64,000 bases of DNA from Malacoraja senta (taxonomy: Eukaryota). The notes under the pieces were generated by a model. The model ran no database searches. It was not told the DNA's origin and saw only the letters and a program-made list of their open reading frames with translations. The DNA lies in contig CM075995.1 in the NCBI GenBank assembly GCA_038087875.1, positions 558,001 to 622,000 of the forward strand, in the 5' to 3' direction. This document shows, piece by piece, positions 1 to 64,000 of the stretch. The stretch's first letter is position 1; each line of letters opens with the position of its first letter. A program made the position numbers and the translations under genes.

Positions 1-381
1 AAGGCAGGCACGGGTTATTGATAGGGGACGATCAGCCATGATCATAATGAATGGCGGTGCTGGCTCGAAGGGCAGAATGACCTCCTCCTGCTCCTATTTT
101 CTATGTTTCTATGTTTGTCTGCGCTTGGTCCATATCCCTCCAAACCTGTTCTATCCATGTACCTGTCTTAACTGTTTCTTAAACGATGGGATAGTCCCAG
201 CCTCAACTACCTCCTCTGGCAGCTTGTTCCATGCACCCACCACCCTTTGTGTGAAAAAGTTACCCCTCGGATTCCTATTAAATCTTTTCCCCTTCACCTT
301 AAACCTATGTCCTCTGGTCCTCGATTCCCCTACTCTGGGCAAGAGACTCTGTGCATCTCCTACCCGATCTATTCCTCCCAT
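1..381. mobile_element. Two CR1 3' fragments in opposite orientation (+ 1-112; - 113-381)
   Basis: Tail motif; ORF RTRGHRFKVKG..FFTQRVVGAWNKLP. Confidence 0.8.
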
Positions 382-1599
382 GAAACAAGAAATAGGATTT
401 CAAAGCTCACAATTTAACCCCAGTGTTCAAAACCATTGTTAAATCATTGTGGTGATGTCTTAACTTGAAGAACTTGAGTGAAATTTTGATTTTGATCGAA
501 TTTCCTGTAATACTGCTCAACAGCTCCAATTCCATTAGACGGATTCAGCTACAGCCATTGTTTTGTCTAGTTTTTTTTCACGGCAACTCCAGTTCATTAT
601 CCTGGACGCCTAAAATTATGGCCCTGGCAATTTTTTGTTTGCTTCACTCCTCATGAACACTCGCAGCCAATGATTGATTCTCATTTCACCCTTCCTTCTC
701 CCTGGGCCAGCCAAGGGAGCCAAGAACTGTTTGAAAGCAATTATCCTTCGCCAAAACATAAGTTGCAAAGAACAATTTAATTGCTTGGGATATACAACGG
801 GAAGAATTTGGGGACTGACAATGACAATTCTCTAGCAATTAAAAGCACAAATATAGAAGTGTTTAGACCAATTATATCAATCATTATCATTTTAAATTAA
901 GGTTAATGTTAATTTATTAATCTCTGGTCCTTCTTCAATCTTCATCACTTGCCAATATGTGAAAATGAATATCAAAATTGGGAATGTGAAACCCTAAGAA
1001 CTCTCTCACACTGATTTTATCCTGAACTGCAGCCATATCAACTACCTACTGCTGCCTGATTCTAATGTTCCAACCAAAGTGCTGGAGTAACTCAGCCGTT
1101 TGAGGAAGGGTCCCGATGTCACCCATCCGTGTCCTCCAGAGATCCTGACCTGTTGAGCTACTCATGTACTTTGCGTCCTTTCGGTGGGCGAAGAAGGGCT
1201 TGATGGTGCACATAGGGAGTGATGTCGGAAGCCAGGGCTCTAAACAGGCGCGGCGGTGCGAGTCGGGGATGGGTCCTGCTCGGTCCGTCCGCTAGATCCG
1301 ACATATGTTACAAGGGGTTCGTTAAATCGCAGGTTTACTATGTTGTCTTTGCGAAACAGTTAGGAGGGAAGATTGAGAGCATAGTTAATTCGTTCACGAC
1401 AGAGAGACACGACTGGGAAGAGCACTTGCCACACCATCTGTGGCCCCTCAGGGAATTTCAATGCCGAATGTTGTTTGGATTATAGGGCTGGGCGGACTAT
1501 CAGTCACTAAGAAATTGGTGTTTAACCTGTACCTGCAGAGATATTTAATGCTGATACACAAGTCACAATAAAGCAAGCCTGGAGACAATTTATTCTAAC

Positions 1600-1717
1600 C
1601 TCCTGTGCAACTCTTGAGTAATGCGCCTTTTCTCTCTTCATTTTTCCTCCAGCTCCTCCAGACACAAGGCCATTAGTTGCATGAGAAACAGTTGCTTGAT
1701 ATGAGCAGCTTGTGTCA
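1600..1717 (-). CDS. NUP153: NUP153 coding exon 11 (DTSCSYQATVSHATNGLVSGGAGGKMKREKAHYSRVAQE)
   Basis: NGL..G.GGKM(K/R)RE motif; 118 nt; TAG acceptor and GTTAG donor; the gene continues beyond the left window edge. Confidence 0.9.
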
Positions 1718-1829
1718 CTACAATACAAATAAAAAGGGAGAAAGTCTCGGAATTGCTGATTAGAGAATGATAAAATATTTCAAAATGCCTGTCTGCAATA
1801 AACCAATGCTGGAATTGCAGGTAACATAC

Positions 1830-1885
1830 CTTTTTGTTGCTTGAAGGCTTACTTCAGAAGGTACAGGCGACTTTTCCTTTAGTCT
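1830..1885 (-). CDS. NUP153: NUP153 coding exon 10 (RLKEKSPVPSEVSLQATK-S)
   Basis: Poorly conserved sequence, but the CAG and GTATGT sites and the 56-nt length bridge phase 0 (exon 9) to phase 2 (exon 11). Confidence 0.75.
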
Positions 1886-2544
1886 CTGTAATCACAAACC
1901 GATGGAATTTAATTCTTGGACTTAATATTTTAATTCTAATTCTAACTTTTTTAATTTCTTAATAGTATTTTTAGCTTTGGCTGGGCCCAAGCACTTTTGC
2001 ATGTTTTTGAATGACAACTGTTCAATGCTAATGACACTTTGTAATGACTTATTCCTCTATTTAAACTATTTTCTATAATTCAGAATTTTCCTATTACATA
2101 ATGATTTTACAGAGTTCAACAGAGTAAAGTGAAATATATATTTTAATAGTGCCACTGGATTTGCTTTAGAGACAGAACATTTCATTAACCATGTCAGAAA
2201 TCACACAACCCAACCAAAACTGCAGAGAAATCATTGGGTCAAATCCCAGATTTTTACTAATCACCTCCATTATCAAACTGGTGGGAGCAAAGTATTATTT
2301 TATTCAGATAATATTAAGAGAAAATAATAAATTACCAGATAAATGAGCAGCACTGATTTTAAGCAGCAAAAAAAGTTAAATCCCATGGTGTCTATTTCAA
2401 ATTACTATAAATTATTTTAACATGTTGGTTAGCATAGATTAGAAATATGAAAAATAATAAGCATTCATTAATTAGCAGCAAAAACTGATTAAGCTGTTAA
2501 ACAGACAACACAAGGAAATTTTAAAAGTAAGATTAATTTCTTAC

Positions 2545-2685
2545 ATTGTTTCGGACTTCAGTCTTGTTAATATGTCTATTACTCTGCCATCCGGGGGTAA
2601 GAGATGGCTTGTAAAACATGGATCTATTTGCTGTAACAACTGTAGGAGTCTGAAGTTTCTGGACAGGAGGAGACTGGGTTTCTAC
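2545..2685 (-). CDS. NUP153: NUP153 coding exon 9 (VETQSPPVQKLQTPTVVTANRSMFYKPSLTP...)
   Basis: PPVQ.L.TP and NRS..(F/Y)KPSLTP motifs; 141 nt; canonical sites. Confidence 0.92.
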
Positions 2686-3509
2686 CTGAAAATAAAAGTA
2701 GGAATTTATAGATTAACATCATTTTTAATTTAGCTACGAAGTTAGACCCAAAATGCTAGAGAAAAGGAATAAGTAGCGTTTTGGGTCAGCTTCTTCAGAC
2801 CAATTCATTTAGCTACATTTGCAACTACGTCATTATGCATCAAATTCGTAGCCATGAATTCTAAATGCTGTTTGCTGTGGAAATATTTGAAAGTACCAAA
2901 CAATATCCACCAAGCAAACTGAAAATAAGCAGCTATAAGTTTACAAAAAACAAAATCTGTAGTACAGTGGCAGCCCTTCTTCCCAAAGCCCTTCTCCTTC
3001 CTTTTGCCAAATCAAGCATGAAATGGTTTACTGTAGAAACAGCGCAGTATTGTACGTGGACAATTGAACTACTTTTGCCCAGTAACAGCTGACTATACTG
3101 TCAACAGTTGCTCTGGCAGGATTGCGCTTTTGCAACTTAAGCTCATTTGGCCTCTGTTGCCACTGCCCTATTCCACATCACAGCTGCAGCACTCAACGTA
3201 TTATGAGCACTGTCAAGCCTTTCAAGCAGGTATCTACACTGGCATGCTGCAAGGGGCGATGCTGTATGGAAGCAGATGTTTTCAATATCATCAGTCAAAC
3301 AGAAACATTTATAGAGGCCATAACCAACACAAGACTTTCTTTCACTTATGTACAAACTAGATTATTCAACGATTGCACACAACCATTTTATTTCTATTCT
3401 TCTGCTCCTTTAATAGATTTATCATTGATGTTTGCTTGGCAAAAACACTTAAAACTATAAACACTATATTTCATCCTAGTCTTTAATCATCCGTTGCATT
3501 TGGATAGGG

Positions 3510-4675
3510 ATGATCAGTACAGCTTTGTGCATGGCAAATCATGTCTCATCAATATAATTCAGTTTTTTTTTGCATTCACTTATAATTAAGAAGTGAATAA
3601 GAGGATTGACAAGGGAAGAGCGGGAGACATTATCTACATGGATTTTAGCATGGCCTATGACAAGGCATGGCAGACTGGTCTGGGAGGTTATAGTCGGGGT
3701 CACTCAGCGTGGAAACAGGCCCTTCGGCCAAACTTGCCCATGCCGACCAACATGGACCATCTACACTAGTCAATCCTATCTGTTTTTGGCCCATATCCCT
3801 CTAAACCTATTCTATCCATGTACCTGCCCAAATGTTTCTTCAAATGTTGCGATAGTATCTGCCTCATCTACCTCCTTCGGCAGCTCGTTCCATAAACCGA
3901 CCCCACCATTTGTGTAAAAACGTGGCCCATATGGTTCCTATTAAATCTTTCCCCTCTCAACTTAAACCTATGTTCTCTGGTTTTTGATACCCCTACTTTG
4001 GGTAAATGAATCTGTGCATCTACCCGATTTATTCCTCTCATTATTTTATACACCTCTATAAGTTTATTCTTATCCTCCTGCGCTCAAAAGAATAAAGTCC
4101 CAGCCTGCTCAACCTCTCCCTATAGTTCAGGGACAATATATTACAGTTGTACCAAAAGTTGGTTGGACCACATTTGGAGTGTTTTATGCAGTTCTGCATG
4201 TCAGGCATGTCTTATTATAATAAGGATGATATTAAACTAGAGAGGGTGCAAAGGAATTTACAAGCATGTTGCTTGCATTGAGAGCTTGAGTTATAAGAAG
4301 AGATTGAAGATAGGAATGAAGGAAACCAAACAAAGATTTATAAAATGATGCGGGGCATTGATTGGGTATACACAGTCTTTGTCCCACGGCAGGGAAGTCT
4401 AAGACTAGATGGCTTAGGTTTAATGTGAGATGGGGAACATTTAAAGGGGATATGAAGAACAAATATTTCCACACAGAAATATATGGCAGATATGGAATGA
4501 GCTGCCAGAGATGGCGGTAGAGGCAGGTACAACTACAACCTTTAATAATCATTTGAACAGGTACAGGGATATGAAAGGTTGAGAGGGATCTGGTTCAAAC
4601 TCGGAGAAACAAGATTAGTTTAGATGGAAGAGTTTTGCTGCGGGGTCTATTTCCATGCTGTATTATTCTATGACT
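3510..4675. mobile_element. Old + strand CR1 remnant interrupted by a - strand CR1 3' fragment (about 3690-4130)
   Basis: CR1 C-terminal motifs on both strands. Confidence 0.7.
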
Positions 4676-4825
4676 ATACAAGATTAAATATTTAACTTAC
4701 GGCCAAACATTTCAAACATGCCCTAATTAAAAGATACAAGAGCACAAGCTTCTGTACGAAAATAAATTGTCTAAGTAATATCTTGAAATCACATTTTTAG
4801 ATTTGTAAAGGTTCATATATAATAC

Positions 4826-4879
4826 CTTTCTCATCTTGGACTGCCACCCAGTCAGATCTATGGTACTTCTCTCCAAAGG
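4826..4879 (-). CDS. NUP153: NUP153 coding exon 8 (PLERSTIDLTGWQSKMRK)
   Basis: Resembles the mammalian PLDRSGIDITDFQAKREK segment (recalled); 54 nt; ttcag acceptor and GTATT donor. Confidence 0.87.
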
Positions 4880-5545
4880 CTGAAGCAAAATTAACATTGT
4901 AAGTATTAGCAAGAGTTTTAAACGATCATTAAATAATAATTGCATACAAACAGGAGGGAGAAGAGAGTAAAACTTGCAGAATAAGAAAAACAGTTAATAA
5001 AATGATTTTTATACTTGTCAAAGTGTTTGCCAAAATCTGCCTACTTTTAAAATGTCAGCTTTAAACCAGGTATTTTTTTGCTTTGAAAGATTTGTGTACA
5101 ATAATCAGGAATAGGCTTTTTAAAATTTAAAAAGAGCTTCCTTCCACTGCAGCTTTTATGAATTTTCTGCTTCTTACTTAGTGAGAAATGGAGTTCTATT
5201 AACTTATCTTTTGGACTATTTTGAAGCATTTCAATGACTGTGTGTACAATTTGCAGCACATTACTTGAATGGAAGCATTAGTAAAGAGCTATTCTGATCC
5301 TCAGTGCATTTAAAAGCACTTTACAAACAACTAATATAGGCTCATTATTACAATATTCCATCATAAAAACTCTGAGAAGGTGGAATTTATACATGACAAA
5401 ACGTACATTATAATGATTTGGTATCTTTCATAAATTTAACAAAAGTTATAAATCACAACTCATCTCAAAACAAAGTTTGCCAACAGCTATTGAGTCAATT
5501 AATTCCAAAGTCTGAACTGTTCATCAATAACTTTTTTCCACTTAC

Positions 5546-5590
5546 CGTCGATATTGGAGATTCTGCTGCAGATGGAATCCTTTTAGCATC
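5546..5590 (-). CDS. NUP153: NUP153 coding exon 7 (DAKRIPSAAESPIST)
   Basis: DAKRIP continues SPLA from exon 6; 45 nt; tttcag acceptor and GTAAGT donor. Confidence 0.92.
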
Positions 5591-5785
5591 CTGAAATCAC
5601 AATACATCAGATGCTACAAGGTTTTATACTTCACTATTTTTATTTTTCATTCCCTTCGCCTTTTATATTTCTTTATATCAATACCCAATGGTGTCACCTA
5701 CTGATATCACTGAATGGCAACTCACGTACTGTCTGGACAAAGTCTCATGTACTCAGTCTGCCTATTTCTTTCATTCAGTACACAA

Positions 5786-6076
5786 TTTTAGTTTAGTTTA
5801 GAGATGCAGAACTGAAACAGGCCCTTCGGCCCACCTAGTCCATGCCGACCAGCGATCCCTGCACATTAACATTATCCTACAAACACTAGGGACAATTTTA
5901 CCGTCAATTAACCTACAAACCTGTACGTCTATGGAGTGTGGGAGGAAACCGGAGCTCCCGGGGAAGACCCACACAGTTCACAGGTGGAACATATAAAAAA
6001 GGAACAGGCAAGCACCCACAGTCTGGATCAAACCAGGTCTCTGGCGGTGTAAGGTAGCAACTCCACCGTGCCGCCA
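5786..6076 (-). mobile_element. tRNA-derived HE1/V-SINE-like SINE
   Basis: A/B-box-like head, central ggtttcctcccacac core, CR1-like tail, (ctaaa)n end. Confidence 0.8.
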
Positions 6077-6856
6077 TAAAGGATCCCCAAAGATTCAAAA
6101 TGGAAAAGACGTCCAGGAAACATAATATTTTATAGTAACATTTAAATTAATGTTCGTGTAACTAATAAACTCTCCAGAGATGCTGCCTGCCCCGCTGAGT
6201 TACTCCTCAACGAACATTAATTAATTTTTTTTCTCAAGCTGCCAACTAGGGCTTGAACACAATGTTTTGATGATCAGTGTAAGAAGAATGAATGAATACT
6301 TTATTCTCATTATAACATGTAAACATGTACAATGAAATTTAAAATGCCAACCAGTCAGTGCACCATTCACACATTATCTAAAAGCTAACGATACGTAAAA
6401 GAGAAATGTCTAAAATAAACAACTAAAATAAATAACATGAAAAAAAAAACAAGCATAAAGCATAAACTGCAGATGCTGGTTGTGACCCTCTGAAGAAGGG
6501 TCACGACCCGAAGCATCCTTCTCTCCAGAGATGTTGACGGTCCTCTTGCTTTTTGTGTCTATATTTGTTTTGATGATCAGTTCTTTTACTGAGCCAAGAT
6601 TGTCCCCTCATCTATATTTTTATTCTATCCAGTTGAAATGAACATTCCTAAACATTGTGCCGGCTCCAGGAGTGAATGGCACTCATTTTGCAGGAAAACA
6701 AAACTACCTGATAGCACAAAAATAAAACACAAAGTGCTGGAGGATCTTTAAAAGATCAACCCATGTTGAAAAGATTTGCCAATGTCAACATCAAACAAAC
6801 TTTAAAAAAATTAAACAGTACAACAAATATCTGAAATTCAAACTATGAGAACATAC

Positions 6857-6973
6857 TGCCAAGGGACTCGACATCTTTTCTAAAGACTGGAGAATGCGTC
6901 TGGCTGTGGCACTTGTCACTCCATAAGATGTTGAACTTGCTGGTTTTGCTTTCATCCGTCTCCTTATTGGAAC
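6857..6973 (-). CDS. NUP153: NUP153 coding exon 6 (VPIRRRMKAKPASSTSYGVTSATARRILQSLEKMSSPLA)
   Basis: TARRILQSLEKMSSPLA motif; 117 nt; TAG acceptor and GTATGT donor. Confidence 0.96.
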
Positions 6974-7117
6974 CTAGGGTTCAAAAATATCAGAGTTTAT
7001 TTCAACAATGCTTCAGGATACTATTCATTTCTGTGGAGAAAGAGAGCAGAGCCAGGAAACGCATTCCACCTCAAAAATTGATCATAATCAAAATCAAAAG
7101 CATGAAATAAAGTATTT

Positions 7118-7340
7118 GTAGGAAGGAACTGCAGATGTTGGTTTAAACCGAAGATAGGCACAAAAAGCTGGAGTGAACACAGCGGGACAGTCACGATCTC
7201 TGGAGAGAAGGAATGGGTAATATTTCGGGTCGAGTCCTTTCTTTAGTCTGAAGAAGGGTTTCGACTCGAAACGGTACCCATTCCTTCTCTCCAGAGATGC
7301 TGCCTGCCTCGCTGAGTCACTCCAGCATTTTGTGTCTATC
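7118..7340. mobile_element. Palindromic Penelope-derived element
   Basis: Two inverted tail copies meeting at about 7246. Confidence 0.8.
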
Positions 7341-8871
7341 TCTGCATGGAATATCTACATCTCTCAGTGCCTGCCACAAGCATAAATTTGACATATTCTA
7401 TTACTACAGATAGGAGTAAGAACTTAAACGGAGCCAAAGTAGACTTGCGTCCGATTAAGCCAATTTTCAAGGATTAGGCGAAAAAATGTAGTTGAAGTAC
7501 AGAACACAGGCTATTCAGCCTCTTGTGGGTTCAAAATGATCACGATCGATCTTTGCATCACCTTCCTGCAACAACCCTAAATATCTTAATACCTAAACAT
7601 TTTAATGATCCCAGTTTTAAATATATTTAGAAATTCACTCAAGAAATGTCAGCCTGGAAGAAATGTCCACAATGTCAAACTGCTTCAGAACTTGCATCAA
7701 TCAAAGCACTTGTGAGAGTTTGTGTACTTATCTTGCCAGCTGCCAACTGAAAACTCAGTGCAACTTGTGCTGAAAACAAAACAAGAACTAAAACCACAAC
7801 AGTAATGAGTTGACAGGCAGCGAACAGATGGACTGATCACTGGAGGCAAGAAATTGAATCCTGCCAATATGCTGCGTAACAGACTGACTTGGCACATAAA
7901 GTGTGACATATCACCACTCAGTGCAAGACAAATCGGGAGAAAATGGAAAAAGCTGTGCAGCAATTTACTCACCATGGTTACAAAATAATAACTGTTGCCT
8001 TTCCGATCTGCTTACATGTGAAGCAGATTTAAAACAAGTTTGGGCAAAAATCCGTATAGAATATTGTTTACGTTCTAATGTCGATAGATACATTTACAAG
8101 GGCAACACAGTGACAGAGATGCTGCCTTACAGTGCCAGAGACCCGGGTGACTGACCACTGGTGCTGTCTGTACAGAGTTTGTACGTTCTCCCTGTGGGGT
8201 TTTTCCTGGGGCTCTGGTTTCGTCCCATACTCCAAAGACGTACAGGTTTGTAGGTTTGGCTTTGGTAACATTGGAAATTGTCCCTAGTGCGTAGGATAGT
8301 GCTAGAGAATGAGGTCATAAGGTCAAAAGTGATTAGCAGAATTAAGTCATTCGGCCATTAAGTCTACTCCGCCATTCAATCGTAGATAATCTATCTCTAC
8401 CTCCTAACCCCCATTCTCCTGCCTTCTCCCCATAGGTGAAGAGGCCACACAGGTGAAGAGTATACAATTCAGTTATTCAGTGGAATGGGTGCTGATGAGA
8501 TCAACAGGATGCTACCCAGGCTTGCGGGCTTATGTTACAGGGAGAGGTTGCATCGGCTGAGATACTTTTCTTTTGGAGCGTAGAAGTTCTCCTTAATTGA
8601 GGTGCACAAGATCACGATGGACATGGATTAAGTAAACGCTCAGGCTTTTTCTCTGGTCACAGGAAACAAAAATAAGGGAGCTTAAGTTTAAGATGAGAGG
8701 GGTGAGATTTAAAATGGACTAATGGCACAACTTTTTTTTCCATTTTGAGGGTAGTCTGTATCTGGAATGCGCTGCCAGAAACTACAGCAGAGAATCAATT
8801 ACGATTTTTAAAAGCCATTGAATAAATATATGGATAGGATAGGAAGAGTTTAGGAGGGATTTTTAAATTTT

Positions 8872-9178
8872 ATTTTAGTTTAGAGATACAGGGTGGAAAG
8901 AGGCCCTTTCAGCCCACCGGGTCCGCGCCAACCAGCAATCCCCGCACCTTAACACTATCCTATACCCACTTAGGGACAATTTTTATATTTACCAAGCCAA
9001 TTAATCTACATACCTGTACGTCTTTGGAGTGTGGGAGGAAACCGACGATCTCGTAGGTAACCCCCGCAGGTCACGGGGAGAACGTACAAACTCCATACAG
9101 GCAGCCCCCGTAGTCAGGATCGAACCCGGGTCTCTGGCGCTGCATTCGCTGTTAGGCAGCAACTCTCCCGTGCCACCA
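8872..9178 (-). mobile_element. HE1/V-SINE-like SINE inserted into a CR1 tail
   Basis: Same family; the CR1 tail resumes at 9179. Confidence 0.8.
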
Positions 9179-9769
9179 AGGGATGTGTGCTAAATGCAGG
9201 CAAATGGGACTAGTACAGTACAGCATGGTCAGCATGAACAGGGTGGGCTAAAGAGCATGTTTCCATGCTCTACGACCTCCCCTGGCTGATCTCCACCCCC
9301 CTGATCCTCGTGCCTTTCACAAACCTCTCCTGTCTGCTCCACATCACCCATTTTTGTCCTCCTTCCCCTCATTCTACTTACTTCACCAAAAAGACCACCG
9401 GCTACGGGAGTCAAGATCATCCCGTTAACAGGGGCTCGAGGCCCCTGACCAAGGAAGAACACAAGGGAAGGACTTGAACTTTATTTCGCCTTCCATCACA
9501 GTGAGGAATGTGTAGGAGTCACTGTGGTGGATGTTCATATTAAAATGTGTTTTTGAGTCTGTTGCTTTTAATTGTATGACTGACCTGGCCAATGAAACTC
9601 CTCGTATGTTGCAAAACATACTTGGCGAATAAAATCTGATTCTGATTCTGATTCACAAACAGTTCATCCACACTCTTCCTCCCCATGCCAGCTCCTGGTT
9701 CTATCCACCACTCACCCTAACATCATCACCTTCCTTACTTATCAGATTGTAGCACTGGCAGCCTTTAGT

Positions 9770-10690
9770 TCAGTTTATTATTGTCACACGTACCGAGTTA
9801 GCGAAAAGCTTGTTTTGTTGCATGCTTTCCAGTCAGAGAAATCAATCCCCCACAGTGAACAGATACAGGATAAATGGAATAATGTTTTGTGCAAGATAAA
9901 GTCCAGTAATTCTGATTAAAGATAGTTTGAAGTTCTCCAATGTGGTGGATCAGGACTGCTCTATAGTTGGTGATAGGATGATTTAGATGCCCAATAACAA
10001 ACAGCAGGAATAAACTGTCCCTGAATCTGAAGGTGTGTTTTCAAACTTCTGCACCTATCCCCTGATGGGAGAGGGAAAGAGAGGGAATGACCGGGGTGGT
10101 CTCTGATTATGTCGGTGGCCTTGCCGAAGCAGTGTGATGTGTAGATGGAGTCAATGGAAGAGAGGGTGGTTTGTGTGATGGTATGGCTACGTCCACAACT
10201 CTGCAATTTCTTGCAGTCTTGGATGGAACTGTTCCCAAACCATGCTGTGATGCATGCTGATAAAATGCTTTCTATGACACATCTGTAGGAATTGCTGAGA
10301 GTTGTTGGGGACATGCCAAACTTCATAAGTCTTCAAAGGATGTAGAGGTATTGGTGAGCTTTCTTGGACAGTCCTTCTATATGGTCCAGGACAAGTTGCT
10401 GGTGATATTTACTCCTAAAAACTTGAAGATTTTCTACATCGGCGCTGGATGTATATTTGTGAAATTGATAACAATCTCCTTGGTCTCGCTGGCATTGAGG
10501 GAAAGGTTGTTGTCTTGGCACTAGGTCACGAGGTTTTCAATCTCCTTCATGTACTCCGTCTCATCATTATTTGATGTAGTTATACACCCACGACTGTGCA
10601 CCCAAATACTGCACAGTAAAGGAGGCTGAGAACGCATCCTCGTGGGGCACCAGTGTTGAGGATTATCGTCGAGGATGATTTGTCACCTTC
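9770..10690 (-). mobile_element. Rex1/Babar-like LINE 3' part
   Basis: YRCVIESILSACITAWFGN..; II.D..HPGH.L..LPSG.R.RS; upstream GAP.GC RT segment. Confidence 0.75.
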
Positions 10691-11157
10691 CAGCAGTTGT
10701 CTTTAACTTCATCCTCGCCTCACTTGACTCCACCTGCCTTCTTTTTTCTCACTTTCGTCTGCCTCCATTCATAAACCCACCTCTTGCCTCCTAACTCCAC
10801 CCCGTCCTGGTTCCATATGCCCGTTATCCTTCATCCTTCCACCCCTATGGTTAGCTCGATTGTAATCACATTGTCTTTCCGCTGACTGGTTAGCACGCAA
10901 CAAAAGCTTTTCACTGTACCTCGGTACACGTGACAAACTAAACTCAAACTCCCCAGACCACCACTTGCTCTCTCCGCTTAATGCTAATTATCTCCCCTCT
11001 CCACTCTGTCGTGATGCAGGGTTTTGTCCTGAAACGTCATCTGCCCATTTCCCTCACATAAAAAATACCTCCACAGATACTGCCTGATCTGTCAAGTTCC
11101 TCCAGCAGCTTATTTTTTGTTCCAGCATCTTTTGCTAAGCTCCCTATCTGTTGATAT

Positions 11158-11403
11158 ACATAAAACGCTGGAGCAACTCAGCGGGTCAGGCAACATCTCT
11201 GGAGAAAAGGAATACGTGACATTTCGGATCGAGACCCTTCAGACCGAGTCAGGGAGGGGGACACTGGACACAATGTATGGGCATACATTGACGTAAAACA
11301 TCACTAATTACTTTTCTCCAGAGATGCTGCCTGACCAGCTGAGTTGCTCCGGCATTTTGTGTCTATCTTTGGTGCAAACTAGCATTTGCAGTTCCTTCTT
11401 ACA
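11158..11403. mobile_element. Palindromic Penelope-derived element with a short spacer
   Basis: Inverted tail copies at 11158-11245 and 11295-11403. Confidence 0.75.
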
Positions 11404-11616
11404 CCTTTCCTGTTGCATTGGAAATAAACTAAAAGAGCGTACAGCTCTTGCAATGATTTCATCTGCTTGAACTTATGGCTTAATATAAAATATTTAAAAA
11501 ATAAGATTGTCCTTTGATCTGGCTCTCAAAATTCAAAGAACTTCCCATTGTGAAGTATGTTTTTAAAAAGTTCAAAATTAAAAAAACAGAATAAAGAATC
11601 ACGCGATTGCCTTTAC

Positions 11617-11745
11617 CTGATACGGTGTACCTCGCATTTGAGGAGTCCTTCCTGCTGCTGCAGCTCCACCATATGTAGTCTTGCCAGGGTAGAAAGGGGA
11701 ATCCCCAAATTGGCTTGTATTTAATAATGACGTACTAATAAAAGA
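11617..11745 (-). CDS. NUP153: NUP153 coding exon 5 (SFISTSLLNTSQFGDSPFYPGKTTYGGAAAAGRTPQMRGTPYQ)
   Basis: SPFYPGKTTYGGA signature motif; 129 nt; canonical splice sites. Confidence 0.96.
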
Positions 11746-11832
11746 CTGCAAAAAGCAAGACCATTTTGAATTTCAGTGTTATAAGTGTGTACGTAATGGT
11801 TAGACAAATTCAATCCAATCACATATACTTAC

Positions 11833-11972
11833 TGGAGGCGAACTTCCGAAAGCTGAGAGATTAAAAGATGGCCTTTTCAGGCTTGTAGCGGGTTGTTGGG
11901 GGACTGACTGAAAGCGGTCCCCCTCTGGAGACCACAAGGGCGGTAAAGAAGCATTCCTTGAAGTTATCACAT
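11833..11972 (-). CDS. NUP153: NUP153 coding exon 4 (DVITSRNASLPPLWSPE...RPSFNLSAFGSSPP)
   Basis: LPPLWSPE and FNLSAFG motifs; AG acceptor and GTAAGT donor; 140 nt, phase 1 to 0. Confidence 0.95.
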
Positions 11973-13339
11973 CTGTATTATTAAAGCAATAAAATGTTTA
12001 ATCTAGAATATTTTTGATAAATTTGAGTACTGTTAAAAAATGTTCATCTTTGATTAGCATTATTGGTGGAACAGATCCTTAACTAGAATATTTTTAAATT
12101 ATTCTTGTTTCTACAAATGAACACTTCAGATATGTAACATTCGTCACAAACACCAATTAGTTTAGCAGACATGTGGCGAGGAAGGTGCCAAAGTCAAGTC
12201 TGTTCTGTTGCAGAAGGAATTGTGTCACAATGGACATTGTCACTAGAAGAGGAGAAATAAACTATAGAAGCAACACAAGGGAACAGCTCACTCAACCTGA
12301 CACAGGTCCAAAATAGAGTTGGGCTTCTGGGAGATGGTATAGAAGAGTAATGAACTCAATGAAGTGCTGAAACCCAATGCTCAGCTACCCAAACCTGGGC
12401 ATAAAGTCAATTTGGCACAATGACAGGAGTACGTTTCTGGTGTGGAGCATTTGAGACATTACTACCGAAGACCAACCCGGGTACATGGTCAATTCAGACA
12501 CAGTAAAGGACCAACATGATGCTCCTTTAGCTATTTATAGTTTTACTATAGGAAAATCTGTAGCTTGAGCAACTAAATAAAATTGAGCAACACAAATTTC
12601 ACTTTAAGATTAGTTAGCATATATTCATGTCCACAAGCCAAGGTACACACAGTCAGAAGTGTTGTTCTACCATTCATTCAGATTTCTCTTTTGCTCGATC
12701 TCAACTTACTTACATTAAGATACCTTATGCTTCAAGATCCTGCAACCAGAAAATTAATCTAACATCTTCTTAAAACTAATCTTAAAGTTAAAGTCTTCAT
12801 AAATCAACCAATATGGGGAACTCCCGGGTTACGCGAGGGTTTTATTCCCGAGAAATGTTTGCAAGCTGATCTCACAGCAAGTCAGATATCTACTTTATTT
12901 TGTAACTCATATGGCACGCGGGTGCGCGCATACACACACACACAAACAAATTCTTTAATTAAATAATCACCCTATCACCACCCATTAGACTAATAGAACA
13001 TATATTAATGAATACCATGAAACATATTATTACTAATTTGAAAAATGTACAGAAGAATTTGTGTTGTTTGATTTCATAAATCAGGTTAAAAGGTCATAAG
13101 TGATAGGAGCAGAATTAAGCCAATCGGCCTATCAAGTCTACCTTACCATTTAATAATGGCTGATCTATCTCTCCTTCCGATCCCTCTTCTCCTGCCTTCT
13201 CCCCCTAACCCATGACACCCGTACTAATCATCGGGCTATTTGTTACCCAGGGAGCCCGTGTATAGAGATTAGATTATTTTCTTAGCCGCATCTCATAAAA
13301 CAATCATTTTGGCTGCCACTTCAATCATTGTTGTTGACC

Positions 13340-13627
13340 AGGTGGCACGGGTGGTAGAGCTACTGCTTACAGTGCCAGAGATCCTGACCAAGGGTACTGT
13401 CTGTATGGAGTTTGTACATTCTCCCCGTGACCCATGTGGGTTTTCTAAGAGATCTTCGGTTTCCTCCCACACTACAAAGATGTACAGGTTTGTAGGTTAA
13501 TTGGCTTGGTATAAATGTACCATTGTCCTTGGTGCGTGTAGGGTAGTGTTAATGTGCAGGGGTCGCTGGTTGGTGCGGACTCTGTGGGTCGAAGGGCCTG
13601 TTACGGCGCTGAATCTCTAAACTAAAT
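13340..13627 (+). mobile_element. HE1/V-SINE-like SINE
   Basis: Same family structure. Confidence 0.8.
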
Positions 13628-14027
13628 ACATTTCAGTGACTCAGGTATCTTTTCTCAATGGTACAGAGTAACACCCAAAATTCTAAATGAGGCTTAACCT
13701 GCACATTAAACACAAATTTACAGGCTACGACTGGTAATGTACAGGTCACGCCAGTGAGAGGTTTCTACTATTCTCAATAAATGTATTCCAGGCCTGCTGG
13801 CAAAATCAAGTAGAGCAGGCAGAATTCGTAAAGGGAGTAAATTAATTACATCTTTCACATAGATAGGCATCGACTCTACACTTTAAAACTTAACCAACAA
13901 ATGCCATGTGACCTTATCGATTATACTAAATGACCGAAGTACAATTTTATCAAAAGCTATAATATGCTTCCACAAGTTACACAAAAATCGTATTTTTCAA
14001 AGGCAATATTTATGAGGAATCTTTTAC

Positions 14028-14282
14028 CTTTATCAGAGGCTCTGGAAGAGAAACCACTTGTTGTAGAGATGTTATCATCTTCATGCAGAGAACCAGTGTC
14101 TTTGATTTCCTTTACCAGTGAGAATCCTGAATTGCCAATGGGAAATGAAGCGGACGTGGATGGTTGACAATCATGTGCTGGTGTATCTACTGCCGCACAA
14201 TTAAAGTGTGTTCGATGAAGAGCGGGTCGCAGTAGCAGCATGTCCGAGAAATTTAAAGCAGTTTTGCTTGATGGTGGGCTGA
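14028..14282 (-). CDS. NUP153: NUP153 coding exon 3 (...CQPSTSASFPIGNSGFSLVKEIKD...NISTTSGFSSRASDK)
   Basis: Strongly conserved Nup153-family segment; tttttttacag acceptor, AAG|GTAAA donor; 255 nt keeps phase 1. Confidence 0.96.
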
Positions 14283-16692
14283 CTGTAAAAAAATGAGAAA
14301 TGAGGTTATCATCTAATCACAGACACAATTCAATGTGAGCTTGCATATTTTAGTTTCCTCTTCAGGTCATGAATTATCACAGACCTAAGAGAACCAAAGT
14401 TAACATGAATGGAAAATGAACATTTCAAGGTATAACATCCATAATTTCACATGACGTAAGAGCAGACCTAGGCTATTCGGCCTATTGAGCCTGCTCCACC
14501 ATTCGATCATGGCTGATCTATTTATCCCCTCTCAATCCCATCTTCCTGTCTTCTTCCTGTAAACTTTGACACCATTACTAATCAAGAACCTATCTAGTTC
14601 TCCACTTTTACTTGTTTGTGGAACAGAAGCAGATTCGGACAAACAGGATTAAGAGCTTTGGAACGGATGGATACAGAAGTAACATGCAAAACATATGTTC
14701 AATGGGAAGTTACTTCAAGTGTCTTTGTGTGGATGAATAAAGTCACGCAGAAATGAATTGAACAGATAAACCTATAAATATCACGACAATCCAATTGCAC
14801 AAATGAAAAGTTTAGGAACCGAATTAAAAGAAACGTGGCGAAAATCAGAACAATATTAAAACGCATAGTACAATATGTACTGGTGTCAAGAAAAATTCTT
14901 TAAATATGAACAAGAAAATAGAAGCAGGAGCAGACCAGTTGGCTCCTCGTGCCTGCCTTGCAATTCCATGCCTGCTCCCCAAAATGGAAACTGAATTAAT
15001 AGAAAAGGGACAGCTATGTTTCCGTCAGTTCTTTGATGCACACAACTCAGGTGAATACCAAGTTGGTAAGAATGAAATGAATGACAGTAAGAAAAATCAA
15101 CTAATTTTAGGAAAAGAAAAGTAACAGGGACAAATTTAAGTCATAGAGTTGCACAGCACAGAAATAGAAAATATGCCACCGCGCCGACCTTTTTGCCCAT
15201 ATATACTAATCCTATTTGCCTGAATTAAGACTAAATCATCAATGTCTTGCCTATGTAAATGTCTGTAAGTTAATTGATGTGTTGGACAGAATTTTAGTGG
15301 AAGTGGTTTGAAGGTTAGGGTCAAGAACTCAGGAGAGGAATAGATTGGGTAGAAGCACAAATTCCCCTTCCCAGGGAAACATGAACCAGAGGACATGGGT
15401 TTAAGGTGAGGGGGGGGAAGATGTAATAGGACCCTGAGCGGTAACTTTTTCACACAATGGGTGGTAGGTGTATGGAACGAGCTGTTGGAGGAGGTAGTTG
15501 AGACGAGTACTATCACAATGTTTTAGAAGCATTTAGACAGGTACATGGATATTATAAGTTTGGGGGGATATGGGCGAAATGCAGGCAGGTGGGACAAGTG
15601 TAGATGGGACATGTTGGCCGGCGTGGGCAAGTTGGGCTGAAGTGCCTGTTTCCACGCTGTGAGACTCTATAACTGCTTTACGGTGATGTTGGAATTAGGC
15701 AGCAGCACCCCAGAATTTTCTGTTCATTATGCGCATCAATGATTTAGATACAGAATTTGCAGAGGGGTGTTCAGAAAATAGTAATTAACATATTGAGAAA
15801 TGAAAGATGTTGTATATGACCTTATAACCTGATTTAAGAAATCAAAGAACACAAATTCTTCAGTACACTTTTCAAATTAGTAATATGTTTCAAGGTATTT
15901 ATTAATATATGTTCCATTGGAAACAGGGCAATGGAATGCAGAAATTAAAAGGCAGATTAAATCCTACATGATGAAAGTGGGCTTGCTTGAGCTGTGGTTA
16001 CAGCAGCGGTGCATTCTGGATCAAAAAGGCAAAGGTCAGATCTCATTGGGCCTGACCAACATAACATTGTTTGCCAATGGTCTCCAATGAATCATACTGC
16101 TGGGAACACTCTGTATGGTGGAACAACTATGTATTGGACAGTGCAAAGTAAGTCTCTGCCTAACTGCTCCTTTCACAATTCCCATGTACCTTGAGACCAT
16201 AGACAATTATAAACCGAAAAAACCCACAGCTACTTCATTCAACTTAATTAAAACACACATAAAAGCTAAGAAGAGCACTTACAATTCACACATTTTATTG
16301 AAGACCTGTCGCCTCATTTGAAAGAGCAGGGGTATGATAAATATGCCCACCATGACAGCATAAAACAGAGGAATGTATCTGGCCCCTCAGCGAAGGCAAT
16401 TTAAAACACTCCTGTATTCAATGGCAGACCAGTGACACAGCAAGAGGACAGCTACTTGGTAGATCAACCTGGCTTAAAAATTTGAAAGGACCTGGGAAAC
16501 AAAATCTTACTCAATGACAAAAGCACACTTGATGGCTGAGTGACATAGTCCTGCTCCTGATTCATATGTTTGGTACTTTCAATACAAAGATTGACACGAA
16601 AGAGCGGGGCTGTTATTGGAGAAGAGGAGACAGATTATTTTGATACAAGACTTTTAAGCAAAGCTGGTATGGCTCGAAATAGATATAAATAC

Positions 16693-17412
16693 CTCCTCTA
16701 ACCTCATCTACTCCATCTGGCGTTCCCGAGGTGGCTTCCTGCACATCAGCACAAGACCAAGAGTAAACTTGGTGACCTTTTCGCTAAACAATTACCTTCG
16801 GTCTGCCAAAGGCTATTGGATCTCTAGGTTGTGAAATATTTTAACTCTTCTTTCCATTCCCACCCAGACCTTTCAGTCCTGGGCTTCCTCCGTTGCCAGA
16901 GCAAGGCCACATGCAAAGTGGAGGAACAGCACTGCCATTTCCATTCGAGTAGCGTACAATCCAATGGCATAACATAGAATTTCCAATTTTAGGTAACCAC
17001 CTATTATACCGCCATACAACCTACCTCTTTCTACCCCCACAACCAACTTTTTCTTCACCCTCTCCTGGGCCCCACCTAGATTTCCATCCATTTCTCCACT
17101 CCCCTCTCCTCTACTTTCCTCCCTCTAGCTTCGTAATTCGCAACTCCAACTGTGTCTCACACCTTCCGTTTTCAATCTCTGTTCTTTGTTCCAACCATCA
17201 ATCCCCTCACCTGTATCCACCTATTACTTGCCCCCGTTTGCCCTGCCTCACCCCTCTTCTAGCTTTCTTCTCCCCCCACCTACAATCAGTTCGAAGGGTC
17301 CGACCTGAAATGTCGCCTATCCCTGTCCTCGAGATGCTGTCTGACCTGCTGAGTTACTCTAGCACTTTGCGTCCTTTTGTGTATTAACCAGCATCTGCAG
17401 TTCCTTATTTCT
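16693..17412 (+). mobile_element. Penelope-like 3' end, degenerate (GIY-YIG remnant + tail)
   Basis: Similar to 49553-50008. Confidence 0.7.
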
Positions 17413-17835
17413 AGATAAAAATAGGCTGTTTTCACTGATTAAATAATCACAGGGTTGGGATTTATAAATCCAAGAACAATTTTCAAAATGAGCCAAAGAA
17501 CAGGGCAAGTTGTCAACAGAAAAAGCACGTAATTGCAGTTAAACACAAACTATGCTGCAAATAATCCAAAACAAACACAAGTGCAAGCTTCAAACCCTTA
17601 ATAACATTCTTTGCAGATAATCAGATTCAATTTTCATGATCGCAAGAGGGCCCAACCTTGCAGGCAGTAAAATGAGTCACTTCTGCAGGGGATTATTTTT
17701 ATACAAACTTTCAATCATGACTACTTTGTGCCCTATGAAGAACCTTTTTCCATTGAAAATTATATTGCCTCTATCCATTTTCTACGTACAGAAACATCCC
17801 CACAAACCCACTCAAGCATTTAATTATAAACCTAC

Positions 17836-18040
17836 CTGCTGTATTGTTGGTTGCAGATGTTGAATTATGTCTTCTATTATCAAATAGCAGGGTCTCATTT
17901 ACAAGGGCTGGATCATTATCATGATTGTCAATCGATCTTTTTGCTTCGACTGGTTCCACCTTGGAAGTGTGCCCAAAGTACTTCTGCAGCCATCCAGGTA
18001 CTATATTCTTCACAGTATCTGTAACTCTGCCAATGATTCC
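17836..18040 (-). CDS. NUP153: NUP153 coding exon 2 (GIIGRVTDTVKNIVPGWLQKYF...)
   Basis: RVT.TVKNIVPGWLQ.YF is the NUP153 N-terminal motif; CAG acceptor, G|GTAGG donor; 205 nt, phase 0 to 1. Confidence 0.95.
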
Positions 18041-18607
18041 CTGTGGATAAATGTATTTAAAAATGTAAGAAAAGATCTTTAACTTGACCACAATAAATTA
18101 CAATGAATCAAAAAAGATCCGTCTTAACTGGCTCTCACAAATATCTAAAAAGGCTTCAAATGAAAGGCTAAACAATTCCTAATGTGATAAGAAGCATCGA
18201 AGCAAAGTTTGTTAGCAGAATAAACAGAACAAAATAAAGAGGTGAAACTAACAAGCAGCTAACAAAGCCGCTCATCCTTATGGGTAAGATATTTAACAAA
18301 TTACAATTTTTCAGAATTTAACTTTTGCAAGAAGCCTGAACTCAAAATTGAAGTCTCAAATATTATTATTGCTATTCCGATTCTACCACAAACTACAAGA
18401 TTAACATGTTATAAAATGAGAAATCATAAAATTATATGCCTGTGAAGGTCATGCAGCCATTTGCGCCTGTTCCAAATTCTTCGCTAATTGCTCCGTTAGT
18501 CTAATTTTCCTTTCCTATTCTCTTTGGGGAAATTACTCTGTTTTGTTCTTACTCAGCTTCCACCAATTCTTCAGGTATTCCATTCCAAAATGAAACTTAC
18601 TTCAGAT

Positions 18608-20658
18608 TTGACTTCAGACACTCTCCTCTGCCAAGCGAGCTGGTCCTTGCCTTTCGACTCCTCCCACTTTCTCCAAGTCAAAGGCATAGCTATGGGCACT
18701 CGCATGGGGCCCAGCTATGACTGCCTCTTTGTAGGTGCATTGAACAATCCCTATTCCAGGCGTACACTGGCCCTAACTCAATCTCCGCTACATTGACGAC
18801 TGCATTGGTGGTATCTCCTGCGCGCATGCACAACTCATGGACTTTATTAACTTCACCACCAATTTCCATCCTGCACTCAAATTCATTTGGACCATCTCCG
18901 ACTCCTCCCTCCCCTTTCTTGATCTCACCATCTCCATCGCAGGACATAGACCATCGACTGACGTCTTCTACAAACCTACTGGCTTCCCAACTATCTCGAC
19001 TACACTTCAACCCAGATGTATACATTTCTGAGGAGAAGGAATGGGTGACATTTCGGGTTGAGACCCTTCTTCAGACTGATGTCAGGGGATGGGCAGTATA
19101 GAGATAAAATGTAGTTGGAGACAGTAAGTAAGACTGTTCGGAGAACTGGGAAAGGGAAGCGGGTGGAGAGAGAGGGACAGCAAGGGTCAATGTTCATACC
19201 GCTATTATATTATAAGCTACCCAAGTGAAATATGAGGTGCTGTTCCTCCAATTTGCACTGGGCCTCACTCTGACAATGGAGGAGGCCCAGGACAACGGTC
19301 AGTGTGGGAATGGGAGGGGGAGTTAAAGTGTTGAGCAACCGGGAGATCAGGTAGGTTTAGGTGGACTGAGCAGAGGAGACTGCTTGGTCTCGCCGATATA
19401 CACACCTGGAACTGCGAATACAGTAGATGAAATTGGAGGAGGTGCAAGTGAACCTCTGCCTCACCTGAAAAGACCCGGGGGTCCTTGGACGGAGTCAAGG
19501 GAGGAGGTATAGGGACAAGTGTCGCATCTCCCGCAGTTGGAGGGGAAAGTACCTGCGGAGGGGGTGGTTTTGGGTGGGAAGGGACGAGTTGACCAGAGAG
19601 TTGCTGAGCGAATGGTCTCTGCAGATAGGGGTAGAGGTGGGAAGATGTGGCTAGTAATGGGACCCCATTGGATATGTCGAAAACGTCGGAGGGTTATGTG
19701 CTGTATGCGACGGCTGATAGGGTGAAAGGCGAGGACAAGGGGGACTCGTTCTTGTTACGAATGGGGGGAGTGGGAGCAAGAGCGGAGCTGCGGGATATCG
19801 AGGAGACCCTAGTGAGAGCCTCATCTATAATGGAAGAGGGGAGCCCCCGTTCCTAAAGAATGTAAACATCTCCGATGACCTGGTATGGAACACCTCATCT
19901 TGGGCGCAGATGCGGCGTAGGAATTGGGAGTAGGGGATAGTCTTTACAGGAAGCAGGGTGGGAAGAAGTGCAGTCTAGATAGCTATGGGAGTCAGTGGGT
20001 TTATAATAGATGTCAGTCGATAATCTGTCTCCTGTGATAGAGACGGTGAGATCTAGAAACGGTAGGAAGATGTCAGAGATGGTCCAAGTGAATTTGAGTG
20101 TAGGGTGGAAATTAGTCATGAAGTTGGAAGTCAGTGAGTTCTGCATGGGTGCAGGAGGTACCACCGATGCAGTGATAAATGTAGCGGAGGTAGAGTTCGG
20201 GGACAGGACAAGTGTACGTCTGGAACAGTGATTTTTCGACATACCCTACAAAGAGGAAGGCATAGCTGGGGCCCATGCGAGTGCCCATGGCTAAGCCTTG
20301 GATTTTGAGGAAGTGGGAGTCGAAGGAGTTGTTAAGGGGTTGAGTTCAATGAATATTGATTTCTCTAACTTCAAGTAATCCCTGTATTCCACTCTCTCTC
20401 CATCCCTCTCCCACCCAAGTCACACCAGCTTTTTGTTCTTTCATCGTGACTTTTTTGCATTCATTTGTTCTATATCTCTCTAAATCACCGTCCTTATCTC
20501 TTGTTTCCCTTTTCCTGACTCTAGTCTGAAGAAGGGTCTCGACTCGAACGTCACCCATTCCTTCTCTCCAGAGATGCTGCCTGTTCCGTCCGCTGAGTTA
20601 CTCCAGCATTTTGTGTCTATCTTCGGTTTTAACCAGCATCTGCACTTCCTTCCTACAC
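18608..20658. mobile_element. Rearranged Penelope-like element (RT fragments on both strands, GIY-YIG remnant, two tails) bounded by a 13-nt direct repeat
   Basis: QVKGIAMGTRMGPSY; NFHP.LKF.W.IS...LPFLDL; DIYYKPTDSHSYL; ACTTACTTCAGAT at 18595-18607 and 20659-20671. Confidence 0.85.
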
Positions 20659-21894
20659 ACTTACTTCAGATAGGCGAAAACGAGAAGCTGGTGTGATTTG
20701 GGTGGGGGAGGGATAGAGATAGACAGAGGGAACGCCGGGGCTACATGAAGTTCGAGAGATCAATATTCATACAGGCCCATACTAAGCTTTTCAAAAAGGG
20801 GGGTGGCATGACAGGATTACAAAAAATGTTTATGTGCGCAAGTGAAATGTGAAGTCCCTCGTGGCTGGGGTTCTAGATGCTCTGGGGTTTTAGATGCTCT
20901 CTGGTGTCTTCTGAGCCTTATTTTGGAGCATTTTTGCACCAAATTTATGATCAATATTTCAGAAATAATTTTGGTTGAGTCAAGAGTAATGAGCGGGTGA
21001 ATGGGATGATTGGGGTCATTGTTGGATACATTTTTTTAAATCAAGAATTGTAGTTGTCCTTGCTTAAATAATCAAGTTGTACTGTTGTAAAATGTTATAA
21101 AGGAGCATGCAAAACTGCAAATAAAATACTGTAACTTTTAGAAAATGTTTTTGTGTGTTGATTTGATTGCCTGTTACTGTTCGACTGAGTGTGTGCAGTG
21201 AACCTTTAATGGTCCTTCTGACCTAATTGCAGAGTTGCCAAGTTTCACCGAGCGTTTCCGTATTTTGATGGCTGAAAATCAGTATTTTGTTGAGGAAATC
21301 GGTATTTCGCACATAAATGCAATACTACACAGAAACTAGGTTTTTGAAAATGTATTTTGCATGCAACCTCATGTATTCTCAAATATCAGTATGGAATACT
21401 GAAAATCAGTACCACTGAAATGTGAAACCATTTTTGAAATGTGAATTTATAATTCTTGATTTTGATTCAATCGTATCCTTATAACTATAAAACTCTGATC
21501 TTGGATGTGTGTTTGTGTGTATTTATTTGCTTGTGTGTTTCCACATCTTCTCGAAAAAACGACACGCGAATGGGAATTTTTTAAACATATTCTGGTAGAG
21601 ATTTACCCCCAGGAGTCCCAAATCAGCTTACCTGAAAATGTTGTGCTTTATTTCTTGAGTTATTAATAAAAATGTTCACAAATCGAATCAAACTTTGAAA
21701 TCAAAACGCCTGTTTTTCGCTGATGACGTGACAATGGATCTGCCTGCCTGCCGTCTGCTCGCAATGCGACTGGCGTCACCTCCCACCCATCCCTCCTCCC
21801 CCCATTGTTCAAAAGTCGCCCTGTCGACTGAAGACCAAAGATCATAGCTGAAGACTGCGTCGGCCCAACCAGCGCTCCTTTGGTCGATCGCACC

Positions 21895-22087
21895 TCGGCT
21901 CTCTCACCCTCCCCTCTCGGCTCAGGCCTCCCCCCACCTCTCTACCCCCCTCCCACCTCTCTACCCCCCTCCCCTCTCTCTCCCCCCCCTCAGCTCCGCT
22001 ACTCCCCCCTCTATCTCTCCCCGCCCTTCTCTCTCCTCCCCTCGGCTCAGCCCAGGCCTCCCCCCCTCTATCTTCCCACCCCCCCCT
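21895..22087. repeat. C/T-rich low-complexity tract
   Basis: Poly-pyrimidine tract with a repeated cctctctaccccc unit. Confidence 0.8.
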
Positions 22088-22869
22088 TCGGACGGTCATG
22101 TCACACCACTGGGCTGTAAACTGCCGAAACGAAATGAGATGCTGTTCCTCCAATTTGCATTTAGCCTCACTCTGACAAGAGGAAGAGATCTAGGACAGAA
22201 AGGTCTGTGCGGGAATGGGAAGGAGAATTAAAGTGTTTAGCAACGGGAGTTCAGGTATGTTCAGGCAGACTGAGCGAAGGTGTAACACCTTCATGCCCAA
22301 GTTTATAATTTGTTTTTCTGCCTCCCAGCCTACTTCTATTTACTTCCAATGGATTCATGCGTTGTGAGCTCAGTTAACGTTTTTCAGCTACATCCAGTCA
22401 TTCTTTTGACATGCATCAAAGTTATAGAATAGATGTGCTTTAAACATTTTGTTAATAAAGTGTCTTCAAATAGAAATGAACACTTGAATGTCTTCAATGT
22501 ACTGCACACAATTTTCTTGGGTTCAGTTTTGTCTTTGATTAGTTGAATATATAACACTATATTTGCATCAATCAAAATCTTTAATTCAAGCTTAAAGTAC
22601 AATCACTAGATTTCCCACTGAATTGAGCAAACACCCTCGACCACTGCTACGCATCCATAAAGGCCTACCATTCCACTCCTCAGCCACATTTCAGGAAATC
22701 TAATCACCAAGCTGTGCTTCTACTCCTTGCCTACAAACAAAAACTCAAGCTGAAGAAAAGCAAGATCTCAAGCCGGAAAGGGTGCAGAGAAGGTGCATGC
22801 ACCAAGAAACACAAGTAGCAAATGTAAATTTTGTGTTGATTTATTTACTATTGACATACAAATTTCATG

Positions 22870-23285
22870 AGAGGATGTTGCCAACACTCAAGGGTCTGAG
22901 CTATAGGGAGAATTTGAGGAGGCTGGGACTCTATTCCTTGGAGTACAGGAGGATGAGGGGTGATCATCATTAAATAATGAAAGGGATAGATCGGGTAGAC
23001 ACAGTCTCTTGCCCAGTGTAGGGGAATCAAAAACAAGAGGACATAGGTTTAAGATGAAGGGGGAAAGATTTAATAGAAATCTGAGGGGTAACATTTCACA
23101 CAAAGGGTGGCGGGTGTATGGAACAAGCTGCCAGAGGAGGCAGGGACTATTGCAATGTTTAAGCAACAATTAGGACAGGTTTAGAGGGATATGGGCCAAA
23201 TGCAGACTGATGGGACTAATCTAGATAGGACACGTTGGTTGGTTTCGGCAAGTTAGGCCAAAGGGCATTTTTGCACGCTGTATGA
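22870..23285 (+). mobile_element. CR1 3' fragment
   Basis: [20 protein letters not shown]; tail. Confidence 0.8.
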
Positions 23286-23884
23286 AACATAGAAAATAGG
23301 TGCAGGAGTCGGCCATTCGAGCCAGCACCGCCATTTAATATGATCATGGCTGATCATCCAAAATCAGTACTCCGTTCCTGCTGACTCTAAGACTGCAATG
23401 ACATTTTTAAAATGCTCTTCTGCAAGACTTCCTTTGCAAAGAATGATCAAGTTAGATGCAAGAGTTCAAACCAGATATATTATGGCAGGTGCATGAGATT
23501 ACACACCTCCTGCAAAAGTTAGCTATATTGTCCTAATGTAGAAATAACCTTAAAGCTCATATCATCAATTGTACATAGCTTCAAAGATTAAATTAATTGA
23601 AAACTGAAACATACTGAAAATCTCTCTTTTTTTTTTAAACTGTCAAAATGTCTTCAGAATGACAAGTTCAATTGCCATTTTCTGTGGTGGTTATTATGGT
23701 GAAAAAATTTAAACGTTAACATCTTTCTGTTACTCTCTTTCAATGCACATGGGGCTCCGAAGATGTCTTCCTTTCCATACGTTTTCAAAAGCCATTAATC
23801 ACCTTTAAAAAAAAAAGATTTGGTCCTTGATTCCTGCCTTCCTGCAATGGGTCCAGGAACAACCTTTAAAATCAGTAGATGGAC

Positions 23885-24262
23885 ATACGATCATAGTGAT
23901 AGGAGTAGAATTAGGCCATTCAGCCCATCGACTACTTCGGTATTCAATCATGGCATATCTATCTCTCCCTCCTTATCCTATTCTCCTGCCTGCGCCCCAT
24001 AACCTCTGACACCTGTACTAATCAAAAATCGATCCATCTCTCCCTTAAAAATATCCAATGACTTGGTCTCCACGGCCTTCTGTGGCGGAATTCCAGATTC
24101 ACCCTCTGACTAAAGGAATTTCTCCTCATCTCCTTCCGAAAAGAACGCCCTTTAATTCAGAGGCTATGTCTTTAAGTCCTAGACTCTCACAATAGTTGAA
24201 ACATTCTCTCGACATCCACTCAATCCAAGACTTTCACTTTTCTGTATGTTTCAACGAGGTTC
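23885..24262 (-). mobile_element. CR1 3' fragment, inverted relative to the adjacent copy
   Basis: Reverse complement resembles 25105-25455. Confidence 0.75.
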
Positions 24263-24265
24263 CCC

Positions 24266-25455
24266 ATTTGGAATTTTTTGAGGATGTAACTAAGAAATGG
24301 GACAAGGGAGAGCCAGTGGATGTAGTGTTCCTGGACTTTCAGAAAGCATTTGATAAGATCCCACATAGGAGATAAGTGTGCAGAATTAGGGCACAGGGTA
24401 TTGGGGGTAGAGTGCCAACATGGATAGAAAATTGGTTGGCAGATAGGAAACAAAGAGTATGGATTAACGGGTCGCTTTCAGAATGGCAGGCAGTGACTAG
24501 TGGGGTACCGCAAGGCTCGGTGCTGGGACCACAGCTATTTACAATTTTAATGATTTAGATGAAGGGATTACAAGTCACATTAGCAAACTTGCAGATGACA
24601 CAAAGCTGGGTGGCAATGTGAACTGTGAGGATGCTATAAGAATGCAGGGTGACTCGAACAGGTTGCAGTTCAATGTGGATCTGGCCAACCAAGGATAAAT
24701 GTGGATAAATGTGAGGTTATCCAGGAAGGCAGATTATTATCTAAATGGTGTCAAGTTGGGAAAAGGGGAAGTACAACAAGATCTGGGGGTCCTTGTTCAT
24801 CAGTCAATGAATGTAAGCATGCAGGTACAGCAGGCAGTAAAGAAAGCGAATGGAATGTTGGCCTTCATAACAAGAGTTGAGTATATGAGCAAAGAGGTCC
24901 TTCTGCAGTTGTACAGGGCCCTAGTGAGACCACACCTGGAGCATTGTGTGCAGTTTTGGTTTCCAAATTAGAGGAAGGACATTCTTGCTATTGAGGGAGT
25001 GCAGCGTAGGTTCACAAGATTAATTCCCGGGATGGCGGGACTGTCATATGCTGAGAGAATGGAGCGGCTGGACTTGTATACTCTGGAATTTAGAAGGATG
25101 AGAGGGAATCTTATTGAAACATATAAGATTATTAAGGGGTTGGACACGCTAGAGGCAGGAAACATGTTCCAGATGTTGAGGGAGTCCAGAACCAGGGACC
25201 ACTGTTTAAGAATAAGGGGCAAGCCATTTAGAACGGAGATGAGTAAACACTTTTTCACTCGGAGAGTTGTGAGTCTGTGGAATTCTCTGCCTCAGGTTCT
25301 GGAGGCTGGTTCTCTGGATACTTTCAAGAGAGAGCTAGATAGGGCTCTTAAAGATAGCGGAGTCATGGGGATATGGGGAGAAGGCAAGAACGGGGTACTG
25401 ATTGTGGATGATCAGCCATGACCAGTATGAATGGTGGTGCTGGCTCAAAGGGAAC
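24266..25455 (+). mobile_element. CR1/HER1-like LINE, 5'-truncated (RT C-terminus + tail)
   Basis: LDFQKAFDK; [11 protein letters not shown]; LYRALVRPHLE; FTRRVVSLWNSLP. Confidence 0.9.
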
Positions 25456-28400
25456 CTAGCATAGTCACACCCTACTGCTCCAAAGGCACAGCAATAAGAT
25501 AGTAATGCAGTTATTGGTCAAGTCTTCATTTGCTTCTCTCAACCTCAAATTGAGTTGTATTGCTTACTTTCCATTTTTCCTGCAACCTCTCATTCCTTTC
25601 ATTCATCATTTCCCCCAACCCCTTCTGCCTTTCCTAATTTCAAGAATCTGGTTATAAAATTTACCCTTGGATGGCCAGATCCACATTCAACCAGAAAAAA
25701 CTCGAGGGAAAATGAAGTTTCCCCCCCCCTTGACAGGAAGAAACTGAGATAAACCCACGGTAACAAACAGAATACAATAGAAAATTCTGAAAATCGTGAC
25801 AAGAAATTAACATATTGAATAGAACATCTTACTGGAGCATGAAATTTAGTACTGCAGCCTGAGAAAATCAGAATTTATGAAATGATGCCTCAAGATGAAC
25901 CTTATTGTTTACTATCCTGCAGTATAACCTTCAGCTTTTCACCAGTTACTCTGTATAAATGTCCTTGGTAATGCAGCTAAAAAACCCAACTTAGAGATGA
26001 TTTAACACAGAAAACATTTTTTTCTTCAGAGACAAAAGCCACAAATGAATCCAAGCCAAAGAAGCCTGATCCAAGAGCATGGCTTTCAAACAACAGCTAT
26101 TGGAGATAGTTAGAAAGGGACTTGAAAAGGATAAAAGCTAAATAACGGAGGACTCAGCGGACAATAATATGACAAAGAATATCCCAACCTCATTGACAAC
26201 AGTTAAGGGAAATGTTATTATTAAAATGGGAAACATTAACAGAGGTAGCAATACAGCTTAAAGTGGGATCCACGTAAGATGATCAGGAACAAAATTAATG
26301 ACAGGAAGAAAAGGATAGAAAACATAGGTGTGTCTGATTGAATGTTGCTGGTGAAGGTAGGAAATTTAGCTCACAGTAGTAATCGTAGCCGACGTAACAA
26401 TCAGCCCATTTTAACCAGATTGAGATTAGTTTAATATTGTGTACACCTGGGTGCAATCAAATTCCTTGTTCACATGAAGCTCGCAGAGTGAACAATAGTG
26501 ATAAATACAACAAATGCAAAACAGCAGAATGGCGCAATATTGTTGTGAAAAAAATATTAAAACAATAATGCAGCAACTGAATCAGGGCCAGCTAAAATTT
26601 GACAGCATTTCCAGGAAGGAGGTGTGAAAGAGGATATTGGTTCAGGAATCTGATAGCAGTGGCGAAGAAGCTGGACGTCCAGGCTCTCAACTCCTATATC
26701 TTCTCCCAGAAGATAAAATACTGTGGCCCATCCACAATTGGCAGTTGAGAAACAGAGGATGCAAATGGCTGAGTTGGGTATTGTTGGCAAACAAGTGGAA
26801 AATGACATGCCTAATGTCACCTATATGTAGTGGAAAGATAATAAAAAGCAAGTCACCATATACAAATACTCTGAACCATCTGACAATGTTTCAGAATAGA
26901 AGCCTAAAGTCAGTGATATGCTGTCGACAAATATATAAGAATGGAACCCAGGCTTGTGTAGTTCTAATTTCCTTAATTCTACTGGTAGCCGATGAACCTT
27001 GTCCTAAGCTTGGGAATTCCTTTCACAAACCACTGAATATTCCTCTCCTGAAGACCTTTGATACTACATCCTTCAGGCAATGTTAAGTTTCATCTACTGA
27101 AGCTCCTGCAAACAAACTTGTGGTGTCTTATCGCCGAAGAGGCAGTGCACATTCGGAACAGGAGAAGCAATGGGCCATTTACCCTTGATGTATAATTCCA
27201 CCAATCAACAAAATAATGACTGAACTGCTTATTCAATGTGTTCATGCATTATTCCCAGATCCCTCAATTCCTTGAACAAACTGTAAACTCTGCCTGACTG
27301 ACCTTGCACTGTTCCCTCGGGTAGAAAGTTCCAAAGATTTTTCTAATTTCAGTCCTAAATGTACTACCATTCAATCTAAGGCCTTGGTTTCAGATTTTCC
27401 AGCCAATGGATGCAAACCTCTTGGATTTTTGTATGTAGCAATGAGGTTATACCTTATTCTTATAATTTTTAGGGCACAGAAGTAGAACCCAATCAGTCTC
27501 TCCTTATATGGCAGATAGCAACCAATCTAGCGAACCTTCCTGCCCACTCTCTATTACAAGTACATTCTTTAGATGCAAATATAAACATTGCAAGGTTATT
27601 CCCAAATAAAGTTTTAAGACCTGCAGCAGAACCTGTATACGTCTAGTACAGAATGACAATTGTTGGTCTGCCAGGTATCAAGAGATCGGTAGAAGAACAA
27701 GAGGTGGCACTGCAAATGGCACTCTTAAAAATAGCGGAGTCAGGGGATATGGGGAGAAGGCAGGAACGGGGTACTGATTGGGGATGATCAGCCAATAGCC
27801 AAAAGGCCTACTCCTGCACCTATTGTCTATAAATGGAAGGAATTTAACAAATACATGGGATTTCTATATGATATAAACACATAAATTTTACATATGCAGC
27901 AAATGTTACTGAATGCCTTACTTTACGCAATTTGTTTTGGTATTACTGTCATGTGCATAATACAATGAAACACCTTGATGGGATGCTATGCTATCCAGTT
28001 AAATCTAACTGTACATGAGTACAATCATCACACACAAGAACACAGGTAGTGCACAGAGAAACATATTAAAGTGTAGATTATAATGTTGCAGTGTTATGTT
28101 TCATTACACAGATATAAACACAAATCATATTTATAAGCTAGATAAGTAACATTCTACTCGGACAGCAAAGATATCAGTACACCTGACTTGAGTCCAGAGG
28201 GACTGAGAGCAAATTTACTTAAGCCAGTCTAAGGATTGATAGGGGGAGTTGACTTGATGGGCCGAATTGCATAATTCTGATCCTATCACTTATAAACTAA
28301 TGTTATGGGTACCCGTTTCACTTTATAAGCAATCCAAGATCTTCTCAAGTAAAAATGTTTAATAAAAACCAATGTCCCAAAAATAAAACTAGACATATAT

Positions 28401-29593
28401 CAGAAACAGTAGTCATAATAACACACAACATGCAAATCTTCTCTGCACTCTTTCCATTTTAACGTCATTTTCCTGTAGCAGGGACTGAACACATTACTCC
28501 ATATGCTGCCTTAGCAATGTTTTGTGCCACTGTAACATAATATCACAACTTCTACTATCCCTGACTAGTGAAGGCCAATGGATACAACGGAAGGCCTTCT
28601 TGACCACCATATTTACCTGTAATGTCGCTTTCAGGTAATGATGTACCTGCACACCTAGATCCCTCGGCTCTGCAACACTCCCAATAGTCCCAAGCATTAA
28701 ATTACATTGACCATTCCTCAGCCCACTTGCCCAACTGATCAAATTCTTGGTGTGATATTTCAATAATGAGATTTGCTTTAAAAATCGGGCAGGTGATCGA
28801 AAATGTAATTTACATTTTTTTAAATCATGCTACAATATTTAGTTATTTAATAAAGCATAGAATGAACATTAAGAAGAAAAGCTGATCTGTTTACTGTACA
28901 TATGTATAATTCAGAATAAAAACATTTGGCGATAATCTAGCACTGGTTCTCAGAACAGAAGAGCAAAGAATTTTTTTAAATTGTAGGAGGGGGGGGGGGG
29001 TTCATATTAAAAAAAAACTAGCTTTCAAGTAGCAGCAAGTCAGAGCGTTGTAAAATATGTGGCGTTAAAGAAGTACTCCATCAACTCCGCGCCAAAACAC
29101 CCCCCCCCCCCCCCACACACGAGGACATGCTGACAGGAAGGGAGAATTGGGAGCAGCCTTAGCCCGTAGATAGACACAAAATGTTGGAGTAACTCAGAGG
29201 GACTGGCAGCATCTCTGGAGAGAAGGAATGGGTGATGTTTCGGGTTAGGGGAGAGGGGGACTGGTGGCATGGAAAGGCCGAGGGCCTGCAACCGGGGGAG
29301 GTGAACAAGGCCGGGAGAAGATCGCAGAGCGGAACGAGGTTTGATCGGGAGGAGGTCGGCGAGGTGGCCCCTGCCCTCCCCTCTTCATCCACAAACCCAG
29401 TAGCCAGCGGCACCCCTCCCTCCTTTCTCCCGCTCCTGCTGTTGTCGACAGGCCCGGCTGCTCAGCGTTCCCTTGAGGTAAAGGCAAGGCCTTGCCGACT
29501 GCCAGCACCAGGCCGCGGATCACACACAACTCCGCCGGCGCCACCGCCATTTTTGTTATCGATCCCTGCAAACCCGGCCGCCGGTTTCCTCAC

Positions 29594-29677
29594 CTGGTTC
29601 TTGGCGTACGGTTTGCTGATGATGTGGTGCCGCTTGTTTCTGATTTTACCGCCGCCGGCACCTCCTGCCGCCGCCAT
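29594..29677 (-). CDS. NUP153: NUP153 coding exon 1 (MAAAGGAGGGKIRNKRHHIISKPYAKNQ)
   Basis: ATG at 29677 in AAAATGGCGG context inside a CpG island; GGGKIR..H...KPY matches the NUP153 N-terminus; donor CAG|GTGAGG; 84 nt, phase 0. Confidence 0.93.
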
Positions 29678-29796
29678 TTTGCGGCTCTCTTTCCCGGCCG
29701 CTGCTGCTCGCGCCGCTCTCTGTCTATCTCCTAGCAGCCGGGAGGTTGGGGGGGGGGAGGGGAGGGAGGAGGGGTGGAGGGAGGGGGGAATTCCCG

Positions 29797-30424
29797 CAAC
29801 ACACGCTTCACCCCCCCGCGTCCGCGTCACACCGCTCGCTATCACCGCCAAGCAGTCGGGAGATGGGGGGGGAGGGGTAGGGGTTCGTGCTTCACCCCCC
29901 CGCGTCCGCGTCACACCGCACGCACGCTCGCGCAGCTCTCCCTCTCTGGAGGGGGAGGGGCACAGTGGTTGGGTGGGGAGTTGGTAGTCACGCCTACGTC
30001 ACACCACAACGCGCGCTTCACCCCTCCCCCTCTCCGTCTGCGTCACGCCGCCCACTCGGAAGGCGTGGGGAAGGGGTTGACGCTCTCAACGTCACGCTCC
30101 GACCCGCCCTTTTGCCGCAACGTGCGCTTCACCCCACCCCCCCCTGCGCACGCCCGTCTGCGTCACAACGTGCGCCTGTGCCGCTCTCTCTGGAGGGGGT
30201 GGGGGAGCGGCTCACGCTCTTACGTTACGCTCTGACCTGCCCTTCACCGCCCGCCTGCGCCGCGTTCTCTCTCTCTCTGGAGGGGGAGGGGAAGGGTTCA
30301 CGCTCTTACGTTACGCTCTGACCCGCCCTTTCCTCCTCCCCCCACACAACGTGCGCTTCACCCCTCCGCGTCCGCGTCACATCGTTCGCCCGCGCGCAAG
30401 CGCAAACACCTTCCCTCCGGGGGG
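29797..30424. repeat. Degenerate GC-rich tandem repeat (about 85-120 nt units) upstream of NUP153 exon 1
   Basis: Recurring GCTTCACCCC...CGTCAC units; perfect 26-nt repeat TCACGCTCTTACGTTACGCTCTGACC at 30212-30237 and 30298-30323. Confidence 0.75.
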
Positions 30425-30444
30425 CTTTTTTTTCCCCCTCCCTC

Positions 30445-30644
30445 NNNNNNNNNNNNNNNNNNNNNNNNNNNNNNNNNNNNNNNNNNNNNNNNNNNNNNNN
30501 NNNNNNNNNNNNNNNNNNNNNNNNNNNNNNNNNNNNNNNNNNNNNNNNNNNNNNNNNNNNNNNNNNNNNNNNNNNNNNNNNNNNNNNNNNNNNNNNNNNN
30601 NNNNNNNNNNNNNNNNNNNNNNNNNNNNNNNNNNNNNNNNNNNN
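30445..30644. other. Assembly gap, exactly 200 N
   Basis: Run of N with a round length typical of an unsized scaffolding join. Confidence 0.99.
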
Positions 30645-30910
30645 TGTTCGCCAGTATGGGCGAGTTGGGCCAAAGGGCCTGTTTCCACACTGTATCACTC
30701 TATAATGTGATCATATGTTTGTTTACAAAGACATTTGGTTGAAACAGTAATGTCCTTGCTAAAAATTAAGAACTGTTTTAATGCCTGAACAATTAATTAT
30801 TATAACTGTTGCTAGTAATCCAGAGACTACTTGATAATTCTATGATGTACTGTTTGGTTCTTCCTAAAAGCAGTAACTGCTGTAGAGTAACTTGAATGTT
30901 TAATATGCAG

Positions 30911-31073
30911 GTAACAACTTCCAGTTTGGAAACAGTGGACCTAGTTTTAACTTCAGTGCCACCAATTCATCAAATGAGGTATTTCAGTTTGGAATGGCTT
31001 CAACAGGAGCACCCCAGCCGGCTGCCCCAGCCAGCGGCTTTCAGTTCAATCCAGCTCCTACATTTCCCGCTGG
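30911..31073 (+). CDS. NUP153: NUP153 penultimate coding exon (FG-repeat region: NNFQFGNSGPSFNFS...VFQFG...GFQFNPAPTFPAG)
   Basis: FxFG repeats; atgcag acceptor, GG|GTAAGA donor; joins the terminal exon in frame. Confidence 0.88.
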
Positions 31074-31204
31074 GTAAGAACCTCAATACGAAGTGTGAAC
31101 ATTTTCTGAAGTGAATGAGTGCTTCTCTGAAGTTTTCTTCATGCTTTACACCAGCTACTTAATAGTGTGAAATAGGATATTATCAAAGTAATACATTTAC
31201 AATC

Positions 31205-31585
31205 GTATACTGTACACTGCAAGGGCCAGGAAGCGAGCAGGCAAGATCATCTCTGACCCCTCTCACCCTGGCCACAAACTCTTTGAATCACTTCCCTCTG
31301 GAAGGCGACTCTGGATAGTCAAAGCTGCCACAGCCAGACATAAAAAACGTTTTTATCCACGAGTAGTTGCTCTACTCAACAGCCAAAAATCTGTAGCCTC
31401 CCTTTGATCTGGTATTTTGTTGGTTCACATGCTTGATCAATAGTGTTTTATCATTAATGTTTTATTATTATTAATGTTTTATGTGTCATTCCTAACTGTC
31501 ACTATGTCATGTTGTTACTTGTGGGTGGGGCACCAAGGCAAATTCCTTGTATGTGAATACTTGGCCAATAAACTTACTTACTTAT
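31205..31585 (+). mobile_element. Rex1/Babar-like LINE 3' end
   Basis: ARARKRAGKIISDPSHPGHKLFESLPSGRR; tail ending aataaacttacttactt. Confidence 0.7.
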
Positions 31586-31589
31586 AGTG

Positions 31590-31753
31590 TCAGACACAAA
31601 ATGCTGGCGTAACAGGCAGCATCTCTGTAGAGCAGGAATGGGTGATGTTTTGGGTCGAGACGAGGCTTCTTCAGTATAAAGGGTCTTGACCCGAAACGTC
31701 ACCCAGTGATGCTGTCTGTCCTGCTAAGTTACTCCAGCTTTCTGTGTCTATCT
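31590..31753. mobile_element. Palindromic Penelope-derived element, partly deleted
   Basis: gacacaaaatgctgg ... ccagctttctgtgtc inverted ends. Confidence 0.7.
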
Positions 31754-32244
31754 TGGATATCTATTAGTAAGGCAATATTTGATTTACTTACCTATTAACT
31801 TAATGTTCTCATGGTGGTTAACAAATGGTGCATAATCAGTAAGTAATTAGAAATTAGTGCAATTAGAAATTAGAAATGTAATTAGTAATTAGAAATTAAA
31901 TGATCCAAAAAAAAACGTGAAGCTACTTGATTGTTTGCAGTCAGGCATCCATGTTCATTGCGTTCATGTTGTCTGAAGCAGTAAACTTGCAGATGGTTGT
32001 CAGGTGAGTAAGTGGTTTGACTGCTCAGTTGGCGAATTGTATTTGCCTGGTGTATTTCTCAGCATGAAACAAAATCTTCAAGAAAGCATGAAATGTTGCT
32101 GTAGGTCAGATTTAAATTTTCAGGGTTTAAATTATTTTATTACCAAACCACAAGACCTAAGTTTTCCTTCCTTCAGGTTTCAAAACCTCGCAATTTAAAT
32201 GAGATTTGAAATAAAAATCTTGACTTTTGAATTTGTCATACTGC

Positions 32245-32705
32245 CTTTTCGCCCAATTAGCCCATGCCGGCCCACATGCCCCATCTACACTAGTCCCACC
32301 TGCCAACGGTCAATAACCCTCTAAATCCTTGGTCCTTGGTCCTTTCAAGAGAGAGCTAGATCGGGCTCTTAAAAATAGTGGAGTCAGGGGATATGGGGAG
32401 AAGGCAGGAATGGGGTACTGATTGGGGATGATCAGCCATGATCACATTGAATGGCTTGAAAGGCCAAATAGCCTACTCCTGCACCTATTGTCTACAACCC
32501 TCTAAACCTATCCTGTCCATGTACATATCCAAATGTCTATTAAATGTAATGGGAGTACTACCTCCTCCGGCAGCTCGTTCCAAACACCTACCGACCTTTG
32601 TGTAAAAAGAAAGTCGCCCCTCAGGTTCCTATTAAATCTTTCCCTCCTCACTGTAAACTTATGTCCTCTAGTTCGCGATTCCCCTACTCTAGGCAAAAGA
32701 TCGGT
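32245..32705 (-). mobile_element. CR1 3' fragment with a nested + strand CR1 tail (about 32342-32495)
   Basis: PRVGESRTRGHKF...WNELP on the minus strand. Confidence 0.75.
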
Positions 32706-32847
32706 GCCTTTTTCCCCAATCTATTCCAAACTAATTGGATTACTTGAAGCCTTGTGGTTATAATGAGTTCCGTTTACCTGTGTGTAAATTTTGGGGGGAA
32801 TCAACAGCAAGAATAACAGTGCCAATGTGAAGTTGATTTCAAAAACA

Positions 32848-33132
32848 GTGGAGTTGCTGCCTTACAGTGCCAGAGACCCGGGTTCGATCCCGATTACGGG
32901 TGCTGTCTGTACGGAGTTTTACGTTCTCCCCGAGACCGCATGGGTTTTCTCTGAGATCTCGGTTTCCTCCCACATTTCAAAGACGTACAGGTTTGTAGGT
33001 TAATTGGCGTGGCATAAATGTAAATTGACCCGAGTGTGTGTAGGATTGTGTATAAGTGCCCTGGGGATTGCTGATCTGTGCGGACTCAGTAGGCCGAAGG
33101 GCCTGTTTCTGCGCTGTATCGCGAAACTAAAA
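32848..33132 (+). mobile_element. HE1/V-SINE-like SINE
   Basis: gggttcgatcc B-box; core; tail. Confidence 0.8.
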
Positions 33133-33217
33133 ACACGAGCACCGGTATTTTACTCTCTACTAAGTGGTTGACATGTAAGTCGGTCAGTAACTGTTGTTTT
33201 TCTTTTCTCTTGCATAG

Positions 33218-33311
33218 GGTTGGTGCCGCCAATCCTTTTTCTGCAACGTCTGGTGGTCGTTCTGCCGTTACTGGTCGTAAGATAAAGACTGCTGTTAGAC
33301 GCAAGAAATAA
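33218..33311 (+). CDS. NUP153: NUP153 terminal coding exon (VGAANPFSATSGGRSAVTGRKIKTAVRRKK*)
   Basis: GRKIKTAVRR(R/K)K is the NUP153 C-terminal basic motif; long polypyrimidine tract plus TAG; TAA at 33309-33311. Confidence 0.93.
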
Positions 33312-34335
33312 TTGTTACAGCTGTTTTAAAAAGCAGAGCTAATTATTGAAAGTGTATTTTCCATAAAGAGCTGGTGCCCCTGCATTAATAATTGAGTTGT
33401 ACCTCCTTCTGGGCTTGTGTCAGATCTACCTAGGACCATTTGAACATGCATATAATTGGTCGCTGCTTTTAGTTGCCTGGTGATGGGTGGACTGTAGATT
33501 TTTTTTTTTTTTTTTTTTTTTTGTGAGAACCCAGCAGTGTCATTAGTTAAGGACTTGGCATGGTCTGGCTACAAACAACTTGCAAAGTGAATGGCTTTGT
33601 ACATTGATACCTCTTCATCCGCACCACTAGATATTGTTCATAACCCACCTAATTCTACTGAAAGGTTGTACAGACTGAAGAGCATCAGTGAAAATAGGGC
33701 TGATAATTCTGCAAAGATTTCATCGCGGTATGTGTGAAGTATGTGAATGTGTAGATGTTAAATGGATGGCCTGTTGTGCACTGATGTTTTCTGACTGCAG
33801 AATGACTGATGAATCATACTTGGAGGACATTCAAATGAGCTGTCTTCATTTCATAGAACATGTGCTTTTTTTAAATCTGTTTTGCTTTTTTGACTTTTCA
33901 TTTATTACAAACTATTATGTACATATCCTATGATTTTTTCAGTCAATCTACTATTCTTGGACAAAAACCAATCTGTGAACTTGAATTTTTTTTTTTGTTA
34001 TAGCAGTATGTTTTTTGTTAAGTATTGTCTATTAGAAGATTTTATTATGTAAATCTCATTATTCAAAGTTGCCTGAATCCATTTAACATCTTTTCTGATA
34101 TACAAAATTGGGAACTCTTTAAAGTTTGCGTATTGGCTTTTGTGATCCACTTTTGTTTGGACCAAAACAGTGTTGTACAAAGTATTAACTATATTTTTAT
34201 ATTCATTTAAATGGACTATGGTGACTTTGGATAATTAGGAGAACAATTTAATATTAAAGCCATGTTTATTACTGTATGATTAACAAAACCATGGGATAAA
34301 TGCCATCAATAAAAATGAAGAAATAGTAAAATCAC
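33312..34335 (+). other. NUP153: NUP153 3' UTR with polyadenylation signal AATAAA at 34308-34313
   Basis: About 1 kb of AT-rich, TE-free sequence after the stop, ending in AATAAA followed by GT-rich sequence. Confidence 0.65.
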
Positions 34336-37300
34336 GCGGTGTTCTTCAGTGGAATCCTTTCTATATTGTAATGGTTTAATTCTTGCTTGCCTTTTAATAT
34401 CAAACGCTGCTTTATATTTGTTGGTTCTTCTGAAAGAGACTATCTAAATGCATCAAAATTACATTTTGGGAAGTCTAATATGGGCAAGACCTACGCAGTG
34501 AATGGTGGGGCTCTGGGACGGCATTGGACAGCAGAGGGATCTAGGAGTGCAGGTATTTAGTTCCTTGAAGGTGGCATCACAGGTAGATAGGGTGGTCAAA
34601 ATGTGTTTTGGCACATTGACATGCATCCATCTGAGTATTGAGGTCGAAGTTATAGTTATGTAAGATATTGGTGAGGCTGCTTTTAGAGTATCGTCTTTAG
34701 TTCTGCTCACAGAAAAGATTTAAGAGGATGTAAAGTCAAGGGTCGTGAAAATAGCAACATGGTAAGCATTGCAGATAATCCATAACATTAGTTGAGGGGT
34801 AGATTTAAGTTTAGGTCTAGAATGCAGAAAAAGGTCCAATGTCTATAATTGGGTAGAGGTGAATTGGACAGTACCGTAGCTTATGGAAGGACCATTCAGA
34901 AGCCTGGTACCACGGGAAGAAGCTGTTCCCATGTCTGATGCTGCATTCGTTCAAGCTGCTGTACCTTCTGCCGGACTGGAACAGGGAAAGGTGGGAGTGG
35001 GAGAATCTAGGACAAGAGGTCATAGCCTCAGAATTAAAGGATGTTCCTTTAGAAAGGGGATGGGGAGGAATATCTTTAGTCAGAGGGTGGTGAATCTGTG
35101 GAGGCAAAGTCAATGAATATTTTTACGTTCGAGATTGACAGATATTTGAGTAAGGGTGTCGGGTTATGGGTGCGAAGGCAGGAAAATGGGGTTGAGGGGG
35201 GAAGATAGATCGGCCATGATTGAATGGAATAGACTTTGATGGGCCAAATGGCATTTTGCTCCTTGAACTTATGATTTCATTTACTTTCTAAGAATGAGTA
35301 AAGCTAGCAGTAGATTATGTAACATTGAGCTCTTGGAAGATTTATTTTGTACTTAAAGATCTACGGGCATAAGTAAATGATTCAATGCAGTTTTATGACT
35401 GACAGAGCTGCAAGTGGAAGAATCACTCATTTGGCAGTGGATATATTTAAGCTGAGATAGATTCTTGATTAGTACTGGTGTCAGAGGGGAGAAAGATCAT
35501 GATTGAATGGTGGAGCATACTTGATGGGCCGAATGGCCTAATTCTGCTCCTGTCGCTTAATGACTAATGATCAGGGTGAGACAAGTCTTTGATTATGTTA
35601 GCTGCTCTGAGACGATGTGAAGTGTACATAAGAGTCAATAGCGGAACTCTGGTCTGTGTGATGGACTGGACTACATGAATAATTTGGCCAGCAGATTGTG
35701 CAATTCAATTTTGCAAGAACCACTGAGCTTACTTTTACTTCCATGTGCAAGGACCTGGTAAAATTCACCATGCAGTTCTCGAGGCTACTGGGCAGGCACT
35801 TATCATTCTATTTCCTGCCTCTGGCTAAAGTATAACCAAGGTCCCAAGCTTTGAGAACAATAGACCCACAAAAAAAGAGTAGGAATGGGGATTTACACCA
35901 ATTTCCCCAATAATGTTATATGTTGAAATGATTTCTATGTTCTGGTATAGAAACCATCAAAGCACCAACATTAGTAACTGCCCTTTCAGAATTTCTGGGC
36001 ACAAAATTTGACCAGGTTTGTCATGATGCTGAGACAACTTGTTGAATGAGGCAAACCCTGACACTGCATCTCGTGTTTGTTATTGAAGGACACATTTATT
36101 ATGAGGACAGGTCATGTATTAGCAGAATTAGACCATGCGGCCCATCAAGTCTACTCCGCCATTCAAGCATGGCTGATCTATATCTCCCTCCTAACTGTAT
36201 TCTCCTGCCTTCTCCCCATAACCTGACACCCGTACTAATCGAGAATCTATCTATCTCTGCCAAATATCCACTGACTTGGTCTACACAGATTCACCACTGA
36301 CCAAAGAAATTTCTCCTCATCTCCTTCCTAAAAGAACATCCTTTAACTCTGGGGCTAAGACCTCTAGTCCAAGACTCTCCCACTAGTAGAAACATCCACT
36401 CAATCCAAGCAATATATTATATTTGAGTTCAAAATCTCCCTCTTTAAATCCATCAGCTCATGTCAATGGAATATACTTGTGTGGTGAGGGAAAGTTAAAG
36501 TATACACTTGCTGTTCAATCTGATCCATAAAGTTTATCATCAGTGATTGGAAATGTAGAATGGTTCATCGTTCGCTGAGGGGGAAGGTGACAACGAGGCA
36601 TCCAAACAGTAAAATTAATCACAACAGTGAAACTAGTCGGAGAACTAGGCTGGGGGAGGGACAGAGAGAGAGGGGAAGTAAGGGTTACTTCATATTGCTG
36701 GGTTGCAAGCTGCTGGAGCGAAATATGAGATGCTGTTCCTCCAATTTGGGCCTTCCAAAGTGGTGGAAGACCAGGACAGAAATGTCAGTCTGTAACCAGG
36801 AGATAGCGTAGGCCTCGGCCGACTGAGCGAAGATGATTGCCGAGCCTGCACTTGGTCTGTTCAGGATTTGTATACCGTGAACACTTGAACAAAAGCTGAA
36901 ACGACTGCACAACACTTAACAATGAGCACAAATGCAATAAGAATTGTCAATGGCTAGATAATCTGCTTGGTGTTTGAGTCCTAACCGAATCTGAAGAACC
37001 CGAAACATCACCCATTCCTTCTCTCCAGAGGTGCTGCCTGACCTGCTGAGTTACTCCATCATGTTGTGTCTACGTGCAACTAAATTTCCAGTCTGGAAAA
37101 ATCAAATACCATCCAGTTGAGCCTCTAATAATAAAATGATGCACAGTGAATTAATTAGACTGAAGGTCAAATAAAATGATATTTAATTTAATTCATTAAA
37201 TGTGATGTTTATTATAGGATAGACATTCTCCATACATGCAGGCAACAATGCATGTTTAGAATAATTATCCAAATCTTTTAAATTCCTGACTCCATTAACA

Positions 37301-37706
37301 CTGCAACTTAATATCCTTTGATATATAACCATATAACAATTACAGCACGGAAACAGGCCATCTCCGCCCTTCTAGTCCATGCAGAACACTTATTCTCACC
37401 TAGCCCCATCTCCCTGCACTCAGACCATAACCTACCATTCCTTTCCCGTCCATATACCTATCCAATATATTTTTAAATGATAAAAACAAACCTGCCTTCA
37501 CCACTTCCACATTCACCACTTCCACATTAGCGCATTCCACACAGCTACCACTCTCTGAGTAAAGAAGTTCCCCCTAATGAAACTTATTTATTATTAATTC
37601 TCTGGTGCTGGGTACTTCGCTCCAGTGTGGTAATTGCATTCAAGATGGGACTAGCACATAGCATCAGCCCCTCTCACAAGCAGCAGCCTAATAAGCGTGG
37701 ACTCTT

Positions 37707-37963
37707 TTTAGTTTAGTTTAGAGACAGTGTGGAAACAGGCCCTTCGGACACCTAGTCGCACCTACCAGCGATTAACACTATCCTACTACACACACTTGGG
37801 ACAATTTACATTAACACCAAGCCAATTAACCTACAAACCCGCACGTCTTCGGAGTGTGGGAGGAAACCGAAGATCGGAGAAAACCCATGCAGCTCACGGG
37901 GAGAACGTACAAACTCCGTACAGACAGCACCCGTAGTCAGGATCGAATCCGGATCTCTGGCGC
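37707..37963 (-). mobile_element. HE1/V-SINE-like SINE
   Basis: Same family structure. Confidence 0.75.
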
Positions 37964-38838
37964 TGTCCAAATTGGAATTGCTTTAATTTGCTTTACATCT
38001 AAGTATTATGGTCCAAATTTTGTTTGTTTCTTTAATTGCAACTAGTATGGTCCTTGTGTCCTCCAGCACACTGCTATGACAATAAGGGGTTGGAAATGAA
38101 GCAGTTCAAAAGGGGGGGGGGGGGGGGGAAAGCATCCAGAAGAGGTGAATAAACGATTAATACATCGATCTGAGGTTAGTAATTTTGAATTCTACAGATT
38201 GGAATGTTGCAATGTTTAAAAACAATATTTATTCATTAAGAGCCATGAAATGAACACGCAGAATCAAACATTTTGCTTTGATCAAATCTCATGCAGAATT
38301 TGTCGAAAATGAATGTTTCAGTGTAAAATATAACATTTAGCTCTCACATTAAATGGTTGCTTTTGCATCAGAATCTGTTTTTATTAATACTGCCAGGCTA
38401 TTTAAATTTGTATTACCGGGTACATTTAAATACAAGGAATTAACTTGCATTTGCAATCTATGACCATCTCCACAAGCATCTGGATTCACGAATGGGAGTG
38501 CCTTTCCCCATGCCCCCACTTCATCTGTCTTTTTTCATTATCCTTAACCTCAAGATCGGAGATAACCCACACAGGTCACAGGGAGAACGTGCAAACTCCG
38601 TTCAGACAGCACCCGTAGTCAGGATCGAACCCGGGTCTGGTGCTGTAAGGCAGCAACGCCACCGTGCTGTCCAAATTGGAATTGCTTTAATTTTCTTTAC
38701 ATATTAGTATTATGGTCCAAATTTAATTTGTTTTTAAATTGCAGCTGGTGTGGACCAACACACTGGCTATGACAATAGGGGTTGGAAATATATCAGTTCC
38801 AAAAGGAAAAAAACACATCCAGTGAATAAACAATGAAT
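37870..38838. repeat. Diverged local direct duplication (about 290 nt; 37870-38160 and 38552-38838)
   Basis: Both copies share the SINE head and the unique flank gctgtccaaattggaattgctttaattt...gtgaataaac. Confidence 0.8.
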
Positions 38839-39039
38839 CATCAATTGCCATTAGCTAAATTAATAAATTAATCCACTTTTGGTTCCCGACTAACCTATTT
38901 TCTCTCTCCCATTTCATGCTCCTCGCTGTTGGAAATGTAACTGCAGGCAGCATTTATGGACTGTGTAACATTGAGTTAATGTAATAATTTCAGCTGAATA
39001 ATAAACACTTTTAACTATATGCAAGCAGTGAGTTGTACA

Positions 39040-39345
39040 TTAGTTTAGTGTAGAGATACAGCGCGGAAACAGGCCCTCCGGCCCACAGAGTCCGTGCCGA
39101 CCAGTGATTCCCGCACAGTAACACTATCCTACACCTTAGTGACAATTTACAATTATACCAAGCCAATTAACCTACAAACCTCTACGTCTTTGGAGTGTGG
39201 GAGGAAACCGGACACCCGGAGAAAACCCACGCAGGTCACGGGGAGAATATACAAACTCCGTACAGACAGCACCCCTAGTCAGGATCGAACCCAGGTGTCT
39301 GGCGCTGTAAGGCAGCAACTCTACCGCTGCTCCAACATGCCACCA
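39040..39345 (-). mobile_element. HE1/V-SINE-like SINE, near full length
   Basis: gtggc..gcagcggtagag head, gggttcgatcc B-box, core, tail. Confidence 0.85.
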
Positions 39346-39758
39346 CTTTGCAGTATAGTACGAATCTTCCCACATATTACACTCCTGCTGAAGCCAAGGA
39401 AGGTTGTTAATACTGAACCTTCAAACCTGGATCAAGAATCCTCATTTAACAGGCAGCCAAAATGATTTTCACCACCAGAAAAGTTGGATTACACAATTAA
39501 GCTAAATCTAGATATTTTTTGATTTGGATAAAGAATATTGAAGACTTGTGCCAGGTGGCTGCACTGTAAATCTTGTTCTAATCGAATGGAGCAATTCCTC
39601 ATCCTGAGAGGTGAGCTCAGAGAATTAGTTAGGTACTTTTACATTTGGACGGGTATATGGATAGGAAAGGTTTAGAGGGATGCAGGCCAAATGTGGGCAG
39701 GTGGGGCTAGTGTAGATGGGACAACATTGTCAGCATGGATAAGTTGGATCATAGGATT

Positions 39759-39985
39759 GACACAAAATACTGGAGTAACTCAGCGGGTCAGACAGCATCT
39801 CTGGAGAAAAGGAATAGGTGACGTTTCGGGTCGAGACCCTTCTTCAGATTGCAGTCTGAAGAAAGGTCTCGACCCGAAATGTTACCTATTCCTTTTCTCC
39901 AGAGATGCTGTCTGACCCGCTGTGCAAGTCCAGCTTTTTGTGTCTACCTTTGGTTTAAACCAGCATCTGCAATTCCTTCCCACAC
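39759..39985. mobile_element. Palindromic non-autonomous Penelope-derived element (two inverted tails of about 90 nt)
   Basis: 39759-39848 is the near reverse complement of 39855-39944; the same unit ends the GIY-YIG fragments. Confidence 0.85.
39820..39847 (-). ncRNA. Putative minimal type I hammerhead ribozyme core (CUGAAGA-A-GGGUCUCGACCC-GAAA-CG-UC)
   Basis: All conserved core boxes present, with a GGGU/ACCC helix II; helix I is very short; activity untested. Confidence 0.55.
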
Positions 39986-40457
39986 AGTTGAGTCACAGGG
40001 CCTGTTTCCTTACTGCATGTTCCTGCTATTTCAAAGTGTACCTCCATGCCTGGATACAAAGCTATGAACAGGACCCACTCACTTCACGAGGTATTTCTCA
40101 ATCCACTTTACTGTCTGAAGGAAATTGTGTGACTTAATAAACATAAAGCAGTTTTGTAACACCAAAACCAAATGACAATGGGATTTCAAAACTAATGACA
40201 AGGGGCACCTTCAGTAACCTAATCTCAAATATCACTTGTTCTCTATTGTGCTGCATCAAAAATTTAATTGAACTTAAACCAAATAATGACATTCCAAAGT
40301 ACAATGTCTTGCTTTCCACAAGCAGTATTTAAACTTTAGACAGTGCTCTTCTCATTTGCTTTAGTCAAACCTTGATACACTAAATAAACAAGTTGAAAAC
40401 GGATGAACCATAGGCTTGAAAAAGATCAAGGGACAAATATACCTTGAGATGTCAAAG

Positions 40458-40738
40458 ACAGCACAGCTGTAGAGTTGTTCAGCGCCTGGGACCCAGGTTC
40501 GATCCAGACTACGGGTGCTGTCTGTACGGAGTTTGTACGTTCTCCCCATGAGTTTTCTCCGAGATCTTCGGTTTCCTCCCAGACTCCAAAGACATACAAG
40601 TATGTAGGTAAATTGGCTTGGTATAAGTGTAAATTGTCCCTAGTGTGTAGGATAGTGTTAATGTGCGGGGATCGCTGGTCGGTGAGGATTCGATGGGCCG
40701 AAGGGCCTGCTTCCTCTTAATGTATCTCTAAAAACTAA
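40458..40738 (+). mobile_element. HE1/V-SINE-like SINE
   Basis: Same family structure. Confidence 0.8.
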
Positions 40739-41136
40739 AGTTCTTGTTGACATGTCCCACTGTTGGCACCTCGGGAAAGTTCAGCCTCTTACGTACAGTA
40801 CAGAAATAGTGACCCATCACACCTGTGGCAGCTGCTTGAAACGGTGTTAATTGAGGAAGAGGAATAGATTGGGTAGATGCACAGAGTTGCTTACCCAGAG
40901 TAGGTGAATCGAGGACATAAGTTTAAGGTGAAGAGGAAGAGTGAATAGGAGTGGTGGGTGTATGGAACAAGCTGCCAGAAGAGGTGGACGAGGCAGGGAC
41001 TACCCCAACATTTAAGAAACAGACAGGTACATGGATAGGGCAGGTTTAAAGGGATATGGACTAGTGTAGCTGGGACATGTTGGCCGGTTTGGGCAAGTTT
41101 GGCAGACGGGCGTTTCCACACTGTATCACTCAATAA

Positions 41137-41408
41137 TTTAGTTTAGATCCACACAGCCCACCGAGTCCACAACGACCAGCGATCCCTGCACATTAACACT
41201 GTCTGACACACTTGGGACAATTTTACATTTATACCAAGCCAATCAGCCTACAAACGTGTACGTTTTTGGAGTATGGGAGAAACCGAAGATCTGGGAGAAA
41301 ACCCACGCGGTCACAGGGAGAACGTGCAAACACCACACCGTCAGCACCCGAGGTCAGGATCAAACCCGGGTCTCTGCAGGCAGCAGCTTTACCAGTTGCA
41401 CCACCGTG
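41137..41408 (-). mobile_element. HE1/V-SINE-like SINE
   Basis: Same family structure. Confidence 0.75.
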
Positions 41409-41917
41409 ACACTGAGCTTTAAGCAGAACGTGGCCTGTATTTATAACAATCTATCTAGTTGTCAACATTCAGGTTTGATGTGTCTATTTAAACCACCACA
41501 GTACAGCATTTTCAGGTATTTCTCGGTTTTCCCCCCTTATTCAGCATTATCTGTTGATGCTCGTGGAAATATTAAGCAACCCGGTAATTCAAACACGTAC
41601 ATTATCCAGATGAACAATTCATACACTGTGCTAAAATTGCCTGATTAAGTGATAAGATGGTTGAATCCAGCAAAAGGTGTCTAAATTATAGATCCAGGTA
41701 AGGTCAGGAATGAAGGTGGGATGGGTTTGCACGAATAATCTCTTTTAACAAAGTCAAATGAAATTGCTGGCAAGATCACACAATTTTAACTATGTCACAA
41801 CCACTAACAATGACTGTACTTGTATGAGACAGCTCCTTGCTGCAGAATCAACACTTATGCTGTCAACTCTTTAAGTGGCATTTTGAAAACAGAAATCTGG
41901 AGAGCATCTAAAATGAA

Positions 41918-42340
41918 TTTGGCTTGTACTCGCTAGAATTTAGAAGATTGAGGGGGGATCTTATAGAAACTTACAAAATTCTTAAGGGGTTGGACAGGCT
42001 AGATGCAGGAAGATTGTTCCCGATGTTGGGGAAGTCCAGAACAAGGGGTCACAGTTTAAGGATAAAGGGGAAATCCTTTAGGACCGAGATGACAAAAACA
42101 TTTTTCACACAGAGTGGTGAATCTGGAACTCTCTTCCACAGCAAGTAGTTGAGGCCAGTTCATTGGCTATATTTAATCGGGAGTTAGATGTGGCCCTTGT
42201 GGCTAAAGGGATCAGGGGGTATGGAGAGAAGGCAGGTACAGGATACTGAGTTGGATGATCAGCCATGATCATATTGAATGGGGGTGCAGGCTCGAAGGGC
42301 CAAATGGCCTACTCCTGCACCTATTTTCTATGTTTCTATG
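41918..42340 (+). mobile_element. CR1 3' fragment
   Basis: YSLEFRRLRGDLIETYKILKG...SRTRGHSLRI; tail ending ttttctatgtttctatg. Confidence 0.85.
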
Positions 42341-42774
42341 AATTGGACAAGTTATTTGTCACTTGCTGAACACCAGTAATATTGACCTACAATGAAGACT
42401 GCAAATATTCAGATCTTGCCCCAAACAAAATCTTGTAACTGGGTCACAAGTAATAAGATCAGATATATCTTTGCACTTGCTTCTCGACACCACTTACAAC
42501 TGGGACTTGAAAATGGCACCAAACTGGCGACTGTACACTGGAGACACTAAATTACTGAACTGTATACAGAAATGAATTTCACTGCACCTCGGTACGTGAC
42601 AAATAAAAGTATCATATCATCGTAAAGAAATGTGGCGATGGAACAGGTACAACACAATATGCACATTATACAACACAATATACCACATTGATGGGATTTG
42701 GCTTGGTACTTGTGATAACAATTCCAACATGAAGGTTCCTCCACTTTGCAGTCCTGAGTTTCACCTTTACACCT

Positions 42775-42966
42775 TATGTGCAGAGACACAACATGCTGGA
42801 GTAGCTCAGCGGAACAGGCAGCAACTCTGGAGAAGGAATGTGTGATGTTTCAGGTTGAGACCCGAAATGTCACCCATTCCTTCTCTCCAGAGACGCTGCC
42901 TGTCCCGCTGGGTTACCCCAGCGTTCTGTGTCTGTCTTCGGTTTAAACCAGCATCTGCAGTTCCTT
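42775..42966. mobile_element. Palindromic Penelope-derived element
   Basis: Inverted arms centred at about 42858. Confidence 0.75.
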
Positions 42967-45411
42967 TGGCTCGAAGGGCCGAATGGCCTATTTCTCTATG
43001 TTTTTCCCCACAAAGAATATCTGCAAGTTGATGAAACATCTGCTAACTCACTGCCAGGTTTAACATTTGACTAAATAAAAAGTTAATATCTCCCTATCGC
43101 CAAAACGGAGGAGCACAAAACATCCCGACACAAGGACCTACAGATGCTGGAATGAATATCGAATGGAAATCGCTGAGTAACTACTCACAAAATTATGAAA
43201 ATAATTCAAAAATATGGAAAATTATAAAGGAAGATAAGAGGAAGTGAAATAATAAAGTCCACTTTTACAATATTTTTATGAGGACTACTAAATCCTCCAA
43301 GAAATACAGCTAACTTTTAGACATTACCTGCAACAATAAGCATTTACAAACAATTCCCATCATGACCCGTTCGAGGTTGGACAGGGTACAGTTAGCGGAC
43401 AAAATGTGTAGGAAGGAGCTGCAGATGCTGGTTTACACCGAAGATAGACACAAAATGCTGGAGTAACTCAGCGGGACAGGCAGCATCTCTGGATAGAAGG
43501 AACGTGTGACGTTTCGGGTCGTGATCCTTGTTCAGTTAGGATTAGGCCTCTGCACGATTGTTGCGCCATGGACTGTGAGCATGATCACACCAAGTGCTGC
43601 ATTCAGCTTCACTGCACACCTACAGGCAATTTGCCACAAGCAGAGGTACATTTGCCAGGATGTGGCCATTATAGACTAGAGATGCAGCGCAGAAACAGGC
43701 CCTTCAATTCACCAAGTCCAGCGATCTCCCTGCACACTAACACTACCCCACACACTAGGGACAATTTACAATATTTTTTTAGCCAAAGCCACTTAACCTA
43801 CAAACCATGTAACAATTACAGCACGGAAACAGGCCATCTCGGCCCTTCTAGTCCGTGGCGAACACTTACTCTCACCTGGTCCCATCTACCTGCACTCAGA
43901 CCATGACCCTCCATTCCTTTCCCGTCCATATACCTATCCAATTTATTTTTAAATGATAAAAACGAACCTGCCTTCACCACTTCTACTGGAAGCTCATTCC
44001 ACACAGCTACCACTCTCTGAGTAAAGAAGTTCCCCCCTCATTTTGTCCCTATACAAACCTGTACAAAGGAACTGCAGATGCTGGTTTAAATTGAAGATCG
44101 ACACAAAAAGCTGGAGTAACACAGCGGGATAGGCAGCATCTCATTGTCTGTCCGCCTAACCTACAAACCTGTACGTCTTCGGAGTGCGGGAGAAAACCAG
44201 AACACCCGGAGAAAACCCGCGCGGGTCACAGGGAGAATGTACAAACTCCGTACAGACAGCACCCGTAGGCAGGATGGAACCCTGGTCTCTGACTCAGTAA
44301 GGAGGCAACTCTACTGCTGCGCCACCCATTTAAATGCTGACCGTTGCAAATAAGGAAAATGCTCCTTAAAAAAGCATGTTGTATCTTTTATAATTAAACA
44401 ATTTGCAATTATTTGGGGTTAAAATAAATCATAACAGGCAAAAAGAGTCAGGAAGAGTAAATTAGGTTGAACAGTGTAACGTAAATCACGAACGCAATAG
44501 ATCATGCACAATACAATAAGAACTCACTCATGTACATGTAAAATATCCAATTATAACATTTCCTTGAATAAATCATTAAATGCAATTAAATATTTTTTGC
44601 CAAAAAACATCTCATAATCCACGAAACTACTACTGAGCACGAGGATTTATCACTGTGAAACAGGACTAGTTTTAGAGGTATGTGACAATTTTCATATTCA
44701 TAAGGCATCTATGTCAACGCTTCATTTTTCTTTTCCCCAGATATTTTCCCCGGGGTAATTAGCAAAAACATTTTTCAAGATACAAAATGATTTCACGTAC
44801 AAACGCTCCAGGTATTTCAGGCGGGGGTGATAAGCATCAGAGTAGTGGTCCAAGTCTTGGTTTCAGAGGTTGATACCTGTAGTGGCAGAGCTAAAGACAG
44901 ACACAAAAAGCTGGAGTAACTCAGTGGGACAGGCAGCATCTCTGGAGAGATGGAATGGGTGACGTTTCGGGTCGAGGCGCTTCTTCAGACTCCCGAGCTG
45001 ATTCTCCCGTACACGCAGACATGCATTGAGGAAGGGTCTAAAATGAAACAGAAACTGGCAATGGTGAAATAAATTCTGTGGAGCTTTATTAATTTTAAGT
45101 TGATATTAATAAATTGAGGCGATCCTTTCTTTCGATGATTTTGAGACAAATTGTGCAAATTTCTGATGTGGAGCGTGGGAGTCAATCATGACCCATGAAG
45201 GACCACAGTGTCAACCATCAAAACAGATTAATTCCCAAGTCATTTCTGGAATGTCATGACGTTGGCAGGTAAGTGTGTTCATTCTCAACCCAGCCTTTCC
45301 CAAGATCCTCGAGTGCAGTCGGGAAAGGGTATTTTCTTCTTCCCCCATCTTCTGAACTAGGCAGATCCACAGCAGTGGCTTGAGAAAAGTTACAAGTCTT
45401 CGGAGGTGTTC

Positions 45412-45556
45412 TCATCTCGCACCGTGTCTCTTGACAACAATCGTCCCGGCTACAATGTCATAGGCCGTGCGATTATGTTGAAAGAACAGCAACGTAACAA
45501 AGGCCGGGAAAAAGAAGGCAATTGAAAAATTCTTGATCAATGCTCGTATGGCAGAC
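45412..45556 (-). CDS. FAM8A1: FAM8A1 terminal coding exon (SAIRALIKNFSIAFFFPAFVTLLFFQHNRTAYDIVAGTIVVKRHGAR*)
   Basis: RALIKNFSIA...QHNRTAYDIVAGTIVV; TGA at 45414-45412. Confidence 0.96.
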
Positions 45557-46799
45557 CTGTTGCGAGCAAGGAATAAAGAGACTTTATTAAAGCCATATAG
45601 TCATACAGCGTGGAAACAGCCCACAACTTGCCCACACCAACCAACATGTCCCATTACATACAAGATATAAAGAGACACTTTATTAGTCATACAGCGTGGA
45701 AATAAGCCCTTCGGCCCAACTTTGCCCACACCAACCAACATGCCGGGTCATCTTTTAAAAATAGGCTTCCCTATCCCTTGCATGTTTTTTAAAAACACTG
45801 ATGCAAGTACTTAATCATTTCTGGTGCAGCTGCATTTACTGACAATCGCTGCTTTCGTTCATGAAAGAAAGATGGATGTTGCAGTGCAGAAAGTGTTACA
45901 GGAGTGTCTCGCTCAATTTATTACTCGTCACTTAATTATACCCCATTGTCCTCACCGTGAGCCTATGTTATTTGACTCAAATACTTCGAGTCAGCATGAC
46001 TTTGTATTCAGACTAACGCTTGGATAATTGTCTACTGTAACAATACCAGATGTTATTAAGCAACGTCTTGAATACGTACTATGCTTACATTGTGCCGCTG
46101 CTAGTAAGAATCTCATTATTCTATCTGGGACAGTTGGCGATAAAACGCCCTTGAGACAAAAGGATGACAGATAGGGAGAGTGAAATGAGGAGCTGAAAGG
46201 AGGGACATGGGTAGAAGGAAGAGGGGGAGAGAAGAGAAATGGGGACTCAGGAATTGGGAAAGGGAGTACAAAGGAGGGAAAAGGTGCAGGGTGTTGGGGA
46301 GGTGGATCTGGGAAAGGTCAGGACAAGTGTGTGCACACCGATGTGGGATTAGCTGTAATCGGAGAATTCAATGTTATACCATTGGGCTGAACAAGCTACA
46401 TACATAAGCAGAATACAAGGTGCTGTGTCTCTAGTTTGTGTGGGGCCTCACCCTAGCAATGGAGGAGGCCCAGGACTGTACGGGAACGTGACGAACGTGT
46501 TAAAATGGTTAGCAACTGGGAGATCCAGCATAGGACAAGTGTTCAGCGGATAAGAACCCCCTAGAATGCGCACGATCTCACCGGCGTAAAGGAGGCCACA
46601 TCGGGAGCACTGAATGCTGTAGATGTTGGAAATGGTGCATATGAAACTCTGTCTAACCTAGAATGGCTGCTGGGTTCCCGGGATAAAAGCAGAGGAGCAT
46701 AGGGACAGGTACAGGCCCTTTGAATGAATGAATGAATGAATATGTTTATTGGCCAAGTATTCACATACAAGGAATTTGCCTTGATGCTCAATGTCTGCA

Positions 46800-47280
46800 C
46801 TGCAGCGTAGGTTTACAAGGTTAATTCCCGGGATGGCGGGACTGTCATATGCTGAGAGAGGAGCAGCTGGGCTTGTACACTCTGGAGTTTAGAAGGATGA
46901 GAGGTGATCTCATTGAAACATATAAGATTGTTAAGGGTTTGGCCTAGCTAGAGGCAGGAAACATGTTCCCGATGTTGGGGGAGTCCACAACCAGGGGCCA
47001 CAGTTTAAGAATAAGCCATTTAGAACGGAGACGAGGAAACACTTTTTCTCACAGAGAGTGGTAAGTCTGTGGAATTCTCTGCCTCAGAGGGCGGTGGAGG
47101 CAGGTTCTCTGGATGCTTTCAAGAGAGAGCTAGTTAGGGCTCTTAAAAATAGCGCAGTTAGGGGATATGGGGAGAAGGCAGGAACGGGATACTGATTGGG
47201 GATGATCAGCCATGATCATATAGAATGCCGGTGCTGGCTCGAAGGGCCGAATGGCCTACTCCTGCTCCTATTGTCTATTG
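46800..47280 (+). mobile_element. CR1 3' fragment
   Basis: Near-identical to 24999-25455. Confidence 0.85.
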
Positions 47281-47586
47281 AACGTAAACTAAACTCATCT
47301 GCCGTAACATGTTCCATACCCCTCCATTCCCTGCACATCCATGTGCCTATTAAAAGCCTCTTAACCACCACTATCGTAACTGCCTCCATCACAACCCCTG
47401 GCAGCACGTTCCAGGCACCTACCGCTGTGTAACAAAAACAACTTGCCCCCACACATCTCCTTTAAACTTTGCCTCTCACCTTAAAGCTACGCTCTCTAGT
47501 CTTTGACATTTACACCCTGGGGAAAAAGCTTCTGCCTACCCATCAATACTGTGCTGATTCTGACTGCTTAGCCCACCTACAACTAT

Positions 47587-47892
47587 AGGGCCTGTCCCAC
47601 TGTACCAGGTAATTCAAGAGTTCTCCCGAGATTCCCCTGATTCGAACTTGGAGAATTACGGTAATAGCCGTTCGTCGGTACTCGGGGCTCTCGTGGACAT
47701 TTTTCACAGTGCTGGAAAAAAATTCACGAGTTACCGCGTTTCCCGAGTACCTGCCGTTAGCGTTACGAGCCGCTAACAGACGTCCCGAGCTCCGACGTAG
47801 CCGCTATGTACATTCTACGTACTTACCATGAGTTTGATTATTTTTAAACTCGGGAGAGCTCTTGAATTACCTCGTACAGTGGGACAGGCCCT
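47587..47892. mobile_element. MITE with 44-nt terminal inverted repeats (PIF/Harbinger-like)
   Basis: AGGGCCTGTCCCACTGTAC... at 47587-47630 versus 47849-47892, 2 mismatches; flanks tat / tta. Confidence 0.8.
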
Positions 47893-48049
47893 TTAGGTGC
47901 AAATGGGGGGAATTTGCATGCATCCTAAAACAATGGAGTAACCCAGCAGGTCGGGCAGCATCTCTGGAGGACATGGATAGGCGATATTTCAAGGTTGTGA
48001 GTCTTCTTCAGGCTGATTATAGTAGGAGGATTGAAGCAAACTGGAGGAT

Positions 48050-48805
48050 CTCGTATTCCCCTTGAGTGGCTAACAACCCAACAGTATGAACATTGAGTTG
48101 TTCCATTTTAAGTAACTAATCTCCTACACCCCCACCCCCCTTCCAACCACCTCTCCCCTGTGCCCCACTATCTCGCATTTCTTTCCCCTTCCACCTACAT
48201 CCCTTCCTGTGGCTTTGCATCTCACTGCTCATCTCTCCGTATCTAACAGATTTTTATCTTCTCTTCACTGGGTGGTGCAGCGGTAGAGTTGCTGCCTTAC
48301 AGCGCCAGAGGCTCGGGTTCGATCCTGACTGCGGGTGCTGCCTTTACGGAGTTTGTACCTTCTCCCTGTGACTATGGGTTTTCCCTGGGTGCCCCGGTTT
48401 CCTCCCAACATACCAGAGACGTGCAAGTTTGTAGGTTAATTTAGCTTTGGTAAAACTGTACATTGTCCTTAGTGTGTACGAAAGTGCTGGTGTACAGGGA
48501 TCCCAGCAGGTCAGTGCAGACTCCATGGGTCGAAGGGCCTGTTTCCGCGTGGTATCTCTAAACTAAACTCTGGCCTTTGTCAATCCATCTGCCCAACAAA
48601 ACCTCCTTGTATCCACTTATCACTTGCCAGACTTTGGCCTCGCCTCTCTTCCAGCTTTTCCACCCCTGCCTCACCCCCCACTACAATCAGTCTGAAGAAG
48701 GATCCCAACACACAATGTTGCCTAACCATGTCCTCCCGAGACGCTGCCTGGCCCACTGAGTTATTTAGGTGTTTATGTAAGATTCCAGCATCTGCCATTC
48801 CTTGT
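48050..48805 (+). mobile_element. Penelope-like 3' end interrupted by a SINE (48270-48568)
   Basis: End of GIY-YIG (atgaacattgag), pyrimidine-rich spacer, tail with ctgaagaagg. Confidence 0.65.
48270..48568 (+). mobile_element. HE1/V-SINE-like SINE
   Basis: ggtggtgcagcggtagag head, gggttcgatcc B-box, tail ctaaactaaac. Confidence 0.85.
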
Positions 48806-48827
48806 GCCTGCATGGGACAGTGTGGTT

Positions 48828-48831
<4 letters not shown>

Positions 48832-48880
<49 letters not shown>
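48832..48880. repeat. (GT)n microsatellite
   Basis: Direct reading. Confidence 0.95.
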
Positions 48881-48883
<3 letters not shown>

Positions 48884-49414
48884 TATAAAACCATGTGTCA
48901 GACTGCAGCTTTTTTGTTTAACAAGACAGAATTGCAGCTTTTTTGTTTAACAAGAATCATGTAGCACAGACACAGGCACAGTTTGAAGAAGGGTCTCGAC
49001 CCGAAACGTCACCCATTCCTTCTCCCCAGAGATGCTGCCTGTCCCGCTGAGTTACTCCAGCATTTTGTGTCCAACTTCAGCACAACCTATCCATGCCAAC
49101 CAAGTTGTAGAAGATGTAGCCCATTTGGACAGGTACACTGATCGGAAGCGTTGAGAGGGATATGGGCCAAATGCAGGTACGTGGGACTATTGGATACCAG
49201 CAAGTACATAAATCGTAAGACAGAATTATGCAATTTGGCCAATCAAGTCTACTCCACCATTCAATCGTGGCTGATCTATCTTTCCCTCTCAACCCCATTC
49301 TCCTGCCTTCTCCCCATAACCCTTACCAATCACGAATCTATCAATCTCCAGCTTTAAAATATCTATTGACTTGGCCTCCGGTTGGCCCCAAGTGGGCCAA
49401 AGAACTTACTTCCA

Positions 49415-50008
49415 TGTGTAAGAAAGAACTGCAGATGCTGGTTTAAATCGAAGGTAGACACAAAATGCTGGAGTAACTCAACAGGTGAGGCAGCATCTCT
49501 GGAGAGAAGGGATGGGCGACGTTTCGGGTCGCCGATACTTTCCAGTACATCGGCGATGTACATCGGCAAGACCAAGCGCAGGCTCGGCCATCGTTTCGCT
49601 GAACACCTCCACTCAGTCCATCCTAACCTACTTGATCTCCCGGTGGCTAAACACTTCAACTCTCCCTCCCATTCCCAATCTGACCTTTCAGTCCTGGCCC
49701 TCCTCCATTGTCAGAGTGAGGCCCAAAACAAATTAGAGGAACAGCACCTCATATTTCGCTTGGGTAGTTTACACCCCAGCGGTATGAACATTGACTTCTC
49801 TAACTTCAGATAGTCCTCGCTTTCTCTCTCCATCCCCTCCCCCTGCTCCCACCAGCCTTACTGTCTCCGACTACATTCTATCTTTGTCCCGCCCCCTCCC
49901 TTTACATCAGCCTGAAGAAGGGTCTCGACCCTAAACGTCGCCCATTCCTTCTCTGCAGAGATGCTGCCTCACCCCGCTGAGTTACTCCAGCATTTTGTGT
50001 CTACCTTC
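49415..50008 (+). mobile_element. Penelope-like 3' end (GIY-YIG endonuclease + tail) with an inverted tail copy at its 5' end
   Basis: YIGKTKRRLGHRFAEH...PVAKHFN...LEEQHLIFRLGSL.PSGMN; tail 49415-49530 inverted. Confidence 0.88.
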
Positions 50009-50176
50009 GAGCTTACTGCCATGCTGTATGGCGATAACACTAGCCTGTGCTTGGCCTCTCTCTCTCTCCAAACCGTCCCATCCATGTAACTCTCCAGGTG
50101 ACTTCACACCGTACTTGTCCACGCCTCTGCCATGTCCTCTGGCAGCTCGTCCCACTACAACGCGGTGGTTACTTAC

Positions 50177-50316
50177 GCTGAGATGCTGACGTTTTGTGCT
50201 GGGACCACCAGCACACGATTCGGAGCAACCAACACTGAGCTGTCACAGGAAACGACTCGTAACCCCAGCAGAAACTTGCCAGGCGTGGCTCCGCCAACTC
50301 CCCACAGGCAGACGAT
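50177..50316 (-). CDS. FAM8A1: FAM8A1 coding exon 4 (IVCLWGVGGATPGKFLLGLRVVSCDSSVLVAPNRVLVVPAQNVSIS)
   Basis: GATPGKFLLGLRVV RDD-family motif; 140 nt; TAG acceptor and GTAAGT donor. Confidence 0.96.
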
Positions 50317-50422
50317 CTAATGGAGAAGTCCACAAAACTGAAGTTACCCAGAACGGATTTTACAAACAACTCAACCCTTACGACCAAGGTTATAAAATCT
50401 CTTATTCCAAGGGACCACTGAC

Positions 50423-50546
50423 CTCATAGAAGCAGACCAAGAGCCTGTACATTAGTGCTACTGCCATCATTTTCTGAAGATCTTCGAGAGAGGTGTCCTC
50501 ATCGATTTCTTCAATGATGTAATTCAGTGCAAACTTGGAAAGATCT
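50423..50546 (-). CDS. FAM8A1: FAM8A1 coding exon 3 (DLSKFALNYIIEEIDEDTSLEDLQKMMAVALMYRLLVCFYE)
   Basis: IIEEIDEDTS.EDLQKMM..AL.YRLLVCFYE; 124 nt; phases fit the flanking exons. Confidence 0.96.
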
Positions 50547-50684
50547 CTGGGTATCACAACACAAAACAAAATGTTGAGTCAACAACTATTGCACTAACTC
50601 AGCTGTGCACGGCTACAAGCAGGACACGTTTCCAATGAATGGAAAAACAAACACCAACCCTCCACTCATCTGCAATAACAAGGG

Positions 50685-51057
50685 AGGCACAGTGGCGCAG
50701 CTGGTAAACCTGCTGCCTCACAGCGCCAGAGAAGCAGGTTCAATCCCAGCCTCCAGTGCAGTCCACGTGGAGTTTGCACATTCTCCCGTGACCTCGTGGG
50801 TTTCCACCAGGTGCTCTGGTTTCCTCCTACATCCTGAAGGCATGCATGTTTATACATTAATTATCCTCGGTTAATGAATGGCGGTGCTGGCTCGAAGGGC
50901 CAAATGGCCTCCTCCTGCACCTATTTTCTATGCTTCTATATGTTTCTAAATTGCTCCCAATGTGTAGAGAGTGGAAGAGAAAGTGGGCCGACTTAGAACT
51001 GTGCGAGCGGGTGATCGATGGTCGGTGGAGACTTAGTGGGTCTCTAAACTAAACTAG
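50685..51057 (+). mobile_element. HE1/V-SINE-like SINE with a CR1 tail inserted (about 50875-50948)
   Basis: ggcacagtggcgcagctggta head, ggttcaatcc B-box. Confidence 0.7.
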
Positions 51058-51424
51058 CATCTACAACACTTAAAGCATTTTCTGCTGCTATGTTCATGTG
51101 TGCGGGGATCGCTGGTCGGCGCTGACCTGGTGGGATGAAGGGCCTCTTATCTCTATACGAAACTAAAAAATGACATTTAAACAATTTGAGGAAATTAAAG
51201 AACAATGTGCTAAATAGGTATTAATCGCTCGACAAATTGTCCCTTGTGTGTGTGTGTGTGTGTGTGTAAGGTAGTGTTAATGTGTGGGGATCGCTGGTCA
51301 GCACAGACTATGTGGGCCAAAGGGCCTGTTTCCACACGGTATCTCTAAATAAACTAAATTGTGATAAAATGGCAAGGTGCTTTTCTGGCTGTTAAATTAA
51401 TTTTGATTCAATTTGCAGGATTAT

Positions 51425-51782
51425 ATTGAGATACAAGGTAATGGCAGAACAGTTAAACGAGTACTTTGGTTCCACCTTCACTACGGAAGACACAAACAAT
51501 CTCCCGGAAATACTAGGGGACCGAGGATCTAGTGGGAGGGAGGAACTGAAGGGAATCCACAGTAGTGGCAAAATGGTGTTAGGTAAACTGTTGGGACTGA
51601 AAGCAGATAAATCCCCAGGGCCTGACGGTCTGCATCCCAGAGTACTTAACGAGGTGGCCCTAGAAATCGTGGATGCATTGGTGATCATTTTCCAATGTTC
51701 TCTCAACTCTGGATCAGTTCCTGTGGACTGGATGGTAGCCAAGGTAACGCCACTTTTTAAGAAAGGAGAGTGAAAATGGGGA
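51425..51782 (+). mobile_element. CR1/HER1-like LINE, 5' portion of the copy split by the DIRS
   Basis: MAEQLNEYF...KSPGPDGLHPRVL..VA..IVD.L..IFQ.SL.SG.VP.DW..A.VTPLFKKG. Confidence 0.9.
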
Positions 51783-51845
51783 ATTTTACTTCGGAGTCAC
51801 GTGAGTGACTACGTGAAGAAGCCCCGTCCAGCCGCACACGCGTCA
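51783..51845 (+). repeat. DIRS left terminus (lE + left ITR)
   Basis: 51810-51845 is the exact reverse complement of 56659-56694; 51783-51819 is the reverse complement of 56429-56465. Confidence 0.93.
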
Positions 51846-52018
51846 TTATCAATCAGACGCATAGCGTTCATGACCGTGTGTGGAGGAGCAGGAGCTCCTC
51901 CAGCCGGTGAGTAAAACAAAAGTAAAACAAAAGTCGGAAGGTAAGTGGGTTACTTTTCACTTACAGGAGCGTTTCCTTCCCGTTTAGACTTGTTGGTGGA
52001 GCTCCACACAAGTTTATT

Positions 52019-53445
52019 ATGGAGAAATGGGAAGGAGAGGCGGCCAGGGACGCACCGTAGTAAAACCCCAGATCCTAAGGGTAGCAGGCGTCAGTCAGGG
52101 GAGTCAGTGGCAGCGAAGCCATTAACTCCCGTTGTGGTCGAATGTGCTGTTAAACCGCCACGGGCGGGCGCAAGGCTGAGAAAAAAAAAAAAAAACCGGC
52201 CCGACCTGTAGAGTCAGACCCGGAGATATGCCCTCCTCAGGCAGGAAAGAGTATTACACTGCAAGGGTCAAAAACGTTATAACTCCTTATGGTGCAGATG
52301 ATTTGTAAAGAACCCCACAGGAGGATTTAAGTCGGTGTTGGCCAATGAAGTATAGCACAGGAGGTGCCTTGGAACAGGCACAAGGGTGGCCTACAGGAGA
52401 GCCATCAGTGCCTGTGCAGAAACATTAAAGAGGTTGGCCTACAGGAGAGCCAGTGCCCAAAAATGCCAGAAAAAAGGCAAGTTATGTGTTGGCCTATTGG
52501 AGAGCCAGTACTAGAAATGCCTGAACAAAAGGCAGCACAAACGTGCAATGATAAATGCGCCAGCACCGACAAATATAAAGAGTAAAAATAATGAAGCGTT
52601 GGCCTAGAATTGAGCCAGCGCCAGCAGCACCTGAAGCAGGGCTGCCTGTCCATGGGCCTACAAGAGAGCCCGCGCAGGGGGAATCTGGCAGAGACTTACC
52701 TGAAACAGGGGAGCCAGATATTACCCAACATAAAAATGAATATCTAGATTTAGATGATGATTTAAATGAGGACCAGAGCCCATTATCAGAGCCAAAAATG
52801 TTCCAAGGCTGGCACAAAACTTTGCTGTTCCCAGAGTAACAGGGGAACCTTTGAGAGAGGAAATAGCTATGACTATAAATTATCTACTCTCCCATCAGCC
52901 CAGGAATTAACCATGGATGAGACTATCAAAAAATATGAGACCCGGGAAATTGTAGCAGTTACAGCAGTGAATAAACTTGATATGGGTAATTTGAGCAGTG
53001 GTTTACGCTCACAGGAATTGAAATTACACAAGTGCTGAAATTTTTGGGGTCAATGGTTTGGATGAAGGTTATATATCGTATTCACAACAAAATGTAGCAC
53101 TCATGTGTAGTGTGCACTTTGAAATAAATTGTATTCATAAAAATGCAATAAGACCAAATATTCATCCTAAATATGCAGGCTCTGCAAACCATGCAATATA
53201 CAAATGCCTAAATCTGTTTTGGAGAAAATCGAGCAAAGAAACTAAAGGATCACCTATGCTGAGCAGAGCGGTGAGAAGGCAGTATCCCTACAGGCGAAAT
53301 GTGGTGCTGGAGAAGGAACAATCCTATCATTCTCGTATACACGTTGACGTGCTGCACCGAGGATACGTGGAGGTTACAATGTGCCTACTAGAAGGGGACA
53401 ACAACTGCCGGTGGCAAACCCCGAGGTTAGGGGGCTTGGTCTGGT
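52019..53445 (+). pseudogene. DIRS gag-like ORF1 region, disrupted
   Basis: Position between the left ITR and RT; fragmentary ORFs with a Pro/Glu-rich 54-nt repeat; no strong motif recognised. Confidence 0.5.
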
Positions 53446-53477
53446 AAGAAACACAACAAATGTTTCACACTCACAAA

Positions 53478-54850
53478 TAGGGGGAAGGTTATGATTCTTC
53501 CTAAAAGAATGGCAATCAATAACAAATGATTCATTTATTCTATGTAGCATTGTAGGATTCAAAATTGAGTTCTCTCCACGTTTGGATCCTCCAATTCAGC
53601 ATAATTCAAACTGGTCACAGATTTTCTCAAAGGAAGAGAATGGGTTGATCAAAGGAGAATTGAAAAACTTTATGCAGAATAGGATGATATAAATGTCAGG
53701 AGAACACCATCAGTTTGTGTCAAATATTCTCCTAGGAATATTCTCCTAGAAAAGGGATGGTGGATATAGAATCATTTCCGATCTGACAAATCTTAACCTT
53801 TATGTACAATAGAAACATTTCAAAATGGAAACATTTACTAATGCCATTTAGCTAGTCACAAAGAATTGCTATAAGGCAAGCATAGATCTGCAAAATGCAT
53901 ATTATTCTGCTTGGTCTGATTTCAGCACCAAGATTATTCACTAAATTGCTCAAACCAAATTTTAGCTCTGTTAAGAGCTGAGGGCCATGTATTAATGGCT
54001 TATTTAGATGATATCCTCATTGTAGGGGACACTTTGGCTGCTGCAAAATTGTCAGTATCCAGAGTCAAATACATTTTGAGAAATTAGGTTTCATTATTCA
54101 CCTACAAAAATCTAAATTGTTACCAAGCAAAAAGATTGATTACCTAGGGTTCACAATTAACTCCGAACACATGGTAATCACTTTGCCAAAAGATAAAAAG
54201 CTGCAGTTAATTGAAGGTTGCATAAAACCCATTAACGAGGACACACCTTCAATTAGAGAAGTGGCAAGTTTGCTAGGCAAATTAATTGCAGGGTTTCCAG
54301 CGGTCACGTTTGGACCATTGCATTATCAATGTTTACAGAGAGCTAAGGTACAAGCATTAAAAATGAATAGAGGGCATTTTGATAGGCCCATGAAATTAAC
54401 AATTCAATCCATTACAGAAATAGAATGGTGGATTAACAATGTTTCTAATGCTTCCAGAAAAGTTCTGGTAGAAACACCTTCCGTCACTCTACAGACTGAT
54501 GTAAGTGTGCTGAGTTGGGGCGCTACTAACATGATTTCCAGCTGTGGAGGTAGGTGGAATGTGAATGAAGTACCTTTGCTGGAAAATCTGGGAATCAATT
54601 ATCTAGAGCTATTAGGCGCATTTTACGGCCTTAGAGCTTATTGCACTGATATGGGAAATGTGCATGTTCAGGTACAGGTTGACAATACTACAGCTGTAGC
54701 ATACATAAATCACATGGGTGGTATAAAATCAGAATCATGTGATAAATTGGCAAATGAAATTTGGACCTGGGGTATTGCCAGAAAAATTTGGCTGTCAGCA
54801 ATATATTTACCAGGTAAAAATTAATACAATTGCAGACAAAAGATCACGTA
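53478..54850 (+). pseudogene. DIRS reverse transcriptase + RNase H, with stops, frameshifts and an internal deletion
   Basis: IGGRL..FLKEWQ.IT; KHFKME; IDLQNAYY; APRLFTKLLKP; YLDDILIVG at 54001; RNase H LQTD..INYLEL..VDNTTAVAYINHMGG. Confidence 0.92.
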
Positions 54851-55284
54851 AATTTAATGATAATACAGAATGGATGTTAAATCGGAAAATATTCACACAA
54901 ATTATCAAACAATTTGGAATGCCAGAAAGTGATCTGGTTGCATCAAGATTGAACCACCAGTTGACTAAGTATGTGTCATGGGAACCTGATCCTGGAGCAG
55001 TAGTGGTGGATGCTTTCTCGCTACATTGGGGTGGTATGTTTCTGTATGCTTTTCCACCATTTTGTTTAATCCACAAATGCATACAGAAAATTAAACAAGA
55101 TTCAAGCCTCAGGGATTTTGGTAGTACCAGATTGGCCTACACAGGTATGGTACCCACTGGTGTTAAAAATGATCAAAAACCCCCTTATGGTTATTCCAAA
55201 GCAGATTGAACTGCTTGTACACCCTGTGACTAATGAATCACATCCTTTACATAATCGTATTGGTTTGTTGATTTGCAGATTCTA
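54851..55284 (+). pseudogene. DIRS DNA N6-adenine methyltransferase-like (MT) domain
   Basis: EWML...DL(F/V)ASRLN.QL..YVSW.PDP.A..VDAFS..W....YAFPPF following RNase H, as in DIRS1 elements. Confidence 0.8.
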
Positions 55285-56263
55285 AGAAGGCATATCTTGG
55301 AAAAGGATTATCAGACCGTACGGTGGAGGTTATGACAGCAGCCTGGAGGAATAGTACCCAGAAGCAGTACATTTCCTATATAAAGAAATGGGAGGTGTTT
55401 TGTTCAGGAAAGAATATTGCATATAACACAGTAGAAATTTCAGATGTAATAGAGTTTCTTTCAACTCTACACTATGAATTGAAATTAAGTTATAGTGCAA
55501 TTAATACTGCACGAAGTGCACTCTCTGCATATTTAAGCAGTGAATCAGAACAAACTCCAATTGGAGAACATCCTTGGGTCTGTAGGTTTATGAAAGGAAT
55601 TTCAACTCTAATCCTCCCAGACCCAGGTATACAGAAATTTCGAATGTAAAAGATGTACTGATGTTCCTAAGGAGTTGGAATCCAGTTGAAACCCTGTCAT
55701 TATCCAAAATTACCATGAAATTGGTTATGCTCATGGCATTAGTTTCAGCGCAGAGAGTTCAAACATTACAGAAACTCAGAATTGATAGAATGAAAGTAGG
55801 GCAAAATGCCGTGACATTCTGTCTATGATTTACTGAAGCAAAGTAGACCTGGGTCCACAGGATGCAAGTTGGAATTTTTAGCATTACCTACAGATTCACG
55901 ACTGTGTGTAGTAACGTATGTGAAATGTTACATAGAAACAACAAAAGTTTTAAGAGGCGCCGAATTGGCATTTTCTATTAGTCATAAAAAGCCTCATAAG
56001 AAAGTATCAACACAAACAATTTCACGATGGTTGAAACAGGTGTTGAGATATTCAGGTATTGATACTGATAAATTTAAATCTCATTCCACGAGGGCGGCAT
56101 CAACATCAGCGGCCAGGGATTCAGCGTGCCAATAGACCTTATTCTCGCGGCCGCAGGATGGGCAAGTGAACAGATGTTTCACAAGTATTACCACAAGGAG
56201 ATTAAAGATCTCAGAGGGTTTGGTGATGCCGTGCTGGATACAGTATTAAATCCCCCATTATAA
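55281..56263 (+). pseudogene. DIRS tyrosine recombinase, frameshifted
   Basis: AWR.STQKQY N-terminal domain; LMALVSAQRVQTL (catalytic R); FKSHSTRAASTS (HxxR); ILAAAGW...FHKYY (catalytic Y). Confidence 0.92.
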
Positions 56264-56428
56264 ATGGGCCTAATTTTAGTTATTTTTATTAAAATAAATA
56301 AAACCATTACCTGATTACATTCAAATGTTGAGGTTATGCATTGTTGATTGTGCTTACTCAAATAGAGTCAATCGATGCAGTGAACACCTGGATTTGAATC
56401 CACGGTGTGAAATCACAGAGCTTTGAAA

Positions 56429-56542
56429 TCTTCACGTAGTCACTCACGTGACTCCGAAGTAAAATAGTAAGATTAAACGAGAACTTACCAAGTTTGAAGT
56501 TTGATCTTTATTTTATGAGGAGTAACGTTGAGGGATTACGTG
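56429..56542 (+). repeat. DIRS internal complementary region (ICR)
   Basis: 56429-56465 = reverse complement of the left end; 56463-56542 = reverse complement of 56689-56768 with one mismatch. Confidence 0.93.
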
Positions 56543-56658
56543 CCCTCCGCTCCCACCCTCATAAAAGGATCAAGCTGGTAGTTCTAAGTCTTTATGCATC
56601 TTACTATCATACTTCAGTAATTATCGTCTGTGATTGTCACTCCGCTGCTTTGAAAGAT

Positions 56659-56768
56659 TGACGCGTGTGCGGCTGGACGGGGCTTCTTCACGTAATCCCT
56701 CAACGTTACTCCTCATAAAATAAAGATCAAACTTCAACCTTGGTAAGTTCTCGTTTAATCTTACTATT
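56659..56768 (+). repeat. DIRS right terminus (right ITR + rE extension)
   Basis: ITR and ICR complementarity described above. Confidence 0.93.
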
Positions 56769-58120
56769 AAAGACCAGTTATCCTTACATCGGTAGTGGAG
56801 AAGATGCTGGAGTCGATTATTAAAGATGTTATAGCAGTGCATTTGGAAAGCAGTGACAGGATCGGTCAAAGTCAGCATGGATTTATGATGGGGAAATCAT
56901 GCTTGACTAATATTTTGGATTTTTTTGAGACTGTAACAAGTAGAATGGATAAGGGAGAGTGAGTGGATGTGGTGTATCTGGACTTTCAAAAAGCCTTTGA
57001 CAAGGTCCCACACATGAGATTAGTGTGCAAAATTAGAGCACATGGTATTGGGGGTAGGGTATTGACATGGATAGAGAACTGGTTGGCAGACAGGAAGCAA
57101 AGAGTAGGAATTAACGGGTCCTTTTCAGAATAGCAGGCAGTGACTAGTGGGGTGCCGCAAGGCTGTGTTGGGACCCCAGTTGTTTACAATCTATATATAT
57201 TAACCAATTAGACAAGGGAATTAAATGTAACATCTCTAAGTTTGCGGATGACACAAAGCTGGGTGGCAGCGTGAGCTGCGAGGAGGATGCTATGAGGCTG
57301 CAGGGTGACTTGGATAGGTTGGGTGAGTGGGCAGAAGCATGGCAAATACAGTATAATGTGGATAAATGTGAGGTTATCCACTTTGGTGGCAGGAACAGGA
57401 AGGCAGATTATTATCTGAATGGTGTCAGATTAGGAGAAGGGGAGGTGCAACAAGACCTGGGTGTACATCAGTCACTGAAAGAATGCATGCAGGTATAGTA
57501 GGCAGTGAAAAAAGCAAATGGCATGTTGGCCTTCATTGCGAGAAGATTTGAGTTTAGGAGCAAGGAGGTCCTGCTGCAGGGCCCTGCTGAGACCACATCT
57601 GGAGTATTGTGTGTAATTTTGGTCTCCTAATTTGAGGAAGGACATTCGTGCTATTGAGGGAGTGCAGCGTAGGTTCACAGGATAATTCCCAGGATGGCGG
57701 GACTGATAAATGATGAAAGAATGGGTCGATTGGGCTTGTATTCACTGGAATTTAGAAGGATTAAAGGGGATCTTATAGAAACATAAAAATTCATAGAGGA
57801 TTGGACGGGGTAGATGCAGGAAAAATGTTCCTGATGTTGGGGGAGTCCAGAACCAGGGGTCACAGTTTAAGAATAAGGGGAAGTCCATTTAGGACAGATG
57901 AGAAAAAACTTTTTCACTCAGAGAGTTAGGAATCTGTGGAGTGGAGGCCAATTCACTGGATGTGTTCAAGAGAGAGTTAGATTTAGCTCTTAGGGCAAAG
58001 GGGAATCAAGGGATATGAGGGTACTGATTTTGTATGATCAGCCATGATCATATTGAATGGAGGTGCTGGCTCGAAGGGCCGAATGGCCTACTCTTGCACC
58101 TATTTTCTATGATTCTATTA
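56769..58120 (+). mobile_element. CR1/HER1-like LINE, 3' portion (RT + 3' tail) of the same split copy
   Basis: Resumes at (NY)RPV.LTSVV.K; QHGF; [12 protein letters not shown]; FADDTK; ends in the CR1 3' tail. Confidence 0.9.
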
Positions 58121-58130
58121 TTGTTGCTTT

Positions 58131-58450
58131 AGTCCAGAACCAGGGGTCACAGTTTAAGAAAGGGGTAGGCCATTTAGGACTGAGATGAAGAAAAACATAT
58201 TCAGCCAGACAGTTGTGAATCTGTGGAATTCTCTGCCACAGAAGGCACTGGAGGCCAATTCATTGGATGTTTTCAAGAGAGAGTTAGATTTAACTTAGGG
58301 CTAAAAAATCAATGGATATGGGGAAAAAGCAGGAACGGGGTACTGATTTTACATGATTGATTAGCCATGATCATATTGAATGGCAGTGCTGGCTCGACGG
58401 GCCGAATGGCCTAAATCTGCACCTATTTATCTGTTTTTTTCTATGTTTCA
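58131..58450 (+). mobile_element. Second CR1 3' end in tandem
   Basis: Repeats agtccagaaccaggggtcacag through the tail seen at 57844-58120. Confidence 0.8.
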
Positions 58451-58799
58451 AAAATGTTTAATATGTTAAAGAAGATCAAAACGTCACAAAGTTAATAATT
58501 AAGCAGTGCTAACTCACAACCCAAATCAGAAGTTATTTTCCAAGTTAGTTTAAACAAAGCTTCTGCGGTGCCCAATGAAATTGGCAACTTTTAATGTCAC
58601 AATGTTTCACGTGATCAATAAATAAATAATTTTGAGTTGAAAATAGCTCCCAAATGGAATTAACAAAAGCTGCAGAAACTGTGCAGAGTTCTAAAAATAT
58701 TGTTCTGAGGATTTTAAAGATTTGCTTTCCCCCACACAACAAAAAAATGACCCAAAGAGAAAATCAATCAGTGTGGCATTGCTTGTTTTCTCTACCTCT

Positions 58800-59517
58800 G
58801 TGTAGTGTTAGAGAGCAGAGGGACGCAGGAGTGCATGTGTATAGTTCCTTGAGGGTGGAGACGCAGGTAGATAGGGTGGTCAAAAAGGCATTTGGCCCAT
58901 TGGCCTTCATCAGTCAGAGTATTGAGTTTAGAGTTGTGGCAGTAGTGTAAAACATTGGTGATGCCGGATTTAGAGCACTGTGTTCAGTTCTGGGCACCGT
59001 GTTATAGGAAAGATGTTGTCAGGCTGGAACGGGTGCAGAGACGATTTACGAGGATGTTGTCAGGGCTAGGGGGTGTGAGCGAGCTACAGGCAGAGGTTGA
59101 GTCGGCTGGGACTCTATTCCTTGGAGTGCAGGAGGATGAGGGGTGACCTTATCGAGGTGTATAAGATCATGAGAGGAATTGATCCATGACCCTAGACGCA
59201 CAGAGTCTCTTGCCCAGAGTAGAGGAATCGAGGACAAGAGGGCAGGTTTAAGGTGATGGGGAAAAGATTTAATAGGAATCTGAGGGGTAATGTTTTCACA
59301 CAAAGGGTGGTGAGTGTATGGAACAAGTTGCCAGGGAAGGTAGTTGAGGCTGGGACTATCCCAACGTTTAAGAAACAGTTAGACAGGTACATGGAAAGAA
59401 CAGGTTTAGAGGGATATGGACCAAACAGGGGCAGGTGGGACTTGGGTAGCTGGGACATGTCGGTGTGGGCAAGTTGGGCCGAAGGGCCTGTTTCAATACT
59501 ATCACTTTATGACTATA
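58800..59517 (+). mobile_element. CR1/HER1-like LINE 3' fragment
   Basis: [10 protein letters not shown]...[11 protein letters not shown]; FTQRVVSVWNKLP; tail gggccgaagggcctgttt. Confidence 0.85.
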
Positions 59518-59887
59518 ACTGCAGATGTTGGTTTATACTTGGGATAGCCACAAAGTGCTGGAGTACCTTAGCCGGTCAGGCAGCATCTCTGGAGAAGAAT
59601 GGGTGACGTTTCGGGTCGGGATTCCTTTCTTCAAAATGGGACTCGGGTTGAGAGGAATATGGGCCAAACATGGGCAAAGGAGACCAGATTAAAGGGGGCA
59701 TCTTGGTCGGCATGGACCGAAGGGCCCTTTCCCATGCGGTACAACTTCATGACAACAACAATTTGCTTTCTGCATGAAATCATATCTCCAGCGACAAAAC
59801 ATGACCAAGGTTTGAAGCGACTGCATGTCATATGATACGCTGTCGATTACGTGTCACTTGGTTTAACTCAGCTGACATTTATTGGCA

Positions 59888-60375
59888 ACATCACACAAAC
59901 CAACTTCCCTTCCATTGACTCCATTTATACCTCACGCTGCCTCAGCAAGGCCAGCAGCATAATCAAGGACGAGTCGCACCCTGGCCACCCCCTCTTCTCC
60001 CCTCTCCCAGCAGGCAAGTACAGAAGTGTGAAAACGCACACCTCCAGATTCAGGGACAGTTTCTTCCTAGCTGTTATCAGGCAGCCGGACCATCCTATGA
60101 ACAACCAGAGAGCAGTCCTAAGCTACTGTCTACCTCTTTAATCAGACTTTACCTCATAGGTTCATAAGTGATAGGAGCAGAATTAGGCCATTCGGCCCAT
60201 AAAGTCTACCCTGCTTCAATCAAGGCTGATCTATCTTACATGATACATTATTCCGTTTATCATGTATCTGTACACTTTGGCTCAATTGCAATCATGTATA
60301 TATAGTTTTTACGCTGACTAGTTAGCACGCAACAAAAAGCTTTTCACTGCACCTTGGTACATGTGACAATAAACT
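59888..60375 (+). mobile_element. Rex1/Babar-like LINE 3' end, with a short CR1 tail inserted
   Basis: IYTSRCLSKASSIIKDESHPGHPLFSPLP...TSRFRDSFF. Confidence 0.75.
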
Positions 60376-60909
60376 GCAGGTGTTTAGCATTTGTTAGCGG
60401 GAGCTAATCGGCTTCCATTCTTTAGTAGATACTGGTAGCATAGGTGGTGAGAGCAGGTATTGAGAGGGGTTATTCTGGGACGCCAGAACCAACTGTTGGA
60501 GTCTTCCTGAGGTGTCGCGGGCCTAACTCTACGACACACCAGTGTAGGAAGGTGCCCACTTGATAACCCCAGCATCTACACAATTATTATTGCATCTACA
60601 CAATTATTATTATTTTTTTTAAAGAGCTAGTTAATATGTAGGTAGCTGTTTTTTTGCATACAGTTATTTATTGTAAGATGGTATATGTAGTTCGATAGTA
60701 CTTTGGCTTTGGGCTTGGTTGAACGCTTATCCTGGAGTTAAAGCAAGTACTTGTCTACCTTCGATTTTCCAGCATCTGCAGTTCCTTCTTGAACATTAAA
60801 GCAAGTGCTTTGCGTTTTCATTGTAATTTGCTGCATTTTAACAACCGACTTACGTACAAAAACACACACAGCAACACACTGATTCAAATTAGATGTATCT
60901 GTCACTTAC

Positions 60910-61030
60910 TTGATGCCACAGAAGTGCATTACGGCCAACACCACCACAGCTTTCAGCAGGAACAGGATTAGGAAATCCACCATCTCGGCGAGGAATCGAT
61001 GCATCAGTGATGGGATGGTATACTCGCGAC
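60910..61030 (-). CDS. FAM8A1: FAM8A1 coding exon 2 (REYTIPSLMHRFLAEMVDFLILFLLKAVVVLAVMHFCGIK)
   Basis: Start of the RDD domain (REY.IPSL.HRF.AEMVDF); AAG acceptor and GTAAGT donor; 121 nt; exon 1 lies beyond the right edge. Confidence 0.94.
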
Positions 61031-61468
61031 CTTGAGGAGACAAAGAGCTTCACTTTTAGTAACAGTTTTGATAGGGAGAAAACACATCCAGAGGAGTCAG
61101 CTGCACTTGGGGAGGTCTAGACTGATACAGTATTAAGGATGAGGCTCCGAGTAGTTAGGAGCTGCACGGCGGCGCATTGGTAGATTTGCACACTTTATAA
61201 TGCCAGAGACCCGGATTCAATCATGACCACGGTGTATGTAACAAGCTGCCAGAGGAGGTAGTTGAGGCTGGGACTATTCCATCGTTTAAGAAACAGGAAG
61301 ACAGGTACATGGATAGGACAGGTTTGGAAGGATATAGACCAAATGCAGGCAGGTGGGACGAGTGTAGCTGGGATATGTTGGCCGGCGTGGGCAAGTTGGG
61401 CCGGTTTCCACACAGTATGACTATGTGACATTTCGAGTCGAGACCCTTCTTCAGACTTTCCCCAGTAA

Positions 61469-61915
61469 AGGGGCTGTCCTAATTCGTGAGTTTAGAAGAG
61501 TTGAGGAGTTTTTTAAAATGTCATGTTGAAGACCTCCTTCGACTATGTAGACCTCCTTCGACTATGTTGAAGACTAGTTACGACTAGCTTCGGGAAATTG
61601 GACTCCGAATAGTGGAGAGTGAAGACGACCTCCTTCGACTATGTTGAAGACTATCTACGACTACCTTCGACTATCCTCGATTACCTACGACTAACATGCC
61701 GACCTACTACGACCTACTTCGACTAAACCTCCGAGTAAAAAAAGTATCGATTGTTTCCATGGTGACCTTTTTTTAAAAAACTCGCGGGCATTTTTCAGCA
61801 CGTTGAAAAATATACGGCGCAACCTAGCTGAGGCCTCGAGTACGCTCGAGCATGAAGGAGTTACAAAGACCTTCTAGGACCTCGTGTCGACCATGTTGCG
61901 AGTACGAGTCGAGGG
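61469..61915. mobile_element. Probable non-autonomous DNA transposon with internal (CGACTA/CGACCT) micro-repeats, cut off by the CR1 at about 61918
   Basis: Starts GGGGCTGTCC like the 47587 TIR; CpG-rich; repeated gacctccttcgactatgt. Confidence 0.55.
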
Positions 61916-61917
61916 AA

Positions 61918-64000
61918 CTAAATGTAGGGGAGAAAGAAGAAAAAGTTAATAAACAGAGAATAAGTGGTGGTGGGTTTCTTAAATGTGTATATTTTAATGC
62001 TAGGAGCATTGTAAGAAAGGTGGATGAGCTTAGAGTCTGGATTGACACCTGGAAGTATGATGTTGTGGCGATCAGTGAAACATGGTTGCAGAAGGGCTGT
62101 GATTGGAAACTAAATATACCAGGATTTCGTTGCTTCAGGGGTGATAGAATTGGAGGGGCAAGAGGTAGAGGTGTTGCATTGCTTGTCAAGGAAGATATTG
62201 CAGCAGTGCTTTGGCAGGATAGATTAGAGGGCTCGTCTACGGAGGCTATTTGGGAAATGGGAAAGGTGTAGCAACACTTATAGGGGTGTATTATAGACCG
62301 CCAAATGGGGAGCGGGAATTGGAAGAGCAAATATGTAAGGAGATAGCAGATATTAGTAGTAAGCACAAGGTAGTGATTGTGGGAGATTTCAATTTTCCAC
62401 ACATAGACTGGGAAACACATTCTGTAAAAGGGCTGGATGGTTTGGAGTTTGTAAAATGTGTGCAGGATAGTTTTTTGCAGCAATACATAGAGGTACCTAC
62501 AAGAGAAGGGGTAGTGCTGGACCTCCTGTTAGGAAATGAGACAGGGCAGGTGGCGGAGGTAAGCGTCGGGGAGCACTTCGGGTTCAGTGATCACAATACC
62601 ATTAGTTTCAATATAATTATGGAGAGGGTCAGAACTGGACCTAGGGTTGAGATTTTTGATTGGAGAAAGGCTAACTTTGAGGAGATGCGAAAGGGTTTAA
62701 AAGGAGTGAATTAGGACATGTTGTTTTATGGATGTAGAAGAGAAATGGAGGACATTTAAAGGTGAAATGTTAAGTACAGAATCTTTATGTCCCTGTTCGG
62801 TTGAAAGGAAATAGTAAAAATTGGAAAGAGCTATGGTTTTCAAGGGAAATTGGACACTTGGTTCGGAAAAAGAGAGAGATCTATAATAATTATAGGCAGC
62901 ATGGAGTAAATGAGGTGCTTGAGGAGTATAAAGAAAGTAAAAAGAATATTAAGAAAGAAATTAGAAAAGCTAAAAGAAGATATGAGGTTGCTTTGGCAAG
63001 TAAGGTGAAAGTAAATCCAAAGGGTTTCTACAGCTATATTAATAGCAAAAGGATAACAAGGAATAAAATTGGTCCATTAGAGAGTCAGAGTGGACAGCTA
63101 TCTGCAGAGCCAAAAGAGATGGGGGAGATATTGAACAATTTCTTTTCTTCGGTATTCACCAAGGAGAAGGATATGGAATTAGGTGAGGTAAGGGAAACAA
63201 GCAGAGTAGCAATGGAAACTATGAGATTCAAAGATGAGGAGGTGCGGACACTTTTGAAAAATATGAAAACGGATAAGTCTCCAGGTCCTGACAGGATATT
63301 CCCGAGGACATTGAGGGAAGTTAGTGTAGAAATAGCAGGGGCTATGACAGAAATATTTCAAATGTCATTAGAAACGGGAATAGTGCCGGAGGATTGGCGT
63401 ACTGCGCATGTTGTTCCGTTGTTTAAAAAGGGTTCTAAGAGTAAACCTAGCAATTATAGACCTGTTAGTTTGACGTCAGTGGTGGGCAAATTAATGGAAA
63501 GGATACTTAAAGATAATATATATACGCATCTAGATAAGCAGGGTCTGATTAGGAACAGTCAACATGGATTTGTGCCTGGAAGGTCATGTTTGACTAATCT
63601 TCTAGAATTTTTCGAAGAGGTTACTAGGGAAATTGATGAGGGTAAAGCAGTGGATGTTGTCTATATGGACTTCAGTAAGGCCTTTGACAAGGTTCCTCAT
63701 GGAAGGTTGGCTAAGAAGATTAAATTGTTGGGTATTAATGGTGGAGTAGCAAGATGGATTCAACAGTGGCTGAATGGGAGATGCCAGAGAGTAATGGTGG
63801 ATGGTTGTTTGTCAGGTTGGAGGCCGGTGACTAGTGGGGTGCCTCAGGGGTCTGTGTTGGGTCCACTGTTGTTTGTCATGTACATCAATGATCTGGATGA
63901 TGGTGTGGAAAATTGGATTAGTATGTATGCAGATGATACTAAGATAGGTGGTGTGGTGGATAATGAAGTCGATTTTCAAAGTCTATAGAGAGATTTAGGC
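61918..64000 (+). mobile_element. CR1/HER1-like LINE ORF2 (APE endonuclease + RT), running off the window
   Basis: YFNARSI..K.DEL; ISETWL; GDFNFPHIDW; SDHN; KSPGPD; NYRPVSLTS; QHGF; [11 protein letters not shown]; YADDTK; a few frameshifts. Confidence 0.95.

Follow-up and report, generated by a model that had tools for sequence, protein, structure and literature searches.

The split of NUP153 across a scaffold gap in Malacoraja senta is almost certainly an assembly error

The window analyzed here, a stretch of 64,000 nucleotides of the Malacoraja senta contig CM075995.1, holds the two ends of NUP153 on opposite strands. We compared it with the NUP153 loci of two related skates, Amblyraja radiata (L001; CM021367.1, 115787520–115867325) and Leucoraja erinacea (L002; CM054008.1, 32830711–32908853). 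When a skate NUP153 mRNA (L003) was mapped to the window, exons 1–11 fell on the minus strand, running from 29677 to 1600, and exons 21–22 on the plus strand, running from 30911 to 33311. A tblastn search with the A. radiata protein (P0056, 1437 aa) divided the gene in the same manner, with residues 1–455 on the minus strand, residues 1354–1437 on the plus strand, and no match to residues 456–1353 in the window. Exons 12–20 (mRNA positions 1880–4590), which comprise the RanBP2-type zinc fingers (PF00641) and the main FG-repeat exons, thus found no match in the window by either method. Because E-values reach 1e-47 and exon 3 matches Pfam Nup153 at E = 6e-39, the identification of NUP153 is not a chance result. 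An earlier note, made from the sequence alone, had described oppositely oriented halves of 11 and 2 exons, and tblastn and mRNA mapping reproduced its exon count and end coordinates exactly.

On the minus strand, the coding part of exon 1 (29594–29677, with the ATG at 29677) is identical in 28 of 28 residues to A. radiata and L. erinacea by tblastn, was recovered by mRNA mapping, and is followed after 29594 by a GT donor. The 5′ UTR preceding it (29678–30245), which lies within a CpG island, was placed by homology, bases 1–530 of the related skate's mRNA aligning to 30245–29678 at about 90%. Exon 2 (17836–18040) was supported by tblastn, mRNA mapping, and splice check, and mapping and splice check likewise placed exons 3 (14028–14282), 4 (11833–11972), 5 (11617–11745), 6 (6857–6973), 7 (5546–5590), 8 (4826–4879), 9 (2545–2685), and 10 (1830–1885). 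The Pfam Nup153 domain (PF08604) begins in exon 3, where its score is 134.6 bits (cut-off 25; E = 6.3e-39); the region of exon 11 (1600–1717) matches positions 310–346 of the same profile weakly. Exon 11 itself rests on mRNA mapping and collinearity with L001, its end at 1600 having been read by eye from the GT, and by the same collinearity exon 12 would be expected about 100 bases past the left edge of the window. On the plus strand, the last 266 bases of intron 20 (30645–30910; collinear with L001 from 67670 and with L002 from 66024) lead into exon 21 (30911–31073; tblastn, mRNA mapping, and splice check), which carries the last FG repeats. The coding part of exon 22 (33218–33311; tblastn and mRNA mapping) ends in GRKIKTAVRRKK followed by the stop; its match to PF10599 is weak (E = 0.014), the exon being 30 residues long. 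The 3′ UTR extends to at least 33384. All 10 introns among exons 1–11 and intron 21 have GT-AG boundaries, and an AG lies directly 5′ of exon 21.

Both halves are intact. Exons 1–11 comprise 448 codons with no stop and have a dN/dS of 0.115. Exons 21–22 show no decay and keep their FG motifs (FQFG three times) as well as several ancestral residues, and their C-terminal tail is identical in nine other cartilaginous fishes. Only 5 of the 257 bases in these two exons differ from L. erinacea, fewer than the 5.7% mismatch of the flanking alignment would give (P = 0.003). All five differences are nonsynonymous and none is synonymous, in a small sample from a fast-evolving FG stretch; judged by codons and taken alone, they do not amount to a clear sign of purifying selection. 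Left and right of the gap, non-coding sequence differs from the relatives to nearly the same extent (mismatch of 5.2% and 5.7%), which places both sides at orthologue-level distance, and at the level of sequence the two halves look like one live NUP153 orthologue.

The contig to the right of the gap also carries what reads as part of a neighboring gene of the RDD family. Its last coding exon lies within an open frame at 45415–45600 on the minus strand (ESM Atlas best cluster RDD family protein, 0.95, 83 of 100 hits), and one of its internal exons, with part of the RDD domain, lies within an open frame at 50176–50316, also on the minus strand, which matches Pfam RDD (PF06271) at E = 0.0019, short of the curated cut-off. 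To the right of NUP153, open frames of 75 aa or more contain transposon domains only, the weak RDD matches being found in shorter minus-strand frames. The RDD-family exons had no match in the PDB, and a homologue search with them returned unnamed fragments only. The gene stands tail-to-tail with the 3′ end of NUP153, about 12 kb away. We take it to be FAM8A1, a name that draws on the known gene order of vertebrates together with the RDD matches. The earlier note had pointed to the tail-to-tail order of FAM8A1 and NUP153 in mammals as matching the right contig; the RDD-family exons there are consistent with such a convergent arrangement, and the name is presumed.

The window has a single run of Ns, at 30445–30644 (200 bases), and the strand of NUP153 changes exactly there, as had been proposed. 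Coding sequence nowhere touches this gap, so the reading frame is not at issue. When compared to the A. radiata and L. erinacea loci, the left flank corresponds to sequence about 780 bp upstream of NUP153, in reverse, and the right flank to intron 20, in forward orientation and about 58 kb from the match of the left flank; the two flanks fall at about 9224 (reversed) and about 67670 (forward) in L001, and at about 9256 (reversed) and 66024 (forward) in L002. To the left of the gap, a CpG island (GC 0.68 and CpG observed/expected 0.89 over 29678–30444) continues to the contig end at 30444 and contains four to five degenerate, dispersed direct repeats at spacings of roughly 85–240 bp. The break had been described as lying in a GC-rich tandem-repeat promoter; the GC-rich island is there, but a clean tandem array is not, TRF flagging only a short G-rich repeat at 29740–29789 at this contig end. 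The right contig begins within the tail of an interspersed repeat in intron 20, a tail with nine copies in the window. Assembly is difficult in sequence of either kind, the CpG island with its degenerate repeats at the end of the left contig and the interspersed repeat at the start of the right one.

In both related skates NUP153 lies in one piece, as a full-length 22-exon model on one strand over 58–60 kb without Ns, and the layout is collinear; in M. senta, by contrast, the block of exons 1–11 is reversed relative to exons 21–22. Positions 115–30442 of the window are collinear, in reverse, with L001 39498–9224, and positions 30654–37965 run forward against L001 67670–76017. L. erinacea gave the same pattern (L002 39704–9256 reversed, 66024–75823 forward). 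Collinear alignment to the two loci covers about 28 kb of the left side and 7–9 kb of the right. Aligned non-coding DNA is about 88–92% identical between M. senta and these relatives, and intron sizes are similar. Among coding exons, 2–10 and 21–22 are 96–100% identical, whereas exon 11 is 93.6% identical and differs in length by one codon. All 14 of the other cartilaginous fishes listed have NUP153 as a full-length model. A search for a NUP153 protein or transcript of M. senta that would join the two halves found none. Of the 13 proteins in the 90% cluster around A. radiata NUP153, not one is identical to the window, and the four short ones (159–630 aa) had no match in it.

Because the break falls exactly on a gap and NUP153 is in one piece in two related skates, the split is almost certainly an assembly error rather than biology. 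We consider it probable that the error was one of orientation during scaffolding, which in its simplest form would be the flipping of a contig of about 58 kb. The assembly would have broken twice, once in the GC-rich CpG-island promoter and once in the repeat of intron 20, and the piece between the two breaks, predicted to span exons 1–20 over about 58 kb, would most likely have been joined back to front to its neighbors. Such a join would bring exon 1 up against the gap, with the last two exons facing it from the other side. On this reading the left contig would be the one that was flipped, and a second gap is predicted about 28 kb to the left of the window. The earlier note had likewise preferred an orientation error to a biological cause, a preference supported by the switch at the gap, the collinear relatives, the intact halves, and the RDD-family exons, consistent with FAM8A1, on the right contig. 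In Hi-C scaffolds, errors of orientation are known to arise from short contigs (PMC7672694). The present case resembles the local errors of the class addressed by HiC-Hiker in that a contig that is short, by prediction, and bounded by a gap is reversed; as in those errors, the gene model is broken and the result mimics an inversion relative to related genomes.

Alternatively, one could suppose that the left contig is correct and continues through its own exons 12–22, and that the right contig is a retained haplotig or misplaced piece, carrying the 3′ end of NUP153 and the FAM8A1 region, which came to lie in the wrong orientation beside the allelic locus. Scaffolders tend to put haplotigs near their allelic partners, the junction is a scaffold gap, and the start of the right contig falls arbitrarily within an intron repeat, all of which would fit. 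False duplications and retained haplotigs in diploid assemblies, which also leave partial gene copies beside scaffold gaps, nevertheless differ from the M. senta window in that tblastn and mRNA mapping found no duplicated NUP153 sequence within it. This explanation would moreover call for a retained duplicate of at least 33 kb with another gene on it, whereas the flip of a single small contig is the simpler assumption, and we regard this alternative as unlikely. Less credible by far is an old duplication from which a separate copy of the terminal exons remained next to the main gene; exons 12–22 of the minus-strand gene would then lie outside the window. We rejected such partial paralogues since the two sides are equally diverged and the right contig has the genuine downstream region: that contig is collinear with the true 3′ end of the relatives and with at least 8–10 kb of their downstream sequence, it is as diverged as the left contig, it bears the expected convergent neighbor, its exons 21–22 are without decay, and the locus of neither relative (L001, L002) contains a duplicate of this kind.

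A real inversion of about 58 kb, perhaps heterozygous, would give the layout seen in the scaffold if one breakpoint lay in intron 20, cutting before the last two exons, and the other a short way upstream of the NUP153 transcription start; heterozygosity for a structural variant could likewise be the reason for the assembler's breaks at both points. Any inversion would need to be very young, given that the two halves are intact and conserved. The breakpoint is spanned by no sequence, however, only by the gap; the two related skates are collinear, and the other 14 fishes have their full-length models. NUP153, furthermore, is widely regarded as essential. We hold a very recent inversion to be very improbable. 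That the gene was severed in this way between exons 20 and 21, perhaps in one of two alleles, is given very little credence; were it true, one allele would lack the last 84 residues of NUP153, and the breaks of the assembler at both breakpoints would be accounted for. The earlier note had thought a real inversion or partial paralogues much less likely than an assembly error, and the collinear relatives, the intact halves, and the equal divergence on both sides agree with that judgment.

An error of contig orientation in the scaffold therefore remains the reading we prefer. Its significance is limited to the quality of the assembly, and it brings nothing new on nuclear pores. The correction proposed would be a reversal of the block between this gap and the one predicted about 28 kb left of the window. 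In the present scaffold, a full-length NUP153 model for M. senta is beyond any annotation pipeline, and a comparison with other skates would yield a false inversion of 58 kb.

We found that NUP153 lies in two oppositely oriented pieces on either side of the only run of Ns in the window (30445-30644, 200 bases), a layout that is present in the file but almost certainly absent from the animal's genome. The gene was recognized from a stop-to-stop open frame at 13960-14316 (minus strand) that matches Pfam Nup153 (E = 6.3e-39) and, in a search among 1.84 billion proteins, vertebrate NUP153 proteins, named via a follow-up search that added shark, ray and skate NUP153 proteins to the matches. Amblyraja radiata and Leucoraja erinacea have the nearest proteins, most of their exon matches being 95-100% identical; the window's NUP153 differs from both and thus belongs to a different rajid skate. 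Used as a tblastn query, the 1437-aa A. radiata protein matched to the left of the gap on the minus strand (residues 1-455) and to its right on the plus strand (residues 1354-1437), and residues 456-1353 had no match within the window. A 4.9-kb NUP153 mRNA of a skate, taken from a publicly available RNA-seq assembly, which has 22 exons on the loci of both relatives, maps to the window as exons 1-11 on the minus strand (exon 1, coding part with the ATG at 29677, 29677-29594; exon 2, 18040-17836; exon 3, 14282-14028; exon 4, 11972-11833; exon 5, 11745-11617; exon 6, 6973-6857; exon 7, 5590-5546; exon 8, 4879-4826; exon 9, 2685-2545; exon 10, 1885-1830; and exon 11, 1717-1600, the 1600 end being read by eye from the GT) and exons 21-22 on the plus strand (exon 21, 30911-31073; exon 22, coding part with the stop, 33218-33311). 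GT-AG borders are present at 10/10 introns within exons 1-11 and at intron 21, and exon 21 is preceded by AG; the exon count and coordinates put forward in the earlier note agree exactly with this map.

The loci used for comparison, L001 from A. radiata (gene 59.8 kb) and L002 from L. erinacea (gene 58.1 kb), contain no N. Left of the gap, the window aligns to them reversed (115-30442 with L001 39498 down to 9224; 115-30424 with L002 39704 down to 9256), and right of it forward (30654-37965 with L001 67670 up to 76017; 30654-40337 with L002 66024 up to 75823), the two flanks being discontinuous when compared with either locus. The gap thus joins a point ∼780 bp upstream of NUP153 to one in intron 20, ∼265 bp short of exon 21; these points are ∼58 kb apart on the same strand in A. 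radiata and in L. erinacea alike. Coding sequence is clear of the gap (the distance is 768 bases leftwards to the ATG and 267 bases rightwards to the start of exon 21), so the reading frame is not at issue. Within intron 1, collinear alignment to both relatives is interrupted over a G/C-rich segment of low complexity (21666-22228), several phases of which hold long open frames.

The terminal part of the left contig is a CpG island (GC 0.68, CpG observed/expected 0.89) containing the NUP153 5′ UTR, at 29678-30245 (minus strand) by homology to the related skate mRNA, along with G-rich runs and 4-5 degenerate repeats, so that the earlier description of this end as a tandem-repeat promoter holds only loosely. 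The skate mRNA has a long 5′ UTR (∼530 nt) of GC-rich, internally repetitive sequence, ∼90% conserved in the window. The right contig begins within an interspersed repeat, in its tail; the window has nine copies of this repeat, and A. radiata intron 20 just before this starting point matches more of the window's repeat copies. An interspersed element of ∼420 bp, its copies 92-96% identical to each other, occurs once in the window (41919-42340) versus four times in or beside the A. radiata locus (L001 8219-8640, 17581-17998, 42903-43328 and 47412-47837), with none in the part of the window collinear with A. radiata intron 1; this suggests recent, lineage-specific insertions.

Further along the right contig, a putative RDD-family gene converges on the 3′ end of NUP153, their stop codons ∼12 kb apart. 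One minus-strand frame (50176-50316) matches Pfam RDD below the cut-off (E = 0.0019), and another (45415-45600), ending in a stop, falls in an Atlas RDD cluster (0.95; 83/100 hits); their direction is that of the tail-to-tail layout cited in the earlier note for FAM8A1 and NUP153. The two further searches run for this gene gave no named match; given the order of genes in vertebrates, these exons most likely belong to FAM8A1. Transposons fill much of the surrounding space, and across 33350-64000 frames of at least 75 aa carry only mobile-element Pfam domains (reverse transcriptase, endonuclease and phage-integrase SAM-like), which fit a LINE-like element near 61.8-64 kb, among others.

Both halves of NUP153 are intact. 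Exons 1-11 comprise 448 codons without a stop, with dS 0.051 and dN 0.0059 against the related mRNA (dN/dS 0.115). Exon 11 is the most diverged coding exon (93.6% identity to that mRNA) and is 3 bases, or one codon, shorter, the frame being kept. Exons 21-22 comprise 84 intact codons in which the FQFG motifs are retained, as is the basic tail GRKIKTAVRRKK, a sequence that nine other cartilaginous fishes share without change. Several of the sites at which these two exons depart from A. radiata or L. erinacea carry, in the window, the residue of more distant rays. Compared with L. erinacea, 5/257 bases differ, against a mismatch of 5.7% in the flanking alignment (binomial P = 0.003). All five differences are amino-acid-changing and none synonymous, a small blemish on the reading of a live gene, in a small sample from a fast-evolving FG stretch.

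The mapping of the gap flanks to collinear loci in the relatives, together with these intact halves, supports the main point of the earlier note, that the layout is an assembly artefact. Two partial paralogues are scarcely credible, since both pieces lie at orthologue, not paralogue, distance from the relative (non-coding mismatch of 5.2% left of the gap and 5.7% right), and a real inversion, which would be very young, is highly improbable. An artefact of another kind, such as misplacement of the right contig or retention of a haplotig, is unlikely. The simplest account, which we consider probable, is that the left contig is flipped in the scaffold: the assembly would have broken at two points, the promoter CpG island and the intron 20 repeat, leaving a ∼58-kb contig with exons 1-20 that the scaffolder would have put in reversed. 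Orientation of short contigs from Hi-C contacts is known to be hard (PMC7672694). A flipped contig predicts a second gap ∼28 kb left of the window and, from collinearity with the A. radiata locus, exon 12 ∼100 bases past the window's left edge. The split of NUP153 is thus to be read as an assembly artefact, without biological novelty.
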